The notes under the pieces are model-generated. The model worked only from the letters and a program-made list of their open reading frames with translations, had not been told where the DNA came from and did not search any database. 64,000 bases of DNA, taken from positions 23,312,001-23,376,000 of the forward strand of contig JBNRSN020000029.1 in the NCBI GenBank assembly GCA_051313645.2, written 5' to 3'. Source of the DNA: Centroscyllium fabricii (lineage: Eukaryota). This document shows, in pieces, positions 1 to 64,000 of the stretch. The position numbers and the translations under genes were made by a program. How positions within the stretch are numbered: the stretch's first letter is position 1; every line of letters starts with the position of its first letter.

Positions 1-13
1 CATCCCACCCCAT

Positions 14-260
14 CCCGTGGCTCAGCGGTAGCAAACTGAAGCACCACTCCAGAGACTTGAGCACATAACCCAGGCTGTCACTCCAGTGTAGTACTGTGGT
101 AGTGCTACACTGTCGGCGGTGCTGTCTTTCTTGTCAGACGTTAATCCCGGGCCTCATGTCCCATTAGTGTATGCGGAAAAAACGATGCTTTCTCGCCCAT
201 TACTGATCTAACCACCAAAGACACTAAAATAGAAAACCTCGTCATTAATGTTGATAAATA
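14..260 (+). mobile_element. Degenerate Deu-domain SINE (SacSINE1/AmnSINE-like)
   Basis: tRNA-like head CCGTGGCTCAGCGGTAGCA, then GACTTGAGCACATAA..CAGGCTG..ACTCCAGTG..GGTGCTGTCTTTC. Copy at 48931-49177. Confidence 0.65.
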
Positions 261-581
261 TTTTTAAAATTACATTGCCTCCTAAACGAGAAGTTTACCT
301 TCCTGCTCCCTGATCATTTGCCTATGTTCCCACTAATATTTCATTTGGTGGCAATCTCTAGACGAAGTTTAAAAGAGTTCTCAATCTCAGCTCCACTTTC
401 ATTCAAGAATTCCAGTGAGCTGTATTAATTTTAACAAGCTACGATCACTGCAGGGGCAAAGCGTATCAAAGACCAGAACGCGAGCGAGGTTTTGAGGAAA
501 TTTGCCTTTCAAACTCTATTTTAGATAAGGTTTAATAAAATGCGCGGCAAGTGTATAAGCATCAAACGTGCAAAGCAATAA

Positions 582-663
582 CGAAGAGGATGCGATTCGA
601 ACCCACGCGTGCAGCGAACAATGGATTAATATTCCATAGCCCTAACATCTCCGCCAGCTCGTC
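582..663 (-). pseudogene. tRNA-Ser(GCT) pseudogene
   Basis: Reverse complement GACGAGCTGGCGGAGATGTTAGG...GCACGCGTGGGTTCGAATCGCATCCTCTTCG aligns to vertebrate Ser-GCT; anticodon arm mutated. Confidence 0.85.
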
Positions 664-776
664 GCACCGATCAGGCGCTGCCAGCCATTGCATTGGCTGC
701 TTTTAGCATCTAAGTAGAAATACCCTGTAAGGAATGTACTTTCCGTTTATTCTGCCGGTGCACACAGATCTACAAT

Positions 777-835
777 GCTGGTCAAAGCACCTGTTTTGAA
801 ATCAGGCGATCCTGGGTCGACTCCCAGCGGAGCCT
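777..835 (+). pseudogene. 5'-truncated tRNA-Thr(AGT) pseudogene
   Basis: GCTGGTCAAAGCACCTG...CCTGGGTCGACTCCCAGCGGAGCCT plus T-run; paralog of the intact gene at 27459 with the same 3' flank. Confidence 0.8.
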
Positions 836-1099
836 TTTTTGCCTTTATGACCCTCCAGGCGTGAGTTTCTTCCCGTGTGAAAAAGTTTGCATCCTTTTAA
901 ATGTATCTGCGGCTGCACCAGATCCCATTCTGGGTAAAGGCTGCAGTCGATGCGGGGCGTTGGTCGATTTCCACCGCTGCCATCATATCAGGCGAAGCTC
1001 CTTTTCTCCTGTTCACCAAAAATCAATATTTTCTAACTGTGTCATGTGTGACTTTTGCTATGTTCAGTGCAGACAATTATGCAGCAGGTGCTGTTTGGC

Positions 1100-1171
1100 G
1101 CCGTGATCGTATAGTGGTTAGTACTCTGCGTTGTGGTCGCAGGAACCTCGGTTCGAATCCGAGTCACGGCA
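1100..1171 (+). tRNA. tRNA-His-GTG: tRNA-His(GTG), near intact
   Basis: 72 nt GCCGTGATCGTATAGTGGTTAGTACTCTGCGTTGTGG...GGTTCGAATCCGAGTCACGGCA; two substitutions from the vertebrate consensus, stems pair. Confidence 0.93.
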
Positions 1172-1782
1172 CAGCTCGCTTTATGTTTTCTGCGGCATCT
1201 GCTATGAAAACACAGGAAAAAATAAATCTTTACTGCATGAAACAAACATTTTTGGCGGTAAAAAATAACTTACTCTTTCAAAGCCCGCGCTCACACGGGC
1301 CTGAGCCTGATGCTCCATAATTCAAACCCGCCTCTTCAACAGCTTTTTTCCCTTCCACAATCAATAGCCCTCCGTTACTTTCCTCCTTCCATTTCATTGT
1401 CACTTTCCTGCGGAATTGCCTAAATCGAACATTCACTTTCACCTCCTTACACCATTACGTTTGCTCTGCTCCCACCGCTATTGCTGGGGGCTCAAGTTCC
1501 ATTCGCAGCACTCAGAATTGGTGCTTTACAACCAGTTGCTACATTTAGACCCGGGGGACCGCTCGACAGACAAGCGTTGCGAAAGCAGGGCCGGCCTTCG
1601 GAAGCAAAAAACCGATTGCGCACGAAATATTCTTGTCGTAATGCTTACGGAGTCTGACTTTGCTGCTAATTGCAGTCGATATTGTTGTCAGACCCGGATC
1701 ATTCTGTGTCTCTTTAAAACGGGTTTCCTCAAACTCCAGGAACATTATGTGTATTAGTCCTTTTAAAAAGAGTGCGATTTCA

Positions 1783-1852
1783 GCTGCGGTGACTGAGTTG
1801 TTAAAGTGTTTGAAGTTGCATTGTGTTTCACTGCGCAGGTGCGAACCCAACT
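1783..1852 (+). pseudogene. tRNA-Ser(TGA-type) remnant without the Pro insert
   Basis: GCTGCGGTGACTGAGTTGTTAAAG...CTGCGCAGGTGCGAACCC; long variable arm Ser pattern. Confidence 0.6.
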
Positions 1853-1964
1853 ATTCATTAAATGGAAATATGATCATCTTTGGCTAAATTCACTTCTTTG
1901 TATGATCTGTTCCCTGAATTTGCTCACAATTCTCTCAATCAACTAGTCACTTACAGAAGACAGC

Positions 1965-2053
1965 AGCCACGTGGCCTAATGGATATGGCGTATGATTTCG
2001 ATGCTCAACAGGATATTATCAGCAGCTTTCAGGGTCGAGTTCTGGCGCGGTCG
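1965..2053 (+). pseudogene. Intron-containing tRNA-Arg(TCG) pseudogene (intron 2002-2017)
   Basis: GTGGCCTAATGGATA..GATTTCG-A[TGCTCAACAGGATATT]ATCAG..GCGGTCG. Confidence 0.8.
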
Positions 2054-2290
2054 TTTCCCTCACCAGGCAAAACCTTTTCTTTTCTGTTCTGAATCTGCCT
2101 TCAAACCGACCATTTCTGACAGTTCCTCACCTGAAGTAATATAAGGCCTTTTGCTCACAGAAGCTGATTGTAAATTTAGAAAATTGCAGACCTGGGAGAA
2201 AGTGCAGGACATGCGGTGAAGGGCACTTTCTTGCAGAGTATTGCTGTTTGAATGCATGAAATGGAATGGCTGAGTAGAATGTAGATATGA

Positions 2291-2371
2291 GACGAGGTAG
2301 CCGAGAGGTTACGGGGATGGACTTAATCCAATGTGCTCTCCACGCATGTGGTGAAAACCGCATCCTTGTCG
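2291..2371 (+). pseudogene. tRNA-Ser(GCT) pseudogene
   Basis: GACGAGGTAGCCGAGAGGTTA...; 2-nt deletion in the anticodon, T-arm decayed. Confidence 0.8.
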
Positions 2372-2719
2372 TGATTGTGCACAACTTCTGATGCCGATAA
2401 ACCTTTCTCTGTATTTTAGTTAGAATAGGCTTTGTTCATCATCTTGCCAGAGGGGATCCTGATCTGTGTCCCTGCATTCTTTCTAGCTTATAATATTAAA
2501 ATGGACAATTAGAATTGTTCACCCAGTTGTAATTGAATGAAGGTGGAGCAGTGATCAGGAATGGGAGATCGAACTCTCTCTCGCTCTCTTCCTTCTTCCT
2601 TTCTTCCTCGTAGATTGACAGGGAATGATAGACTAGCGGGGAAAAATAAATATTAGTGAACAGAAACATAATATTTGGGAAGAAATTTTACTTCAATCCG
2701 TTTGTCCAATCTTAATGAC

Positions 2720-2960
2720 CAGATAACCTGTTTAGTGTCTTTAGTTGAGTGATAAATAATGGGGAATACATTAGGAAGAATACTCTGGTCTTTTCAAAAT
2801 ATTGCCATGGGATCTAAGGCCTACGATTGACGACTCATCAGAAAATCGACATCGCTGACAGTGCAGCTCTCCCTCAGTACTGCACTGGAGTGTCAGCCTG
2901 GATTATGAACTCTGCAGTGGGGCTTCAGTTTGCTGCCGCTGAAACACGGCTGACACCTAA
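2720..2960 (-). mobile_element. Deu-domain SINE, reverse strand
   Basis: GCCATGGGATCT...CTGACAGTGCAGC.CTCCCTCAGTACTGCACTGGAGTGTCAGCCTGGATTATG; same cassette position as copies near 10420, 35100 and 36680. Confidence 0.7.
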
Positions 2961-3769
2961 ACTCAGTTCATTCGGCTGGAGAGAAATGACGGAGATAAAG
3001 AGAAAGATGGCAGTGGAGTGAAGTTCAACTTGGCGCACAAGAATAAAGCGGGAATCGTTATCGACCGTCTGTTATAAAAAGCGCCCGATTAATGATACCA
3101 TCGATTTCCTAAGCAATCCAAATCATGCAATGTCTATAACGAGCACTGGATCGATAGACGAATAGAATCTAAGAAATGATGCCCTGTATATCCAAATCCA
3201 GGTCATTAATATATATATAATAGAGCAGTGAATGTGGCCTCAGGCAGCGCATTACAGCCCTTCCCTGGGAAACGATATACCGCGGCCCGGCCAAACCTTC
3301 CCATACACCGCGCACAAGGACAGCAAAAACAGGCCCAGCAACATTTGCCGAGGAACCGGAATGAGAAACATTTTATTTTATCTGTGATAGTTGTAAATAT
3401 GTTTGCTGTCTCTCTGTTGTGTAGTTGTAAGTTTGTTGGAAGCGTCATTGATCAACCGGTTATTCACTTGGTTAACTCTTCATGGGCAAAACTTTAAATC
3501 TTTTTTGTGTTTCTCATTTTCGTCGGCTCTCATTGTGTAGACTGTATTTTAGGAGTTGGGTAAAGCTATTCAGTGCTTATGACACCAGGATCTGGTGTAG
3601 CCTTTGGTAAAACAACAGCTCGCTAATACATGAGAGTAACACGTGCTTCACTCTTTGGTGCAAACCCAGCCAATGGGCTTCACTTAAACAACATTGCGCC
3701 CCCCGCACGATTCGACAGCCTGAAATGTGCAAGTAAATGAGCTCGGATAAAACTCAATCTTCAAGCGCA

Positions 3770-3864
3770 GCTCTAGTGGCGCAATCGGTTAGTGCGCGGT
3801 ACTTATATGACAGTGCTCGCTCGGAGAAATGCCGAGGTTGTGAGTTCGAGCCTCACCTAGAGCA
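3770..3864 (+). tRNA. tRNA-Ile-TAT: tRNA-Ile(TAT) with 21-nt intron (3808-3828), apparently intact
   Basis: GCTCTAG/CTAGAGC acceptor stem, TAT at 3804-3806, intron TGACAGTGCTCGCTCGGAGAA, intact B box GAGTTCGAGC. Confidence 0.93.
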
Positions 3865-5289
3865 GTCAGTGCTTTTGCTGTGTGATATTCCGACCGGAGC
3901 TGAAGATACAATTGGTGTTTCCTGCAAAATATCAACTTATTGGCTGTTCCACATGGGCTCTTAGTTTTCTCAGGTCCACCGTGTTGTAATAACGGATGGG
4001 AGTTTTAAAGGAGCCCTTCAGTGTTACTTATTCACATCAGGGAAAGAGGGTCCAGTTTTAACTGTTAAAGGCGTGTTAGATGGGGAGTATTTCTGTTTGT
4101 TCACAAAAAGCAGGATATGGAATGTGTGACCAAGCTTCCCAGCATTTGACTGAATCTTACACAAAATTAGCTTTAAATTCAATGTTGGTCCAAACCACTG
4201 GTCTTGGCCCGTTCTTTGTTCAGATCTGGTTAAAATTAGCACGGCCCACTGAAATTCTTCACCTTCTCGAATGAAGGTGAAACATTGACCGCGAATCGGA
4301 CAAAGAACTGACTTCCTTCTTCCTTCAGCTCGTTCGGCTGGAGTGAAATGGCGGAGTTTAAAAAAGATGAGATCCAAACAGAAACAATGCGCACGAAAGG
4401 CCTCTTCACCGTAAGTCCTGCCCGTTACATCCGGATCCACAAGTTTGAAAATATACAGTCAGCTTCTGTGAAGAAAAGGAATTTAGATATTTTCGTTACA
4501 TGAGGTCAGTGATTGTTGGAAATGGTCAGGTGTAAAACAGGTGCGATCCAGTTTAGAACCCAGTGTACAAACCGACCGCCGCAGACTGGAAACTACAATT
4601 ATCTGATAACATTATAATACACGTCAACGTTAAACATCTTATCCATGCTGTGATGCGGTTATCATTATCTGATTCCTAATTGTTCTTGAAATTCCACTGA
4701 ATTAACTGACTGGCGGAATCACGTTAACTCCAGGTGATCGGCTCGGCTCACCCTTGGGCCGAGTGGCGAGTGGAGCAAACACATTCTGCAACTGATTCCT
4801 TTATATTCTTCAGGGATGGGAAACTGCCCCCTACACTTCCTGTCACACAAGTGGCCCCAGTCCCAGTCCACATTCAGAAAGCTTAATCACCTCTGAGCTG
4901 GACTGGCGATCCATTTTCAAGAAGGAGGCTCATTGTCTGCTCAGCAGAAAAGTCAATCTGCTGGACGTCCAGCTCTGCCAGACTGCATGTTCCTTCAGAC
5001 AGCTTTCCAACTGGACACAAGCATCCAACTGCCGGGCAAGCATTGCTGACTAGTTCAAGTCACCAATATTAGACTCTTCTTAAAAAGTAGTTTTGAAACT
5101 ACGACTTGTATTATCAAATAAGGTATTTCAGAATTAATAGCTCAACATTGTCGTCTGTCTCCGCATCCTCATATAATCCACTCTAGAATAGTCAACTGTA
5201 TTCAAAATGTTGCATTATTTTACTGTGACCGCTAATAATCATTAGAGTGAAGACATTTGCCACGAATACTCATCATTTTCTGTCCTATA

Positions 5290-7830
5290 TGCGTGGCTGG
5301 AGAGATGGTCAATGTGTGGGGGCTTTATTGCTGAGGCATTTGGATCATTTCTGGAGAAGGTGGGTCCTATAAATGGTGAATGGGTTACACTTCAAGTGAA
5401 CCAGAACCAACATTCTGGTGGGAGGGTTAGCTGGTGCAGTTGGTGAGAGTTTAATCCAACTTGGCAGGGGGATGGGCACCAGATTAGAGGAGCAGAAAAG
5501 AGGACTAAGGTGCATAAAAGAGTGAGCGTGTTGGAAAATAATAGAGAAGAATGTAGCCCTGGAGGCGGATGTAGTACAATATTAGAGAGGAGCAAACTGA
5601 GAAAGACTACGAAAAATTAAAAAATGGGTTTACAATGCATGTACATAAATGTGGTAAATAAGGTTGGTCAGTAGACGCACAATTAGCTGTGTGACAATAT
5701 GATGCTGTAGCAAAAACCAAAACGGGCCTTTAAAACGGTAAGGACTTGGCATTTATTGTTAAAGGGTACAAGATGTTCAGAAAAGATATGGGAGGAACAA
5801 TGGTTGGTGGAGTGACAGCGCTGATTAATGAGGACATCGTAGTGTTGGACACGGAGAATGTGCTTGAGGAGTTAAAGACAGAATCCGTTTCGTTAGAGTT
5901 GATGAGAAAAAAGGTTGTGAGCACGGAATTGGGGGTATTCTAAAGGCCCCCAAATAGTGAGAGGGAGATAGAGCTTCAAATCTGCAGCGAAATCGGAGAC
6001 ATATGCCAGAGCTATAGAGTAGTGATATTGGAGGACTTTATTTACCCAAATATCGATCGGGAGAATGCTACATGTAAAGGAACGTAGGAGGAGGAAGTTC
6101 TGAAATGTGTTCAGGAGAAATCCCTTGACCAGTATATTCATTGCCCAAGTAGGAAGGAGGCGTTTCTGAACCTGATACTGCAGAATAAGTTGTGCCAGGT
6201 CGAACAATTGTCCGTCGGAGAACACTTGCAGTGATCATAATATCATAAGATTTAGATTAGCAATGGAGATGAGCAATCAACAATCTATAGTGGACGTCTA
6301 AACTGGAATAAGGCTAACTTCAATAGGAAGTGAAATGATCCAGCCAGGCTAAAATTGTACCAAATGATGAATGGGAAAGCTGTAACGTATCAAATAGTGA
6401 TCTTTAGGGAGGAGATGTTCCAAGTAAAGGCTAGATGCATTCCAAAAAGAGGGAAGGGTAAGGGAACCAAATCAAGAGCTCGTTGGATGACAGGAGAGTT
6501 GGAGAAGATGATGAAACAGAAAAAGAGGGTATATGATGAAGGTCAGGTGAATTCTTCAACGGTAAATCAGACCAAGTACAATAAGTTGAGAGGGGAAGTG
6601 AAGATGAAAGTAAGATTAGTGAAGAAAGAACATGAGAGTAGAATGGCGGTTAACATAAAAGGAAAACCCAAAACAGTAAAGCGGGTAATAAGAGGTGGGA
6701 TGGGGTCCATTACAGACAAGGAAGGTGATAGGATTCTCCGAGGTGCAGGGCAATGCCAGAATACTCAATGAGTGCTTTGTATCGTTGGTTCCTAAAGAGG
6801 TGGAAGCTAACAAAATATCAGTAGAATTGGAAACGGTAGAAGCAACGGAAGAATGTACTATATAGGCTGGTTATGCTTAGAGTGGAGAAGTCGCCTGGTC
6901 CAGATGGCTTGTATTACAGGTTGCTAAGCGAATTGCTTGAGGAGTTGGCGGAAGTGCGTGGCATAATTTTCCAATCTTCCCTAGATGCGGGGGAGGTGCC
7001 AGAGGATTGGACATTGGCAAATTTGACACCATTGTTAAAGAAAACGTCTAGGGACCAGCCAATAATTACAGGCCGGTCAGTTTAAAATCTGTGGTGGGTA
7101 AAGTTTCAGAAACAATAATGAAGTCTAAAATTAATGGGCAATTGGCGATGTTTAAGCTAATTAAGGAGAGCCAACATGGGTTTTTAAAGCAGAGATCGTG
7201 TTTGCGTAATCAAATTTAATTTTTTGATGAAGTAACAGGGAGGATTGATGAAGGGAATGCACTGGATGTTGTCTGAATGGACTTACAGAAGGAGACTGAC
7301 AAAGTAACACATAGAAGGCTAGTTGACAACATTGAAGCTCGTGGAATAGATGGATCAGTGGCAACTTGGAGTGGTGCAGCGCAGATTTACCAGATTAATA
7401 CCGAGGCTTACAGGGTAATCTTTTGAGGAGTAATTGCATAAACTAGGCTTCTGTTCTCTTGAATTTAGTGGATTGATGGGTGAGCTCAGCATGGTGTTTA
7501 AAGTGTTAAAATGTTTAATCGTGTTGATAGAGTTTAACTAGTTCATCTGTCTGGGAATCAAGTACAAGAGGGGAAAACTTGAAACTACAGCCGCTCCATT
7601 CAAAGGCAAATCCGAAAGCATCTTTTCACATAAAGGTTTGCAGCAATCTGAAACTCTCCACACGATAATTCCGTGGGGTCAATTGTTGCTTCCAATACTG
7701 GGACTGACAAGTTGGAGTTAAGCAAGTCAATCAAGTTATGTGGAGCAATGGCAGAAAAATGTAGGGTAGGTGCAGATCAGCCATCATCTAATGTAATGTT
7801 GGAGCAGGTAGAAGTTTGAAAGGACTAATC
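5290..7830 (+). mobile_element. Old degenerate CR1 LINE (ORF1 end, APE, partial RT, 3' end)
   Basis: Fragmented ORFs with KSPGPDG, VPEDW..ANLTPL, SQHGF..NQIEFFDEVT motifs; many stops; internal deletion near 7368. Confidence 0.85.
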
Positions 7831-8039
7831 GCGCTCTAAGGTCGTGAATTCTGTTCTCTTCCTTCTCAGAGATCGTTACCCTACATTAGCTGTCAGCAGA
7901 CTGGATCAATAAATCTTATTTGCACTCCTTCTAATTTGGAAGGTAGATTCACACGAAGCAACTCCACCCTTCATTCTCCTTTTCCAGTGCCGGCACAGCT
8001 AGAAGCAGAGGAAATGGCAGTTGTACCAGGTTCAACCAC

Positions 8040-8560
8040 ACACAGCAGTACCTTAAATCTAGTCCCCCAGACACCCTCCAGTTTAAATCCCTCCAAACCC
8101 AAGAGCAGAACCCAGAAAAGAGTCCCCTGTGTCAGTTGGTATTGAGACAAACTACTCCTACTCATTCAATCCTTGACCAGTCTCATATCAACACTACTTT
8201 CCAAACACCAATTAGAATGAACCAAATCATCAAACAATGCGAAGAAACCTATTTGGAACATTGGGATAAAGCAACCAAAAAACAAAGCAGATTACAATGA
8301 TACCGTGCCCTGAAAAGAGATGATAAATTGGCAGAATATCTCTCAACTGTCAGAAATATAAAGCAGAGACAGACCCTCACTAGGTACAGACTAAGTTACC
8401 ACCAGTTGGCAGTCGAAAAAGGAAGACAGAAGAAATCCTGGCAGCCAAGAGAAAATAGAATATGCGGTCAATGTCTGAGAGATGAGGTTGAAACAGAGGT
8501 GCACTTCCTCCTAAAATGCAAAAGATTCGACAAAACAAGGTTTACCGGTGAAAACACAAG
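8040..8560 (+). mobile_element. 3' fragment of a non-LTR element with C-terminal CCHC finger (RTE-X-like)
   Basis: ORF 8328-8573: LTRYRLSYHQLAVEKGR...PRENRICGQC..EVETEVHFLLKC. Clade assignment from memory. Confidence 0.7.
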
Positions 8561-9051
8561 CTCACTGAGGTAGAAGATTGTCGCATCATAGAACCATAGA
8601 ATGACGCACTTTCCCACAGCCCCGCACATTGTTCGTCATCAAATCATTATCCAATACCCTGCTGAAAGTTACCGCAGTATTGGCCCAACAGCTCAGGCAA
8701 TGCAATCCAGATCATAGCTACCCTCCGAGTAATAAAGCAATCTCATCATCTCACATCTGGTTCTTTTGCCATTTAAATCAATAATTTAAATCTGTGCTCG
8801 ATAAATCTGTGTAGCTAAGGGTAGGAATGGATTTGCTTTCAAAGCAGGTGGTTGAAGTTGAGATCCAGGTCAGACATGATCTCACTGAATGGCGGAAAAG
8901 GCTCGATGGGCTGAATGGCCCACTCCTGTTCCTATTTCCTGTCAATCGGCGGAGCTTCTGCTGTAAATGTAGGAAGGTGCCTGGATATATGAAATATAAC
9001 TATGACAATTTCTTTCCCAATGGTTGCAATTCTCGGATGAGTTATCACCTC

Positions 9052-9134
9052 CACCAGAGTAGTGGTCTAACCTGCACGAATTGACATAGACTCGAACTTT
9101 ATCTTGAATCGTTAAACCACTCGGCCATGTTGGT
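9052..9134 (-). pseudogene. Highly decayed tRNA-Leu(TAA)-like pseudogene
   Basis: Reverse complement starts ACCAACATGGCCGAGTGGTT and ends CTCTGGT; 83 nt, long variable arm. Confidence 0.55.
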
Positions 9135-9279
9135 GATATTAATAGCGACGCGCAGTTGTACACAATTCAACAAATTCCTTTCACATCAAAATACCAACCC
9201 ATTGATAATGCCATTGATTTGAGAGCTGCTGTGGAAGAATTTAACATCAGTTACTTTCCAGTTTCCTGCTCCTCACCGT

Positions 9280-10280
9280 CTGCTTTTCATTATGGGCTTC
9301 CATTCCCTCTACACCTCCAGCAGGGCGGCTGAAGTGCTCTCCGCTTCTTCCTTGAATGGAGGCCAACACAGTCCCTATTCACTAACACCCTCCTCCGCCT
9401 GGCTGAACTTGTTTTGAACATACATTGAACTATTTCTCATTTGAATCCACTCACATGAACCAACTAAGGCCACTTGCTTCCACCGCTAACTTGACGACAC
9501 TTCCTCCCACCTTGATTCCTGTAACTATATTCCTTTATCTCGGTTTCTCCGTCTCCATCACATCTCTTCTGATGACGGCACATTCCGATGTGTTTCATTT
9601 TTGCCTCAGCCGAGGAACTGCCTCCACAATGGTGGGCAGGACCCTAGACATTGGCCGTTCTATTTCCCTCACTCAGGTTCTCACCCATTCCCCTCCCTAT
9701 CAGCAGCACGATAGGGTTCCCCTTGTCCTCAGCTTTCACCCCACCAGCCACCACATTCAACGGATTATCCTCTGCCATTTCCAGCACCTCCAGCGTGATC
9801 CCACCACCAAACACATCTTCCCCTCCCGTCCCCTTTCAGCATTCGTAAGAGACCGCTTCCTCTGTGACACTCTGTGACACTCATCTATCACCCGACCATC
9901 CCTTCCCCTTCCCACGGCACCTGCCTGTGCCAAAGCAGGAGATGCAACACCGGCCATTTTACCCCCTCCTTTCCTAAAGTCCAGGGTCCCAACACACTTT
10001 CCAGGTGAAACTTCGAATTGCTTCTTCTTCTTGCAATTTCGTAATCTGTAATAGCTGCCGATTACTCTTCATTGGGGAGACCACACACAGATTGGGTGAT
10101 CGTTTTGCCAAACACCTCACTTCAGTCCACAAGCTTCCGGTCGCTGGTCATCTTAATTCTCCTCCCCACTCTCATTCTGACCTCTCAGTCGTAGGCCGCC
10201 CACACTGTTCTAATGAAGTTCAATCGGAGCTCGAACAACAGCACCTCATCTTTCGAATAGGCACTTGTTAGCCTGCCCTC
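9280..10280 (+). mobile_element. Penelope-like element fragment (RT C-terminus plus GIY-YIG endonuclease)
   Basis: RVPLVLSFHPTSHHIQRII..HFQHLQRDPTTKHIFPS; C..LFIGETTHRLGDRFAKHL..VAGHLNSPPHS..EQQHLIFRIGT. Confidence 0.85.
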
Positions 10281-10842
10281 GACCTTTTCCTCGTCCTTTG
10301 CTAAATGGCTTTATCTGAATTCACCTGCTCAAGAACATTACTGCGTGTTTCCTACAGAACTCAATAAGCTCCAGCGAGGCAGAGGATTGAGCCTCCTAGA
10401 GTGAGTCGGTTGACCGCCACACCAGAAAGACGGCACCGCTGACATTTCAGTTCTCCCTCAGCACTGCAATAAATGGAGTGTCAGCCAGGATTATGTGCTC
10501 AGGTCTCTGGAGTGTGACTTGCGGTTGCTCCCGCTGAGCTACGTCTGACACCTAAACTCAGTTCAATCGGCTGGAATGAAATGACGGAAATAAAGTGAAT
10601 ATGATAATGGAGCAAAACTTCAAATTGGCCCATTAGATTAAATCGCGCGTCGTAATCTGCCGCCCATGAGAGAAACCGCCGATTTATATTTCCATCGATT
10701 TCATAATCAATGATAATCAGGCTGTTTATAATGGCGGGGTCGAGGTCAGTCAAGGTTCACTATGTGTCTGTTTAAACCGGGTGTGCTCACAGTCCCGCAG
10801 CATTCAGTGTGTCAGTATACTTTTTAAAGAAAAGCGATCCCA

Positions 10843-11035
10843 GATATAATGGCTGAGTTGGTGAGTTTTAACTAAATATGGCGGGGATCGTTCGGAATTG
10901 GAACCCGGGACCTCTCGCATTTTAAGTAGCGCAATTCCCACAGCGAGAATCATTCCGCTTGACCAACGAGCCGCCGAGGACCTGACCGAAATTGCATTAG
11001 GTTGCCCTGCGCTGTTGTGAACCCAGTTCGCAGAG
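10843..11035 (+). pseudogene. Split tRNA-Ser(TGA-type) remnant enclosing an antisense Pro gene
   Basis: 5' half GATATAATGGCTGAGTTGGTGAG (10843-10865); 3' half GAAATTGCATTAGGTTGCCCTGCGC..GAACCCAGTTCGCAG (10988-11035); flanks match the uninterrupted remnants at 1783 and 28498. Confidence 0.6.
10884..10972 (-). pseudogene. Intron-containing tRNA-Pro(TGG), degenerate (intron 10920-10936)
   Basis: Reverse complement GGCTCGTTGGTCAAGCGGAATGATTCTCGCTGTGGG[AATTGCGCTACTTAAAA]TGCGAGAGGTCCCGGGTTCCAATTCCGAACGATCCC. Confidence 0.88.
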
Positions 11036-11152
11036 GACCTGTTCATTGATTTTAAATTTGTTTATCTTTCCTGAAATTCACTTATTTATATGAGCAGTTT
11101 CCCTGAATCTGCTCGCAATTCTCCGCATAAGAACAACGTCGGCGTTAGCAGC

Positions 11153-11223
11153 GGCCGCGTGTCCTAATGGATAATGCGTCCGACTTCGGTGTAAATCGTT
11201 CAGTTATCAGAAGAGTGCAGGTT
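11153..11223 (+). pseudogene. Intron-containing tRNA-Arg(TCG), 3'-deleted (intron 11190-11205)
   Basis: GGCCGCGTGTCCTAATGGATAA..GACTTCGG[TGTAAATCGTTCAGTT]ATCAGAAGAGTGCAGGTT; 3' T-arm and acceptor strand missing. Confidence 0.85.
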
Positions 11224-11464
11224 GTTTAAATATATGGGATAATCTTTTTTTCCCTATTCTGAACCTGGCTTCAAACCGAGCATTTCTTACAATCCCCCAC
11301 CTGAAAATAACGGAAGGCCTTACATGAAGCTGATTGAACATTTTAAACATTGAAGGTCTGAGTGCACGGACAGGACAACTGGTGAAGGGGACCTTCGTTC
11401 AGATTTGTTTCTGCCTAGATGCAAATGACAGGAAATGGAATGATTGAGTACAGTGCATCCGACA

Positions 11465-11546
11465 GACGATGTCGCCGAGACGTTAAAGCTATGAAATGCT
11501 AATCCATTGTGCTCTCCACGCTTGGGTTCGAATATCATCCTCGTCG
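11465..11546 (+). pseudogene. tRNA-Ser(GCT) pseudogene
   Basis: Full length with GCT anticodon and GGTTCGAAT; D-arm and stems mutated. Confidence 0.85.
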
Positions 11547-11871
11547 TTATTACGTTTCACTGAATACTGCGGAAAACAGGATTTGTAATCGCAAATCTCG
11601 TCAAAATCGCAGTGGTGATGCAGCGCTGTGCCACTGCACACATCCTATCTTATTAAAGTAATTGCAGACCACTGGCGATCTTCAACGTCTTGGATGCAGG
11701 TGGGGCAGCAATCGTGACTTCCAGGCACTAAACGAAAGACTTGTGGGAGCAGAGGATCTGTTCCTTGATTTTAGATATGTGTATATTTCCTGAAATTCAC
11801 TTCTTTATGTGAGCTGTTTCCCTGAATCTGCTCACAATTCTTTCCATAAAAGGAACGTCGCCGGCAGCAGG

Positions 11872-11927
11872 GGTCGCACAGCCCAATGGATAAGGCGCCT
11901 GACTTCGGTATGAATCGTTCAGTTATC
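11872..11927 (+). pseudogene. 5' exon plus intron of tRNA-Arg(TCG)
   Basis: AATGGATAAGGCGCCTGACTTCGG[TATGAATCGTTCAGTT]ATC; part of a local duplication of about 11040-11210. Confidence 0.8.
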
Positions 11928-12049
11928 TACAGAATGTCCACTTGCAGAGACAGGGCGCAAAAAACATCAGGCATTAACTCAAAATCCTAATTATAGGGAC
12001 AGTTAATGTTCTGGGGTGCGAAATTCGGTCACAGCTGCAAACAAATATG

Positions 12050-13252
12050 TGTACGAGAGAGAGAAAGTAATTTCTCTGGTGGGAGGGTCCAGCAAAATAG
12101 GCCACAACCGTAAAATTAGAGCTACACCGTTCAAACATGATGGGCCAGAATTTTGTCTGTGCAGGTTGGTGCGTGCGCTAGGACCCTGCGGACACCTATC
12201 GCACGCACCAACATCGCACAGAAGTTGCACCCTGACTTTCCTCCCCGTTCCTGCGCTGCGTGGCAGTCCAGCCACGCTGGGAGCGCAGATGATACGCTGC
12301 CGTCGTGCGTGGGCATCAGTGATGCCCCGCCCCCAGATCACCGATTTACATTAAAAAACGCCCCCAGATCCCCAATTTAAATTAAAAAACTCCCCCGTTT
12401 TAGAGTCGGACCCGGTAGGGAGCAGGGACGTGAGGCGCTGCAGCCAAAGACTCGGCGGGGAGCAGCGCGGGCAGAGCAGCTTCTCAGAGGAAGAAACGCA
12501 AGGTAAGTCTCTGCCATTTATTCTCTTAGATTTTTTACAATAGCTAGATAGTTAAAAATTTCAGAAATTTAACTTTAAAAATTAGCGATTTGAAACAGGT
12601 AAATTAACTTAAAATCGGATTTGTAATTAAAAAAAAAAATACTTTAACTTAAAAATTTAACGCTACCGATTTGGCCGCATTAATCCCCAAAACTGTAAAA
12701 AATTAAAATTAAAGTTAAAAAATTAACTTACCTGCTTTTGTAACTAAATCTTGTCCCTCACGAACGAGTTACTACTGTTTCTCCCGGGTGCAGCTTGTGG
12801 GCCAGTTGCCCACAGAATCACTCACCAAAAATCACCCTTTTTGGATTCCAAATTCTGGGTGCAACTCACTCCTGCGTTTGATGCTGAGGGCCCTTCTCCC
12901 TCAGCATTCGAAATCTCCGTTCCGTAGGCATCCCGCACGGGGCATTTTGGCCCCCTCCGTGAGTGTGCAGCTACTGTGGTCAACACGAAATTCTGGGCCG
13001 ATGTAAGGAAGCGCTTCTTCACCCCGAGGTTAGTGGGAATCTGGAACACTCTCCGACAAAATGCTGTTGAGGCTGGGGTCAATTGCCAATTTTAAAATTG
13101 AGGTGGATAGATTTTTGTAAGGCGAGGATCTGAAGGTTTATGGAGTGAGAGCAGGTAATAGGAGTTAAGACACAGATCAGCCAAGATCGACTTGAATATC
13201 GGAGCAGGCTCGACTGCTCAATGGGCCCCCTCCTGTTTCTATGTTCCTATGA
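12050..13252 (+). mobile_element. CR1 3'-end fragment interrupted by a MITE
   Basis: Reads GHNRKIRATPFKHD|VRKRFFT..VGIWNTLRQ across the insertion; ends TTTCTATGTTCCTATG. Confidence 0.75.
12142..12999. mobile_element. Non-autonomous DNA transposon (PIF/Harbinger-like MITE), 858 bp, 3-bp TSD GAT
   Basis: Termini GGGCCAGAATTT...GAAATTCTGGGCC; GAT at 12139-12141 and 13000-13002; removal restores the host CR1 frame. Confidence 0.85.
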
Positions 13253-13365
13253 TTGAAACAGTTGTAAACACACGTTGCATTTTATTTATATTTAGCAGCA
13301 AATATATTCATGCTGTGCGCAACTCTGCTGTGTTGAGAGCCAACACCCCGCTGCTGATATGTGCC

Positions 13366-13437
13366 ACCGTTGTCGTAAAATGGCTGATGATCTGCGTTGC
13401 AACCGCAGCAGCCTCGGCGCGAATCCCTCTTACAGCC
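13366..13437 (+). pseudogene. Decayed tRNA-His pseudogene
   Basis: TCTGCGTTGCAACCGCAGCAGCCTCGG..CGAATCC followed by CAGCTCGCTTTATG, the same 3' flank as His at 1100. Confidence 0.7.
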
Positions 13438-14826
13438 CAGCTCGCTTTATGTCGTCTGTACTCTGATAGACCTGGGACACATCAGTATTTACCACCTGAA
13501 GAAATGTGTCTTGTTGGTGATGAAAACCTATTTACTCCTTCAAATTCCCGCGCTCTCACAGGCCTGTGTTATTGCTCCATAATACAACCCCGGCAACGTT
13601 ATCTTCCTTCCACAATCGCCAGACTCCTTTACTTTCCTCCTTCCATTTCATTGTCACTTTGCTGCGGTACTGCGTAATCTAACATTCACTTTCAGCTGTT
13701 TACCCCGTATTTTTGATCTGCTACCACCGCTGCTTTGGGCACAGGACCCATTAGCTCCAATGTGCCTTACAATCAGTCGATTCATTTAGATATGTGGGAC
13801 TGCTCGACAGAGAAGTGCTGGAAAAATGGGGCCGGCCTTCGGACGGAAAGCGGCCCGATTTTTCATGAAATTTTCTTAGGGAATCTTGTGATCCAGGGCC
13901 TTAACTGAAGAACTGGATTTCATTATCGTGCTGGTTGGCGCTTTTCAAAAAGCAGTTGAGATGCGTAAATGACGGGCAGCGCCAGCTCGCTGCCAAGGAG
14001 GGTTTAAATGTGAAACTTCGGCCGCTGGGGCGGTGCAGGAAGATCGAATGTGATACGACTTAATCTTTACAGGTCTTTTGAATTGTGCGATTGAAACAAT
14101 CAATGGAAACACGAAAAGGGCACTAGTGGGTGAAAGCAGCGATTACAAGAGGTTGGCCATAATTGAAAGGTCTTTGAATGTCCGTGGTACGGGACGCTGT
14201 GTTCATTATGAAGAGCGGGAGCAGAATAAAGTTTAAAAGAAATGAAATGTACAAAGCTGGTGCCAATCAGAAAACTGCGCTGGCCTGAAATTGATAGAAA
14301 GTATGAAATTAATTTAATTTTCAATTGATAAAGTAAACCATTGTTCCAGCTTCCAAGGCTGGATTGCTCTTTGTTGGCCGGCGGGGCCATGTTGGGCCGA
14401 AAGGGCCTCCTTTCGTGCTGTAACCTTCTATGATTCTATGATTCCTCATCGTTTGATTTTCCCGTTAATCTTTCAAGTATTGTAAAGCCCCTGTAGATAG
14501 AGTTCGCTCTCATCTTCTCCCATCGATGTGACAATGAAACAGGAGGAGGCGAGGATTGCCCCGAACAGCAGAGCTGGGCACTGACTCTGGTTCTATTGCT
14601 GCAGAAGTTGTTCAGTTCCTCTAAAGATTGCCCTCACCATTGAAACGCCTGTTATAACTCACTGGCTTGAAACGGTCTATGTTATAATAAGTTGGAAAGT
14701 TTCAATCAAATAGATTTTAATACATCTGCAGAAAGACGATGTTAGGATTGGAACTGGTAAGCTTTTGATCACAGAGTCAACATCAAAATCATGCTTCATG
14801 TCAAATAATGCAGGAAAGTGCGAACA

Positions 14827-15237
14827 AGCGAGGCCCAGAGCACAGCGGCAGCGCGACGTGGAGCGGACCTAGGGGGGGTCCCATAGTCGGCGGCGGCGGC
14901 GGAAATAGCAGCGAGGAGGCGGCTACAAAAGTCGCCGAGGAGCGAGGCCCAGAGCACAGCGGCAGCGAGGCCCAGAGCACAGCGGCAGCGCGACGTGGAG
15001 CGGACCTAGGGGGGTCACATAGTCGGCAGTGGCGGCGGAAATAGCAGCGAGGAGGCGGCTACAAAAGTCGCCGAGGAGCGAGGCCCAGAACACAGCGGCA
15101 GCGAGGCCCAGAGCACAGCGGCAGCGCGAGGTGGAGCGGACCGAGGGGGTGTCCCATAGTCGTCGGCAGCGGTGGAAATAGCAGCGAGGAGGCGGCTACA
15201 AAAGTCGCCGAGGAGCGAGGCCCAGAGCACAGCGGCA
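14827..15237 (+). repeat. CR1 5'UTR tandem monomers (~136-137 bp period, ~3 copies, with 23-bp subrepeat)
   Basis: AGCGAGGCCCAGAGCACAGCGGC units at 14941, 15077, 15214. Confidence 0.9.
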
Positions 15238-15241
15238 GGAG

Positions 15242-15287
15242 TTTCGCGGGCTTTTTTCAAAGCCAGGGGGCGGGGCCAATCTATTGG
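15242..15287 (+). promoter_or_regulatory. Candidate CR1 internal promoter: E2F-like site, GC box, CCAAT and inverted CCAAT
   Basis: TTTCGCGG at 15242; GGGGGCGGGGC-CAAT-CT-ATTGG at 15266-15287; TATATAAG near 15562. Motif match only. Confidence 0.45.
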
Positions 15288-15726
15288 TACCCATATAGGT
15301 GGAGCAGTTGCTAAACCCGAGACACTACACTAGTAGTCTCTCCCACCCTTCCACCTCCTCTAACCTTTAGGGTTAGAGGGAATTTAAAAGGTAGGTGATT
15401 TATTGTTTATATTTAGAGACTGAACTTAAGTGGAAGCGGCTCCTGGACTGAGGTAGCAGTCGGTGGCAGCAGCAGGACCAGGGCAGGAGTTTTTCGCGGG
15501 TCTTTCTTTTCAGGAGCAGGCAGCGGGACGGTACTAGGAGGAGACAACAGGAGGCGGCGGCTATATAAGGGCAAGCAGGGTAAGTGATTTTTTTTATTTT
15601 TATTTTTCTTTATTTTTCTGCGGTCTCTGTGGTATAACGGGGACATCTGGTTGACTAGCACCCTAGTATATATGTTGTTTTTTTGGTGGTGTTAATTTTT
15701 TTTTAAAGTAATTAGAGGGGTACCTC

Positions 15727-16677
15727 ATGTCAGTGGAGCTCGGTGCCGTGCTTTGCTCCTCCTGCCACATGTGGGAAGCCAGGGACACCACTGGAGTCCC
15801 TGATGACCATGTGTGTGGGAAATGCGTCCACCTTCAGTTACTGACTGACCGCATTGCGGCACTGGAACTGAGGGTGGATGGGTTATGGAGCATTCGCGAT
15901 GCTGAGAGGTGCGTGGATGACTCATACAGTGAGCTGGTCACACCGCAGGCTAAGGGTGTGTAGGCAGAAGGGAAATGGGTGACCATCAGAAAGAACAGTA
16001 AGGCCAGGCAGGAAGAGCAGGAAACCCCTGTGGCCATCCCCCTCACGAACAAGTATACCGTTTTGGATACTGTTGGGGGGAACGACCTACCAGGGGAATG
16101 CAGCAGTGGCCAACCTCCGGGCACTGGGGTTGCTTCTGCTGTTCAGCTGGGGGGGAAAAGGCGTGAGAGAGCGATAGTGGTAGGGGACTCTATCTTAAGG
16201 GGAGCAGATAGGCGTTTCTGTGGCCGTAGACGTGACTCGAGGATGGTCTGTTGCCTCCCTGGTGCCAGGGTCAAGGATGTCACGGAACGGCTGCAGGGCA
16301 TCCTGAAAAGGGAGGGAAACCAGTCAGAGGTCGTTGTACACATAGGAATCAGCGACATAGGTAAAAAGAGGGATGAGGTCCTGCAACAAGAATTCAGGGA
16401 GCTAGGCAGAAAATTAAAGTGCAGGACCTCAAAGGTTGTAATCTCTGGATTACTCCCTGTGCCACGATTTAGTGAGTATAGGAATAGAAGGATAGAGCAG
16501 CTTAATACGTGGCTCAAGACTTGGTGCAGGAGGGAGGGCTTTAGTTTCCTGGATAACTGGCCCTGTTTCTGGGAAAGGTGGGACTTGTATGGGGATGACG
16601 GTCTCCACCTTAACCGGAGGGGGACCAATATCCTGGCGGGGAGGTTTGCTAGCATGGTTGGGGAGTGTTTAAACTAA
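15727..16677 (+). pseudogene. CR1 ORF1 (zinc finger, coiled coil, SGNH esterase) with one in-frame stop
   Basis: CSSC..CGKC, VVGDSILRG, VVHIG, DGLHLN; ORFs 15727 and 15979 share a frame separated by TAG at 15961. Confidence 0.92.
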
Positions 16678-16679
16678 CT

Positions 16680-19634
16680 TGGCAGGGGGTTGGGATAGGT
16701 AGTGGAAAAGCGGGAGGTCATAGGAAGCCAGAAACAAATGGTAGGAAGGTGAGAAACAATAAGCAAGGGAGAGAAACACAAAGGGCCAAACAAATTCATA
16801 ATAGAGTGATCAGAACAAGCCTAAAGGCTTTGTATCTTAATGCAAGAAGCATTAGGAACAAGGTGGATGAACTAGCTGTGGAAATAGAGGTAAGCAAATA
16901 TGAGTTGATTGGAATTACTTAAACATGGCTGCAGGGGGGGCAAGGCTGGGAACTCAACATCCCGGGGTATACAACATTCAGAAAGGTTCGGCACAAAAGA
17001 AAGAGAGGTGGGGTGGCATTGCTGGTGAAAGAGGGGATAAATGCAATTGAAAGGAAGGATATTAACTCAGATGATACGGAATCTATATGGGTAGAACTAA
17101 GAAATAGTAAAGGGCGGAAAACATTAGTGGGAGTTATATACAGGCATTCAAATAGTAATATGGAGGTGGGGGACGGCATAACAAGGGAAATTAGAGAAGC
17201 TTGCAATAAGGGCACAGCTGTCGTCATGGGCGACTTTAATCTACATATTGATTGGACTAGCCAAGTTAGTAAAAATACTGAGGAGGAGGAATTCCTAGAA
17301 TGTCTACGGGATGGGTATCTGGACCAATATGTCGAGGAACCAACTCGGGATCAGGCCATCTTAGACTGGGTATTGTGCAATAAGAAGGGACTAATTAGCA
17401 ATCTAGTTGTACGAGGCCCCTTGGGTCGGAGCGATCATAATATGATCGAATTCTCAGTTGAGATGGAAAGTGAAAAGATCAACTCAGAGACTAAGGTCCT
17501 GAATTTAAATAAAGGGAATTATGAAGGTATGAGAAGGGAATTAAGCAAGATAGATTGGGCAGTGTTCCTGGGGGGATTGAATGTGGATAGACAATGGCAA
17601 GCATTCAAGTATAGGATGGAAGAAATACAGAACTCGTTCATAACGGTTTGGCATAAGAATAAACCTAGAAAGGTGACTCAACCGTGGATAACAAGGGAAA
17701 TAAGGGATAACATTAAACCCAAAAAATGGACATATCAATTGGCCAAAAAAAGTACTAGGCCGGAAGATTGGGAGCAGTTCAGGATACAGCAAAGGAAGAC
17801 AAAGGGATTAATCAGGAGGGGGAAGATACATTATGAATGTAAGCTTGCGGCAAACATAAAAACTGACTGCAAAAGCTTTTATAGGTACATCAAGAGGAAA
17901 AGATTGGTAAAATCCCAAGTCGGTCCCCTGCAGTCCGATTCAGGGGAATATATAATGGGGAATAAAGAAATGGCAGACCAACTAAATTCATATTTTGGTA
18001 CTGTCTTCACAAAGGAGGACACAAGCAACCTCCCTGGGATAGCAGCGAACATAGGGTCTAATGCAAGGGAGGAGCTGACAGATATCAGTATTTCTAGGGA
18101 AATGGTTTTGGGGAAGTTGAAGGGATTGAAGGCCGACAAATCCCCAGGGCCTGATAATCTACATCCTAGGGTACTTAAAGAGGAAGCCCTGGAAATAGAG
18201 GGTGCTTTAAGGATCATTTACCAGAACTCGATAGACTCTGGATCAGTACCCATGGATTGGAGGGTGGCTAATGTTACCCCACTATTTAAAAAGGGAGGGG
18301 GGCAGAGAGAAAGCAGGGAATTATAGACCAGTAAGCCTTACATCAGTAGTGGGCAAAATGCTCGAGTCCATTATCAAGGATGTAATCTCGGAGCATTTGA
18401 CAATTAGGGATGAGATCGGACAGAGTCAACATGGATTTACAAAAGGTAAATCATGTTTAACTAATCTATTGGAATTCTTTGAGGAAGTAACTCGGAAAAT
18501 AGATGGGGGAGATCCAGTAGATGTGATGTACCTTGACTTCCAGAAAGCCTTCGATAAGGTTCCACATAAAAGATTAGCATGTAAAATTAATGCTCATGGG
18601 ATTGGGGGCAAAGTTTTGATGTGGATAGAGAACTGGTTGGCAGACAGAAAACAGAGAGTTGGAATTAACGGCTCGTTTTCTGAGTGGCAGCCGGTGACTA
18701 GTGGAGTACCGCAGGCGTCTGTCCTTGGACCTCAGCTGTTTACAATATATATTAATGATCTGGATCAGGGAATTGAATGTAATATCTCCAAATTCGCGGA
18801 TGACACCAAACTAGGAAGGGGGGGGCAGGCTCTGAAGAGGGTGTCAGGAAGTTACAGGGCGATTTGGATAAGTTGGGGGACTGGGCAGATAGATGGCAGA
18901 TGCACTATAATGTGGATAAATGTGAGGTTATCCACTTTGGGGGCAAAAACAGGAGGGTAGATTACTACTTAAATGGCAATAGATTGGGAGATGGTGAGGT
19001 GCAGAGAGACCTGGGTGTTCTTGTGCACCAGTCGCTGAAGGCGAGCACGCAGGTGCAGCAGGCAGTTAGGAAGGCAAATGGTATGTTGGCCTTCATATCA
19101 AGAGGGTTCGAGTATAGGAATAAGGATACCTTACTGCAGCTGTACAAGGCACTGGTGAGACCACACCTCGAGTATTGTGTACAGTTCTGGTCGCCTCGCC
19201 TGAGGAAGGATGTTCTTACCATGGAAGGAGTGCAGCGTCGTTTCACCAGGCTGATTCCTGGAATGGTAGGAATGACCTACGAGGAGAGATTGTGTAGTCT
19301 GGGCTTGTACTCGTTGGAGTTTAGAAGATTGAGAGGCGATCTCATTGAGACGTATAAAATTCTGAAAGGTCTGGACAGGTTAGATTCAGAGAGAATGTTT
19401 CCAATGGCGGGGGAGTCCAGAACCACGGGCCACAGTCTAAGGATAAGGGGTAAACCATTTACGACAGACATGAGGAGGAATTTCTTCACTCAGAGAGTGG
19501 TGGGCCTGTGGAATTCCCTGCCACAGAGGGCAGTGGAGGCCAGTTCGTTGAACATATTCAAGAGGGAATTGGATATATTTATTCAAGCTAAAGGGATTAA
19601 AGGTTATGGAGAAAAGGCGGGGACGGTGTACTAG
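16680..19634 (+). pseudogene. CR1 ORF2 (APE endonuclease plus reverse transcriptase), one stop and two G-run frameshifts
   Basis: YLNARS, IGIT*TW (TAA 16920), [38 protein letters not shown]; frame changes near 18297 and 18820. Confidence 0.95.
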
Positions 19635-20164
19635 CTTGCTAAAGATCAGCCATGATCTCATTGAATGGCGGAGCAGGCTCGAAGGGCTGAATGGCCTACT
19701 CCTGCTCCTATCTTCTATGATTCTATGATAAGTAAAGCCAGAAAGACTCACAATTCCACAGCGCCTTTCATGGCCACCGAACGTGCCAAATCGCTTTAGA
19801 AACAATGAAATACTTTCGAAGTGACTTCACTGCTGTATGGAGGAAACGCAGCAGCCAATGGAATGGAAGGAAGGGTGGGAAAATCTATCTCTAATCCGTG
19901 ATCTCTATTGCATTAGAACTGGTTTAATTATTACTTTGAGAAAGTGGGAGAATTTTACACAGCGACTGAAAATATTGTCTTACTTGGGGACTGTAAGAGA
20001 GAGAGACAGAAAAACAGAGATAGATATTGAGACTGAGACAAAGTGATAGGTGGAAAGATTGAAAGACCGACAAGAAGAACAGCAGAAAGATTTAGAGATA
20101 AATCTGCATTTGACGAACAACGACTATCCCTATATAGAGTAACGTGAAACGCTGACATGGCATC

Positions 20165-20257
20165 GGCTCTGTGGCGCAATGGGTAGCGCATTGGACTAGT
20201 ATAACTGATCGGCTTAAAATTATTCAAAGGTATTGGTTCGAGTCTTAGCCGGGATCG
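20165..20257 (+). pseudogene. Intron-containing tRNA-Arg(TCT)-body pseudogene with altered anticodon
   Basis: GGCTCTGTGGCGCAATGGGTAGCGCATTGGACT-AGTA..[~20 nt]..ATTCAAAGG..GGTTCGAGTC. Confidence 0.82.
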
Positions 20258-20509
20258 GTGGTGAAATTTTGCCTCTGTCATTGTATCTTTCGAAACCATT
20301 TTCCGCTGGTGTTACAGGTTAGATCAGAAGTGGCTGATCAAGGAAGCCTGCGAACACTAACAGGGGGAAAACAGAGAGAAAATATACAGTTAGGTAGAGA
20401 TAGATTGATGGCTGCAAAGAACGTGAAGGGTTTGTGGGTAATGTCTGTGCGGAATTTACGGTGCAGATTGGGAGAGGTTCCTCCCGCCTCCTGAAATCAA
20501 CAAATTTTT

Positions 20510-20960
20510 CCAAGACTTGAGCACAAAAATCTAGGCTGACAGTTCAGTGCAATACTGGTGCAATAGCAGGCAATGACCACGGAGGAGGCGCTAACGCGCG
20601 GTCAAAAAGCAGACCGTTAACCGGTCTGTTAAAAACTCCATCCACCACTTCGAAAGAAGACACGACAAGAAGAAGGAGATGCCGTCTTTTGGGTGAGGCG
20701 GTAAAGCGATGGCCCTGTATGGCCTCTCATGTGAACTGCAAATACTATTTCGACGAAGAGCAGGGTAATTAGCCCTGTTGTCCTGGCTAATATTTATCCC
20801 TCAATTAACAGAACTAAAACAGGATGTCGGTTCCTATCTGATTGTGGGAGCTTGCTGTGCGCAATTTGGCTGCCACGTTTCCTATAACACAACAGTGAAT
20901 ACACGTCGCAAGTACCTCATTTGTAGTAAAACTTTTTGGGACATCATTGATCAATGCAAA
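20510..20960 (+). mobile_element. Deu-domain SINE interrupted by ~115 bp of unrelated sequence
   Basis: GACTTGAGCACAAAAATCTAGGCTGAC...GGAGATGCCGTCTTT..CTATTTCGACGAAGAGCAGGG..GTCCTGGCTAATATTTATCCCTCAA..GTGGGAGCTTGCTGTGCGCAA. Confidence 0.75.
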
Positions 20961-21399
20961 ACATTTTTATTTTTATTTTCTATACCCGGAACCAATAAAC
21001 ATGGAAGTGAAACGATATTTGTAGAAAGGGCTGTGAGACTGTGGAATACACTGGCCCAGAGCAGCAGATTTAAAACAATGTTTAAAAACCGGCAGCATGT
21101 GGGAAAAAGGGAAGAGAGAGGCAAGAGAGTCACGGGAAAGATCACTTTGGATACTACTGGCCCCGAATCTGCGTTAAATCATCCCACTGCAGTTTAAACA
21201 CATTTATTTTCTTATTGATATATTGAAGCATTTGAGTAATAAAGGAGATTTAATGCTGCCTCTGGTTGGATATGTTTAAACCCGAACGCTGTGTTTAGGC
21301 TCTACCTGAATATTTATTGCTAACCCACATTCAGTTTATAATCTGGAGACAGGGTTTCTGCAGCCGGTGAAAAGGGAGCAGAGGCTGACATTGATTCTT

Positions 21400-22210
21400 A
21401 CCCCGGCACCTTCCCGTGCAAGCACAGGAGATGCAGCACCTTCCCTTTCAACTGCCCCCTTCCCACCGTCCAGGGCCCGAAACACCCGCTCCAGGTGAAA
21501 CAGCGAAATCCTTGTACTTCTTTCAATGTAGTAAACTGTATTCGCTGCTCACACCGCGGCCACCTCTACATTCGGGGGAACAATCGCAGATTGTATGATC
21601 GCTTTGTGGAGCACCTTCATTCGGACCGCAAGCGTGACTCTGAGCTTCTGTCCTCGGCCTCCTATACTTTTCAAATAAAGCTCACTGGAAGCTCGAGGAA
21701 CAGCACCTCATCATTTCATCCAGATTCAATTTCAGTTCATCAATTTCAGTTCATCAATTTCAATTCATCAATTTCAGTTCATCAATTTCAGTTCATCAAT
21801 TACAGTTCATCAATTCCAGTTCATCAATTTCAGTTCATCAATTCCAGTTCATCAATTTCAGTTCATCAATTTAAGTTCATATCCACTGTTCCCATTGTGT
21901 GGACAGCAGCTGTTGATAATGACGCTGCTGTTGCCATTTACACCTCCTCTGGATCCATCTTCTGTTTCTTTATTGTCCAATTTCCGCCCTTTTTACCTTG
22001 CACCATTATCTCTTTTGTCATTAAATCTTTCCAGACCTTCCCCGTGATATTTCCTCTGCTCCCCCTTTGCCTGCGATTGTATTTGCTTTAAACCTGTTAC
22101 ATTTCTAACTTGTTCCAGTTCTGATGAAAGCTCGTCGATCTGCAATGATAACTCTGTGTCTCTCTTCACAGACGCTGCCCGACCTGCTGAATGTTTCCAA
22201 CATTTTCAAC
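21400..22210 (+). mobile_element. Penelope-like 3' fragment (GIY-YIG remnant, 3'UTR with decayed hammerhead at 22121)
   Basis: VVNCIRCSHRGHLYI..RRLYDRFVEHL; CCAGTTCTGATGAA...CACAGACGCTGCCCGACCTGCTGA. Confidence 0.75.
21728..21880 (+). repeat. 14-bp minisatellite (TTTCAGTTCATCAA)n, about 10-11 units
   Basis: Directly visible tandem array with single-base variants. Confidence 0.92.
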
Positions 22211-22509
22211 ATCTTTTGCAATATTCCTGCTGTTTATATTAATTATCCTGCAGAGTATTCGTACTGTTCTTAACATCTTCTATTACAGTTAATATCAGAG
22301 GCGTAACATTATTTTAATGACCAATGCAATTCGTTTAGACTTGCGGTTAGACAACAAATTGAATATCTAATACTCAGCCCAATAATGATTGCGGAGGTAA
22401 AACACAGGGTTCAGGTTCAGTAATTAGAGAATTTGTGGTCAGGCAGATCTAAGTGTATCGACTGGATTCTTGCACCAATGACTATTGGAACGAATGGGAC
22501 ATGTGAACC

Positions 22510-22690
22510 CCATCTCCGGTGGGTCTGTCCTGCCGGTGGGACAGGAAGTACACAGGAATGGTGATGGAGGAGTCTGGGACTTTGTTGAAAGGTGTGATTC
22601 TTTGAGTCGGACTATTTGAGTACGACTATGTCCGATTGTTACTTGACTACTCTGTGGGGCAGCTCTCCCACTTTGAGCAAAATCAAGTGA
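22510..22690 (-). mobile_element. Decayed LINE APE-endonuclease N-terminal fragment
   Basis: Reverse strand resembles GELSHRLVKQQPDIV..ESYL..VPD.SITIPGY.LSHRQDRPTRGG in shifted frames. Confidence 0.45.
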
Positions 22691-22780
22691 GCACGAGTTT
22701 GCCAGGTCGATTGGGTGAGGATTTAGACCACACCTAGCGCACTGTGAACCGTTCAGAGATACCACATCTTACTAACCATA

Positions 22781-23610
22781 TGTAGGATAGCGTGAAGCTG
22801 TAGGTTTTAGGAAACATAATGAAGGACTATATTATGTGGAATTATATGTATAAAGCAGAAAAGCCTGCAAAAATGTGGAATGGCTGAGAGAAAGGCAAGA
22901 TGGAAACTTATGCCAAACTGACTGAAACTGCTGTGTTTTCAATTGCTGAAGCAAGGGAATGTATTTCTAAGTGTATGGAGACAGGAGGGGACGATGAATT
23001 CAGTAATATTATGCTTAAAGAGACAAGAACTAGAGAAAGAGATATGAGTTGGAGACATCTTTCATTGGTACAGCTATAGGATGAACAGACTGTTGAGAAA
23101 ACATTTTAAGAAATGTTCTGTGAAACATGAACATCTAAGATAAGGGTACTTTCCTGTGCACAAAAAGAGACCTAGTGGGATAGACAAGGTCGTAAGATGA
23201 CCAACGTGTGAAGCAATACTTTTACCTGGTGTGAGAGAATTAATTACTGCCCCGTAGGCAAAATGAGAGGGAAAAGAGTATAAAGATACAGGCTATGAAC
23301 ACTGAGGGTAGCGCACACCAATTAACCAGAGATTGATATGAGTTTCAGTCAACAGAACACAGCAAGAACCCAATTACGCGAGCTTCAGTCAACAGAACAC
23401 AGCAAGATACATCAGGAGACCGCGCCACAGTCACTCAGAATGAACACTAGTCTTCAACATACGGCCGATGACTATCTTATAGTTAAGTATTACTTATTTA
23501 TTCTGGATGTATAATGCTTAACACACCGGTCTCATTATACAGAATATACCTGTACCAGAGTGGTTTCTGTAGTCACGGACAAATTATTATAAGAGATTTT
23601 GAAAGCTACA
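22781..23610 (+). mobile_element. Solo LTR, 830 bp, 4-bp TSD CATA
   Basis: TGTAG...CTACA inverted termini; CATA at 22777-22780 and 23611-23614; TATAAA at 23279; internal ~27-bp direct repeat at 23341/23381. Confidence 0.85.
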
Positions 23611-24790
23611 CATATATTGACCTTGGAGGGAATGCAGTCTAGGTTTACCAGAATGAAAACCGGACTCCAAGGGTTAAATTAGGAGGAGAGATTACACGAA
23701 TTACGGCTGTATTCCCGAGAATTAAAAATTTAAGGCAAGATTTGATCGAAGATTTCAAGATATTCAGGGGAACAGATAGGATAGAAAGAGAGAAATTATT
23801 TCCGGTGGTTGGAGAGTCTGGTGCTAGGGGGTATATTCTGAAAATTAGAACCAGGTCTTTCAGGAGTGAAATTAGGAAACACTTCTACTCGCAATGCGCG
23901 GTAGGAGTTTGGAACTCTCTTCCACAAACAATAATTGATGCTGGATCAAATGTTAATTTTACATCTAAGATTGACAGATTTTCCTTCACAAATGGGCCAA
24001 AGGCGGGTATATGGAGTTAGGTCGCAGACCAGCCATGCTGCCAATGATTGGCGGAACAGGCTGGAGGGGCTAAATGGCCCACTGGTGTTCCTATGTTCAT
24101 ATGTTCCAGACAGTTCTACTTAAAAGACATCTGGAGTACTGCGTCCAGTTTCGTTTTCCGAAGGGTAGGAACTTATATATTGGCCTTGCAGTGGGTGCAA
24201 CGCAGATTCACCAGAATGATACCGAGTTTAACGGGTTAGATGATCAAGAACAGCTGCAGATACTAGGCTTGTATTCTGTTTTGTATAGAAGACAAAGTTG
24301 TGATATAATTTAGATAGTTCCGTTCCGCTCTGTAACGCACTGACCTGTTCACTGTTTCCAGATATTGTCGCTCATTTTCACCGTTGGATGCGCTGCTGTC
24401 TGCTGACAACAGGCGCTTAAACCGAGCAAGATTTCAGCCCTGGCGGTGAATGCTGCACCTGAAGGATTTATCGGTCTCCGGGCGATCGGAAAGCTCTTCT
24501 GCCACGCTAAGTAAAGCTAGAAGTCAGCAATATAAGATAGTCATTGATAAATCCAACAGGAAGTTCAGCAAATACATATTTACTCAAAGTACGCGCGACC
24601 ATGAGGAATAGTTGAGATAAATAGCATTGATGCATTTCAGGTGGAGTTAGATAAGTCCATGAGGGAGACAGCAATAGAAGGGTATGCTGAAAGTGAGATG
24701 ATGTGGGCTGGGATGAAGCTTGTGTGCAGCATAAACGCCGGCAGAGACCAGTTGTGTGGAATGGCCTTTTCCTGTGCTGTACATTCGATG
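23611..24790 (+). mobile_element. Three stacked degenerate CR1 3'-end fragments
   Basis: LIEDFKIFRGTDRIEREKLFP..RKHFYSQ; HLEYCVQF; LALQWVQRRFTRMIP; CR1-type 3'UTRs. Confidence 0.75.
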
Positions 24791-25329
24791 TAAAGTGTTT
24801 GAAAGATTCATAGATCCGCACCTGCTTTGGACTCCAGGCATTAATGCAATTTGTTTCTCGAAGCCTGTTAATATCCTCGCGTCCTTGTCTCTCGCCACCT
24901 CTGTGGGAAGGTCAAATTCCCGCAGAAACAATTCCAACCGAGCCCTCATCGCGAGATTCTGGCATTTTGCGGTTTTGAACCAGGACAGGGACACACATCT
25001 GTTTCCTTATTTGGCCCTGTGATTCGCTATTCTGCAAGTATGAGAGAGAGAGGGAGTGAGAGGGACAACGGGTGTATCAGAGAGAGGGAAGGAGGAAACC
25101 TAGAGAAAGAGAGAGAGAGGGTGAGGGAAAGACCGGGAGAGAGATATAAATATCATTGTAAACCTATTTAATTGTTAATCCAAGCAATTTGTAAAGGTGA
25201 GCAATGGAAGGACTTGTTTTTTTATCGCTTTTCCTGACTTCAGAATGTCTCAAAGCGCTTTACTGCCAATTGTGTTAGAACTTGGTGTTCCCGCCCTGGA
25301 CTTGGAAAACTACAACAAATTCCCAACCG

Positions 25330-26050
25330 CTTCTTCCTCTCTTTCCCGCTCTCTCTCTTTCTCAGTCTCTCTCTCTCTCTCCCTCTACCTCGCTGTCTCT
25401 GTCTGTTTGTTTCTCGCTCTTNNNNNNNNNNNNNNNNNNNNNNNNNNNNNNNNNNNNNNNNNNNNNNNNNNNNNNNNNNNNNNNNNNNNNNNNNNNNNNN
25501 NNNNNNNNNNNNNNNNNNNNNNNNNNNNNNNNNNNNNNNNNNNNNNNNNNNNNNNNNNNTTTGTTTCTCTCTCTTTCTCAGTTTGAATCTCTGTCAGACG
25601 GTGTCCCTCCTTCTTTACAACTGAACAGCGACATGCAACCGCAGCCTGTCCCGGGGCTAGTTACTATGGGGAATCACTGGGACCACAGGCTCTCTGCACG
25701 GTCTCCTCCTTAGATGGGAAGCCCGCAGAGCGAGGCAAACGTGCGCAATGTGGAAATGGTGAATAATGCCAACTTCATTCTTAGTTATTTCCAACATTTT
25801 ACAATGTTCTATTTGAGATGCTGTACACTCCAATGACTCGCTACTTCTGAGCCTGTATCTTCATTTCTCTCTCTTTGTCACTCTCTGTCTGTTCCTCTTC
25901 CTCTGTCTCTCTTTGACCCAGTTTCTACCTCGTATTCTGTTTCTCTCCCTGTTGCCTCGCACTCCGTGTCACTATCTTTCTCTCTGACTCAGATTATTTC
26001 CTTGTCTGTGTGCCTGTCTCTCCACCTCTGTTTCTCTATGCATCTAACTC
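25330..26050. repeat. CT-rich low-complexity sequence surrounding an assembly gap
   Basis: (CT)n-like tracts on both sides of the N run. Confidence 0.8.
25422..25559. other. Assembly gap (138 N)
   Basis: Run of N. Confidence 1.
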
Positions 26051-26329
26051 TGCGGGTTTGTGAAGTTGTGTTTGGATTCAGGTGTGTGGATCTCTGCGCA
26101 AAGGAACATGATTTGACCATTCCGCCCCTCGAACATGTTCCACCATTCAGTTGGTCATTGCTGTTCTGTAGCTTAATTCCATTGTTCCTGGAACCTTTAA
26201 TAACCTCGCCTAACCAAAATCTATGGATCTCACTTTTGAAGTTTCTCTGCTTTCGTTTCTCACAGTCTCTATTTGAATTCTTCCGCAGGTCAGGAAGTTT
26301 GTGCAGAGAGCGGGAGTGTGAAGATATCA

Positions 26330-27140
26330 GATGCTCAGACTGGAAGGAAGGATAGAGTGGTGATCCCCAGGGGTCGATAGTTGGACCGCTGCTTTTTTAA
26401 TGAAGACTGGTGACCTGAACTTGGGTAAAGCGTGCATAATTTGAAAGTTTGCAGACAATACGAAAGATTGTAATGTAGTAAAACGTGAGGAGGATAGTAA
26501 CAGGTTACAGGAGGACATATAGAGACTGGTGAAATGGGCAGACACGTAATAGATGTATTTTAACGCAGACAAATTTGAAGTTATACATTGTGGTAGAATG
26601 AAGAGGAGAGGCAAAATGAACTAAATCGTAAAATTTCAACGTGAAAAATTATTTACTTTGATCGGCTCCCGCTGGAGATCACTGGCCCCGAAGCTGGTCA
26701 GAAAAATCTCCCCTGCATTTGATTAACTGCCTCTAAATTGTACCATTTTAAAGTGGGTGCAGGTACAGGGAGACATGCTGTGCGCGTACACAGATCAGTG
26801 AAGCTGTCAGGACACGTTGAGAATGCTTTTAAAAAGCACGTGGGATCCTTGGCTTTACTAACAGAGTTCAAAAGCAAGGATGTCAGGATAAAACTTTAAA
26901 AACACTGGCGAGGCCTCAGCTGGGGTATTGTCTTCAATTCTGGGCACCACATTTTGGGAAGAATGTCAAAGCTTTGGAGAGAGTGCAGAATAGATTTACT
27001 AGAATGGTACCAGGGGTGAGAGATGTCATTTATGTGATGAGAATGGAGAAGTTGGGAATTTCCTTTTTAGAGCAGAGAATGCCCAGAATATATTTGATAG
27101 AAGCGTTCAACATTATAAATTATTTTGATAGAATCCATCA
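26330..27140 (+). mobile_element. Degenerate CR1 RT fragment
   Basis: SGDPQGSIVGPLLF, KFADNTK, RPQLGYCLQFWAPHF, ERVQNRFTRMVPG; many stops. Confidence 0.8.
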
Positions 27141-27458
27141 GGAGAACACTTAAAAAAAAACACATTAAAAGTGATAAAACATCTCCGGGCACGAACGGGG
27201 GTCGAACCCATAATCAGTGGCAGAGGAAGAATTGTCTGATCATCTACTTTATTTAATGTAAGACACAAACACAGGTATTCATTAAGAATCAACTCACAGA
27301 TTGACACTGAGATAAAAGCTGCGAGAGATACACACAGAATCCCGAAACAAGGCGGACAAGAGTGATGAATAAATAAAAAACGGCCTCAGTCTCCAGCAGT
27401 CAGTGACAAGTAGCTGAGAGATATCAGTGAGTGGGGGTGGGCACTGTATGTGTAGCTT

Positions 27459-27532
27459 GGCTCCGTGGCTTAGCTGGTCAAAGCGCCTGTCTAGTAAACA
27501 GGAGATCCTGGGTTCGATTCCTAGCGGGGCCT
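27459..27532 (+). tRNA. tRNA-Thr-AGT: tRNA-Thr(AGT), intact
   Basis: 74 nt, all four stems pair, AGT at 27493-27495, A and B boxes intact, T-run terminator immediately downstream. Confidence 0.95.
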
Positions 27533-27793
27533 TTTTTCTTCTTTATGACTCGCCAGGGGTGAGTTTCTTCTCTTGTGAAAGGGCGACAATCCTTTTAAAT
27601 GTGACTGCGGCTGCATCAGTTCCCATTCTGGATTAAGGCTCCAGTCGCTGTGGGCCTTGGTCTAATTCCACCGCTGTCATAATTTCGGGGTGTGCTGATA
27701 TTGGCTTTCTCCATAAATCCATCTTTTCTAAGCAGTGCCGTGCGTTACTTTGCTGTGGTCAGAACAGAGCACCACCAGCAGTTGGTGTCGAGT

Positions 27794-27865
27794 GCCGTGT
27801 TCGTATAGTGTGCAGTATTTTGCGCTATACCCGCAGAAACATTGGTTCGAATCCCAGTCACGCTA
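27794..27865 (+). pseudogene. tRNA-His pseudogene
   Basis: GCCGTGTTCGTATAGTG...GGTTCGAATCCCAGTCACG; anticodon destroyed; same position after Thr as His at 1100. Confidence 0.85.
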
Positions 27866-28497
27866 AAACTCGCTTTATGTATTTTGTCCTCTGAGGCACC
27901 TGCTGATAGATTGCAACAAATAATCAATCATTACTACATGAACCAATTATTATTTGTTGGCGGTGAAAACCTATTTACTCCTTCAAAACCCCGCGCTCTC
28001 ACATGCCTGAACTTGATGCTCCATAATTCAACCACATCTCTTCTCCCAGCTTTTTGTTCCATCAACAATCAATATCCCTCCTTTTCTTTCCTCTTTCCAT
28101 TTCATTACCACTTTCCTGAGGTATTAAATACATCTATCATTCAATTTCACCTGCTTAACTTCACCATACTTAGGTTTGCTCTGCGACCATCGTTGTTCCT
28201 GGGGGCACATCTCCCATTCGCACCAATCTCAATTGGCGCTTTGAAACCAGTTGATACATTCAGACCAGCGGGACCGCTCGACAGACAAGCATTGCGAAAG
28301 CAGAGCCGGCCTTCGGAAGCAAAATAGTTGGATTGCACACGGAATTCCCTTGGCCTAATGGATACGGCGGCTATATCGCTGCTAATCGTAATCGTGATTG
28401 TTGTCAGTCACGGTTCATTCTGCGTCTATTTAAAGCGGGTGAGTTCACAGTACTGGACCATTATGTGTGTTGGTCTTTTTGAAGGAGCGCGATTTCA

Positions 28498-28560
28498 GCT
28501 GCGATGACCGAGTTGTTAAGGTGTTGCATTGGGTTTCCCTGCGCAGGTGCAAACTGAGGT
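28498..28560 (+). pseudogene. tRNA-Ser(TGA-type) remnant without the Pro insert
   Basis: GCTGCGATGACCGAGTTGTTAAGGTGTTGCATTGGGTTTCCCTGCGCAGGT. Confidence 0.65.
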
Positions 28561-29203
28561 CGCTTAATTCGAAATATATCCATATTTTCCTAAATCCACT
28601 CCTTGAAACGAAGTGTTGCACTGGATGTGCTCACAACCCTCCCGACAACTTCTTGACGATGCCAAACGTTTTCTTCTCTGTTCAGAATTTAGCATCAAAC
28701 CGACTATTACTGACAGGGCCACCCTGAAGTATGGGAAGGCCTTTTGCTGACAGAAGTTGATTGTACATTTTCAACATTGTAGGGGGGGTGCACGGGCAGG
28801 TGAATGGAAGAGCTGAGAGCGTTGCGGACGGGCGGCGAGGTGGCCATCGCTCTGTGTCCCGGGTCTGTCGCTGTCTCTCAGGATGTCAGTACAGCCACAA
28901 ACACCACACACTGCCTTTGAGGACCGGACGCAGGTCTGGTCAGTGTATCCTCGCAACTACCTCGGGAGTTTAATGATTGCGGAATTAAGAACATTTCGCT
29001 GTCTGACTTGTATAGATTTAATCAGTGAATTATTTGTGAAAGAGAAACAGAGGAGAAAGATTGAGAGCTTTCACTGTGGGACAGAAGTGATAGTGTTTAT
29101 TGGAGAAGTAATGCAATCTCTGACAGTGCAGAGAGTGATGACTCAGCATTTGCCCTTATCCCTAAGCACATGCTCTGACTTGCGATTCCACAATGGAGCA
29201 GAG

Positions 29204-29276
29204 GTTTCCGTAGTGTCGTGTTTATCACGTTCGCTTTACTCGCGGAAAATCCTCGGTTCGACCCCGGCCAGGAGTA
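29204..29276 (+). pseudogene. tRNA-Val (AAC/CAC-type body) pseudogene
   Basis: GTTTCCGTAGTGTCGTGTTTATCACGTTCGC...CGGTTCGA; 3' acceptor strand broken. Confidence 0.85.
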
Positions 29277-29744
29277 TTATTTGGAACTTGATCCAGGTGC
29301 GTATTTTTCTTGCGAAAAGGGGCTACAATCGGCCGCTACGATTGTAATTAATAATATTTATTAACCACAGTCTGAAAATCCAGTCTGTGAAATGAGAACA
29401 CATGAACGTTCATCACAGGCAAAGCAGAAAAACTGATGAACGTTTCCTTGTTACTCGTTTGCCATGTATTTTGCTCAGTGTGAAACCTTCATTTATAGAA
29501 GTTGAAGATCTCCAGTGGTCTGCTAATATTTTAACAATATATGAATAGTGCAGGGAAACAGCGCCGAATCACCGCTGTGCCCATACACTCTTCATGTCTT
29601 GTTAAAATATTTGCAGACCACTGGCAATCTTCAACTTGTATGAATTGAAGGTGGAGCAGCAATCGCGAATCGCAGGCACCCAACGAAAGACTAGCGGGGA
29701 CAAAGCCAAATGATTAGGAGGCAGAAACCTAAGGTAGCAAGCTA

Positions 29745-30710
29745 TTGACTTGGATGGAGAACAGGTTGGCAGAAAGAAAACACAGATTCCTTTATCCGAG
29801 TGGGAGGCAGTGACTAGTGGGATACCGCAAGGATCGTTCCTAGAATCCCAGCTTTCCACAATATATATTAATGATCTGGACGAAGGAATTGTATTGAATA
29901 TCTCCAAATTTGCAGACGACACAAAGCTGGGTGGGAGAGTATGCCGTGAGGAGCATGTCGAGAAACTCCAATGCTATTTGGATAGGTTGGTGGATTGGGC
30001 AGATACGTGGCAAAGAACAATATGTGGATACATGTCAGGTTATCCACTTTGGTGGCAAACACTGGAGGGCAGATTATTATTGTAATGGCAATAGATTGAG
30101 AGATGGGGAAGTGCAAAGAAACCTGGGTATTCCTGTGCACCCTTCACTGAAGGTAAGCATGCAGGTGCAACAGGCGGTTAAGAAGGCAAATGGTATGTTG
30201 GCCTTCAAAGGGTTCTAATCTAAGAACAAGGATATCTTGCTGCAGCTCTACAGGACCTTGGAGAGACCACACCTCGAGTATTGTGTGAAGTTTTTGTCGC
30301 CTCATCTGAGGAAGGACGATCTTGCCAGGAAAGTAGTGCAGAAGATTAACCAGGCTGATACCAGGGATGGCAGGAATGACGTATGGGGAGGGATTGAGTC
30401 GATTGGGCTTATACTCACTGGAGTTCAGACGATTGAGAGGGGTTCTCATCGGAAGCTATACAATTATTTCAGTCCTGGACACTCTGGAGGCAGGAAGGAT
30501 GTTTCCGATGAAAGAGGAGTCCAGAACCAGCGACCATAGTCGAAGGATAAGGGGAAAGTCATTTCGGAATGTGATGAGGGTGAACTTTTCAACCAGAGAG
30601 AGGTGAACCTGTGGAATTACCTGCCACAGAGGGCGGTGGAGGCCGGTTCATTGAATATATTCACGAAGCCGTTGGATATATTTCTTCAGGCTGAAGGGAT
30701 CTAGGGCTTT
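29745..30710 (+). mobile_element. 5'-truncated CR1 (RT C-terminal half), related to the 14810 element
   Basis: [27 protein letters not shown]; 3' end cut by the next CR1. Confidence 0.88.
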
Positions 30711-31106
30711 TTGCAGGGAATCAGAGAGCAGACCTGGGTGGAGTACAGGCAGTGCGAGGCAAGCTGCGGCTCTAAAAGCCGAATCAGTAGGAACTCCTGA
30801 ACAGTGCGCTCAGCGGAGCCAGGTAAAAGAGCTTTCGCGGGCTTTTTTTCCAGGCTGAAGTCGGCAGGGAGGCCAGGACCGGGACCAGAGCTTTCGCGGG
30901 CTTTTTGCCAGGTTGAAGTCGACTAATTAAACAGATAGGGGCCGGGACCATTTCATTGTTACCCGTATATCGGTGGAGCTGTGTTTAAACCCGAGACACT
31001 ACACTAGTAGTTTCTCCCACCCTCCCACCTCCTCTAACCTAGAGGGCTGGAGTGAGATATAAAGTAAGCTCTTTTATATTTTATTTTCAGGGGCTATTTG
31101 GAAGGG

Positions 31107-32010
31107 ATGGCAGGGAAGGCAGTTCAATGTTCCTCCTGCAGGATGTTTCATCTGAGGGAAGCCAATGGAGTCCCGGCTGGTTTCAACTGTGGGAAGTGCA
31201 CCCAGATCCAGCTCCTCGAAAACCGAGTTAGAGAACTGGAGCTGGAACTGGATCAACTTCAGATCATTAGGGAGGCAGAGGAGGTCATAGATGGCAGCTA
31301 CAGGGATGTAGTTACTCCAAAGTGGGAAGATAGATGGGAGACGGTGGGGGGACGGTGCCGGCAGTGCAGGGATCCTATGTGGTCGTTCCCATCAGTAACA
31401 AGTATACTGCTTTGGATACTGCTGGGGGGAACGACCTACCAGGGGTAAGCCACGGTGACCGGATCTCAGACACCGAGTCAGTCTCTGTGGCTCAAAAGGA
31501 AAGGGGGGAGAAAAGGAGAACAATAATTATTGGGACTCGATAGTTAGAGGGACGGATAGGAGGAAACAGAGAGACTCACAGATGGTATGTTGCCTCCCAG
31601 GAGCCAGGGTCCGTGACGTATCGGACCGTGCTTCCAGTATCCTTAAAGGGGAGGGTAAACAGGAACAAGTCGTGGTACATATTGGTACCAAGGACATAGG
31701 TAAGACAAGAGACGGGGATTTAAAGCAGGAATTTAGGGACCTAGGGTGGAAGCTGAGAGCCAGCACAAACAATGTAGCAATCTCTGGTTTGCTGCCAGTG
31801 CCACGGGATAGCGAGTTGAGAAATAGGGAGAGAGTGCAGAAAGACATTTGTCTGCAGGGATGGTGCAGGAGGGAGGGTTTCAGTTACGTGGATTATTGGG
31901 GGTCTTTCTAGGGAAGGTGGGACCTGTACAAACTGGATGGTTTGCACCTGAACCAGATGGGCACAAATATCCTGGGAGGGAAACATTGCTATGGCACTGC
32001 GGGGGGTTTA
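31107..32010 (+). pseudogene. CR1 ORF1 (zinc finger, coiled coil, SGNH esterase), disrupted
   Basis: CSSC..CGKC, LENRVRELELEL, IIGDS, VCCLPGARV, VVHIGT, DGLHLN across frameshifts and stops. Confidence 0.88.
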
Positions 32011-34900
32011 AACCAATTGGCCAGGGGGTTGGGAAAACAGGCAGTAGTAAAGAAGGGAGTTTGGAGGGTAGGGAGGTACTGAGGAGAGTATCCAGGACAC
32101 GCGTGTGTACTGGTAGGCAAGAAGGTGGATTGAAGTGTGCCTATTTCAATGCGAGAAATAAGGTAGTAGAAATTGGGGCATGGATTGGTACGTGGGTCTA
32201 CGATGTGGTGGCCATTACGGAGACATGGTTGGAACAGGGTCAGGAATGTTTGTTGGGGGATCCAGGCAATAGATGTTTCTGCAAGAGCAGGGAGGGAGGA
32301 AAGCGGGGTAGATGGGTGGCACTGTTAATCAATGACAACGTAACAGCTGCAGATAGGCAGTTCGAGGGGGACATGCCGACTGAGGTAATATTTGCTGAGG
32401 TAAGGAATAAGAAAGGGGCGGTCACTTTGTTGGGAGTTTTCTATATGCCCCCAAATAGTAATAGAGATGTGGAGGAGGAAATTGCAAAGCAGATTATGGA
32501 TAGGTGTGAGGGGAATAGGGTAGTTGTCATGGGCGATTTTGACTTTCCAAATATTGACTGGAATCTTTATTAGTCAAATAGTTTGGATGGGGAAGTTTTT
32601 GTACAGTGCGGGCAGGAGGGTTTCCTGACGCAATATGTGGATGGCCCAACAAGGGGTGGGTCAACTTTGGATTTGGTATTGGGTACTGAACCGTTCCAAG
32701 TGTTGGATTTGGTTGTGGGAGAACACTTTATTGATAGTGACCACAATTCAGTTACATTCACTATAGAAATGGAGAGGGATAGGAATATATGGCAGGGCAA
32801 GATTTATAATTGGGGGAGGGGTAATTAAGATACGATTAGCCAAGAATTAGGGAGCATTGGATGGGAACAGGAACTTGCTGGGAAAGGCACTGACGAAAAA
32901 TGGGGCATCGTCAAGGAACAAATACTGTGTGTCCTAGATACACATGTCCGTGTCAGGCTGGGAGGAAATGGTAGAGCGAGGGAACAGTGGAACACAAAGG
33001 AGGTCGAAAGTCTAGTCAAAAGCAAAAAGGATGCATATGTAAAGATGAGGAAACAAGGTTCAGCAGGGGCACGCGAGGACTACCTGGTAGCAAGGACAGA
33101 GCTAAAAAATGGGCTGAGGAGAGCTAGGAGGGGGCATGAGAAGTCCTTCGCGGGACGGATCAAAGGAGAATCTTAAGGCTTTTTATTCTTGCATAAGGAA
33201 TAAAGGAATGACCAGGTTAAGGGTAGGGCCGGTCAAGGACAGTAGGGGCATTTTGTGCATTGAGTAAGAAGAGATAGGAGAGGCTTTGAATCAATACTTT
33301 TCGTCAGTGTTCACCAGGGAGAGGGGCCGTGGATTGGAGGATAAGAGTGGGATACAGGTGGATAGGATGAATGAGATAAATATTCAAAGGGAAGAGGTAC
33401 TGGCAATCTTGAATAAGCTGAAGGTCGATAAGTCCCCTGGCCAGATGGGATATACCCTAGGATTTTTTGGGAGGCAAGGGATGAGATTGCAGAGCCCTTG
33501 ACATTGATCTTTGGATCCTCGCTATCCACGGGGATAGTGCCTGAGGACTGGAGATTGGCGAATGTGGTTCCTCTGTTCAAGAAAGGTAATAGAAATGACC
33601 CTGGTAACTATAGACCGTTTAGTCTTACTTCGGTGGTCGGTAAGTTAATAGAAAAGGTCCTGAATGAGGGATAGGATTTATGACCATTTGGAAAGGAGCA
33701 AAGCAATCCGGAATATTCAACATGGATTCGTGAAGGGTAAATCGTGCCTAACAAATTTGATTAAATTCTTTGAGGAGGTAACTAAGTGTGTAGATGAAGA
33801 TAAGGCAGTTGATGTCGTGTACATGAATTTTAGTAAGGCGTTTGATAAGGTTCCCCATGGACGGCTCACGATGAGTGTAAGGAGTTGTGGGATAGAGGGA
33901 AATTTAGCCGAGTGGATAAGTTACTGGCTATCTCATAGAAGGCAGAGGGTGTTGGTGGATGGAAAATACTCGGGCTGGAGACCAGTCACCAGCGGTGTGC
34001 CGCAGGGGTCGGTGCTGGGTCCTCTGCTGGTTGTGATCTTTATCAATGACTTGGAGGAGGGGGCTGAAGGATGGGTCAGTAAATTTGCAGATGACACCAA
34101 GATAGGTGGAGTAGTGGATGAGGTGGAGGGAAGTAATAGGCTGCAGAGAGACATTGACAGGATGCAGAGCTGGGCCAAAAAGTGGCAGATGGAGTTTAAC
34201 CCTGACAAGTTCGAGGTGATTCATTTTGGTAGGACAAATATGAATATGGAGTACAGGGTCAGCGGCAAGGTTCTGAAGAATGTGGAGAAACAAAGGAATC
34301 TTGGGGTTCATATCCATAAATCACTTAAGGCTGCCACTCAAGTGGATAAAGCTGCAAAGAAGGCCGATAGTGTGTTGGCATTTGTTAACAAGGGATTTGA
34401 GTTTAAGAACCGTGGGGTTATGCTGCAACTGTACAGGTCCCTGGTGAGACCACACTTGGAATATTGTGTGCACTTCTGGGCACCTCACTATCGGAAGGAC
34501 GTGGGGGCATTGAATAGAGTGCAGAGGAGATTTACCAGGATGCTACCTGATTTGGGGGTTAGGTCTTATGAAGAGAGGTTGAGGGAGCTGGGGCTCTACT
34601 CTTTGGAGCGAAGGAGGTTGAGAGGCGATTTAATAGAGGTTTATAAAATGATGAAGTGGATGGATAGAGTGGACGTCCAGAGGCTATTTCCTCGGGTGGG
34701 TGTAACGGTTACAAGAGGGCATAAGTATAGGATACATGGTGGAAGATTTAGGAAGGATGTCAGAGACAGATTCTTTACCCTGAGAGTGGTCGGGGTGTGG
34801 AATGGACGGCCTGCTGAAATAATGGATTCGGACAATTTGGGAGCCTTTAAAAGGTAATTGGATAAGCACATGGAGCGCAAAGAAGGTTGGGGGGAATAGC
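32010..34900 (+). pseudogene. CR1 ORF2 (APE plus RT), disrupted
   Basis: YFNAR, AITETW, MGDFD, SDHN, QHGF, GVPQGSVLGP, KFADDTK; 397-aa open RT stretch 33664-34857. Confidence 0.92.
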
Positions 34901-35326
34901 AGTATTTCATTTCGGATCATGCTCGGCATTATATTGCGGGCCGAATGACCTGCACTGTGCTGTATTGTTCTATGTTCTACTGTGTTCTATGTATGACCTT
35001 AATCACCAGATTTTCTGTTTTAGCTTCATTGGTTGGGAGATAAATAATGGGGAGAAATCCTCACTCATTTCGACATATTTTCATTGGATCTGGGGCCTCG
35101 GTTGAACGTCATAACAGAACTACGGCACCGCTGATATTTCAGTTCTCCCTCAGCACTGCAATGGAGTGTCAGCCAGAATTATGTGCTCAGGTGTCTGGAG
35201 TGTGACTTGCGGTTGCTCCCGCTGAGCTACGTCTGACACCTAACCTCAGTTCAGTCCAGTGGAATGAAATGACGGTGATAAGTGAAAATGATAGTGGAGC
35301 AAAACTTCAAATTTGCCCACTAGATT

Positions 35327-35417
35327 TGTTCACCTGACGAAGGGGCTCACGCTCCGAAAGCTTGTGATTTAAAATAAAACCGTTGGACTATAAATCTGGT
35401 GTTGTGTGACTTTTTGC
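35327..35417 (+). mobile_element. 91-bp Penelope-associated insertion flanked by 16-bp direct repeats
   Basis: ATTTGCCCACTAGATT at 35311-35326 and 35418-35433; paralogous sites near 10624 and 36914 are empty with a single copy. Confidence 0.85.
35330..35367 (+). ncRNA. Minimal type I hammerhead ribozyme (Penelope-type)
   Basis: TCAC-CTGACGA-A-GGGGC-TCAC-GCTCC-GAA-AGCT-T-GTGA: CUGANGA and GAAA cores, stem I TCAC/GTGA, stem II GGGGC/GCTCC, palindromic AGCT stem III. Confidence 0.8.
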
Positions 35418-35679
35418 ATTTGCCCACTAGATTAAACCGCGCATCGTAATCTGCCTCCCGTTATAGAAACCGCCGATTTATATTTCTATCGATTTCATCA
35501 GCAATGATAATCAGGCCTGTCTATAATGCCGGGGTCGTGGTCAGTCAATATTCACGATGTGTCTGGTTAAACCGGGTGTGCTCACACACCCGGATCATTC
35601 AATGTGTCAGTATATTTTTGATAGAAAAACCATCACAGACGTGATGGCCGTGTTGGTGAGGTTTTACTGAAATATGGCG

Positions 35680-35768
35680 GGGCTCGACCGCGATTTGAAC
35701 CCAGGACCTCTCGCATTTTACGTAGCGTGGCGCCAGAAACGAGAGTCAGTCCCCGAGACCAAATAACC
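35680..35768 (-). pseudogene. Intron-containing tRNA-Pro pseudogene nested in Ser remnant (35638-35831)
   Basis: 3' exon TGCGAGAGGTCCTGGGTTCAAATCGCGGTCGAGCCC preceded by a ~17-nt insert at 35716-35732 ending ..GCTACGTAAAA. Confidence 0.8.
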
Positions 35769-35948
35769 GCCTAGTGCCTCATTGAAATTGCATTAGGTTG
35801 CCCTGTGCTGCTGTGAACCCAGTTCGCAGAGGACCTGTTCATTGATTTTACATATGTTTATATTTCCTGAAATTCAATTCTCTATATGAGCAGTTTCCCT
35901 GAATCTGCTCGCAATTCTCCGCATAATAAGAACGTTGGCGTTAGCAGA

Positions 35949-36034
35949 GGCCGCGTGGCCTCATGGAAAAGGCGCCTGACGGCGTAAATCGTTCAGTTAT
36001 CAGAAGATTGCAGGTTGGAGTCCTGCCGCGGTCG
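35949..36034 (+). pseudogene. Intron-containing tRNA-Arg(TCG), 3-nt anticodon-loop deletion (intron 35983-35998)
   Basis: GGCCGCGTGGCCTCATGG..CTGAC---GG[CGTAAATCGTTCAGTT]ATCAGAAGATTGCAGGTTGGAGTCCTGCCGCGGTCG. Confidence 0.88.
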
Positions 36035-36270
36035 TTTAAATCTATGGGATAATCTTGTTCTTCCCTAATCTGAAGCTGGCTTCAAAACGACCATTTCTGA
36101 CAGTCCCTCACCTGAAATTAACGGAAGGCCTTTTGCTTACATGAAGCATTTTAAACATTGTCGACCTGAGTGCAAGTCAGGACAAGTGCTGAAGGGGACA
36201 TTAGTTCAGAGTTGTTTCTGCTTAGATGCAAATTACCTCCATGGAATGATTGACTGCAGTGCGGCTGTCA

Positions 36271-36353
36271 GACGAGGTGACCGAGAGGTTTAAGGCGATG
36301 TGAATGCTAATCCATTATTCCTTGCATTCATGGTTCGAATCTCATTCTCGTCC
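36271..36353 (+). pseudogene. tRNA-Ser(GCT) pseudogene
   Basis: GACGAGGTGACCGAGAGGTTTAAGGCGATG..TGCTAATCCATT..GGTTCGAATC. Confidence 0.82.
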
Positions 36354-37169
36354 TTATTACTTTGCACTGAATGCTACGTGATACAGGATTTGTACTCGCA
36401 TTTTCGTCAAAATCACATTGGTGATTCAGCGCCGGGCCCCTGCTCTCTTCACATCCTGTTAACATAAAAGCAGACCACGAGCGATCCCGAATGAAGGTGG
36501 AGCAGCAATCGCGAATCGCAGGCACGCAATGAAATGATTTGTGAGCAAAACCATAACATTTCCGTTTCAGCGGAAATGTAATTTTAAACATATTTATAGA
36601 CCTTAATCACGAGATTTTCTGGTTTAGTTTCATTGGTTGGGAGTTAAATAATAGGGAGAAATCCTCACTCTTTTCCGCATATTTTCATGAGATCTGAGAC
36701 CTCGGTTGAACGTCATACCAGAAAGACGGAAACGCTGACATTTCAGTTCTCCCTCAGCACTGCAATGGAGTGTCAGCCAGGATTATGTGCTCAAGTCTCT
36801 GGAGTGTGACTTGCGGTTGCTACCGCTGAGCTACGTCTGACACCTAAACTCAGTTCATTCGGCTGGAATGAAATGACGGAGATAAGTGAAAACGATAGTG
36901 GAGCAAAACTTCAAATTGGCCCAGTAGATTAAATCGCGCATCGTTATAGAAACCGCCGATTTATATTTCCATCGATTTCATAAGCAATAATAATCAGGCC
37001 TGTCTACAATGGCGGGGTCGTGGTCAGTCAAGGATCACGATGTGTCTGGTTAAACCGGGTATGCTCACAGTCCCGGATCATTTAAAGAAAAACTATCCCA
37101 GACGTGATGGCCGAGTCGGTGAGGTATAACGAAATAAACTCACAGTCCCGGATCATTCAATATGTCAGT

Positions 37170-37760
37170 ACCACGGGCAGGGAGATTATGATGGAGATGC
37201 ACAAAGAGATAGTAAGGCCACAGATGGAATAACGTTTGCAGTTCTAGTCGCCACTCTATTGGAAGGATGTGATTGCTTTGGAGTTGTTGCAGCGGAGATT
37301 CACCAGGATGTTACGTGAGCTGAAGCCCTTCAGATATGAAGAGATACTGGACGGGCGGGGGTTGTTTTCCTCGAAGCAGCGAAGGCTGAGGGGTGACCTG
37401 ATTGAGGTGTACAAAATTATGAGGGGCATAGATAGAAATGAACGTTTTCCCTTTAGAGGGGTCAATAACCAGGGGGTATAGTTTCAAGGTAAATGGCAGG
37501 ATGTTTAGAGGCGATTTGAGGAGGAATTATTTCACGCAGAGGGTGGTTGGAACCTGTACCAAACTGCCTGAAAGGATGGAAGAGGCAGGACACCTCACAA
37601 CATTCAAGAAGCATTTAGGTGAGCACTTTAAACGCCATAGCATACAAGACCACCGACTAAGTGCTGGAAAATGGGATTAGAATAGAAAGGGCTTGATAGC
37701 CGGCGTGGACAAAATGGACCGAAGGGCCTCTTTCTGTGCTGTATAACTCTGTGATTCTAT
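37170..37760 (+). mobile_element. CR1 3' fragment
   Basis: ALELLQRRFTRML..RRLRGDLIEVYKIMRGIDR..RNYFTQRVVG; 3'UTR ending GTATAACTCTGTGATTCTAT. Confidence 0.85.
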
Positions 37761-37822
37761 AGCCAGCAGTAACCACCGTCAGTGATGTGTGAATGTAACT
37801 TGTTGGAGACGATTTTTCAGCA

Positions 37823-37904
37823 GCTGCGATGCTCGAGTGGTTAAGTCGTTGGACTGGTCATCAAATAAGCTTTCCCCGCGCACATTCGAACCTTGCTCGC
37901 AGCG
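37823..37904 (+). pseudogene. tRNA-Ser(TGA/CGA-type) pseudogene
   Basis: GCTGCGA/TCGCAGC acceptor stem, GAGTGGTTAAG, TTGGACT; anticodon mutated; 3' flank shared with 45721. Confidence 0.8.
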
Positions 37905-38400
37905 GGTTCTTTCATTATTCGAATCAACCACTTCAAATAATTTTCTTCAACCTGATCCCTCTGGAAGGATTTTGGAAGTTTCGATCCCGATTTTAAGGAA
38001 ATTAAAGGACTGGCGAGAGACCTAGATCACTTACTTACTTCAAGGAGGCATGCTGCGTTTGCTGGCCTAATTATTAAAGTGTTCTGCAGATTGTCTGGAA
38101 GCTCCAGGTAAGGAGGCCTGGAGAGTCTCTGAGGAAGCTTCTCAGACACTCGGTGCTGTCCGGTAGCATCAGTCTGTGTAACCATGGGAGAGAGAGAATC
38201 GAAAATCACTGGAAGGCTTGTTTCTGTCAGCAGCAATGGTACAAGAGCAGGCATTCTAAAGTAAAAATCAGAATCCGGTCCAGGAGGCAGACAAACAGAG
38301 AGGAGATCGCGAAGACTGACCAGAATCACACCAATTAGGACAGCAACAGATAATTCATCTCTCCGACTCCCGAATCAGAAAAATTGACCTTTCTGAGTTT

Positions 38401-38803
38401 CATAGAAACATAGAAGATAGGAGCAGGAGTAGGCCATTCGGCCCTTCGAGCCTGCTCCGCCATTCAATGAGATCATGGCTGATCATCCAATTCCAGTACC
38501 CTGTCCCTGCCCTCTCCCCATATCCCTCGATCCCTATCGAGCCTGCACCAACACATATCCCACTCTATCCCCGTAACCCCACATATTCAATCCCCCTAAC
38601 ACTAAGGGTCAATTTATCCTGGCCAATCAACCTAACCCGCACATCTTTGGACTGTGGGAGGAAACCGGAGCACCCGGAGGAAACCCACGCAGACACGGGG
38701 AGAATGTGCCCACTCCACACAGATAGTACCCGAGGTTGGATTTGAACCCGGGTCTCCAGTGCTGTGAGGCAACAGTGCTAACCACTGTGCCACCATGCCG
38801 CCC
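38401..38803 (-). mobile_element. Full-length V-SINE (HE1-like): tRNA head, V domain, CR1-derived tail
   Basis: Head GGGCGGCATGGTGGCACAGTGGTTAGCACTG; V core TTCTCCCCGTGTCTGCGTGGGTTTCCTCCGGGTGCTCCGGTTTCCTCCCACAGTCCAAAGA; tail nearly identical to CR1 3'UTR 19645-19725. Confidence 0.92.
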
Positions 38804-39206
38804 CGTTTCGAATTGGACCACTGACTTAAATGTTGTACTAATATCTCCGTATAAACTTGTACAGTAATGTTAATAAAACCAAATTTTAGGAAAGTTCAAA
38901 GCCTTGGTTGATCTTAGCTCTGATTACCCTAAAGAGTGAAGAGAGTTAAAAGAAAAACCGTACCGTTCCTGCTGTCCAAGCTCACATTCTCCTCGCGAGC
39001 ATGCTACACCTAGCTCATGGCATGGTTCAAATTTCTAATAGATAGTCGGAATGGGAAACCTTATCGAACTGTGTGGGAGAGCAGCGGAGTGCTGCGCGGA
39101 CATTTAACTCACTGGGCGAAACTTTTTCTTCCTTGTTCTGAATCTGGCTTCAGCCCAACCATTAAAACCGATGGCAGTACTAATCTATTGTGTTCCGCGA
39201 TATAAG

Positions 39207-40187
39207 TCTGTGAAGTTAGGCAACCTCACCTCCCCCCCTTACCCTGAACACGGGGGCCCCACAAGGTTGTGTGCTGAACGCCCTCCTCTACTCCCTCTTC
39301 ACTCACGACTGTGCGGCTGTCCATGGCTCCAACACGATCATCAAGTTCGCGGATGACACCACGGTGGTTGGCCAGATCACCAACAACGACGAGTCAGCCT
39401 ACAGGGATGAGATCCAGCGCCTTGTGGGTTGGTGTGCCGACAACAAACTGGCACTGAACACCAAGAAAACCAAGGAGATCATAGTGGACTTCCGGAGGAC
39501 TGGAAGCAGAAGACACACCCCCATCTTCATCCAAGGGGCTGAGGTGGAAAGGGTGTCCAGCTTCAAGTTCCTCGGGGTCCACATCTCGGAAGATCTCTCC
39601 TGGTCACTAAACACCTCCTCTCTGGTTAAGAAGGCCCAACAGCGCCTGTACTTCCTAAGGAAGCTGAAGAAAGCCAGGCTGTCATCCGGCATCCTCTCCA
39701 ACTTCTACCGCTGCACAATAGAAAGCATACTGACAAGCTGCATCACTGTCTGGTATGGAAATTGCACTACCTCGGACCGAAAAACCCTGCAGCGGGTAGT
39801 CAAAACTGCCCAACGAATTACCGGTACACAGCTACCGTCAATGGAAAGCATCTACCTCAAACGCTGCTTACGGAGGTCTATGAACATTATTAAAGACCGC
39901 ACACACCCCAGCCACAGTCTGTTCACCCCCTGCCCTCCGGGAGATGTTACAGAGCAATTTGCACACGCACGACTATATTTCAGAACAGCTTCTTCCCCAG
40001 GGCTGTCAGACTCCTGAACTCTAAAAAGAAACTCCGGTACCTGCACGCCTGATAATGTACTTTACTGTATGCAATTTGCATGTAATTTATTTGCACTACT
40101 CTCGGGAGAGTCGAGACTTCGTCTCGTTGTATTGTACTAGTACTCTGCAATGACAATAAAACTTGAATTGAATTGAATTGAATTGAA
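39207..40187 (+). mobile_element. 5'-truncated Rex1/Babar-clade LINE
   Basis: ORF 39271-40017: LLYSLFTHDC..IIKFADDTTVVG.ITNNDESAYR..KTKEIIVDFRR..KKAQQRLYFLRKL; AATAAA then (TTGAA)5 tail. Confidence 0.9.
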
Positions 40188-40451
40188 GTTGTACTCTAAC
40201 TATTTCTAGCCAACAATGTTAGCCTCCATTTACAATCATGTATTTCCACTTACAAATTGTTTTTTCAGAAAAAATTGCTCTGGTGCTACACTGTCGTCTG
40301 TCTCGACATCCTGATATTATAAACTCTGTCATAAATATACTGCTCTCAAATTGCTGTGAGAGCGAACTGAAAGGGAAATGTGAAGATATTCGAAATAAAT
40401 GAACACGATGGCGATACAATTCATTGTTTGTGAAGCTATTGATACCTGGAT

Positions 40452-41968
40452 ACATAGACAGGAGCAGGAGTGGTCCATTCGGCCCCTCGAGCCTGCTCCG
40501 CCATTCAATGAGATCATGGCTGATCATCCAAGTTCAGTACCCTTTTCCTGCCTTCTCCCCATAGCCCTTGATTCATTTAGCCTTAAAAATATATATTAAC
40601 CCCCTTGTTCACTATATTTAATGAATAGGCCTCTATGGCCTTCTGTGGTAGCGAATTCCTCAGGTTCACCACTCGCTGGGTGAGGAAGTTGCTCCTCATC
40701 TCTGTTCTAAGTGGCTTACCCCTTATCCTTAGACTGTGACCCCGGTCTGTGCTGCCCTGCCATCGGGAACATCCTTCCTGCATCTAGTCTGTCGAGTCCT
40801 GTTAGAGTTTTATAAATTTCAGTGAGATCCCCTCTCATTCATCTAAGCGAGTATAAGCACAATCGGCCCAATCTCTCCTCATACGTTATTCCTGCCATAC
40901 CAGGTATCAGCCTGGTGAATCTTCGTTGCACTCCCTCCATGGCAAAAAGATCCTTCCTCAGATAAGGTGACCAAAACTGCACACAATACTCAAGTGGTGG
41001 TCTCACCAAGGCCCTGTACAACTGCAGCAAGATATCCTTGTTCCTGTACTCTAACCATCTCGCTAGGAAGGCCAAATAAACATTTGCCTTATTAACCGCC
41101 TATTGCACCTGCATGCTTACCTTCAGTGACTGGTGCACAAGGACACACAGGTCCCGTTGCATTTCCCAGATTCTCCCAATACATTTCAGCTCAGATAATA
41201 ATTTGCCTTGCTGTTTTTGCTACCAAAGTGGATAACATCGCATTTATCCACATTATATTGCATCTGCCATGTTTCTGCCCAATCGCCCAACCTGCCCAAA
41301 TCAAACTGGAGTTTCTCGGCATCCTCCTTACAGCACATACTGCTTTGCGTCATCTGCAAACTTGGAGATATTACATCTAGTTCCCTCGTCTAGATCGTAT
41401 ATATTGTGAATAGTTGGGGTCCAATGATCGATCCCTGCGGTACCCCACAAGTCACTGCCTGTCACTCGGAAAGGGAGCCATTTATTCCAACTCTTTGCTT
41501 TCTGTCTGCCATCCAGTTCTCTATCCAAGTCAATACTTGCGCCCAGTCCCATGTGCCTTAACTTTGCATGCTAAGCTCTTATGTGAGACCTTATCAAACG
41601 CCTTTTGAAAGGCTAAATACACCACATCCACTGGATCTCCCTTTTCTATTTCATCAGTTACATTCTCAAGAAATTCCAGTAGATTAATCATGCTCGACTT
41701 ACCCTTTGTGAATCCATGTTTACTTTGTCCGATCCGTTTACTGTTTACCAAGTGCTCTGCCATTACATCTTTTATAATGGACTCTAGCATTTGCCCCACT
41801 ACCGATGTGAGGCTTACCGGTCTGTAACTCCCCTCTTTCTCTCCACCACCTTTTCTGAATAGTGGGGTAACATTAGCTACCCTCCAATCCATGGGTACTG
41901 TTCCAGAGTCTATTTAATTTTGGAAGATGATCAGGAATGCATCTATTATTTCTAGGGCCACTTCCTGA
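40452..41968 (-). mobile_element. 5'-truncated CR1 (RT), reverse strand
   Basis: [21 protein letters not shown]; KFADD; RPPLEYCVQFWSPYLRKD; 3'UTR near 40452. Confidence 0.92.
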
Positions 41969-42730
41969 AGAAACCTAGATTGGGGACGGGTTAAAGTGTT
42001 GTATAAACACATGATCAGTGTTTTGTTTTGCTAGGTTTGTTTTCGCTTTTTTAATGTAAGCAAGTGCTGTAGCACCAAGGTAAGATACAGATTGAGTTGA
42101 GTTAATCAGCCATGCCATAATTGAATGGCGGACAGGCTCCGTGGCCTGAATGGCGTCCACCTGTTCCTGTGTTCCTATGTATGGTTCAAACACCTTAAAT
42201 AAACCTCTCTGTTTTCTCCACAGATGATGAATGAGCCGCCGTGTGGTGCCTGTATTATTATTGCTGTTTTAATTTGGGTTTTGGGGATGAGCCGATGGAA
42301 GTGGAAACCTACCGTGTTTGGTTTTCTGGCAGGAGCAAATGAAGTTGGCCTATAAATCACCTCCAGACAAATTCACCAAAATATTCCCCACCTCACTACC
42401 GCACAACCGCAAGCACTGCTCCACTCTACCATATAAACCCAATTAGTTCCCCCTCAATTCAACAATCTTCACAAGCGTCCCCACTATTATACAACCTCAG
42501 GTGTGCATGTACAGAGTGTGAGCCTTTTACAGTGGGTTTTATACAACAGCGACCGCCAGTCCTCATGTGTCACACTAAGTAAATCTAGATAGCATAAATA
42601 TAAGATCCTCAATAATAAATCCAGTAGGTAATTCAGGAAAAACTTGTTTTTGCAAAGAGTGGCTGGAATGTGAAAATACGACAAGCACCAGGCATCATTG
42701 AGGGGAGAAGAGCAATTTTAGCCGTGATTT

Positions 42731-42806
42731 GCCTCCGTGCCTTAACTGGTCAAAGCGCCTGTCTAATAAATAGCATATAGCTTGGGTTTAAATCCCAGCG
42801 CTATTT
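42731..42806 (+). pseudogene. tRNA-Thr(AGT) pseudogene
   Basis: GCCTCCGTGCCTTAACTGGTCAAAGCGCCTGTCTAATAAA..AATCCCAGCG; downstream flank resembles 27540. Confidence 0.8.
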
Positions 42807-43929
42807 CTTTAAATAACAAAATATTGTCTTATGATCCCACAGAGGTGGGTTGCTTCTCTTTTGAAAGTGCTGTAATCCTTTGGGATGGGAACGGATAAAG
42901 GCTCAACACACGTACATCATAAATATATATTAAAGTCTGATTGGCATTCGGCCAACGTTATAACATTTCCTCCAGTGATCAACATAAATTTATCGGTTTA
43001 TTAATGGCGATTAAAAAAATTAGTCATCCTGATACTGCCTTTAATTATATTTTCGTGTCATTGATTTAATAAACTGCACAACTGTTTTATAAAAATCAGA
43101 CCGTAAATAACCCCGTGCTCTGGTTGCACAGAATTCCAACTCCTGATCCACCAGGGGACGCTCCACCCAGCAGCTGTGAGAGCTGCAAATATACTGGTGG
43201 CACCCCCGCCAGTTACAAATATATTCCTGACTTATGTTCGATGTACATCTTGTTTATCTTTGCAAGTTACAAGTGTCTGTAGATATATCTGAATTAATTA
43301 TTCATTTATTTGATTTCATCTGTCTTAATTGTAAATTGAGGCAGTGCATTCCAGACCCCAACAACTCGCAGCGCAAAACAATGGTTCCTAATGTCGTCTC
43401 GGGTTCTTCTGCCAATTACCTTTAATTTGTGTCCTCTGGCCACCGACTGTTTGACCACTGGAAACATGTTTCTCCTCATTTACGATATCAAATCCGTTCA
43501 TGAATTTAAACACCTCTATCAAAATTTCTGTTCTAAAGCGAACAACCCCAGCTTCTCCAGTCCCCCACATTCATAAGTCCCTCTTCCCTGGTACCATTCC
43601 AGTAAATCACTTCTGTTAATTTCTTTCTTAAATTAATAACTATAGTGAAACACTTATAAGAAAAAGAACGAACAGAACAAAAAAGAGAGTAATAAATACA
43701 GAGCAAAATGGACGTGAATGTTTAAGGACATAAGAAATAGGAGCAGGAGTAGGCCATTCGGCCCTTCGAGCCTGCTCCGCCATTCAATGAGATCATGGCT
43801 GATCTGAGAAATTGAAATAACAGAAGATCTGAGTTTTATGATCGGTCAGTGAGAGGATTCCATCTTTCAATCGGACTTTGGCTGTTCGATTTACTGATAA
43901 AGACAGACAGAGAGAAGCACGGTGCGCAG

Positions 43930-44002
43930 GCCCGGCTAGCTCAGTCGGTTGCGCATGAGACTCTTAATCTCAGGTTCGTGGGTTCGGGACCCACGTTGGG
44001 CG
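43930..44002 (+). tRNA. tRNA-Lys-CTT: tRNA-Lys(CTT), full length but mutated in D-arm and T-loop (probably impaired)
   Basis: GCCCGGCTAGCTCAGTCGGT..GAGACTCTTAATCTC..CCCACGTTGGGCG; about 5 substitutions including A58. Confidence 0.85.
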
Positions 44003-44430
44003 GTTCCCTTTACTGTTGATTTTACAGGCGATCGCCAGCAATTCCGTGGCAGAGAGACCAAGTAGTGTTTTTTGTAAATGCAATACAACAACAATATCAG
44101 AAAATCTCTCCATGATTCTGGACTCTTATCGCTCTCTCGTTGAACTTCATATCATTTCACCTGCAGTGCGGCTCAGTGGGACTTCGGGTCAGTCTCTCCC
44201 TTCACAACCCATCAGTGCCGGGAAAACAAAGGGGAATTTAAAACACATGTTGTGCTCTGTAACTTCTTATAAAAACTTCAGTTTACTTCACTCAGTGTCC
44301 AGCCCTGTGAGGTCTCCCCTGGTGGGTCAGCTTTAGATGTTTATAAACACGTCAGCAGAACATTAACATAACCTGAGCTCCGCGATCTGGTCGGGTCCCA
44401 TTCCCCCGAAGTGATTAATGAGCAGGAGGG

Positions 44431-44768
44431 ATACTATCTGTGTGGAGTTTGCACATTCTCCCCGTGTCTGCGTGGGTTTCCTCCGGGTGCTCCGGTTTCC
44501 TCCCACAGTCCAAAGATGTGCGGGTTAGGTTGATTGGCCATGATAAATTGACCCTTAGTGTTAGGGGTATTGAATATGTGGGGTTGCGGGGATAGGGTGT
44601 GATATGTGATGGTGCAGGCTCGATAGGGATCGAGGGATATGGGGACAAGGCAGGGATAGGGTACTGGGTTTGGATGATCAGCCATGATCTCATTGAATGG
44701 CGGAGCAGGCTCGAAGGGCCGAATGGCCGACTCCTGCTCCTAGTTTCTATGTTTCTATGTTTCTATGA
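44431..44768 (+). mobile_element. 5'-truncated HE1-like V-SINE
   Basis: V domain plus CR1 tail, ends (TTTCTATG)3. Confidence 0.9.
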
Positions 44769-44814
44769 TTCGAGTTTCTTTAAAAGAATGACACGAAAAT
44801 CACTTTGATGTGCG

Positions 44815-44842
44815 GCCGAAATAGCTCCGTTGGGATTCGGCG
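44815..44842 (+). pseudogene. Internally deleted tRNA-Phe(GAA) remnant
   Basis: GCCGAAATAGCTCCGTTGGGA (first 21 nt of Phe, one mismatch) joined directly to TTCGGC (3' acceptor strand), then a T-run. Confidence 0.6.
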
Positions 44843-45322
44843 GTTTTTAGATATTTTGTGACTCTTTTTTGGATCCTTTTCTCGAACTTACCAATTTAAA
44901 ATGAAGTCTTTTATCCGCCACTGAAGGGTTGGGTTTGAATAGAGAGAGACATCAAGGATGGGAACTATTTCTATTGTCTGTATTTAGCTTTTATTTCTCT
45001 GCCTCCATCTGTCCTTTTCTCTGCTTTATTCTCTCCCGGTGCCGGGTGTGCATTTGCCAAAATTGATGCCTTTTTCACATCTCGGGGCGGTCAGACACGC
45101 TCTGTCTGTCTGTTACTGCTTGTGACCATTAAAGGGAAAAGGCCGCCAGTTAAACGTTTATCAGCAAACCGAAGGAAGACAAATAAACTGAAAGGTGTGT
45201 TACTCCGCCCAAATGCAAATGTGAAATCGATGTTGCTCAAAACAATTTTCCCCTGACAGTTTATGCAGATTTTTTGTAAAGTCTGGATTTTCAATGGCAG
45301 AAGAAACCGAGCAAGTAAGAAA

Positions 45323-45685
45323 TACAGAAACACAGACGATCGGAGCAGGAGTCGGCCATTCGGCCAATCGAGCCTGCTCCCCCATTTTTGATGAGATCAT
45401 GGCTGATCATCCAAACCCAGCACCCACCTCCTACCCATATCCGCCGATACCGCGACTCTAAGAACTATATCTCACACACATACTTATGGTCAATATTTTT
45501 TTGTGTTATCTCCAATTCACCTAACCTGCATTTCTTTGGGTTGTGGGAGGAAACCGGAGGAAACCCACACAAACACGGGGAGAACATGCAAACTCCACGC
45601 AGAGAGGTCCTGGGCCAAGCACAATTGGAACCCAAGAGCTGCCGATGGCGAGGCAGCAGTGCTAACCACTGCGCACCGTGTCGTC
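45323..45685 (-). mobile_element. Older HE1-like V-SINE
   Basis: Tail, V domain and head GCAGTGGTTAGCACTGCTGCCTC on reverse strand. Confidence 0.8.
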
Positions 45686-45720
45686 CGAGTAAAGCAGTTG
45701 ATTCGAATAATGAAAGAACG

Positions 45721-45797
45721 CGCTGCGAGCAGTGCTCGAACCTGCGCAGAGAAACCCAATTATCAAGTGCAACGTCTTGACCAATCGGCCATCGCAA
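45721..45797 (-). pseudogene. tRNA-Ser(TGA) pseudogene
   Basis: Reverse complement GCGATGGCCGATTGGTCAAGACGTTGCACTTGA..GCGCAGGTTCGAGCACTGCTCGCAGCG. Confidence 0.82.
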
Positions 45798-45809
45798 ATA
45801 AACTGCTGA

Positions 45810-45885
45810 TGACCCGAACAGGAATTAAACCTGTTCCCTGAGCGATATTAGCAGCGCGCTCTAAAAAAACCTGTGCTAACCGGCC
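45810..45885 (-). pseudogene. tRNA-Ile(AAT) pseudogene, 12 nt upstream of the Ser gene
   Basis: Reverse complement GGCCGGTTAGCACAG..TTAGAGCG..TGCTAATA..CGGGTCA. Confidence 0.8.
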
Positions 45886-46206
45886 GGTAATAGCTGTCAG
45901 GGTTGTTAGAGCCCCGCGCTGGGCGGTTTGTGTTTTACTTCTCACACTGGGTCACAGAGTTATTGTAGAGACAGTGATCACACCACAACCCTTAAACATT
46001 GCTCCGATGTAAAATAATCACTCTTATTAAACCGAGTGTGTACATCGAAAGTAACAGAAAAGAGCACTTAATTGTGAAAAGAATGATTGCACCAACAGTG
46101 AAGGGAATCTGCCGGCCTCCGCAATTCTCATCCTGTGACTGTGGGAGTTTGGTTCGGGCAGAGGTTTGACTGTGACGACACGAGCCCTCGCCGCACCCCC
46201 GCTACA

Positions 46207-46540
46207 CAGAAACATAGAAGATAGGAGCAGGAGTCGGCCATTCGGCCCCTCGAGCCTGTCCCGCCAGTTAATGAGACGATGGCTGATCAGTCAATCTCAA
46301 TACACTGTCCCTGCCTTCTCCCCATGTCCCTTGAACCCTTTAACCTTAAGACATTTCTCGAAATCCTTCTTTAATATATTTAAACAATTGGCCTCAACTG
46401 CCTTCTGTGGTAGAGAATTCCAGAGGTTCACCACTCTCTGGGTGAAAAAAATCCTCCGCATCTCGGTCGCAAATGTCGTACCCCTTACCGTTAGACTGTG
46501 ACCCCTGGTTCTGGACTCCCTCGCGAGCGGGAACATCCAT
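46207..46540 (-). mobile_element. CR1 3'-end fragment
   Basis: MFPLARESRTRGHSL..FFTQRVVNLWNSLPQKAVEA plus 3'UTR. Confidence 0.88.
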
Positions 46541-47956
46541 CCATGTTAAACCTGAAAAGTGTCTGGCAAAGATTCAGAACTGGCGAGGAGGAAGTAACAC
46601 TTCGGGGAGGTTTGTTTTCCTGAATCCCGAACAATTCTGGCTCTTTTTGACATGTCCCCATTCAATGTACAGACCCTCTCCTCATTGTGCCCCTCGAGAA
46701 CTGTCACCTCATATTTATCGCCAGTTAATTTCAAGACATGTTTTACACACCGGTCCACGATTGACCTGGAGTCCCAAATACTGTGTCAAATGTAGCACTT
46801 TCTGAAATACTACTCGGGCCGCGTGTTAGTCAAGAGAGACAGAGGGTAATTAGGCAGACTAAGCATTGCAGAGCCTTTGCTGCAGTGAAACAGGGGCTCG
46901 TTCCATGAAACAGTGATACAGCTTTCCGAATAGAGAACTGATGGTTCCACTGAAACCAAAGGGTTTGAGTTGTTAGCAGGCAGGACAGATAGAATGTGCG
47001 GCGTGTTTAAACTAGATGTGGGTTTTGTTGCTGTAGTTGTTCTGTGGCGTATCTTCAAGGAGATGATTCTGAATGCAATGAATCAACGTGTAACCATGCA
47101 ATGCAAAGGTAATGAGCGTCATTACAGTCCAGCCTGGTTCAATGCAACAGGCAAACTATTCATCCAGATGACAGAAAGGGTATTTAAGACCATGGCACTA
47201 AATGACACAGAATTCAGCCAGCTTCAAGAACAGAAGGCAAACCAAGAGTGTAAAAACTGCAACTGAATGGGGAAGTAAATATTGAGATTGAATATAGCAA
47301 GTGAAGAGAAGGGAAATATCTGTGCCAGAGGTAAGTTGTGACATTATTCACATTCCGACTTTATCTGCATAGGTCTGTTGAAGGGGCGATTGAGAAGAAT
47401 AGAGGAGAAATGAAAAGGAAGGAGGAATGAGGGAAAGGTCTTCTGATTGCCCGGAGCGCAGGACGCTGTGTTCGGAACCGGCAGACTTTAAAGCGCATGT
47501 GTAGGAAAGTAAAGAGTGAACCTGTGTGTGAAACGATCACAAGAAAGTTGTGCTCGGAGTTGTGCCCTTAAGACAAGTTAAAAGTTGTCAGGAAAACTGC
47601 TGTTGTGAAAGCACAAAATTAAAAACAGAAACTGCTGACAACACTCAGCAGGACAGGCAGCATCTGTGGGGAGATACCCACTTCATCAGGTCTTCATTGT
47701 GCACTTTGAACGATACCTCACACAGCTCACATCTCACAATCTCATCACCTCCGAGAAGAGAGGGTTCACAATCTCCGCTCCGCCTTCATTCAAGAATTGC
47801 AGTGATCTGTTTTAATTTCAACAAGTTGCGATCATTGCAGGGGCAAAGACCAGAACCCGAGACAGGTTCTGACAAAATTACCTTTCTAAGCCTTTTTACG
47901 TAAGATTCAGTGAAATGCTCGGAAAATGTACAAGCATCAAACGTGCAAAGGCATCA

Positions 47957-48020
47957 CGACTCGAACCCACGCGCACATACGATTAGCAGTCCATCGCCTT
48001 AACCTCTCGGCCACCTCGTC
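47957..48020 (-). pseudogene. tRNA-Ser(GCT) with intact 5' half and deleted 3' parts
   Basis: Reverse complement GACGAGGTGGCCGAGAGGTTAAGGCGATGGACTGCTAATC then deletions. Confidence 0.85.
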
Positions 48021-48252
48021 GCACCGATGGAGAGCTCTCAGCCATTGCATTGGCTGCTTTTAGCATCTAAGTAGAAATATCCTGTAAGGAATGTACTTCA
48101 CCGTTTATCCTGCCGATGCACACAGTTCTACAATGTTGAAAATGTACAAGCAGCTTATTATAAGCAAAAGGCCTTCCGATGCTGCAGGTGCGGAACTGTC
48201 AGAAATGGTCGGGTTGAGGGAAGACATAGAACAAGTGTCTGAGCTACTTAAG

Positions 48253-48342
48253 CGACCGCGGCCCGGCTTGAACCTGCAATTTTCTGATAATTGAAGAATA
48301 CGCAACCGACGTCAGACGCTTTATCCTTCAGGTCACGCGGTC
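48253..48342 (-). pseudogene. Intron-containing tRNA-Arg(TCG), full length, mutated (intron 48289-48305)
   Basis: Reverse complement GACCGCGTGACCTGAAGGATAAAGCGTCTGACGTCGG[TTGCGTATTCTTCAATT]ATCAGAAAATTGCAGGTTCAAG..CCGCGGTCG. Confidence 0.87.
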
Positions 48343-48521
48343 GCTAATGCTGCTGAGTCGCTTTTTATGGGGCGAATCATGTGGAGATTGAAGCAAATTG
48401 CTGAAAATAAGAAGTGGATTGAGAAAAATATGAACATATTTCAAATTAATTAATAGGTCTCTCCGAGCTGGGTTCGCACCGGCGCAGGGAAACCCAATGC
48501 AATTTCAAACACGTCCTGGGC

Positions 48522-48612
48522 GGCTCGTTGGTCTAGGGGTATGATTCTCGCTTTGGGAAATTTCATGAGCCGGAAATGCGAAAAGTCCCGGGTTCAAATC
48601 GCGGACGACTAC
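48522..48612 (+). tRNA. tRNA-Pro-TGG: Intron-containing tRNA-Pro(TGG): consensus 5' exon, 19-nt intron (48558-48576), mutated 3' exon (likely pseudogene)
   Basis: GGCTCGTTGGTCTAGGGGTATGATTCTCGCTTTGGG[AAATTTCATGAGCCGGAAA]TGCGAAAAGTCCCGGGTTCAAATCGCGGACGA; TTTT at 48620. Confidence 0.9.
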
Positions 48613-48756
48613 CCCCGCATTTTGTAAAACTATAACGGGCGGCCCATGGCGATGCCCAGTTTTTTCTTGGACGCAAAGTTGAAGGTTGAATCGATTATCA
48701 CTTCCCCTTCATCTCAGTCATTAAACTCCATCCGAATGAACTATGTTTCGGTGTTA

Positions 48757-48930
48757 GAAACATAGAAACATAGAAACTAGGAGCAGGAGTAGGCCATTCG
48801 GCCCTTCGAGCCTGCTCCGCCATTCAATGAGATCATGGCTGATCATCCAAACCCAGAGAATCGCGCCCCTGCCCTCTCCCCACATCCCTTGATCCCCATC
48901 GAGCCTGTATCAACACACATCCCATCCCAT
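48757..48930 (-). mobile_element. 3' tail of an HE1-like SINE; spans the point matching window position 1
   Basis: (AGAAACAT)n-AGGAGCAGGAGTAGGCCATTCGGCCCTTCGAGCC. Confidence 0.85.
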
Positions 48931-49498
48931 CCCGTGGCTCAGCGGTAGCAAACTGAAGCACCACTCCAGAGACTTGAGCACATAACCCAGGCTGTCACTC
49001 CAGTGTAGTACTGTGGTAGTGCTACACTGTCGGCGGTGCTGTCTTTCTTGTCAGACGTTAATCCCGGGCCTCATGTCCCATTAGTGTATGCGGAAAAAAC
49101 GATGATTTCTCGCCCATTACTGATCTAACCACCAAAGACACTAAAATCGAAAACCTCGTCATTAATGTTGATAAATATTTTTAAAATTACATTGCCTCCT
49201 AAACGAGAAGTTTACCTTCCTACTCCCTGATCATTTGCCTATGTTCCCACTAATATTTCATTTGGTGGCAATCTCTAGACGAAGGTTAAAAGAGTTCTCA
49301 ATCTCAGCTCCACTTTCATTCAAGAATTCCAGTGAGCTGTATTAATTTTAACAAGCTACGATCACTGCAGGGGCAAAGCGTATCAAAGACCAGAACGCGA
49401 GCGAGGTTTTGAGGAAATTTGCCTTTCAAACTCTATTTTAGATAAGATTTAATAAAATGCGCGGCAAGTGTATAAGCATCAAACGTGCAAAGCAATAA

Positions 49499-49580
49499 CG
49501 AAGAGGATGCGATTCGAACCCACGCGTGCAGCGAACAATGGATTAATATTCCATAGCCCTAACATCTCCGCCAGCTCGTC
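49499..49580 (-). pseudogene. tRNA-Ser(GCT) pseudogene (copy of 582)
   Basis: Duplicate sequence. Confidence 0.85.
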
Positions 49581-50016
49581 GCACCGATCAGGCGCTGCCA
49601 GCCATTGCATTGGCTGCTTTTAGCATCTAAGTAGAAATACCGTGTAAGGAATGTACTTTCCGTTTATTCTGCCGGTGCACACAGATATACGATGCTGGTC
49701 AAAGCACCTGTTTTGAAATCAGGCGATCCTGGGTCGACTCCCAGCGGAGCCTTTTTTGCCTTTATGACCCCCCAGGCGTGAGTTTCTTCCCGTGTGAAAA
49801 AGTTTGCATCCTTTTAAATTTATCTGCGGCTGCACCAGATCCCATTCTGGGTAAAGGCTGCAGTCGATGCGGGGCGTTGGTCGATTTCCACCGCTGCCAT
49901 CATATCAGGCGGTGCTCCTTTTCTCCTGTTCACCAAAAATCAATATTTTCTAACTGTGTCATGTGTGACTTTTGCTATGTTCAGTGCAAACAATTATGCA
50001 GCAGGTGCTGTGTGGC

Positions 50017-50088
50017 GCCGTGATCGTATAGTGGTTAGTACTCTGCGTTGTGGTCGCAGCGACCTCGGTTCGAATCCGAGTCACGGCA
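50017..50088 (+). tRNA. tRNA-His-GTG: tRNA-His(GTG), near intact (copy of 1100)
   Basis: Differs from 1100 only in the variable loop (CAGCGACC vs CAGGAACC). Confidence 0.93.
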
Positions 50089-50881
50089 CAGCTCGCTTTA
50101 TGTTTTCTGCGGCATCTGCTATGAAAACACAGGAAAAAATAAATCTTTACTGCATGAAACAAACATTTTTGGCGGTAAAAAATAACTTACTCTTTCAAAG
50201 CCCGCGCTCACACGTGCCTTAGCCTGATGCTCCATAATTCAAACCCGCCTCTTCAACAGCTTTTTCCCCTTCCACAATCAATAGCCCTCCGTTACTTTCC
50301 TCCTTCCATTTCATTGTCACTTTCCTGCGGAATTGCCTAAATCGAACATTCACTTTCACCTCCTTACACCATTACGTTTGCTCTGCTCCCACCGCTATTG
50401 CTGGGGGCTCAAGTTCCATTCGCAGCACTCAGAATTGGTGCTTTACAACCAGTTGCTACATTTAGACCCGGGGGACCGCTCGACAGACAAGCGTTGCGAA
50501 AGCAGGGCCGGCCTTCGGAAGCAAAAAACCGATTGCGCACGAAATATTCTTGTCGTAATGCTTACGGAGTCTGACTTTGCTGCTAATTGCAGTCGATATT
50601 GTTGTCAGACCCGGATCATTCTGTGTCTCTTTAAAACGGGTTTCCTCAAACTCCAGGAACATTATGTGTATTAGTCCTTTTAAAAAGAGTGCGATTTCAG
50701 CTGCGGTGACTGAGTTGTTAAAGTGTTTGAAGTTGCATTGTGTTTCACTGCGCAGGTGCGAACCCAGCTATTCATTAAATGGAAATATGATCATCTTTGG
50801 CTAAATTCACTTCTTTGTATGAGCTGTTCCCTGAATTTGCTCACAATTCTCTCAATCAACTAGTCACTTACAGAAGACAGC

Positions 50882-50970
50882 AGCCACGTGGCCTAATGGA
50901 TATGGCGTATGATTTCGATGCTCAACAGGATATTATCAGCAGCTTTCAGGGTCGAGTTCTGGCGCGGTCG
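50882..50970 (+). pseudogene. Intron-containing tRNA-Arg(TCG) pseudogene (copy of 1965)
   Basis: Duplicate sequence. Confidence 0.8.
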
Positions 50971-51207
50971 TTTCCCTCACCAGGCAAAACCTTTTCTTTT
51001 CTGTTCTGAATCTGCCTTCAAACCGACCATTTCTGACAGTTCCTCACCTGAAGTAATATAAGGCCTTTTGCTCACAGAAGCTGATTGTAAATTTTGAAAA
51101 TTGCAGACCTGGGAGAAAGTGCAGGACATGCGGTGAAGGGCACTTTCTTGCAGAGTATTGCTGTTTGAATGCATGAAATGGAATGGCTGAGTAGAAAGTA
51201 GATATGA

Positions 51208-51288
51208 GACGAGGTAGCCGAGAGGTTACGGGGATGGACTTAATCCAATGTGCTCTCCACGCATGTGGTGAAAACCGCATCCTTGTCG
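51208..51288 (+). pseudogene. tRNA-Ser(GCT) pseudogene (copy of 2291)
   Basis: Duplicate sequence. Confidence 0.8.
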
Positions 51289-52686
51289 TGATTGTGCACA
51301 ACTTCTGATGCCGATAAACCTTTCTCTGTATTTTACTTAGAATAGGCTTTGTTCATCATCTTGCCAGAGGGGATCCTGATCTGTGTCCCTGCATTCTTTC
51401 TAGCTTATAATATTAAAATGGACAATTAGAATTGTTCACCCAGTTGTAATTGAATGAAGGTGGAGCAGTGATCAGGAATGGGGGATCGAACTCTCTCTCG
51501 CTCTCTTCCTTCTTCCTTTCTTCCTCGTAGATTGACAGGGAATGATAGACTAGCGGGGAAAAATAAATATTAGTGAACAGAAACATAATATTTGGGAAGA
51601 AATTTTACTTCAATCCGTTTGTCCAATCTTAATGACCAGATAACCTGTTTAGTGTCTTTAGTTGAGTGATAAATAATGGGGAATACATTAGGAAGAATAC
51701 TCTGGTCTTTTCAAAATATTGCCATGGGATCTAAGGCCTACGATTGACGACTCATCAGAAAATCGACATCGCTGACAGTGCAGCTCTCCCTCAGTACTGC
51801 ACTGGAGTGTCAGCCTGGATTATGAACTCTGCAGTGGGGCTTCAGTTTGCTGCCGCTGAAACACGGCTGACACCTAAACTCAGTTCATTCGGCTGGAGAG
51901 AAATGACGGAGATAAAGAGAAAGATGGCAGTGGAGTGAAGTTCAACTTGGCGCACAAGCATAAAGCGGGAATCGTTATCGACCGTCTGTTATAAAAAGCG
52001 CCCGATTAATGATACCATCGATTTCCTAAGCAATGCAAATCATGCAATGTCTATAACGAGCACTGGATCGATAGACGAATAGAATTTAAGAAATGATGCC
52101 CTGTATATCCAAATCCAGGTCATTAATATATATATAATAGAGCAGTGAATGTGGCCTCAGGCAGCGCATTACAGCCCTTCCCTGGGAAACGATATACCGC
52201 GGCCCGGCCAAACCTTCCCATACACCGCGCACAAGGACAGCAAAAACAGGCCCAGCAGCATTTGCCGAGGAACCGGAATGAGAAACATTTTATTTTATCT
52301 GTGATAGTTGTAAATATGTTTGCTGTCTCTCTGTTGTGTAGTTGTAAGTTTGTTGGAAGCGTCATTGATCAACCGGTTACTCACTTGGTTAACTCTTCAT
52401 GGGCAAAACTTTAAATCTTTTTTGTGTTTCTCATTTTCGTCGGCTCTCATTGTGTAGACTGTATTTTAGGAGTTGGGTAAAGCTATTCAGTGCTTATGAC
52501 ACCAGGATCTGGTGTAGCCTTTGGTAAAACAACAGCTCGCTAATACATGAGAGTAACACGTGCTTCACTCTTTGGTGCAAACCCAGCCAATGCGCTTCAC
52601 TTAAACAACATTGCGCCCCCCGCACGATTCGACAGCCTGAAATGTGCAAGTAAATGAGCTCGGATAAAACTCAATCTTCAAGCGCA

Positions 52687-52781
52687 GCTCTAGTGGCGCA
52701 ATCGGTTTGCGCGCGGTACTTATATGACAGTGCTCGCTCGGAGAAATGCCGAGGTTGTGAGTTCGAGCCTCACCTAGAGCA
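52687..52781 (+). tRNA. tRNA-Ile-TAT: tRNA-Ile(TAT) with intron (copy of 3770)
   Basis: Same intron; D-arm reads GGTTTGCGC vs GGTTAGTGC. Confidence 0.9.
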
Positions 52782-54206
52782 GTCAGTGCTTTTGCTGTGT
52801 GATATTCCGACCGGAGCTGAAGATACAATTGGTGTTTCCTGCAAAATATCAACTTATTGGCTGTTCCACGTGGGCTCTTAGCTTTCTCAGGTCCACCGTG
52901 TTGTAATAACGGATGGGAGTTTTAAAGGAGCCCTTCAGTGTTACTTATTCACATCAGGGAAAGAGGGTCCAGTTTTAACTGTTAAAGGCGTGTTAGATGG
53001 GGAGTATTTCTGTTTGTTCACAAAAAGCAGGATATGGAATGTCTGACCAAGCTTCCCAGCATTTGACTGAATCTTACACAAAATTAGCTTTAAATTCAAT
53101 GTTGGTCCAAACCACTGGTCTTGGCCCGTTCTTTGTTCAGATCTGGTTAAAATTAGCACGGCCCATTGAAATTCTTCACCTTCTCGAATGAAGGTGAAAC
53201 ATTGACCGCGAATCGGACAAAGAACTGACTTCCTTCTTCCTTCAGCTCGTTCGGCTGGAGTGAAATGGCGGAGTTTAAAAAAGATGAGATCCAAACAGAA
53301 ACAATGCGCACGAAAGGCCTCTTCACCGTAAGTCCTGCCCGTTACATCCGGATCCACAAGTTTGAAAATATACAGTCAGCTTCTGTGAAGAAAAGGAATT
53401 TAGATATTTTCGTTACATGAGGTCAGTGATTGTTGGAAATGGTCAGGTGTAAAACAGGTGCGATCCAGTTTAGAACCCAGTGTACAAACCGACCGCCGCA
53501 GACTGGAAACTACAATTATCTGATAACATTATAATACACGTCAACGTTAAACATCTTATCCATGCTGTGATGCGGTTATCATTATCTGATTCCTAATTGT
53601 TCTTGAAATTCCACTGAATTAACTGACTGGCGGAATCACGTTAACTCCAGGTGATCGGCTCGGCTCACCCTTGGGCCGAGTGGCGAGTGGAGCAAACACA
53701 TTCTGCAACTGATTCCTTTATATTCTTCAGGAATGGGAAACTGCCCCCTACACTCCCTGTCACACAAGTGGCCCCAGTCCCAGTCCACATTCAGAAAGCT
53801 TAATCACCTCTGAGCTGGACTGGCGATCCATTTTCAAGAAGGAGGCTCATTGTCTGCTCAGCAGAAAAGTCAATCTGCTGGACGTCCAGCTCTGCCAGAC
53901 TGCATGTTCCTTCAGACAGCTTTCCAACTGGACACAAGCATCCAACTGCCGGGCAAGCATTGCTGACTAGTTCAAGTCACCAATATTAGACTCTTCTTAA
54001 AAAGTAGTTTTGAAACTACGACTTGTATTATCAAATAAGGTATTTCAGAATTAATAGCTCAACATTGTCGTCTGTCTCCGCATCCTCATATAATCCACTC
54101 TAGAATAGTCAACTGTATTCAAAATGTTGCATTATTTTACTGTGACCGCTAATAATCATTAGAGTGAAGACATTTGCCACGAATACTCATCATTTTCTGT
54201 CCTATA

Positions 54207-56750
54207 TGCGTGGCTGGAGAGATGGTGAATGTGTGGGGGCTTTATTGCTGAGGCATTTGGATCATTTCTGGAGAAGGTGGGTCCTATAAATGGTGAATGG
54301 GTTACACTTCAAGTGAACCAGAACCAACATTCTGGTGGGAGGGTTAGCTGGTGCAGTTGGTGAGAGTTTAATCCAACTTGGCAGGGGGATGGGCACCAGA
54401 TTAGAGGAGCAGAAAAGAGGACTAAGGTGCATAAAAGAGTGAGCGTGTTGGAAAATAATAGAGAAGAATGTAGCCCTGGAGGCGGATGTAGTACAATATT
54501 AGAGAGGAGCAAACTGAGAAAGACTACGAAAAATTTTAAAATGGGTTTACAATGCATGTACATAAATGTGGTAAATAAGGTTGGTCAGTAGACGCACAAT
54601 TAGCTGTGTGACAATATGATGCTGTAGCAATAACCAAAACGGGACTTTAAAACGGTAAGGACTTGGCATTTAATGTTAAAGGGTACAAGATGTTCAGAAA
54701 AGATATGGGAGGAACAATGGTTGGTGGAGTGACAGCGCTGATTAATGAGGACATCGTAGTGTTGGACACGGAGAATGTGCTTGAGGAGTTAAAGACAGAA
54801 TCCGTTTCGTTAGAGTTGATGAGAAAAAAGGTTGTGAGCACGGAATTGGGGGTATTCTAAAGGCCCCCAAATAGTGAGAGGGAGATAGAGCTTCAAATCT
54901 GCAGCGAAATCGGAGACATATGCCAGAGCTATAGAGTAGTGATATTGGAGGACTTTATTTACCCAAATATCGATCGGGAGAATGCTACATGTAAAGGAAC
55001 GTAGGAGGAGGAAGTTCTGAAATGTGTTCAGGAGAAATCCCTTGACCAGTATATTCATTGCCCAAGTAGGAAGGAGGCGTTTCTAAACCTGATACTGCAG
55101 AATAAGTTGTGCCAGGTCGAACAATTGTCCGTCGGAGAACACTTGCATACGAGTGATCATAATATCATAAGATTTAGATTAGCAATGGAGATGAGCAAGG
55201 AACAATCTATAGTGGACGTCTAAACTGGAATAAGGCTAACTTCAATAGGAAGTGAAATGATCCAGCCAGGCTAAAATTGTACCAAATGATGAATGGGAAA
55301 GCTGTAACGTATCAAATAGTGATCTTTAGGGAGGAGTTGTTCCAAGTAAAGGCTAGATGCATTCCAAAAAGAGGGAAGGGTAAGGGAACCAAATCAAGAG
55401 CTCGTTGGATGACAGGAGAGTTGGAGAAGATGATGAAACAGAAAAAGAGGGTATATGATGAAGGTCAGGTGAATTCTTCAACGGTAAATCAGACCAAGTA
55501 CAATAAGTTGAGAGGGGAAGTGAAGATGAAAGTAAGATTAGCGAAGAAAGAACATGAGAGTAGAATGGCGGTTAACATAAAAGGAAAACCCAAAACAGTA
55601 AAGCGGGTAATAAGAGGTGGGATGGGGTCCATTACAGACAAGGAAGGTGATAGGATTCTCCGAGGTGCAGGGCAATGCCAGAATACTCAATGAGTGCTTT
55701 GTATCGTTGGTTCCTAAAGAGGTGGAAGCTAACAAAATATCAGTAGAATTGGAAACGGTAGAAGCAACGGAAGAATGTACTATATAGGCTGGGTATGCTT
55801 AGAGTGGAGAAGTCGCCTGGTCCAGATGGCTTGCATTACAGGTTGCTAAGCGAATTGCGTGAGGAGTTGGCGGAAGTGCGTGGCATAATTTTCCAATCTT
55901 CCCTAGATGCGGGGAAGGTGCCAGAGGATTGGACATTGGCAAATTTGACACCATTGTTAAAGAAAACGTCTAGGGACCAGCCAATAATTACAGGCCGGTC
56001 AGTTTAAAATCTGTGGTGGGTAAAGTTTCAGAAACAATAATTAAGTCTAAAATTAATGGGCAATTGGCGATGTTTAAGCTAATTAAGGAGAGCCAACATG
56101 GGTTTTTAAAGCAGAGATCGTGTTTGCGTAATCAAATTGAATTTTTTGATGAAGTAACAGGGAGGATTGATGAAGGGAATGCACTGGATGTTGTCTGAAT
56201 GGACTTACAGAAGGAGATTGACAAAGTAACACATAGAAGGCTAGTTGACAACATTGAAGCTCGTGGAATAGATGGATCAGTGGCAACTTGGAGTGGTGCA
56301 GCGCAGATTTACCAGATTAATACCGAGGCTTACAGGGTGTTCTTTTGAGGAGTAATTGCATAAACTAGGCTTCTGTTCTCTTGAATTTAGTGGATTGATG
56401 GGTGAGCTCAGCATGGTGTTTAAAGTGTTAAAATGTTTAATCGTGTTGATAGAGTTTAACTAGTTCATCTGTCTGGGAATCAAGTACAAGAGGGGAAAAC
56501 TTGAAACTACAGCCGCTCCATTCAAAGGCAAATCCGAAAGCATCTTTTCACATAAAGGTTTGCAGGAATCTGAAACTCTCCACACGATAATTCCGTGGGG
56601 TCAATTGTTGCTTCCAATACTGGGACTGACAAGTTGGAGTTAAGCAAGTCAATCAAGTTATGTGGAGCAATGGCAGAAAAATGTAGGGTAGGTGCAGATC
56701 AGCCATCATCTAATGTAATGTTGGAGCAGGTAGAAGTTTGAAAGGACTAA
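54207..56750 (+). mobile_element. Old degenerate CR1 (copy of 5290)
   Basis: Duplicate sequence; 5-bp indel near 55147. Confidence 0.85.
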
Positions 56751-56959
56751 TCGCGCTCTAAGGTCGTGAATTCTGTTCTCTTCCTTCTCAGAGATCGTTA
56801 CCCTACATTAGCTGTCAGCAGACTGGAGCAATAAATCTTATTTGCACTCCTTCTAATTTGGAAGGTAGATTCACACGAAGCAACTCCACCCTTCATTCTC
56901 CTTTTCCAGTGCCGGCACAGCTAAAAGCAGAGGAAATGGCAGTTGTACCAGGTTCAACC

Positions 56960-57485
56960 ACACACAGCAGTACCTTAAATCTAGTCCCCCAGACACCCTC
57001 CAGTTTAAATCCCTCCAAACCCAAGAGCAGAACCCAGAAAAGAGTCCCCTGTGTCAGTTGGTATTGAAACAAACTACTCCTACTCATTCAATCCTTGACC
57101 AGTCTCATATCAACACTACTTTCCAAACACCAATTAGAATGAACCAAATCATCAAACAATGCGAAGAAACCTATTTGGAACATTGGGATAAAGCAACCAA
57201 AAAACAAAGCAGATTACAATGATACCGTGCCCTGAAAAGAGATGATAAATTGGCAGAATATCTCTCAACTGTCAGAAATATAAAGCAGAGACAGACCCTC
57301 ACTAGGTACAGACTAAGTTACCACCTGTTGGCAGTCGAAAAAGGAAGACAGAAGAAATCCTGGCAGCCAAGAGAAAATAGAATATGCGGTCAATGTCTGA
57401 GAGATGAGGTTGAAACAGAGGTGCACTTCCTCCTAAAATGCAAAAGATTCGACAAAACAAGGTTTACCGGTGAAAACACAAGCTC
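56960..57485 (+). mobile_element. RTE-X-like 3' fragment (copy of 8040)
   Basis: ORF 57250-57495 with the same CCHC finger. Confidence 0.7.
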
Positions 57486-58199
57486 ACTGAGGTAGAAGAT
57501 TGTCGCATCATAGAACCATAGAATGACGCACTTTCCCACAGCCCCGCACATTGTTCGTCATCAAATCATTATCCAATACCCTGCTGAAAGTTACCGCAGT
57601 ATTGGCCCAACAGCTCAGGCAATGCAATCCAGATCATAGCTACCCTCCGAGTAATAAAGCAATCTCATCATCTCACATCTGGTTCTTTTGCCATTTAAAT
57701 CAATAATTTAAATCTGTGCTCGATAAATCTGTGTAGCTAAGGGTAGGAATGGATTTGCTTTCAAAGCAGGTGGTTGAAGTTGAGATCCAGGTCAGACATG
57801 ATCTCACTGAATGGCGGAAAAGGCTCGATGGGCTGAATGGCCCACTCCTGTTCCTATTTCCTGTCAATCGGCGGAGCTTCTGCTGTAAATGTAGGAACGG
57901 TGCCTGGATATATGAAATATAACTATGACAATTTCTTTCCCTATGTTTGCAATTCTCGGATGAGTTATCACCTCCACCAGAGTAGTGGGCTAACCTGCAC
58001 GAATTGACATAGACCCGAACTTTATCTTGAATCGTTAAACCACTCGGCCATGTTGGTGATATTAATAGCGACGCGCAGTTGTACACAATTCAACAAATTC
58101 CTTTCACATCAAAATACCAATCCATTGATAATGCCATTGATTTGAGAGCTGCTGTGGAAGAATTTAACATCAGTTACTTTCCAGTTTCCTGCTCCCCAC

Positions 58200-59200
58200 C
58201 GTCTGCTTTTCATTATGCGCTTCCATTCCCTCTACACCTCCAGCAGGGCGGCTGAAGTGCTCTCCGCTTCTTCCTTGAATGGAGGCCAACACAGTCCCTA
58301 TTCACTAACACCCTCCTCCGCCTGGCTGAACTTGTTTTGAACATACATTGAACTATTTCTCATTTGAATCCACTCACATGAACCAACTAAGGCCACTTGC
58401 TTCCACAGCTAACTTGACGACACTTCCTCCCACCTTGATTCCTGTAACTATATTCCTTTATCTCAGTTTCTCCGTCTCCATCACATCTCTTCTGATGACG
58501 GCACATTCCGATGTGTTTCATTTTTGCCTCAGCCGAGGAACTGCCTCCACCATGGTGGCCAGGACCCTAGACATTGGCCATTCTATTTCCCTCACTCAGG
58601 TTCTCACCCATTCCCCTCCCTATCAGCAGCAAGATAGGGTTCCCCTTGTCCTCAGCTTTCACCCCACCAGCCACCACATTCAACGGATTATCCTCTGCCA
58701 TTTCCAGCACATCCAGCGTGATCCCACCACCAAACACATCTTCCCCTCCCGTCCCCATTCAGCATTCGTAAGAGACCGCTTCCTCTGTGACACTCTGCTC
58801 CACTCATCTATCACCCGACCATCCCTTCCCCTTCCCACGGCACCTGCCTGTGCCAAAGCAGGAGATGCAACACCGGCCATTTTACCCCCTCCTTTCCTAA
58901 AGCCAGGGTCCCAACACACTTTCCAGGTGAAACTTCGAATTGCTTCTTCTTCTTGCAATTTCGTAATCTGTAATAGCTGCCGATTACTCTTCATTGGGGA
59001 GACCACACACAGATTGGGTGATCGTTTTGCCAAACACCTCACTTCAGTCCACAAGCTTCCGGTCGCTGGTCATCTTAATTCTCCTCCCCACTCTCATTCT
59101 GACCTCTCAGTCGTAGGCCGCCCACACTGTTCTAATAAAGTTCAATCGGAGCTCGAACAACAGCACCTCATCTTTCGAATAGGCACTTGTTAGCCTGCCC
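58200..59200 (+). mobile_element. Penelope-like fragment (copy of 9280) with 281-codon open frame
   Basis: ORF 58348-59193 joins the RT C-terminal and GIY-YIG parts that are split in copy A. Confidence 0.85.
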
Positions 59201-59799
59201 TCGACCTTTTCCTCGTCCTTTGCTAAATGACTTTATCTGAATTCACCTGCTCAAAAACATTACTGCTTGTTTCCTACAGAACTCAATAAGCTCCAGCGAG
59301 GCAGAGGATTGAGCCTCCTAGAGTGAGTCGGTTGACCGCCACACCAGAAAGACGGCACCGCTGACATATCAGTTCACCCTCAGCACTGCAATGATGTGTC
59401 AGGCAGGATTATGTGTTCAGGTTTTTGGTGTGACTTGCGGTTGCTCCCGCTGAGCTACGTCTGACACCTAAACTCAGTTCAATCGGCTGGAATGAAATGA
59501 CGGAAATAAAGTGAATATGATAATGGAGCAAAACTTCAAATTGGCCCATTAGATTAAATCGCGCGTCGTAATCTGCCGCCCATGAGAGAAACCGCCGATT
59601 TATATTTCCATCGATTTCATAATCAATGATAATCAGGCTGTTTATAATGGCGGGGTCGAGGTCAGTCAAGGTTCACTATGTGTCTGTTTAAACCGGGTGT
59701 GCTCACAGTCCCGCAGCATTCAGTGTGTCAGTATACTTTTTAAAGAAAAGCGATCCCAGATATAATGGCTGAGTTGGTGAGTTTTAACTAAATATGGCG

Positions 59800-59888
59800 G
59801 GGATCGTTCGGAATTGGAACCCGGGACCTCTCGCATTTTAAGTAGCGCAATTCCCACAGCGAGAATCATTCCGCTTGACCAACGAGCC
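59800..59888 (-). pseudogene. Intron-containing tRNA-Pro(TGG) (copy of 10884)
   Basis: Duplicate sequence. Confidence 0.88.
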
Positions 59889-60068
59889 GCCGAGGACCTG
59901 ACCGAAATTGCATTAGGTTGCCCTGCGCTGTTGTGAACCCAGTTTGCAGAGGACCTGTTCATTGATGTTAAATTTGTTTATCTTTCCTGAAATTCACTTA
60001 TTTATATGAGCAGTTTCCCTGAATCTGCTCGCAATTCTCCGCATAAGAACAACGTCGGCGTTAGCAGC

Positions 60069-60139
60069 GGCCGCGTGTCCTAATGGATAAGGCGTCCGAC
60101 TTCGGTGTAAATCGTTCAGTTATCAGAAGAGTGCAGGTT
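60069..60139 (+). pseudogene. Intron-containing tRNA-Arg(TCG), 3'-deleted (copy of 11153)
   Basis: Duplicate; retains canonical GGATAAGGCG. Confidence 0.85.
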
Positions 60140-60379
60140 GTTTAAATATATGGGATAATTTTTTTTCCCTATTCTGAACCTGGCTTCAAACCGAGCATTT
60201 CTTACAATCCCCCACCTGAAAATAACGGAAGGCCTTACATGAAGCTGATTGAACATTTTAAACATTGAAGGTCTGAGTGCACGGACAGGACAACTGGTGA
60301 AGGGGACCTTCGTTCAGATTTGTTTCTGCTTAGATGCAAATGACAGGAAATGGAATGATTGAGTACAGTGCATCCGACA

Positions 60380-60461
60380 GACGATGTCGCCGAGACGTTA
60401 AAGCTATGAAATGCTAATCCATTGTGCTCTCCACGCTTGGGTTCGAATATCATCCTCGTCG
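60380..60461 (+). pseudogene. tRNA-Ser(GCT) pseudogene (copy of 11465)
   Basis: Duplicate sequence. Confidence 0.85.
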
Positions 60462-61056
60462 TTATTACGTTTCACTGAATGCTGCGGAAAACAGGATTTG
60501 TAATCGCAAATCTCGTCAAAATCGCAGTGGTGATGCAGCGCTGTGCCACTGCACACATCCTATCTTATTAAAGTAATTGCAGACCACTGGCGATCTTCAA
60601 CGTCTTGGATGCAGGTGGGGCAGCAATCGTGACTTCCAGGCACTAAACGAAAGACTTGCGGGAGCAGAGGATCTGTTCCTTGATTTTAGATATGTGTATA
60701 TTTCCTGAAATTCACTTCTTTATGTGAGCTGTTTCCCTGAATCTGCTCACAATTCTTTCCATAAAAGGAACGTCGCCGGCAGCAGGGGTCGCACAGCCCA
60801 ATGGATAAGGCGCCTGACTTCGGTATGAATCGTTCAGTTATCTACAGAATGTCCACTTGCAGAGACAGGGCGCAAAAAACATCAGGCATTAACTCAAAAT
60901 CCTAATTATAGGGACAGTTAATGTTCTGGGGTGCGAAATTCGGTCACAGCTGCAAACAAATATGTGTACGAGAGAGAGAAAGTAATTTCTCTGGTGGGAG
61001 GGTCCAGCAAAATAGGCCACAACCGTAAAATTAGAGCTACACCGTTCAAACATGAT

Positions 61057-61912
61057 GGGCCAGAATTTCGTCTGTGCGGGTTGGTGCGTGCGCTAGGACC
61101 CTGCGGAAACCTATCGCACGCACCAACATCGCACAGAAGTTGCACCCTGACTTTCCTCCCCGTTCCTGCGCTGCGTGGCAGTCCAGCCACGCTGGGAGCG
61201 CAGATGATACGCTGCCGTCGTGCGTGGGCATCAGTGATGCCCCGCCCCCAGATCACCGATTTACATTAAAAAACGCCCCCAGATCCCCAATTTAAATTAA
61301 AAAACTCCCCCGTTTTAGAGTCGGACCCGGTAGGGAGCAGGGACGTGAGGCGCTGCAGCCACAGACTCGGCGGGGAGCAGCGCGGGCAGAGCAGCTTCTC
61401 AGGGGAAGAAACGCAAGGTAAGTCTCTGCCATTTTTTCTCTTAGATTTTTTACAATAGCTAGATAGTTAAAAATTTCAGAAATTTAACTTTAAAAATTAG
61501 CGATTTGAAACAGGTAAATTAACTTAAAATCGGATTTGTAATTAAAAAAAAAACTTTAACTTAAAAATTTAACGCTACCGATCTGGCCGCATTACTCCCC
61601 AAAACTGTAAAAAAATTAAAATTACAGTTAAAAAATTAACTTACCTGCTTTAGTAACTAAATCTTGTCCCTCACGAACGAGTTACTACTGTTTCTCCCGG
61701 GTGCAGCTTGTGGGCCAGTTGCCCACAGAATCACTCACCAAAAATCACCCTTTTTGGATTCCAAATTCTGGGTGCAACTCACTCCTGCGTTTGATGCTGA
61801 GGGCCCTTCTCCCTCAGCATTCGAAATCTCCGTTCCGTAGGCATCCCGCACGGGGCATTTTGGCCCCCTCCGTGAGTGTGCAGCTACTGTGGTCAACACG
61901 AAATTCTGGCCC
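61057..61912. mobile_element. Harbinger-like MITE (copy of 12142) with perfect 14-bp TIR
   Basis: GGGCCAGAATTTCG...CGAAATTCTGGCCC, flanked by GAT on both sides. Confidence 0.88.
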
Positions 61913-63722
61913 GATGTAAGGAAGCGCTTCTTCACCCCGAGGTTAGTGGGAATCTGGAACACTCTCCGACAAAATGCTGTTGAGGCTGGGGTCAATTGCC
62001 AATTTTAAAATTGAGGTGGATAGATTTTTGTAAGGCGAGGATCTGAAGGTTTATGGAGTGAGAGCAGGTAATAGGAGTTAAGACACAGATCAGCCAAGAT
62101 CGACTTGAATATCGGAGCAGGCTCGACTGCTCAATGGGCCCCCTCCTGTTTCTATGTTCCTATGATTGAAACAGTTGTAAACACACGTTGCATTTTATTT
62201 ATATTTAGCAGCAAATATATTCATGCTGTGCGCAACTCTGCTGTGTTGAGAGCCAACACACCGCTGCTGATATGTGCCACCGTTGTCGTAAAATGGCTGA
62301 TGATCTGCGTTGTAACCGCAGCAGCCTCGGCGCGAATCCCTCTTACAGCCCAGCTCGCTTTATGTCGTCTGTACTCTGATAGACCTGGGACACATCAGTA
62401 TTTACCACCTGAAGAAATGTGTCTTGTTGGTGATGAAAACCTATTTACTCCTTCAAATTCCCGCGCTCTCACAGGCCTGTGTTATTGCTCCATAATACAA
62501 CCCCGGCAACGTTATCTTCCTTCCACAATCGCCAGACTCCTTTACTTTCCTCCTTCCATTTCATTGTCACTTTGCTGCGGTACTGCGTAATCTAACATTC
62601 ACTTTCAGCTGTTTACCCCGTATTTTTGATCTGCTACCACCGCTGCTTTGGGCACAGGACCCATTAGCACCAATGTGCCTTACAATCAGTCGATTCATTT
62701 AGATATGTGGGACTGCTCGACAGAGAAGTGCTGGAAAAATGGGGCCGGCCTTCGGACGGAAAGCGGCCCGATTTTTCATGACATTTTCTTAGGGAATCTT
62801 GTGATCCAGGGCCTTAACTGAAGAACTGGATTTCATTATCGTGCTGGTTGGCGCTTTTCAAAAAGCAGTTGAGATGCGTAAATGACGGGCAGCGCCAGCT
62901 CGCTGCCAAGGAGGATTTAAATGTGAAACTTCGGCCGCTGGGGCGGTGCAGGAAGATCGAATGTGATACGACTTAATCTTTACAGGTCTTTTGAATTGTG
63001 CGATTGAAACAATCAATGGAAACACGAAAAGGGCACTAGTGGGTGAAAGCAGCGATTACAAGAGGTTGGCCATAATTGAAAGGTCTTTGAATGTCCGTGG
63101 TGCGGGACGCTGTGTTCATTATGAAGAGCGGGAGCAGAATAAAGTTTAAAAGAAATGAAATGTACAAAGTTGGTGCCAATCAGAAAACTGCGCTGGCCTG
63201 AAATTGATAGAAAGTATGAAATTAATTTAATTTTCAATTGATAAAGTAAACCATTGTTCCAGCTTCCAAGGCTGGATTGCTCTTTGTTGGCCGGCGGGGC
63301 CATGTTGGGCCGAAAGGGCCTCCTTTCGTGCTGTAACCTTCTATGATTCTATGATTCCTCATCGTTTGATTTTCCCGTTAATCTTTCAAGTATTGTAAAG
63401 CCCCTGTAGATGGAGTTCGCTCTCATCTTCTCCCATCGATGTGACAATGAAACAGGAGGAGGCGAGGATTGCCCCGAACAGCAGAGCTGGGCACTGACTC
63501 TGGTTCTATTGCTGCAGAAGTTGTTCAGTTCCTCTAAAGATTGCCCTCACCATTGAAACGCCTGTTATAACTCACTGGCTTGAAACGGTCTATGTTATAA
63601 TAAGTTGGAAAGTTTCAATCAAATAGATTTTAATACATCTGCAGAAAGACGAGGTTAGGATTGGAACTGGTAAGCTTTTGATCACAGAGTCAACATCAAA
63701 ATCATGCTTCATGTCAAATAAT

Positions 63723-64000
63723 GCAGGAAAGTGCGAACAAGCGAGGCCCAGAGCACAGCGGCAGCGCGACGTGGAGCGGACCTAGGGGGGGTCCCATAGT
63801 CGGCGGCGGCGGCGGAAATAGCAGCGAGGAGGCGGCTACAAAAGTCGCCGAGGAGCGAGGCCCAGAGCACAGCGGCAGCGAGGCCCAGAGCACAGCGGCA
63901 GCGCGACGTGGAGCGGACCTATGGGGGTCACATAGTCGGCGGTGGCGGCGGAAATAGCAGCGAGGAGGCGGCTACAAAAGTCGCCGAGGAGCGAGGCCCA
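63723..64000 (+). mobile_element. 5'UTR monomers of the CR1 (copy of 14810), cut by the window edge
   Basis: Duplicate sequence. Confidence 0.9.

Follow-up and report, generated by a model that had tools for sequence, protein, structure and literature searches.

Do the short inserts that interrupt damaged tRNA-Arg(TCG) genes in Centroscyllium fabricii represent genuine introns? According to the available portion of a 2025 paper (PMC12530127), tRNA introns in Metazoa are essentially absent outside the Tyr-GUA, Ile-UAU, Leu-CAA, and Arg-UCU families; intron-containing metazoan families are also treated in the accessible parts of two further papers (PMC12168002; PMC10275265). The stretch analyzed here, hereafter the window, comprises 64,000 nucleotides of contig JBNRSN020000029.1. 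Its interrupted Arg(TCG) loci are decayed members of a genome-wide Arg(TCG) family whose genes carry a short intron where tRNA splicing normally takes place.

Decayed tRNA genes in the window

The five Arg(TCG) loci named by the sequence-only reading are present, at 1965-2053, 11153-11223, 11872-11936, and 35949-36034 on the forward strand and at 48342-48253 on the reverse strand. A profile built from 41 near-intact genomic Arg(TCG) copies recovered them at E-values of 7e-22 to 6e-11, while the top match in five shuffles of the window reached E 0.066; an Rfam search at E<1 detected none of the five. ARAGORN misnames damaged copies as Leu, Phe, Pro, or Lys. The inserts, reported earlier as 16-17 nt, measure 16, 16, 16, 16, and 17 nt. 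All separate position 37 from A38, with GTT as the final bases at 11153, 11872, and 35949 and ATT at 1965 and 48253. Three loci combine C32 with G at the third-last intron position (-3), the 1965 copy has T32 with A(-3), and the 48253 copy C32 with A(-3), all as originally read.

Every one of these loci is defective. The 1965 copy, of intron family C (insert 2002-2017, 16 nt), has 12 exon substitutions and a broken T-stem. Three loci belong to family A: that at 11153 (insert 11190-11205) lacks about 20 nt of T-arm and acceptor at its deleted 3' end and continues into the family-A trailer; that at 11872 (insert 11909-11924) loses its 3' exon after a few bases; and that at 35949 (insert 35983-35998) has lost 3 nt in a deletion that runs across the anticodon, so that its insert position was taken from the alignment rather than from the anticodon. 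The reverse-strand copy carries a 17-nt insert (48305-48289), a mismatched C32/A(-3), and 11 exon substitutions.

The earlier count of five loci per unit overlooked three further decayed Arg(TCG) copies and three intron-bearing tRNA-Pro copies. The former, all strongly decayed, are a remnant with an insert at 4573-4660 (reverse; profile E 1e-6) and Arg(TCG)-like remnants at 28344-28430 (forward; E 2e-4) and, weakly, at 1627-1700 (forward; E 2e-3). The latter comprise a damaged tRNA-Pro(TGG) at 10883-10972 (reverse), with a 17-nt insert at 37/38 and T32 with A(-3); a damaged tRNA-Pro at 35679-35768 (reverse), also with a 17-nt insert; and a tRNA-Pro(TGG) at 48522-48612 (forward), in which a perfect 5' exon is followed by a 19-nt insert (48558-48576) and a damaged 3' exon. 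A tRNA-Ile(TAT) with its standard intron (3770-3864, forward) serves as an internal comparison, and a damaged tRNA-Arg(TCT), likewise with the standard intron, lies at 20165-20251 (forward). Positions 1-48917 form a tandem unit of decaying tRNA-gene cassettes with a period of 48,917 nt and 99% identity to the next unit, where the 1965, 11153, and 11872 loci recur at 50882-50970, 60069-60139, and 60787-60851, all forward; seven near-identical copies of this 48.9-kb unit were found on the contig.

Intact interrupted genes across the genome

Across the whole genome, exact Arg(TCG) patterns matched 96 times with an insert and three times without, against no match to a control pattern; family B alone gave 86 matches at up to two mismatches. 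When 113 fetched copies were compared with the intronless gene L033, the insert fell exactly between N37 and N38. Most copies are damaged (47 of the 113 lie within one difference), and 16 combine perfect exons with an intron, ten of them in the C922 array, five in the C811 array, and one dispersed. Unlike the window copies, these 16 possess an intact mature tRNA body with cloverleaf, internal promoter boxes, and downstream T-run terminator, and ARAGORN calls Arg(tcg) with intron. The objection that no intact copy exists thus falls away, and the non-standard, canonically interrupted Arg(TCG) family proposed by the sequence-only reading is supported. Ser, His, Gly, Ile-AAT, and Val genes neighboring in the same cassettes are insert-free, as are, among the genes seen, one genuine Arg-CCG (L229) and the Arg-ACG genes (L231). 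An apparent intron-bearing Arg-CCG, called by ARAGORN on L175, was rejected, since this locus and the similar L177 derive from a SINE-fused family-B copy by mutation of the anticodon.

tRNA-Pro genes are interrupted likewise. Copies with AGG, CGG, and TGG anticodons number 158 with an intron and 11 without genome-wide, the insert again lying at 37/38 (by comparison with L245), and eight Pro-AGG copies combine perfect exons with an intron. Among 80 distinct copies the Pro introns fall into several unrelated sequences of 16-20 nt. Neither isotype has the identity of a standard intron-bearing isoacceptor (Tyr-GUA, Ile-UAU, Leu-CAA, or Arg-UCU), the interrupted genes having the TCG anticodon with an Arg(TCG) body, or Pro bodies with AGG, CGG, and TGG. 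That the Arg(TCG) genes arose from standard intron-bearing Arg(TCT) by an anticodon shift, with no new intron family, is scarcely credible: the two kinds of arginine tRNA gene do share clusters, but the exons match L033 and are unlike the Arg(TCT) body, a comparison that refutes such an origin; moreover, the introns of Arg(TCT), at 20 nt, bear no resemblance to those of 16-17 nt, and the Pro introns would be left unexplained.

Intact intronless genes also exist, at least two for Arg(TCG) (L033 and L172, the latter having escaped the exact-match pattern) and nine perfect ones for Pro, so splicing of the intron families is not forced by need. The arrays might accordingly be vestigial, once spliced and selected and now decaying or silent, with intronless genes supplying tRNA-Arg(UCG) and tRNA-Pro today. 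The intronless genes themselves, the death of all window copies, exon changes in most fetched copies, and the seemingly dispersed rather than clustered location of the fetched perfect or near-perfect Pro-TGG intron copies would all suit such a history; it is nevertheless unlikely, given that two separate clusters retain 15 genes with perfect exons, all followed by a T-run, and that the family-B cassette flank is common to a close relative, at mostly 90-99%. Public runs were screened with nine query words, and 21 were returned: organism B matched seven and six of the nine words, a fish gut metagenome seven, and organism C three, the reads of organism C giving no match over the flank. Runs matching two words, including the sole run on record as RNA, were rejected as evidence.

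Anticodon-intron pairing and intron divergence

When the anticodon-intron pair is disrupted, splicing fails in human as well as fly cells, as reported in PMC6614914. A pair between N32 and the third-last intron base, leaving a 3-nt bulge, can be drawn by sequence complementarity in both isotypes. C32:G(-3) occurs in 84 of 97 Arg copies and G(-3) in 91 of the 96 exact matches, and the two bases can pair in 44 of 45 near-intact Arg(TCG) copies, counts to be read with the concerted evolution that makes copies non-independent; in Pro, U32:A(-3) is present in 78 of 80 distinct copies and in 24 of 25 TGG copies. This covariation between isotypes is stronger evidence than the T32 and A(-3) of the 1965 copy, which had been read as an apparent covariation. 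The latter is poor evidence because it derives from a single amplified pseudogene lineage, in which 7 of 11 aligned T32 copies have A(-3) and 4 have G(-3), and because CpG decay can explain the change. Predicted folds of L008 and L068 retain the cloverleaf together with anticodon-intron pairing, and in L008 the bulge-helix-loop of the anticodon-intron arm is predicted to form. Where a family-A intron is 17 nt long, the minimum-energy fold favors an alternative anticodon arm without the pair, and in the family-B prediction the anticodon pairs with the intron, leaving C32 open.

Consensus sequences of families A and B are identical at all 73 exon positions and at 9 of 16 intron bases, and their 200-nt flanks align at shuffle level (scores of 16 vs. 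16.7 and 21 vs. 18.1), a pattern that may reflect long selection on a spliced tRNA. Within clusters, exon differences amount to 0.02-0.06 per site compared with 0.14-0.22 in the 25 nt upstream, in an ungapped comparison of a sample found via exon motifs. CpG decay in family-B introns (0/35, vs. 13/280 in exons) involves too few sites, is biased by the search, and was not counted. Intron remnants of 1-2 nt were rejected as splicing products, those in L034, L113, L115, and L119 being microhomology deletions; such imprecise deletions affect at least four copies.

A very different account would regard the inserts as neutral features of tRNA-derived repeats, pseudogene- or SINE-like, that were tandemly amplified, never spliced, and positioned by chance. 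The arrays are indeed repeat-rich, many copies are SINE-fused, and family C, which includes the 1965 copy, is a purely pseudogenic amplified lineage with a broken T-stem. Yet the flanks have lost all relationship and the exons are still identical, and the exact 37/38 position and matching (-3) base occur independently in two isotypes. Run-on into a SINE head, moreover, is seen in 14 of 22 dispersed copies, and none of 87 cluster copies has such a head within 120 nt; with fusion so confined, the copies do not constitute a tRNA-derived SINE family, in which head, constant body, and LINE tail would be found in all copies. Largely refuted by sequence, this account is very improbable.

Retroposed precursors, function, and known systems

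Dispersed copies share no more than 10 nt of 5' flank with cluster genes in 20 of 22 cases, and 18-25 nt of 3' trailer in 18 of 22. These pre-tRNA/SINE copies suggest RNA polymerase III (Pol III) transcription of the precursor, because they are confined to leader, gene, intron, and trailer, ending at the T-run. L031, although precisely intronless, bears the family-A trailer (20/20) together with a SINE head; this single case could have arisen when reverse transcriptase switched to the mature tRNA of an intronless gene. The intron-family trailer was found on none of 11 intronless Pro matches, chimeras that stop at the 3' splice site were sought and none was found, and the longest repeats flanking the 22 dispersed copies (6-10 nt) gave no convincing target-site duplication. 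In the available text on the U6-L2 and U6-Mon-1 SINE template-switch chimeras and on pre-tRNA retropseudogenes (PMC4476161), U6-L2 and U6-Mon-1 similarly join a primary transcript of Pol III, terminated at its U-run, to a retroelement 5' end; unlike those described there, the partner here is a pre-tRNA that is still unspliced and retains leader and trailer, and target-site duplications were not found.

We favor, at a probability of about 0.8, the reading that the window copies are dead, that Pol III probably transcribes the intact array genes, and that TSEN and RTCB probably splice the products to standard tRNA-Arg(UCG). Intact intron-bearing genes are found in tandem tRNA arrays at other genomic locations; splicing of their precursors is suggested by exon conservation, the anticodon-intron pair, and the one precisely intronless retrocopy. 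In this reading the arrays undergo birth and death, tandem duplication amplifying copies of which many, including all those in the window, decay; at other loci a small number of intronless genes persist as single copies, their mature sequence being the same or related. A bolder proposal, which we regard as doubtful, is that this vertebrate lineage acquired canonical TSEN introns in independent events in two or more additional isotypes (Arg-UCG and Pro with each of its three anticodons) and that the arrays form a germ-line or oocyte-type set beside a few intronless housekeeping genes of the same mature sequence. The oocyte-type tandem tRNA gene repeats of Xenopus are amplified multi-tRNA cassettes beside few dispersed genes; the gene layout here is the same, and the parallel is only a lead.

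If that proposal were true, it would provide a natural experiment on how tRNA introns are gained and what they do. Four more anticodons carry introns here, in the majority of their gene copies in a single vertebrate genome, and have intronless twins whose mature sequence is identical. Intron gain in eukaryotic tRNAs is an open question (PMC4090602), and here it becomes datable across related genomes, while intron-dependent modification or tissue-specific expression could be tested at constant mature sequence. The naming of damaged copies by ARAGORN is also a warning that annotation tools misname such genes.

Our search of the literature turned up no account of vertebrate Arg-UCG or Pro families with introns. 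In the accessible part of PMC12168002 (Fig. S7), a GtRNAdb ranking that pools fungi, plants, and animals places UCG, AGG, CGG, and UGG among the next most intron-rich anticodons and shows no vertebrate family; cartilaginous-fish database entries may already contain such genes. Measured against the metazoan Tyr-GUA, Ile-UAU, Leu-CAA, and Arg-UCU families, as far as the available portions of the sources describe them, the present genes are alike in having one short intron at 37/38 and a pyrimidine at position 32 paired with the third-last intron base, and, as with human Arg-UCU and Leu-CAA, intron-bearing and intronless genes are mixed; they differ from those four families in concerning Arg-UCG and Pro-AGG, -CGG, and -UGG, in that intron-bearing genes make up the large majority of copies, and in their arrangement in tandem arrays.

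Interrupted tRNA-Arg(TCG) genes in the window and the genome

The window spans 1.3 units of a tandem repeat on contig C811 (period 48,917 bases, 99% identity), seven near-identical units of which were found in the 7.2 Gb genome, each a mosaic of tRNA-gene cassettes in decay. The five interrupted Arg(TCG) loci noted in the sequence-only reading (1965, 11153, 11872 and 35949 on the forward strand, 48253 on the reverse) proved to be real, and all are damaged, as it had claimed. Their inserts of 16, 16, 16, 16 and 17 nt lie between position 37 and A38, and a profile built from 41 near-intact genomic copies recovered them at E values of 7e-22 to 6e-11, against a best value of 0.066 in five shuffles of the window. 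The same profile added three further decayed Arg(TCG) remnants per unit. None of the five was called by ARAGORN at default score or found by Rfam. A weak Rfam match to MIR821 at 29485-29652, far under the gathering score, is probably a hairpin repeat.

Genome-wide, an anticodon-arm pattern matched 96 sites with a gap of 8-30 nt and four with a gap of 0-4 nt (three without insert, one with a 2-nt remnant); the reversed pattern, used as a control, matched none. Filtering the fetched loci at no more than nine differences per exon left 113 distinct copies, of which 47 fall within one exon difference (45 with intron). Exons are perfect in 17: the intronless gene L033 and 16 copies with intron (10 on contig C922, five on C811, one dispersed), bearing out the proposed non-standard family with canonical-position introns. 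The pattern overlooked another intact intronless isodecoder, L172, whose stem carries a compensatory change. Querying with L031 (a dispersed intronless copy) and with L172, in which 40 candidates were scored out of 563 and 40 out of 213, turned up no further intact intronless Arg(TCG) gene among the loci examined. Introns of four or more types occur: A, of 16-17 nt, on C811; B, of 16 nt, on C922 (86 matches at two mismatches or fewer); C, in the lineage of the 1965 locus, seen only in pseudogenes; and a 17-nt type on C480 and C945. The intronless gene at L032 is broken in the T-loop region by a repeat insertion (1475-1545 and about 1795-1825). Elsewhere the Arg intron has been mostly removed by recurrent microhomology deletions leaving 1-2 nt (L034, L113:1494, L075:4535, L119), an imprecise way of losing introns at the DNA level.

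Conservation, the anticodon-intron pair and predicted splicing

We favor, at a probability of about 0.8, the reading that the intron-bearing arrays consist of ordinary Pol III tRNA genes: TSEN would cut their precursors at both insert ends and RTCB would join the exons into a tRNA-Arg(UCG) identical to that of L033, the arrays growing through tandem duplication and then decaying, as the window copies have. The insert position, exon conservation and anticodon-intron (A-I) pair are observed; that the genes are transcribed and spliced we infer from sequence. The sequences show signs of selection. Family A and B consensus exons are identical at 73/73 positions, their introns share 9/16, and alignments of their flanks score no higher than those of shuffled sequence. 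Between copies of one cluster there are 0.02-0.06 differences per exon site and 0.14-0.22 per site over the 25 nt upstream, in an ungapped comparison of copies found via exon motifs, a bias favoring exons. A vestigial state of the arrays fits less well than active genes and is unlikely; never-spliced repeats, to which we give very little credence, and descent of these genes from Arg-TCT, which is highly improbable, also fit less well.

The A-I pair, described in PMC10275265 and shown in PMC6614914 to be required for splicing, joins position 32 to the third-last intron base (-3). Of the 96 matches, 91 have G there; among the 97 copies whose intron is 15 nt or longer, 84 have C32:G(-3); and the two bases can pair in 44 of 45 near-intact intron copies. 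The T32:A covariation suspected at 1965 did not hold, since T32 is fixed in 11 aligned family-C copies with -3 as A in seven and G in four. Predicted folds keep the acceptor, D and T arms, and that of L008, a dispersed copy, forms the A-I pair; in family B the anticodon is predicted to pair with the intron, and for 17-nt family-A introns the minimum-energy model prefers an alternative arm.

Introns in tRNA-Pro genes, relatives and the literature

The unit also holds three damaged tRNA-Pro copies, at 10883-10972 (-), 35679-35768 (-) and 48522-48612 (+), with inserts of 17-19 nt at 37/38 as in Arg(TCG). Genome-wide, 158 Pro matches carry an insert (100 of them listed) versus 11 without; the anticodons AGG, CGG and TGG are all represented, and C480 and C3 hold clusters. 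The Pro genes at L192-L221, L232-L241 and L253-L277 have canonical-position introns of 16-21 nt and several unrelated types. Introns occur in 80 of 92 distinct fetched copies, 78 of the 80 having U32 with A(-3); perfect exons are found in eight intron-bearing Pro-AGG copies and nine intronless Pro copies. Pro-TGG intron matches number 25, with A(-3) in 24 and perfect exons in three. The -3 base, G for Arg (C32) and A for Pro (U32), therefore tracks position 32 across isotypes. In the fetched loci, inserts are absent from the neighboring genes for Ser, His, Gly, Ile-AAT and Val.

Pro-CGG introns on C3 (L195-L215) and Arg-TCT introns (L066 8040-8134, reverse strand) begin with the same five bases, which may reflect chance or common origin. 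ARAGORN called 'Pyl (cta)' at L065 1629-1710 and L066 1278-1372 (-); one such call is an Arg-TCT body in the wrong register, and the intronless ones, which occupy the place of Ser-CGA genes in sister cassettes, may combine a Ser body and a CTA anticodon. At L231 (1280-1362 and 2567-2649, both reverse), tandem copies of one repeat unit carry Arg-ACG, Met and Ala along with a Sec-like tRNA body.

Organism B, a close relative, yielded seven and six of nine sampled words from a family-B gene with flanks, and its contigs over the 3' flank are mostly 90-99% identical with fixed differences; judged over that flank, the family-B cassette is common to both. The DNA is also present in a fish gut metagenome.

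PMC12168002 and PMC12530127 agree that, in animals, introns are essentially absent from the Arg-UCG and Pro isoacceptors; Fig. S7 of the former, pooling all eukaryotes, places UCG, AGG, CGG and UGG next in rank, by its labels alone. PMC4090602 treats tRNA intron gain as unexplained, PMC8450103 has elephant shark among its scanned genomes and is silent on its introns in the sections available, and the accessible parts of PMC10485636, PMC4033280, PMC13578239, PMC13343379, PMC4702915 and bioRxiv 10.64898/2026.09.24.752997 hold nothing on Arg-UCG or Pro introns. Our literature search found no report of such families in a vertebrate; they may already be listed, without comment, in databases such as GtRNAdb. 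Canonical TSEN-type introns, as classed by sequence, are real in these vertebrate Arg-UCG and Pro genes.

Dispersed copies joined to SINE heads

Twenty-two Arg copies, L033 included, lie outside the two clusters (four short-remnant copies belong to neither set). Homology to cluster genes covers no more than 10 nt of 5' flank in 20 of the 22, 18 have 18-25 nt of 3' trailer, ending at the T-run, in common with cluster genes, and 14 enter a SINE head, versus 0/87 cluster copies, whose flank homology extends at least 200/300 nt. A SINE head also follows 16 of 25 Pro-TGG copies, and further pre-tRNA/SINE copies exist beyond the 22. Many comprise short leader, intron and trailer to the T-run plus SINE head (L008, L023, L035-L038, L130, L133, L138, L182-L190, L255-L277), together a sizeable natural collection of pre-tRNA/SINE chimeras. 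We read the dispersed copies as retroposed Pol III primary transcripts; target-site duplications were looked for around them and none found.

L031 is most simply a spliced, retroposed family-A precursor, because it combines an exact 37/38 junction, 20/20 nt of the family-A trailer and a SINE head, and the L033 trailer is unrelated. It is a single case, and the same product would arise by template switching to mature tRNA. Vertebrate end-trimming usually precedes splicing, so spliced copies with a trailer should be rare. No intronless Pro match carries an intron-family trailer, and no chimera ending at the 3' splice site was found.

One multi-RNA chimera places a pre-tRNA-Arg fragment, pre-tRNA-Arg and tRNA-Val in a row, and in another a pre-tRNA-Arg copy is immediately preceded by tRNA-Asp (L010 1479-1690; L009 1501-1679). 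All that L040, L041, L043 and L046 (about 1500-1560) keep is the intron-bearing anticodon arm and a portion of the T-stem, and three of them are joined to a SINE head. Some chimeras were later amplified inside larger repeats (L175-L178 on C744 and C1200; L179-L181 and L100 on C811, 51-55 Mb; L173-L174 on C25). The dispersed copies resemble the U6-SINE chimeras described in PMC4476161, the likeness being that of retroposed Pol III primary transcripts.

Follow-up and report, generated by a model that had tools for sequence, protein, structure and literature searches.

How an intron-bearing tRNA gene comes to lie antisense inside a second tRNA gene is the question raised by positions 10843–11035 of the window, by which we mean the whole 64,000-nucleotide stretch analyzed here (C811:23312001-23376000) from the 7.2-Gb genome of Centroscyllium fabricii. 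Vertebrate-type tRNA genes and their remnants are present in the window, and deletions and inversions abound in the cluster. A 48.9-kb segmental tandem repeat, about seven copies of which stand in a row on C811, is represented in the window by positions 1-15087 and 48918-64000 (99% identity). Other repeats found are a 136-bp tandem repeat rich in G+C and an array with 11 copies of a 14-bp unit (14827-15238, 63740-64000, and 21726-21880).

The nested unit and related sites in the window

The unit at 10843–11035 is composed, in order, of Ser nucleotides 1–24, the Pro trailer, exon 2, intron and exon 1, a spacer, and Ser nucleotides 36–82, with the Pro gene (10972-10884) on the opposite strand (Table 1). 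The antisense nesting of an intron-bearing Pro gene inside a Ser tRNA pseudogene is real. The matches of the 3′ Ser portion to intact Ser-CGA (33/47) and to the empty site L172 (37/47) exceed shuffle maxima of 25 and 26, respectively (100 shuffles for the intact Ser-CGA match), while Ser nucleotides 1–24 taken alone reach 15/24 compared with a shuffle maximum of 15, no better than chance. The Pro copy itself is decayed, with 8 changes in 72 exon nucleotides that include U33 and the B box, and its exons no longer count as intact. No match to the Rfam tRNA model RF00005 was found at any Ser remnant or nested Pro gene in the window, nor at the empty sites or intact nested Pro genes in seven loci, and the model is too insensitive for this result to count either way. 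It misses even the natural contiguous empty site that is 62/82 identical to intact Ser-CGA, so that a failure of the rejoined halves to score as a tRNA, named in the initial annotation as a refutation, is no usable criterion; contiguous empty sites served in place of rejoined halves. Free-energy folds of the window copies were no better than those of shuffled sequences.

Table 1. Coordinates of the nested unit at 10843 and of the other filled and empty sites in the window.
Feature	Positions	Strand	Remarks
Ser-CGA pseudogene nt 1–24 (acceptor 5′ strand and D arm)	10843..10866	+	15/24 to intact Ser-CGA; homologous to clearer copies
Pro trailer, 17 nt	10867..10883	-	T-run of three T, compared with four in clade B
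Pro exon 2, B box damaged	10884..10919	-	32/36 to intronless Pro gene
17-nt intron at 37/38, third-last base A	10920..10936	-	Sequence
Pro exon 1 with TGG anticodon and a U33-to-G change	10937..10972	-	32/36 to intronless Pro gene
Short leader and hypervariable 5′ flank, 16 nt	10973..10988	-	Likely partly eroded Ser nt 28–35
Ser-CGA pseudogene nt 36–82	10989..11035	+	33/47 to intact Ser-CGA; 37/47 to empty L172
Copy of the 10843 unit in next 48.9-kb repeat	59759..59951	+	99.5% identical
Second filled unit, Pro decayed, anticodon CTG	35638..35831	+	Ser nt 1–24 at 17/24
Inverted unit: Ser nt 36–82 (48505-48459), Pro on + strand (48522-48612)	48459..48629	-	19-nt intron; TTTT at 48620
Truncated filled unit: Ser nt 1–24 and 12 nt of insert	37101..37136	+	18/24
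Empty Ser pseudogene, 5-nt internal deletion, 3′ end lost	1783..1850	+	Ser nt 1–24 at 19/24
Copy of the 1783 empty site in next 48.9-kb repeat	50700..50767	+	99% identical
Empty Ser pseudogene, 12-nt internal deletion	28498..28563	+	Ser nt 1–24 at 22/24; E_L061 outside filled clade

An initial annotation of this DNA had assigned the same two Ser halves to six loci. Nesting is confirmed at 10843, 35638, and 59759; the inverted locus, placed there at 48461-48655, lacks the Ser 5′ part, which was lost through a deletion of about 190 bp (Ser 1–24 scores 12/24, below shuffle), and the TTTT terminator reported at 48620 is present. Because 59759 and 50700 are 99% repeats of 10843 and 1783, the number of independent cases among the six is smaller than it appeared. 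The Ser remnants described as contiguous at 1783 and 28498 are indeed empty sites, but neither is whole, their 5- and 12-nt deletions falling in the anticodon arm around the insertion point. The host had been typed as Ser(TGA); full-length empty sites instead read TCGAA at the anticodon and are of Ser-CGA type. The nested genes had been called Pro(TGG), which is correct at 10843 and not at 35638, where CTG is read.

Filled and empty sites and the direction of change

A genome search for the filled form returned 496 and 507 preliminary candidates, figures that should not be read as copy numbers. The 140 distinct filled units compared here fall into 35 clusters at 92% identity, and 139 filled and 8 empty sites were counted in 510 kb of chosen, nonrandom regions; C480, C945, and C1338 are small contigs on which assembly redundancy may inflate the number of copies. 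The full-length empty site at L172:1585-1666 spans 82 nt, has a CGA anticodon, and is identical to intact Ser-CGA at 62 of 82 positions, and of the 10 listed empty clusters of pseudogene type, 7 keep the whole anticodon arm.

A host-only tree of 31 filled units with complete long flanks and 12 empty sites split the two forms at 100/100. In a tree rooted with six intact Ser genes and containing 15 of the 31 filled rows, the filled units form one clade (98/99), and the empty sites lie outside it in three lineages that include both window types; E_L072, a repeat copy of the 1783 type, groups with the empty sites in the trees. Branching among the empty sites is itself weak, and a branch that sets all of them apart appears in 20% of bootstrap trees. 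Eight substitutions relative to intact Ser, changes in the A and B boxes among them, predominate in filled and empty sites alike, and both outer flanks of the filled units match the same empty family. The shared substitutions and the tree placement of the empty sites suggest that the host was dead and duplicated before it was interrupted, and the likely event is a single insertion into this already dead, already duplicated Ser gene, not a deletion. The proposal of the initial annotation that a precursor-sized Pro unit was inserted into a Ser gene and then amplified with its cassette is supported by the full-length empty sites, the single filled clade, and the window empties outside that clade; the converse that it had named, an ancestral Pro gene with empty forms arising by deletion, disagrees with the position of the empties outside the filled clade when intact Ser genes serve as outgroup.

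A history with no insertion, in which the Pro gene came first and two deletions occurred between tandem Ser copies, or in which the empty sites are deleted filled units, would make sense of the deletions that both window empty types carry around the insertion point, in an array where deletions are common. We nonetheless regard it as very improbable and already largely refuted: two deletions would need to leave complementary halves, and the intact anticodon arms of most listed empty clusters, the rooted tree, and the matching outer flanks all speak against it.

One filled unit at L142:7514 (C811:26.32 Mb) has a downstream flank resembling that of the intact C811 Ser genes, which likely reflects recombination or preserves the ancestral flank.

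The fate of the Ser halves after insertion was also considered. In the least changed copies, the halves could still form 6 of 7 acceptor-stem pairs, as would be expected if they worked as a tRNA that is trans-spliced or has a long intron, or if they regulated Pro in antisense. Such a role is hardly credible, since the A and B boxes of the host were already damaged when the insert arrived, the break falls after nucleotide 24 and not at 37/38, and the halves change at the rate of the outer spacers (0.119 vs 0.114, p 0.80); we rejected it on the broken boxes and the spacer-like evolution. In the split and permuted tRNAs of archaea and algae the halves are conserved, expressed, and joined, whereas the Ser halves here are spacer-like with broken boxes.

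Insert boundaries and the template of the founder

The insert is bounded by Ser nucleotides 24 and 36, with at most 16 nt before and at most 17 nt after the Pro gene, and as judged from these boundaries it is the size of a pre-tRNA. At the left junction Ser stops at nucleotide 24 and the Pro trailer starts directly, with no SINE or LINE part between them; the insert extends 5–6 nt beyond the run of four T, and in L081, the copy with the fewest changes, these nucleotides form an inverted repeat of the adjoining Ser D loop. At the right junction, 15–16 nt lie between Pro and Ser nucleotide 36 in 33 of 34 clusters, where Ser 25–35 would need 11. The last 8 spacer bases agree with empty-site nucleotides 28–35 at a mean of 3.23/8 over 90 spacers, copies that are not independent, compared with 1.95 for shuffles (0/2000), and the spacer of the 48655 type matches at 7/8. 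This resemblance shortens the leader to about 3–9 nt; a leader of that length is also favored by the dispersed copies described below, and the 12–15 nt initially proposed is probably too long. Loss of target sequence at the insertion amounts to 0–4 nt, with an eroded right junction and a 5-nt inverted repeat on the left.

The insert carries a full trailer and T-run, is not 3′-truncated, and has at most 1 nt in common with the target at the junction. No A tail was seen at the insert. A target-site duplication of the 8–35 nt kind is likewise absent there, 33 of 34 spacers having only 1–2 nt beyond Ser 25–35 and a 3-nt leader; such a duplication had been suggested as a check on the aligned loci, and none was seen.

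Genome-wide searches with exact intron-bearing Pro patterns, covering the TGG (25) and AGG (72) forms, yielded 97 matches: 66 in nested arrays, 29 dispersed, and 2 un-nested. None of these 97 is an un-nested donor that shares both intron and trailer with the nested genes, and 53 exact trailer matches led to 8 more regions in which every Pro gene called was nested. The donor gene with identical leader and trailer anticipated by the initial annotation was therefore not found by exact gene and trailer patterns. The un-nested intron-bearing Pro genes at L127:684-771 (C3) and L315:6184 and 6672 (C689) have unrelated introns and short trailers, and are possible relatives of a lost donor. An exact intronless Pro motif has 11 matches genome-wide, 8 that look like ordinary genes and 3 that look like their retrocopies; none of the 11 is a spliced copy with flanks of the nested type.

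All 29 dispersed copies keep the intron, and their introns are 74–100% similar to the nested ones. They match the nested leaders for a median of 4 nt (at least 3 nt in 23/29, compared with 198/1450 random positions), and most end in or near the T-run. By motif, 22 are fused to a SINE head, possibly of HE1/HER1, and 2 to a LINE tail; by inspection the remaining 5 adjoin SINE- or LINE-like sequence, one of them a reverse-transcriptase frame (RVT_1, E 5.8e-22). Target duplications of at least 10 nt were absent at the 29 copies with one exception, which lies within a repeated LINE tail. By their sequence, the dispersed copies show themselves to be daughters of the nested Pro genes, and thereby that the nested genes were transcribed in the germ line; being unspliced and fused to SINEs and LINEs, they also show, on the same footing, that unspliced pre-tRNA was reverse-transcribed in this germ line, and that the insert has the length of the precursor. 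The daughters are evidence for the route itself and not for its use by the founder.

Ordinary Ser and Pro genes likewise have dispersed copies with precursor trailers on the same SINE head or LINE tail (L193, L199, L201, L202, L203, L276, L277, and L286), which suggests that pre-tRNA chimeras are a genome-wide class. Chains of two pre-tRNAs occur at L200:1501-1673 (C711) and L194:1401-1582 (C814), each consisting of a tRNA with a T-ending trailer, a 4-nt leader, a Ser gene with its trailer, and then a SINE head or LINE-like sequence; these look like serial end-to-end template jumps.

The reading that we favor as probable is that the founder was an RNA-templated insertion, in which a reverse-transcribed, unspliced pre-tRNA was patched into the Ser pseudogene after nucleotide 24. 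The Ser gene would have died, the pseudogene would have been duplicated, and one copy would then have taken the insert, with the pre-tRNA reverse-transcribed into a break in the pseudogene, most likely by a LINE reverse transcriptase acting at the break without its own tail. The insert has A and B boxes and a terminator of its own, such that Pol III could have read the Pro gene at once in the opposite direction, and the Pro gene likely became a working gene before it multiplied with the cassette. The initial annotation had posed DNA-level capture and retro-copying as alternatives; the evidence leans toward an RNA template without settling the matter.

Capture at the DNA level, with a break repaired by copying a short piece of DNA from a nearby intron-bearing Pro gene through template switching or end joining and all later steps unchanged, is in our estimate unlikely, though it accounts for several features. 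The insert lacks a tail, a target duplication, and any SINE or LINE part, which sets it apart from the 29 dispersed copies; in L081 the 5 nt after the terminator mirror the Ser D loop in a way that resembles fold-back synthesis during break repair; deletions and inversions are frequent in the cluster; and un-nested intron-bearing Pro genes do exist, at C3 and C689. However, both ends of the insert coincide to within a few bases with those of the transcript (no more than 16 nt of leader and 6 nt beyond the T-run), an outcome expected by rough estimate in about 1 of 100 captures of fragments of a few hundred bases, and a fold-back at the junction also fits a cDNA patch (PMC5110952).

The favored RNA-templated insertion can be compared with several known systems. 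Among these are the class 2 templated sequence insertions, for which an RNA template has been proposed, and which are similarly short patches with no target duplication or A tail (PMC5110952). They also show small junction changes, which the insert, with 0–4 nt of lost target and a 5-nt inverted repeat, may share, and have an intact donor elsewhere in the genome. These are human polymorphisms, and tRNA is absent from the text of that report, whereas the nested patch is a whole self-promoting gene that has been fixed and amplified. Mammalian tailless or pre-tRNA retropseudogenes are described as 3′-truncated pseudogenes with target duplications of 8–35 nt (Schmitz et al. 2004, as cited in PMC5322556 and PMC4476161); they resemble the nested Pro gene in placing precursor sequence without an A tail at a new site (PMC5322556, PMC4476161), but the nested gene is full length with intron and terminator, lacks a duplication, sits inside a tRNA gene, and has been amplified with intact exons. 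The U6-L2 and U6-AnolisSINE2 template-switch chimeras (PMC4476161) run at the 3′ end into SINE or LINE sequence, as the 29 dispersed copies do, and human tRNA-L1 chimeras, as far as they are described, involve mostly antisense tRNA halves (bioRxiv 10.1101/2025.02.02.635956), in contrast to the sense, full-length, unspliced dispersed copies here. The nested founder differs from all such small RNA–LINE/SINE chimeras in having no SINE or LINE part.

Probable activity and spread of the nested Pro family

Although the Pro copy at 10843 has decayed, 40 of 139 sampled filled copies match the intronless Pro gene at every exon position other than 34, and the family as a whole thus retains intact exons with A and B boxes. 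All 40 are among the 100 copies on C480, C945, C1377, and C1338, with none among the 39 on C811; the C811 copies, the 10843 unit included, have since decayed, and those on the other four contigs mostly have not. Host sequence changed by about 0.11 per site between the filled ancestor and one perfect copy, at which rate about 8 changes would be expected in 71 nt without selection. In clade B (17 rows), diversity rises to 0.48 at −15 to −4 and 0.29 in the intron over a background of 0.12 (p 6e-8 and 1e-5), while exon diversity (0.084 vs 0.116 for background) is not significantly lower (p 0.20); in clade A, exon diversity (0.184) is above background (0.150). The raised flank diversity of clade B is like the pattern of transcribed tRNA genes, in which variation in the flank peaks 10–15 bases upstream (PMC6130373).

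The pairing of the intron with the anticodon loop is also kept. Position 32 and the third-last intron base together form the A-I pair. In the nested family the third-last base is A in 125/128 copies, and position 32 can pair with it in 62 of 65 distinct loop–intron combinations; pairs that join the anticodon loop to the intron number 264, compared with a shuffle mean of 153 and a maximum of 180. The nested Pro intron (17–19 nt) lies at 37/38, one base 3′ of the anticodon, which is the canonical position for eukaryotic tRNA introns, and the A-I pair is named in a figure legend of the same source (PMC4090602). Together, the hypervariable flank at −15 to −4, the kept anticodon–intron pair, and the 29 dispersed copies indicate past germline transcription, insofar as sequence patterns can. 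Nested copies with AGG, TGG, and CGG anticodons occur at L128:9508, L131:766 and 2368, and L134:611, which suggests that the family switched anticodon after the insertion. Well over a hundred copies of the nested unit have arisen, dozens of which are intact and probably working.

Sequencing runs of two other organisms contain 0.48–0.74 of the words of an intact unit, and contigs from one run of each cover the trailer and Ser part; one of the four runs examined gave no cover of the unit. RNA runs were not present among the listed sequencing runs carrying unit words. From a third organism, which is more distant, comes one loose end of 20 letters that can be read as trailer running up to Ser. This loose end is a weak hint that the insertion is older than this species.

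The kinds of element involved, namely the tRNA retrocopy, the templated insertion, and the amplified tRNA cassette, are already known, and the nested Pro gene is a variant of them. Our search of the literature found no animal nuclear genome in which one tRNA gene is described as lying within another, and no account of this family. A genome survey of new tRNA gene sites leans toward chromosomal rearrangement and, in its available text, mentions tRNA retrogenes only in passing (PMC2888827). Shark tRNA clusters have been described as similarly large, with many intron-bearing loci, in an account that gives counts in its main text with no isotype, origin, or nesting, and whose figure or supplements may list Pro (bioRxiv 10.1101/2025.06.08.657570). 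We tentatively suggest that a single reverse-transcribed, unspliced pre-tRNA may have founded the most numerous working Pro family of this genome, several-fold above the intronless genes, and that it likely adds to the excess of intron-bearing tRNA genes in sharks; this larger claim could quite possibly prove wrong. If true, a functional tRNA gene would be documented as having been born through RNA, and its empty site, its amplified array, and its own retrocopies would all survive as the record. The RNA route is directly testable, because one genome preserves in readable form both the empty and the filled site along with the ends of the transcript. The dead Ser halves provide a neutral ruler beside the Pro gene, against which purifying selection on exons and transcription-linked mutation at −15 to −4 could be gauged in one unit, and the dispersed chimeras record germline pre-tRNA starts and ends in an animal with little small-RNA data.

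The cassette that carries the nested unit also contains Arg-TCG genes with a 16–18 nt intron (L007-L030 near 1910-2001; L128:828-919). To our knowledge Arg-TCG is not a usual intron-bearing tRNA type in mammals. A decayed Arg-TCG copy can be recognized by eye in the window near 11150-11230.

Follow-up and report, generated by a model that had tools for sequence, protein, structure and literature searches.

Decayed tRNA-Pro copies in Centroscyllium fabricii point to intact, probably spliced, intron-bearing tRNA-Pro and tRNA-Arg(TCG) gene families

The 64,000-nt stretch of Centroscyllium fabricii DNA analysed here (the window) contains decayed members of an intron-bearing tRNA-Pro family, and intact arrays of this family elsewhere in the genome are likely to be transcribed by Pol III and spliced by TSEN and RTCB into ordinary tRNA-Pro; we put the probability of this reading at roughly four in five. 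Accounts of tRNA splicing in vertebrates generally deal with four tRNA families; if the reading is correct, two isotype groups would be added to these. The window covers one complete unit of a tandem duplication and part of the next, such that positions 1-15087 recur at 48918-64000 with 99.1% identity, and the Ile(TAT) gene of the unit is found seven times over C811:23.31-23.63 Mb. The relevant features are as follows.

1-48917, no strand: one unit (48,917 bp) of the tandem duplication, in which units measure ~49-60 kb
10884-10972, minus strand: decayed tRNA-Pro(TGG), intron of family B (17 nt, 10920-10936); U33 and C61 are among its 8 exon changes
35680-35768, minus strand: decayed tRNA-Pro, anticodon now CTG, with a 17-nt intron at 35716-35732; 13 exon changes
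48522-48612, plus strand: decayed tRNA-Pro(TGG) with a family-A 19-nt intron at 48558-48576; 5' exon perfect, 6 changes in the 3' exon
59800-59888, minus strand: the 10884 gene again, in the following tandem unit; 8 exon changes
11153-11224, plus strand: decayed intron-bearing tRNA-Arg(TCG), 3' end deleted, divergent partner of the 10884 Pro copy; repeat at 60069-60140
35949-36034, plus strand: decayed tRNA-Arg(TCG) with an intron, partner of the 35680 Pro copy
48253-48342, minus strand: decayed tRNA-Arg(TCG) with an intron of 17 nt, partner of the 48522 Pro copy
1965-2054, plus strand: decayed intron-bearing tRNA-Arg(TCG) of a module that has lost its Pro gene; repeat at 50882-50971
11465-11546, plus strand: decayed tRNA-Ser(GCT), the third gene of the module
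36271-36353 (plus), 47972-48020 (minus), 581-664 (minus) and 2291-2376 (plus): other decayed tRNA-Ser(GCT) genes of the module
3770-3864, plus strand: tRNA-Ile(TAT) with a 21-nt canonical intron, intact or nearly so; repeat at 52687-52781
20165-20258, plus strand: decayed Arg(TCT)-type gene with an insert, anticodon TCT lost

In all window Pro copies, the insert lies exactly between positions 37 and 38. The initial annotation had reported three Pro-type genes per tandem unit with inserts of 17-19 nt after position 37, all ending in AAA with an A facing T32; the inserts indeed measure 17, 17 and 19 nt, and each has an A third from its end opposite U32. The 5' exon of the 48522 copy, said to fit Pro(TGG), shows no changes relative to L038, an intron-less Pro(TGG) gene of this genome. 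The absence of an intact 3' exon from every copy is also confirmed: the three loci and the repeat carry, respectively, 8, 13, 6 and 8 exon changes in total, and stems or invariant bases are disrupted in each of the four. U33 and C61 are both lost from the 10884 copy, and the 3' exon changes in the 48522 copy break both the anticodon and acceptor stems. The assignment of all three loci to Pro(TGG) stands for 10884 and 48522, but not for 35680, where the in-register anticodon is CTG; since CGG is found both in its sister copy in the preceding upstream unit and in two related retrocopies, this locus is a Pro(CGG) descendant. Among the neighbouring genes described as intronic, Arg(TCG) does carry an intron, albeit in decayed copies, as does Ile(TAT), but at 20165 the decayed gene of Arg(TCT) type has an anticodon that no longer reads TCT. 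ARAGORN at default settings and Rfam missed or miscalled the window Pro copies. The 'Arg(tct)' call at 7793, from a low-threshold ARAGORN run that returned mostly noise, is not a tRNA, and a MIR821 match at 29485 scores far under its cut-off. The window Pro copies are pseudogenes, of value only as pointers to intact genes elsewhere.

Genome-wide, intron-bearing Pro sequences gave 155 exact matches (33 with TGG and 122 with other anticodons), whereas reversed control patterns gave none, so the matches are not due to chance; intron-less Pro sequences gave 12 exact matches, or 18 when two mismatches were allowed. In a 190-kb sample from C480, C945 and C1377 there are 87 Pro copies, all of them with an intron. 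The exons are perfect in 37 of these copies, 33 of which also have a T4 run, and the family as a whole retains the mature domain, the A and B boxes and the terminator (intact in these 33 copies). Intron-bearing Pro genes exist with all three anticodons (AGG, CGG and TGG), and their introns fall into five dissimilar types that share the insertion position and the A at −3. The initial annotation had placed its emphasis on TGG; this is not supported, as AGG is present in 73 of the 87 copies, only one array-resident TGG gene in the sample has perfect exons, and perfect intron-less TGG genes exist. AGG is probably the main working form of intron-bearing Pro, and the intron-bearing TGG genes were probably active recently and are now mostly decayed. 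The proposed expansion of the intron-bearing repertoire survives for Pro, with its three anticodons, and for Arg(TCG), which is a second intron-bearing tRNA family in this genome that is not among the human ones, both in intact and apparently selected genes outside the window; it does not extend to Ile(TAT) and Arg(TCT), which add nothing because both are standard human intron families (PMC10275265). Perfect intron-less Pro genes are also present for all three anticodons, and the intron-bearing Pro family is therefore dispensable for decoding.

This dispensability means that all tRNA-Pro could come from the intact intron-less genes, and it is compatible with a quite different history, in which a one-off DNA insertion killed a tRNA-Pro gene and the copies then spread neutrally, through tandem repeats and as SINE passengers, without ever being spliced. 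All 14 Pro copies in the 198 kb around the window have at least 5 exon changes each, no spliced Pro retrocopy came to light (see below), and recent amplification by itself would yield many near-identical copies. Set against this is the pattern of fixed changes. In C480, 71 exon positions were scored in Pro, and at every one the arrays still match the genes that lack an intron (no fixed changes in 71 copies), whereas the adjoining Arg (69 copies) and Ser genes have fixed 7 and 8 changes, respectively; in the array at C811 24.6-24.7 Mb the reverse is seen, with 7 fixed changes in Pro (17 copies) and none in Arg (20 copies). Thus, the Ser(GCT)/Arg(TCG)/Pro module has retained different genes in different arrays. 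Fisher tests of Pro versus Arg decay, based on two array lineages, with arrays picked from the best matches to an intact module, gave values of 0.013 and 0.006, and of 0.0006 for the reciprocal comparison; the reciprocal decay therefore points to selection on the intron-bearing genes, and the intact Pro genes would be among those maintained. Nucleotide diversity in the sampled Pro array copies is 0.029 in exons, 0.07-0.09 in flanks and 0.13 in the intron. Moreover, a single insertion does not readily account for five dissimilar intron types with one position and the −3 A in common, and we regard neutral spread as improbable.

The introns have features from which TSEN cleavage may be inferred, namely, the pairing of U32 with the A at −3, a predicted 3-nt bulge and a predicted anticodon–intron helix; RTCB would then join the exons to give ordinary tRNA-Pro. 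The A at −3 is present in 84 of the 87 sampled array copies; across 71 distinct Pro introns the third-last base is A in 64 and G in 3, and it is G in 24 of 29 Arg(TCG) introns. The 32:−3 pair is found in 36 of 37 distinct intact Pro loop/intron combinations, and since it is kept in 35 of 36 decayed combinations too, it is largely inherited. In the 32:−3 register the mean helix run is 3.7, as against 0.2-2.1 in four other registers and 1.0 in shuffled sequences, none of which (0/2000) reached the real value, a contrast that favours the bulge-helix-loop fold overall. Folding predicts the pair with a probability of 0.89 for the main AGG intron and 0.80 for the family-D CGG intron; in six of the eight representatives folded, including all four with TGG, the probability is ≤0.11 because the A-run slips. 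The base at −5 tracks N34, being T with AGG and G with family-D CGG; G at −5 occurs in 7 of 18 TGG combinations versus 1 of 31 for AGG. In the predicted folds, AGG introns form the textbook anticodon–intron helix and TGG forms are poor in that register.

The weak folding of TGG introns, and of 11-nt introns, in the TSEN register would suit a different role for the intact arrays, either as Pol III/TFIIIC chromatin elements or in supplying unspliced precursors or small RNAs, with splicing slow or incidental and little mature tRNA produced. Most predicted zebrafish tRNA genes are housed in inaccessible chromatin (PMC11574265), and the Pro retrocopies are mostly unspliced (43 versus 0, as described below), as expected from a long-lived precursor. 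A promoter alone, however, needs neither the acceptor stem nor the anticodon stem nor G35 and G36, and across 81 copies these are conserved like the promoter boxes, with conservation in the Pro exons outside the A and B boxes equal to that within them and N34 varying among the Pro anticodons. Furthermore, Ile(TAT) must be regarded as obligatorily spliced, since all 17 matches are intron-bearing, and its retrocopies are likewise exclusively unspliced (5/5). We consider such a role unlikely, if somewhat less so than neutral spread, and favour splicing of the array transcripts into ordinary tRNA-Pro.

Transcription of the array Pro genes in the germline is suggested by 43 distinct dispersed Pro insertions in which leader, intron and trailer are fused to a SINE head; these retroposed precursors start a few bases upstream of the gene and stop at the T-run, and relatives of both the 35680 and 48522 genes are among them. 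Unspliced pre-tRNA–SINE chimeras of this kind indicate germline transcription but do not prove function, because two of the retrocopies were copied from a gene of the 35680 lineage that had already been damaged. Among sequencing runs matched to an intact module, no RNA run was listed; nine runs contain about half of its sequence words and five a small share, and these matches carry no weight for expression or taxon range. Convincing target-site duplications were not found at the chimeras. One and the same SINE head directly follows the tRNA in 33 of 50 loci examined, which might suggest that the dispersed copies belong to a single composite Pro-headed SINE family derived from a master element, and say nothing about tRNA gene transcription. 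However, the copies lack the shared head–body junction expected of such a family; the chimeras vary in intron and anticodon, in how long the trailer is and in the bases at the junction, tracking different array genes, and the fusion is also seen with precursors of Arg(TCG) and Ile(TAT) and with Pro precursors that lack an intron. We therefore think a master element very improbable, the least likely of the explanations considered, and take the chimeras as copies of separate array transcripts.

Splicing of the Pro intron is suggested by the features described above, and its only trace among retrocopies comes from the sister Arg(TCG) family. None of the 18 intron-less Pro loci (≤2 mismatches) has an A- or B-family array trailer, giving 43 unspliced versus 0 spliced retrocopies, to be read against a small comparison set with 1 spliced in 12 (Arg 1/7, Ile(TAT) 0/5). 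Two Pro candidates, L041 with a single base in common with family C and L033 with a 9-nt trailer resembling that of family C, were rejected because neither fits at the other diagnostic bases. The Arg(TCG) retrocopy counted as spliced, L070, is exactly intron-less and has both an array trailer and the SINE head. The sole intron-less gene of Arg(TCG) type carries a different trailer, and all three in-array deletions of the Arg(TCG) intron left two extra bases. L070 thus looks like a fossil of Arg(TCG) splicing; as a single case, it could also have arisen by a double template switch. Searches for the Arg junction with two mismatches gave 624 matches, dominated by Arg(ACG) and Trp genes, and a tighter setting for Arg(TCG) gave 3 loci; L186, a further candidate among the matches listed, is a separate intron-less gene.

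Human intron-containing tRNAs belong to the Tyr(GUA), Ile(UAU), Arg(UCU) and Leu(CAA) families and are spliced by TSEN and RTCB (PMC10275265, PMC10539383). The shark genes resemble these in having an intron of 11-25 nt between N37 and N38, a pyrimidine at 32 that pairs with a purine third from the intron's end, a 3-nt bulge (predicted for the main AGG and family-D CGG forms), and both intron-bearing and intron-less genes per family; they differ in isotype, being Pro(AGG, CGG, TGG) and Arg(TCG), and in forming large tandem arrays, with copies that outnumber intron-less matches by ~13 to 1 when pseudogenes and retrocopies are counted. Budding yeast has 10 intron-containing tRNA-Pro(UGG) genes (PMC4090602), which share the isotype and canonical intron; unlike in the fungus, AGG dominates here and intron-less paralogues coexist, and the likeness does not imply a common origin. 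Abundant intron-containing tRNA loci have been reported in shark genomes (Squalomix preprint, 10.1101/2025.06.08.657570), clustered, as here, on few chromosomes. That bulk tRNAscan-SE count very likely reflects the same phenomenon; its main text gives no isotype or anticodon for the intron-containing loci and appears not to test for selection, structure or splicing. Our analysis would assign isotypes and a mechanism to the count. In our literature search, no paper reported Pro or Arg(TCG) genes with introns in a vertebrate; GtRNAdb may already list such genes, including single low-scoring human entries. The oocyte-type tandem tRNA gene repeats of Xenopus provide another highly amplified multi-tRNA module with one intron-bearing gene, of other isotypes than here.

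Two added isotype groups, selected and amplified, would show that tRNA introns have been gained or kept more widely in vertebrates than human and mouse indicate. Genes that have an intron and genes that lack one, side by side and with the same mature sequence, offer a natural test of the purpose of tRNA introns (modification, expression level or germline supply) and of the way introns spread through anticodon switching. More tentatively, and with rather less than even odds, most of the tRNA-Pro of all three anticodons, and most tRNA-Arg(UCG), might come from the arrays by TSEN splicing in this lineage, and probably in sharks generally, such that a vertebrate would rely on tRNA splicing for two additional decoding classes; an ancestral Ser/Arg/Pro module would have split into arrays retaining complementary genes, and the chimeras would form a datable record of germline pre-tRNAs that includes a spliced but untrimmed intermediate.

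Comparable chimeras are known from U6-L2, U6-Mon-1 and U6-AnolisSINE2 template switches, alongside human pre-tRNA retropseudogenes (PMC4476161), and from primate tRNA/LINE-1 fusions at 21 loci, mostly antisense halves (10.1101/2025.02.02.635956). In each case, as here, a single insertion joins a Pol III transcript to a SINE or LINE tail on its 3' side; the shark chimeras differ in comprising full-length, sense, end-unprocessed pre-tRNAs with their intron, and Pro by itself accounts for at least 43 of them. The SINE fused to them presumably resembles HE1/V-SINE of sharks and rays. HE1 has been described for sharks and rays (PMC3747384).

The family of proline tRNA (Pro) genes with a short insert at the canonical intron site is real and, judged from sequence, is probably functional outside the window, the window copies being dead. 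Exact pattern searches of the whole genome (7.2 Gb) returned 33 intron-bearing TGG loci and 122 intron-bearing loci with other anticodons; intron-less Pro loci number 12 exact and 18 at two mismatches, about nine intron-less loci being perfect genes with T-run terminators, with all three anticodons represented. A first look gave 685 genomic candidates for an intact module, the Ser(GCT)/Arg(TCG)/Pro gene set repeated in tandem arrays. Within 190 kb of the best-scoring arrays (contigs C480, C945 and C1377), a choice biased toward intact copies, none of the 87 Pro copies lacks the intron; their anticodons are AGG (73), CGG (7), TGG (3), AGA (3) and GGG (1). Exons are perfect in 37 of the 87 (31 AGG, 5 CGG and 1 TGG), and 33 of these 37 carry a T4 run. 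There are further Pro intron types:

C3 array: 16-nt intron, CGG
C811:25.18 Mb: 19-nt intron, perfect CGG gene
Solitary AGG gene: 22-nt intron, one exon change

A deletion derivative of the 19-nt intron is 11 nt long, near the minimum length of tRNA introns. It is found with both CGG and TGG anticodons, in genes whose exons are perfect (L024, L003 and the C480 array), and accounts for 7 of the 87 array copies. The array TGG copies examined are decayed, except one with the 11-nt intron; intron-bearing TGG genes were recently active, as judged from many retrocopies and from 3 of the 30 fetched TGG loci with perfect exons. Adjoining a cluster of intron-less Pro(TGG) genes, a tRNA-Pro body with a TCC (Gly) anticodon and several further changes (L038:261-332) is probably a pseudogene.

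Arg(TCG) parallels Pro as an intron-bearing array family, with 101 exact matches genome-wide, three intron-less ones among the 100 matches listed, and arrays on C811 and C922. Intron-less Arg(ACG) lies in a 1,287-bp tandem repeat at C731:0.2-0.36 Mb and beyond (G000); judged from the 100 matches listed, this array appears to be the source of most of the 624 matches in the two-mismatch Arg search. The human intron-bearing families are Tyr, Ile(UAU), Arg(UCU) and Leu(CAA) (PMC10275265). A search of the literature, few subscription papers included, turned up no paper on intron-bearing Pro or Arg(TCG) genes of vertebrates.

The window, within C811, holds one complete 48,917-bp tandem unit and the beginning of the next. 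The initial annotation's three Pro-type loci per unit, each with its insert after position 37 and before the 3' exon, are borne out; exon changes are counted against the genome's intron-less Pro(TGG) gene:

10884-10972, minus strand: Pro-type tRNA gene with insert; 8 exon changes, U33 and C61 broken
35680-35768, minus strand: Pro-type tRNA gene with insert; 13 exon changes, A-box and anticodon broken
48522-48612, plus strand: Pro-type tRNA gene with insert; 6 exon changes, anticodon and acceptor stems broken

Their common assignment to Pro(TGG) fails for 35680, where the anticodon is CTG, and CGG in its upstream sister copy and two related retrocopies. The adjacent intronic Arg(TCG) that had been described does lie beside each Pro gene, but as decayed copies: every window Pro gene has as its head-to-head neighbour an intron-bearing Arg(TCG), followed by a Ser(GCT), both decayed. 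In a 198-kb stretch that contains the window, all 14 Pro copies carry at least five changes, and the window Pro copies are pseudogenes. In the same unit, His(GTG) (1100-1172), Thr(AGT) (27459-27532) and Lys(CTT) (43930-44002) pass ARAGORN and Rfam, with decayed paralogues at 13367, 27794, 42733 and 777; together with Ile(TAT), these genes may be a reason for the unit's persistence. The unit also contains a GC-rich 136-bp tandem repeat (14827-15238, three copies) and a 14-bp minisatellite (21726-21880, 11 copies).

Across 77 distinct modules, each exon has a diversity of 0.029, the two flanks 0.068 and 0.088, and the intron 0.126. Reciprocal decay of the same module is a more telling sign of selection: in C480, Pro has no fixed changes (71 copies, 31 perfect), Arg has seven (69 copies, each with two or more changes) and Ser eight, whereas the C811 arrays at 24.6-24.7 Mb have none in Arg (20 copies) and seven in Pro (17 copies), and that at 22.8 Mb none in Arg and eight in Pro. 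Fisher tests on decay, over two lineages, gave 0.013 and 0.006, and the reciprocal table gave 0.0006; because the Ser reference was drawn from one of the compared arrays, weight is put on the contrast between Pro and Arg. In the 81 Pro copies that have no more than six changes (the other 6 of the 87 set aside), the minor base occurs at a frequency of 0.018 across the A box and 0.009 across the B box; outside the boxes it is 0.011 over 50 exon positions, and 0.12 at N34, the first anticodon base, where switches are almost solely among Pro anticodons. This pattern fits selection for a working tRNA, not for a promoter.

We consider it likely (probability a little under 0.8) that intact array Pro genes would be transcribed by Pol III into precursors that fold with an anticodon-intron helix, are cut by TSEN and have their exons ligated by RTCB, yielding an ordinary tRNA-Pro identical to the product of intron-less genes. 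As set out in PMC10539383 and PMC10275265, human TSEN requires a 3-nt bulge and pairing of base 32 with the third base from the intron's 3' end. Counted from the 3' end, position -3 in the 71 distinct Pro introns is A in 64 and G in 3, with A at -2 in 47 and at -1 in 50; Arg(TCG), with C32, has G at -3 in 24 of 29. For genes having no more than one exon change, 37 loop/intron combinations average a helix run of 3.7 pairs when read in the canonical register, against 0.2-2.1 in four others and 1.0 for shuffles; none of 2000 shuffles reaches 3.7, which is not to be read as a probability, the combinations being related. The main AGG intron folds into a five-pair helix with the bulge (pair probability 0.89), and the CGG intron of family D reaches 0.80; the other six of the eight folded representatives, all four TGG forms included, lie at or below 0.11. 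The -5 base follows N34, being T with AGG and G with family-D CGG. Under a loose family filter, G stands at -5 in 7 of 18 TGG combinations (the 48522 gene among them) versus 1 of 31 for AGG, probably a single event. Retention of the -3 pair in 35 of 36 decayed combinations counts against the argument from TSEN fit. Because the family A intron fits AGG best, and TGG, CGG and AGG genes fall in common clades of the module tree, the intron probably spread across Pro isoacceptors through anticodon switching, its direction being unrooted.

None of the 18 intron-less Pro loci found at two mismatches carries an A- or B-family array trailer, the 3' stretch from an array tRNA to its T-run. One of seven SINE-fused Arg(TCG) copies (L070) is exactly intron-less, and its trailer is the 20-nt array one also found at window 11225; the sole intron-less gene of its type has a different trailer, and deletions inside Arg(TCG) arrays left two extra bases in 3 of 3 (L090, L091 and L108, where most of the intron is deleted at the DNA level and the two bases remain in the anticodon loop). 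All 17 Ile(TAT) matches are intron-bearing and 5 of 5 retrocopies unspliced. Spliced retrocopies number 0 of 43 for Pro versus 1 of 12 in the comparison set (p ~0.2, hand-calculated); the retrocopy record thus appears to support Arg(TCG) splicing, through one case, and is silent for Pro.

In 33 of the 50 loci examined, a full SINE head is fused to a Pro gene that includes a few bases of leader, the intron and a trailer as far as the T-run; five others are array members and 12 are of other kinds, several joined to LINE pieces or solitary. Distinct insertion sites number 43 over all fetched loci, SINE parts lie a median 2.7% from the majority (30 copies), and a search for target-site duplications at chimera insertions found none. 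The SINE and LINE tails probably resemble HE1/HER1, which makes a shark or ray the probable source clade. Junctions, introns and anticodons vary between chimeras, and the same fusion occurs with intron-less Pro, Arg(TCG) and Ile(TAT), which argues that the chimeras are independent and of the same kind as the U6-SINE template-switch fusions described in PMC4476161, and so implies germline tRNA precursors. In two chimeras the 48522 intron sits in a near-intact body; two more show lesions of the 35680 lineage, so damaged genes were transcribed too. Two further dispersed chimeras contain two genes end to end, namely, intron-bearing Pro then intron-bearing Arg(TCT) (L027, C1044:242.87 Mb), and intron-bearing Ile(TAT) then a Ser gene (L182, C933:344.54 Mb), which suggests that template jumps from one U-tailed precursor to another took place repeatedly. 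A single Pro-SINE chimera was multiplied later via segmental duplication, with identical flanks (L221-L225 and L232, on C23, C125, C389 and C791), and similar matches lie on C1433. Finally, an intron-less Pro(TGG) retrocopy (L137, L138) has a trailer of about 55 nt, which continues through its first T5 terminator until the SINE head begins, and this trailer is, as read from its sequence, a fossil of Pol III read-through.
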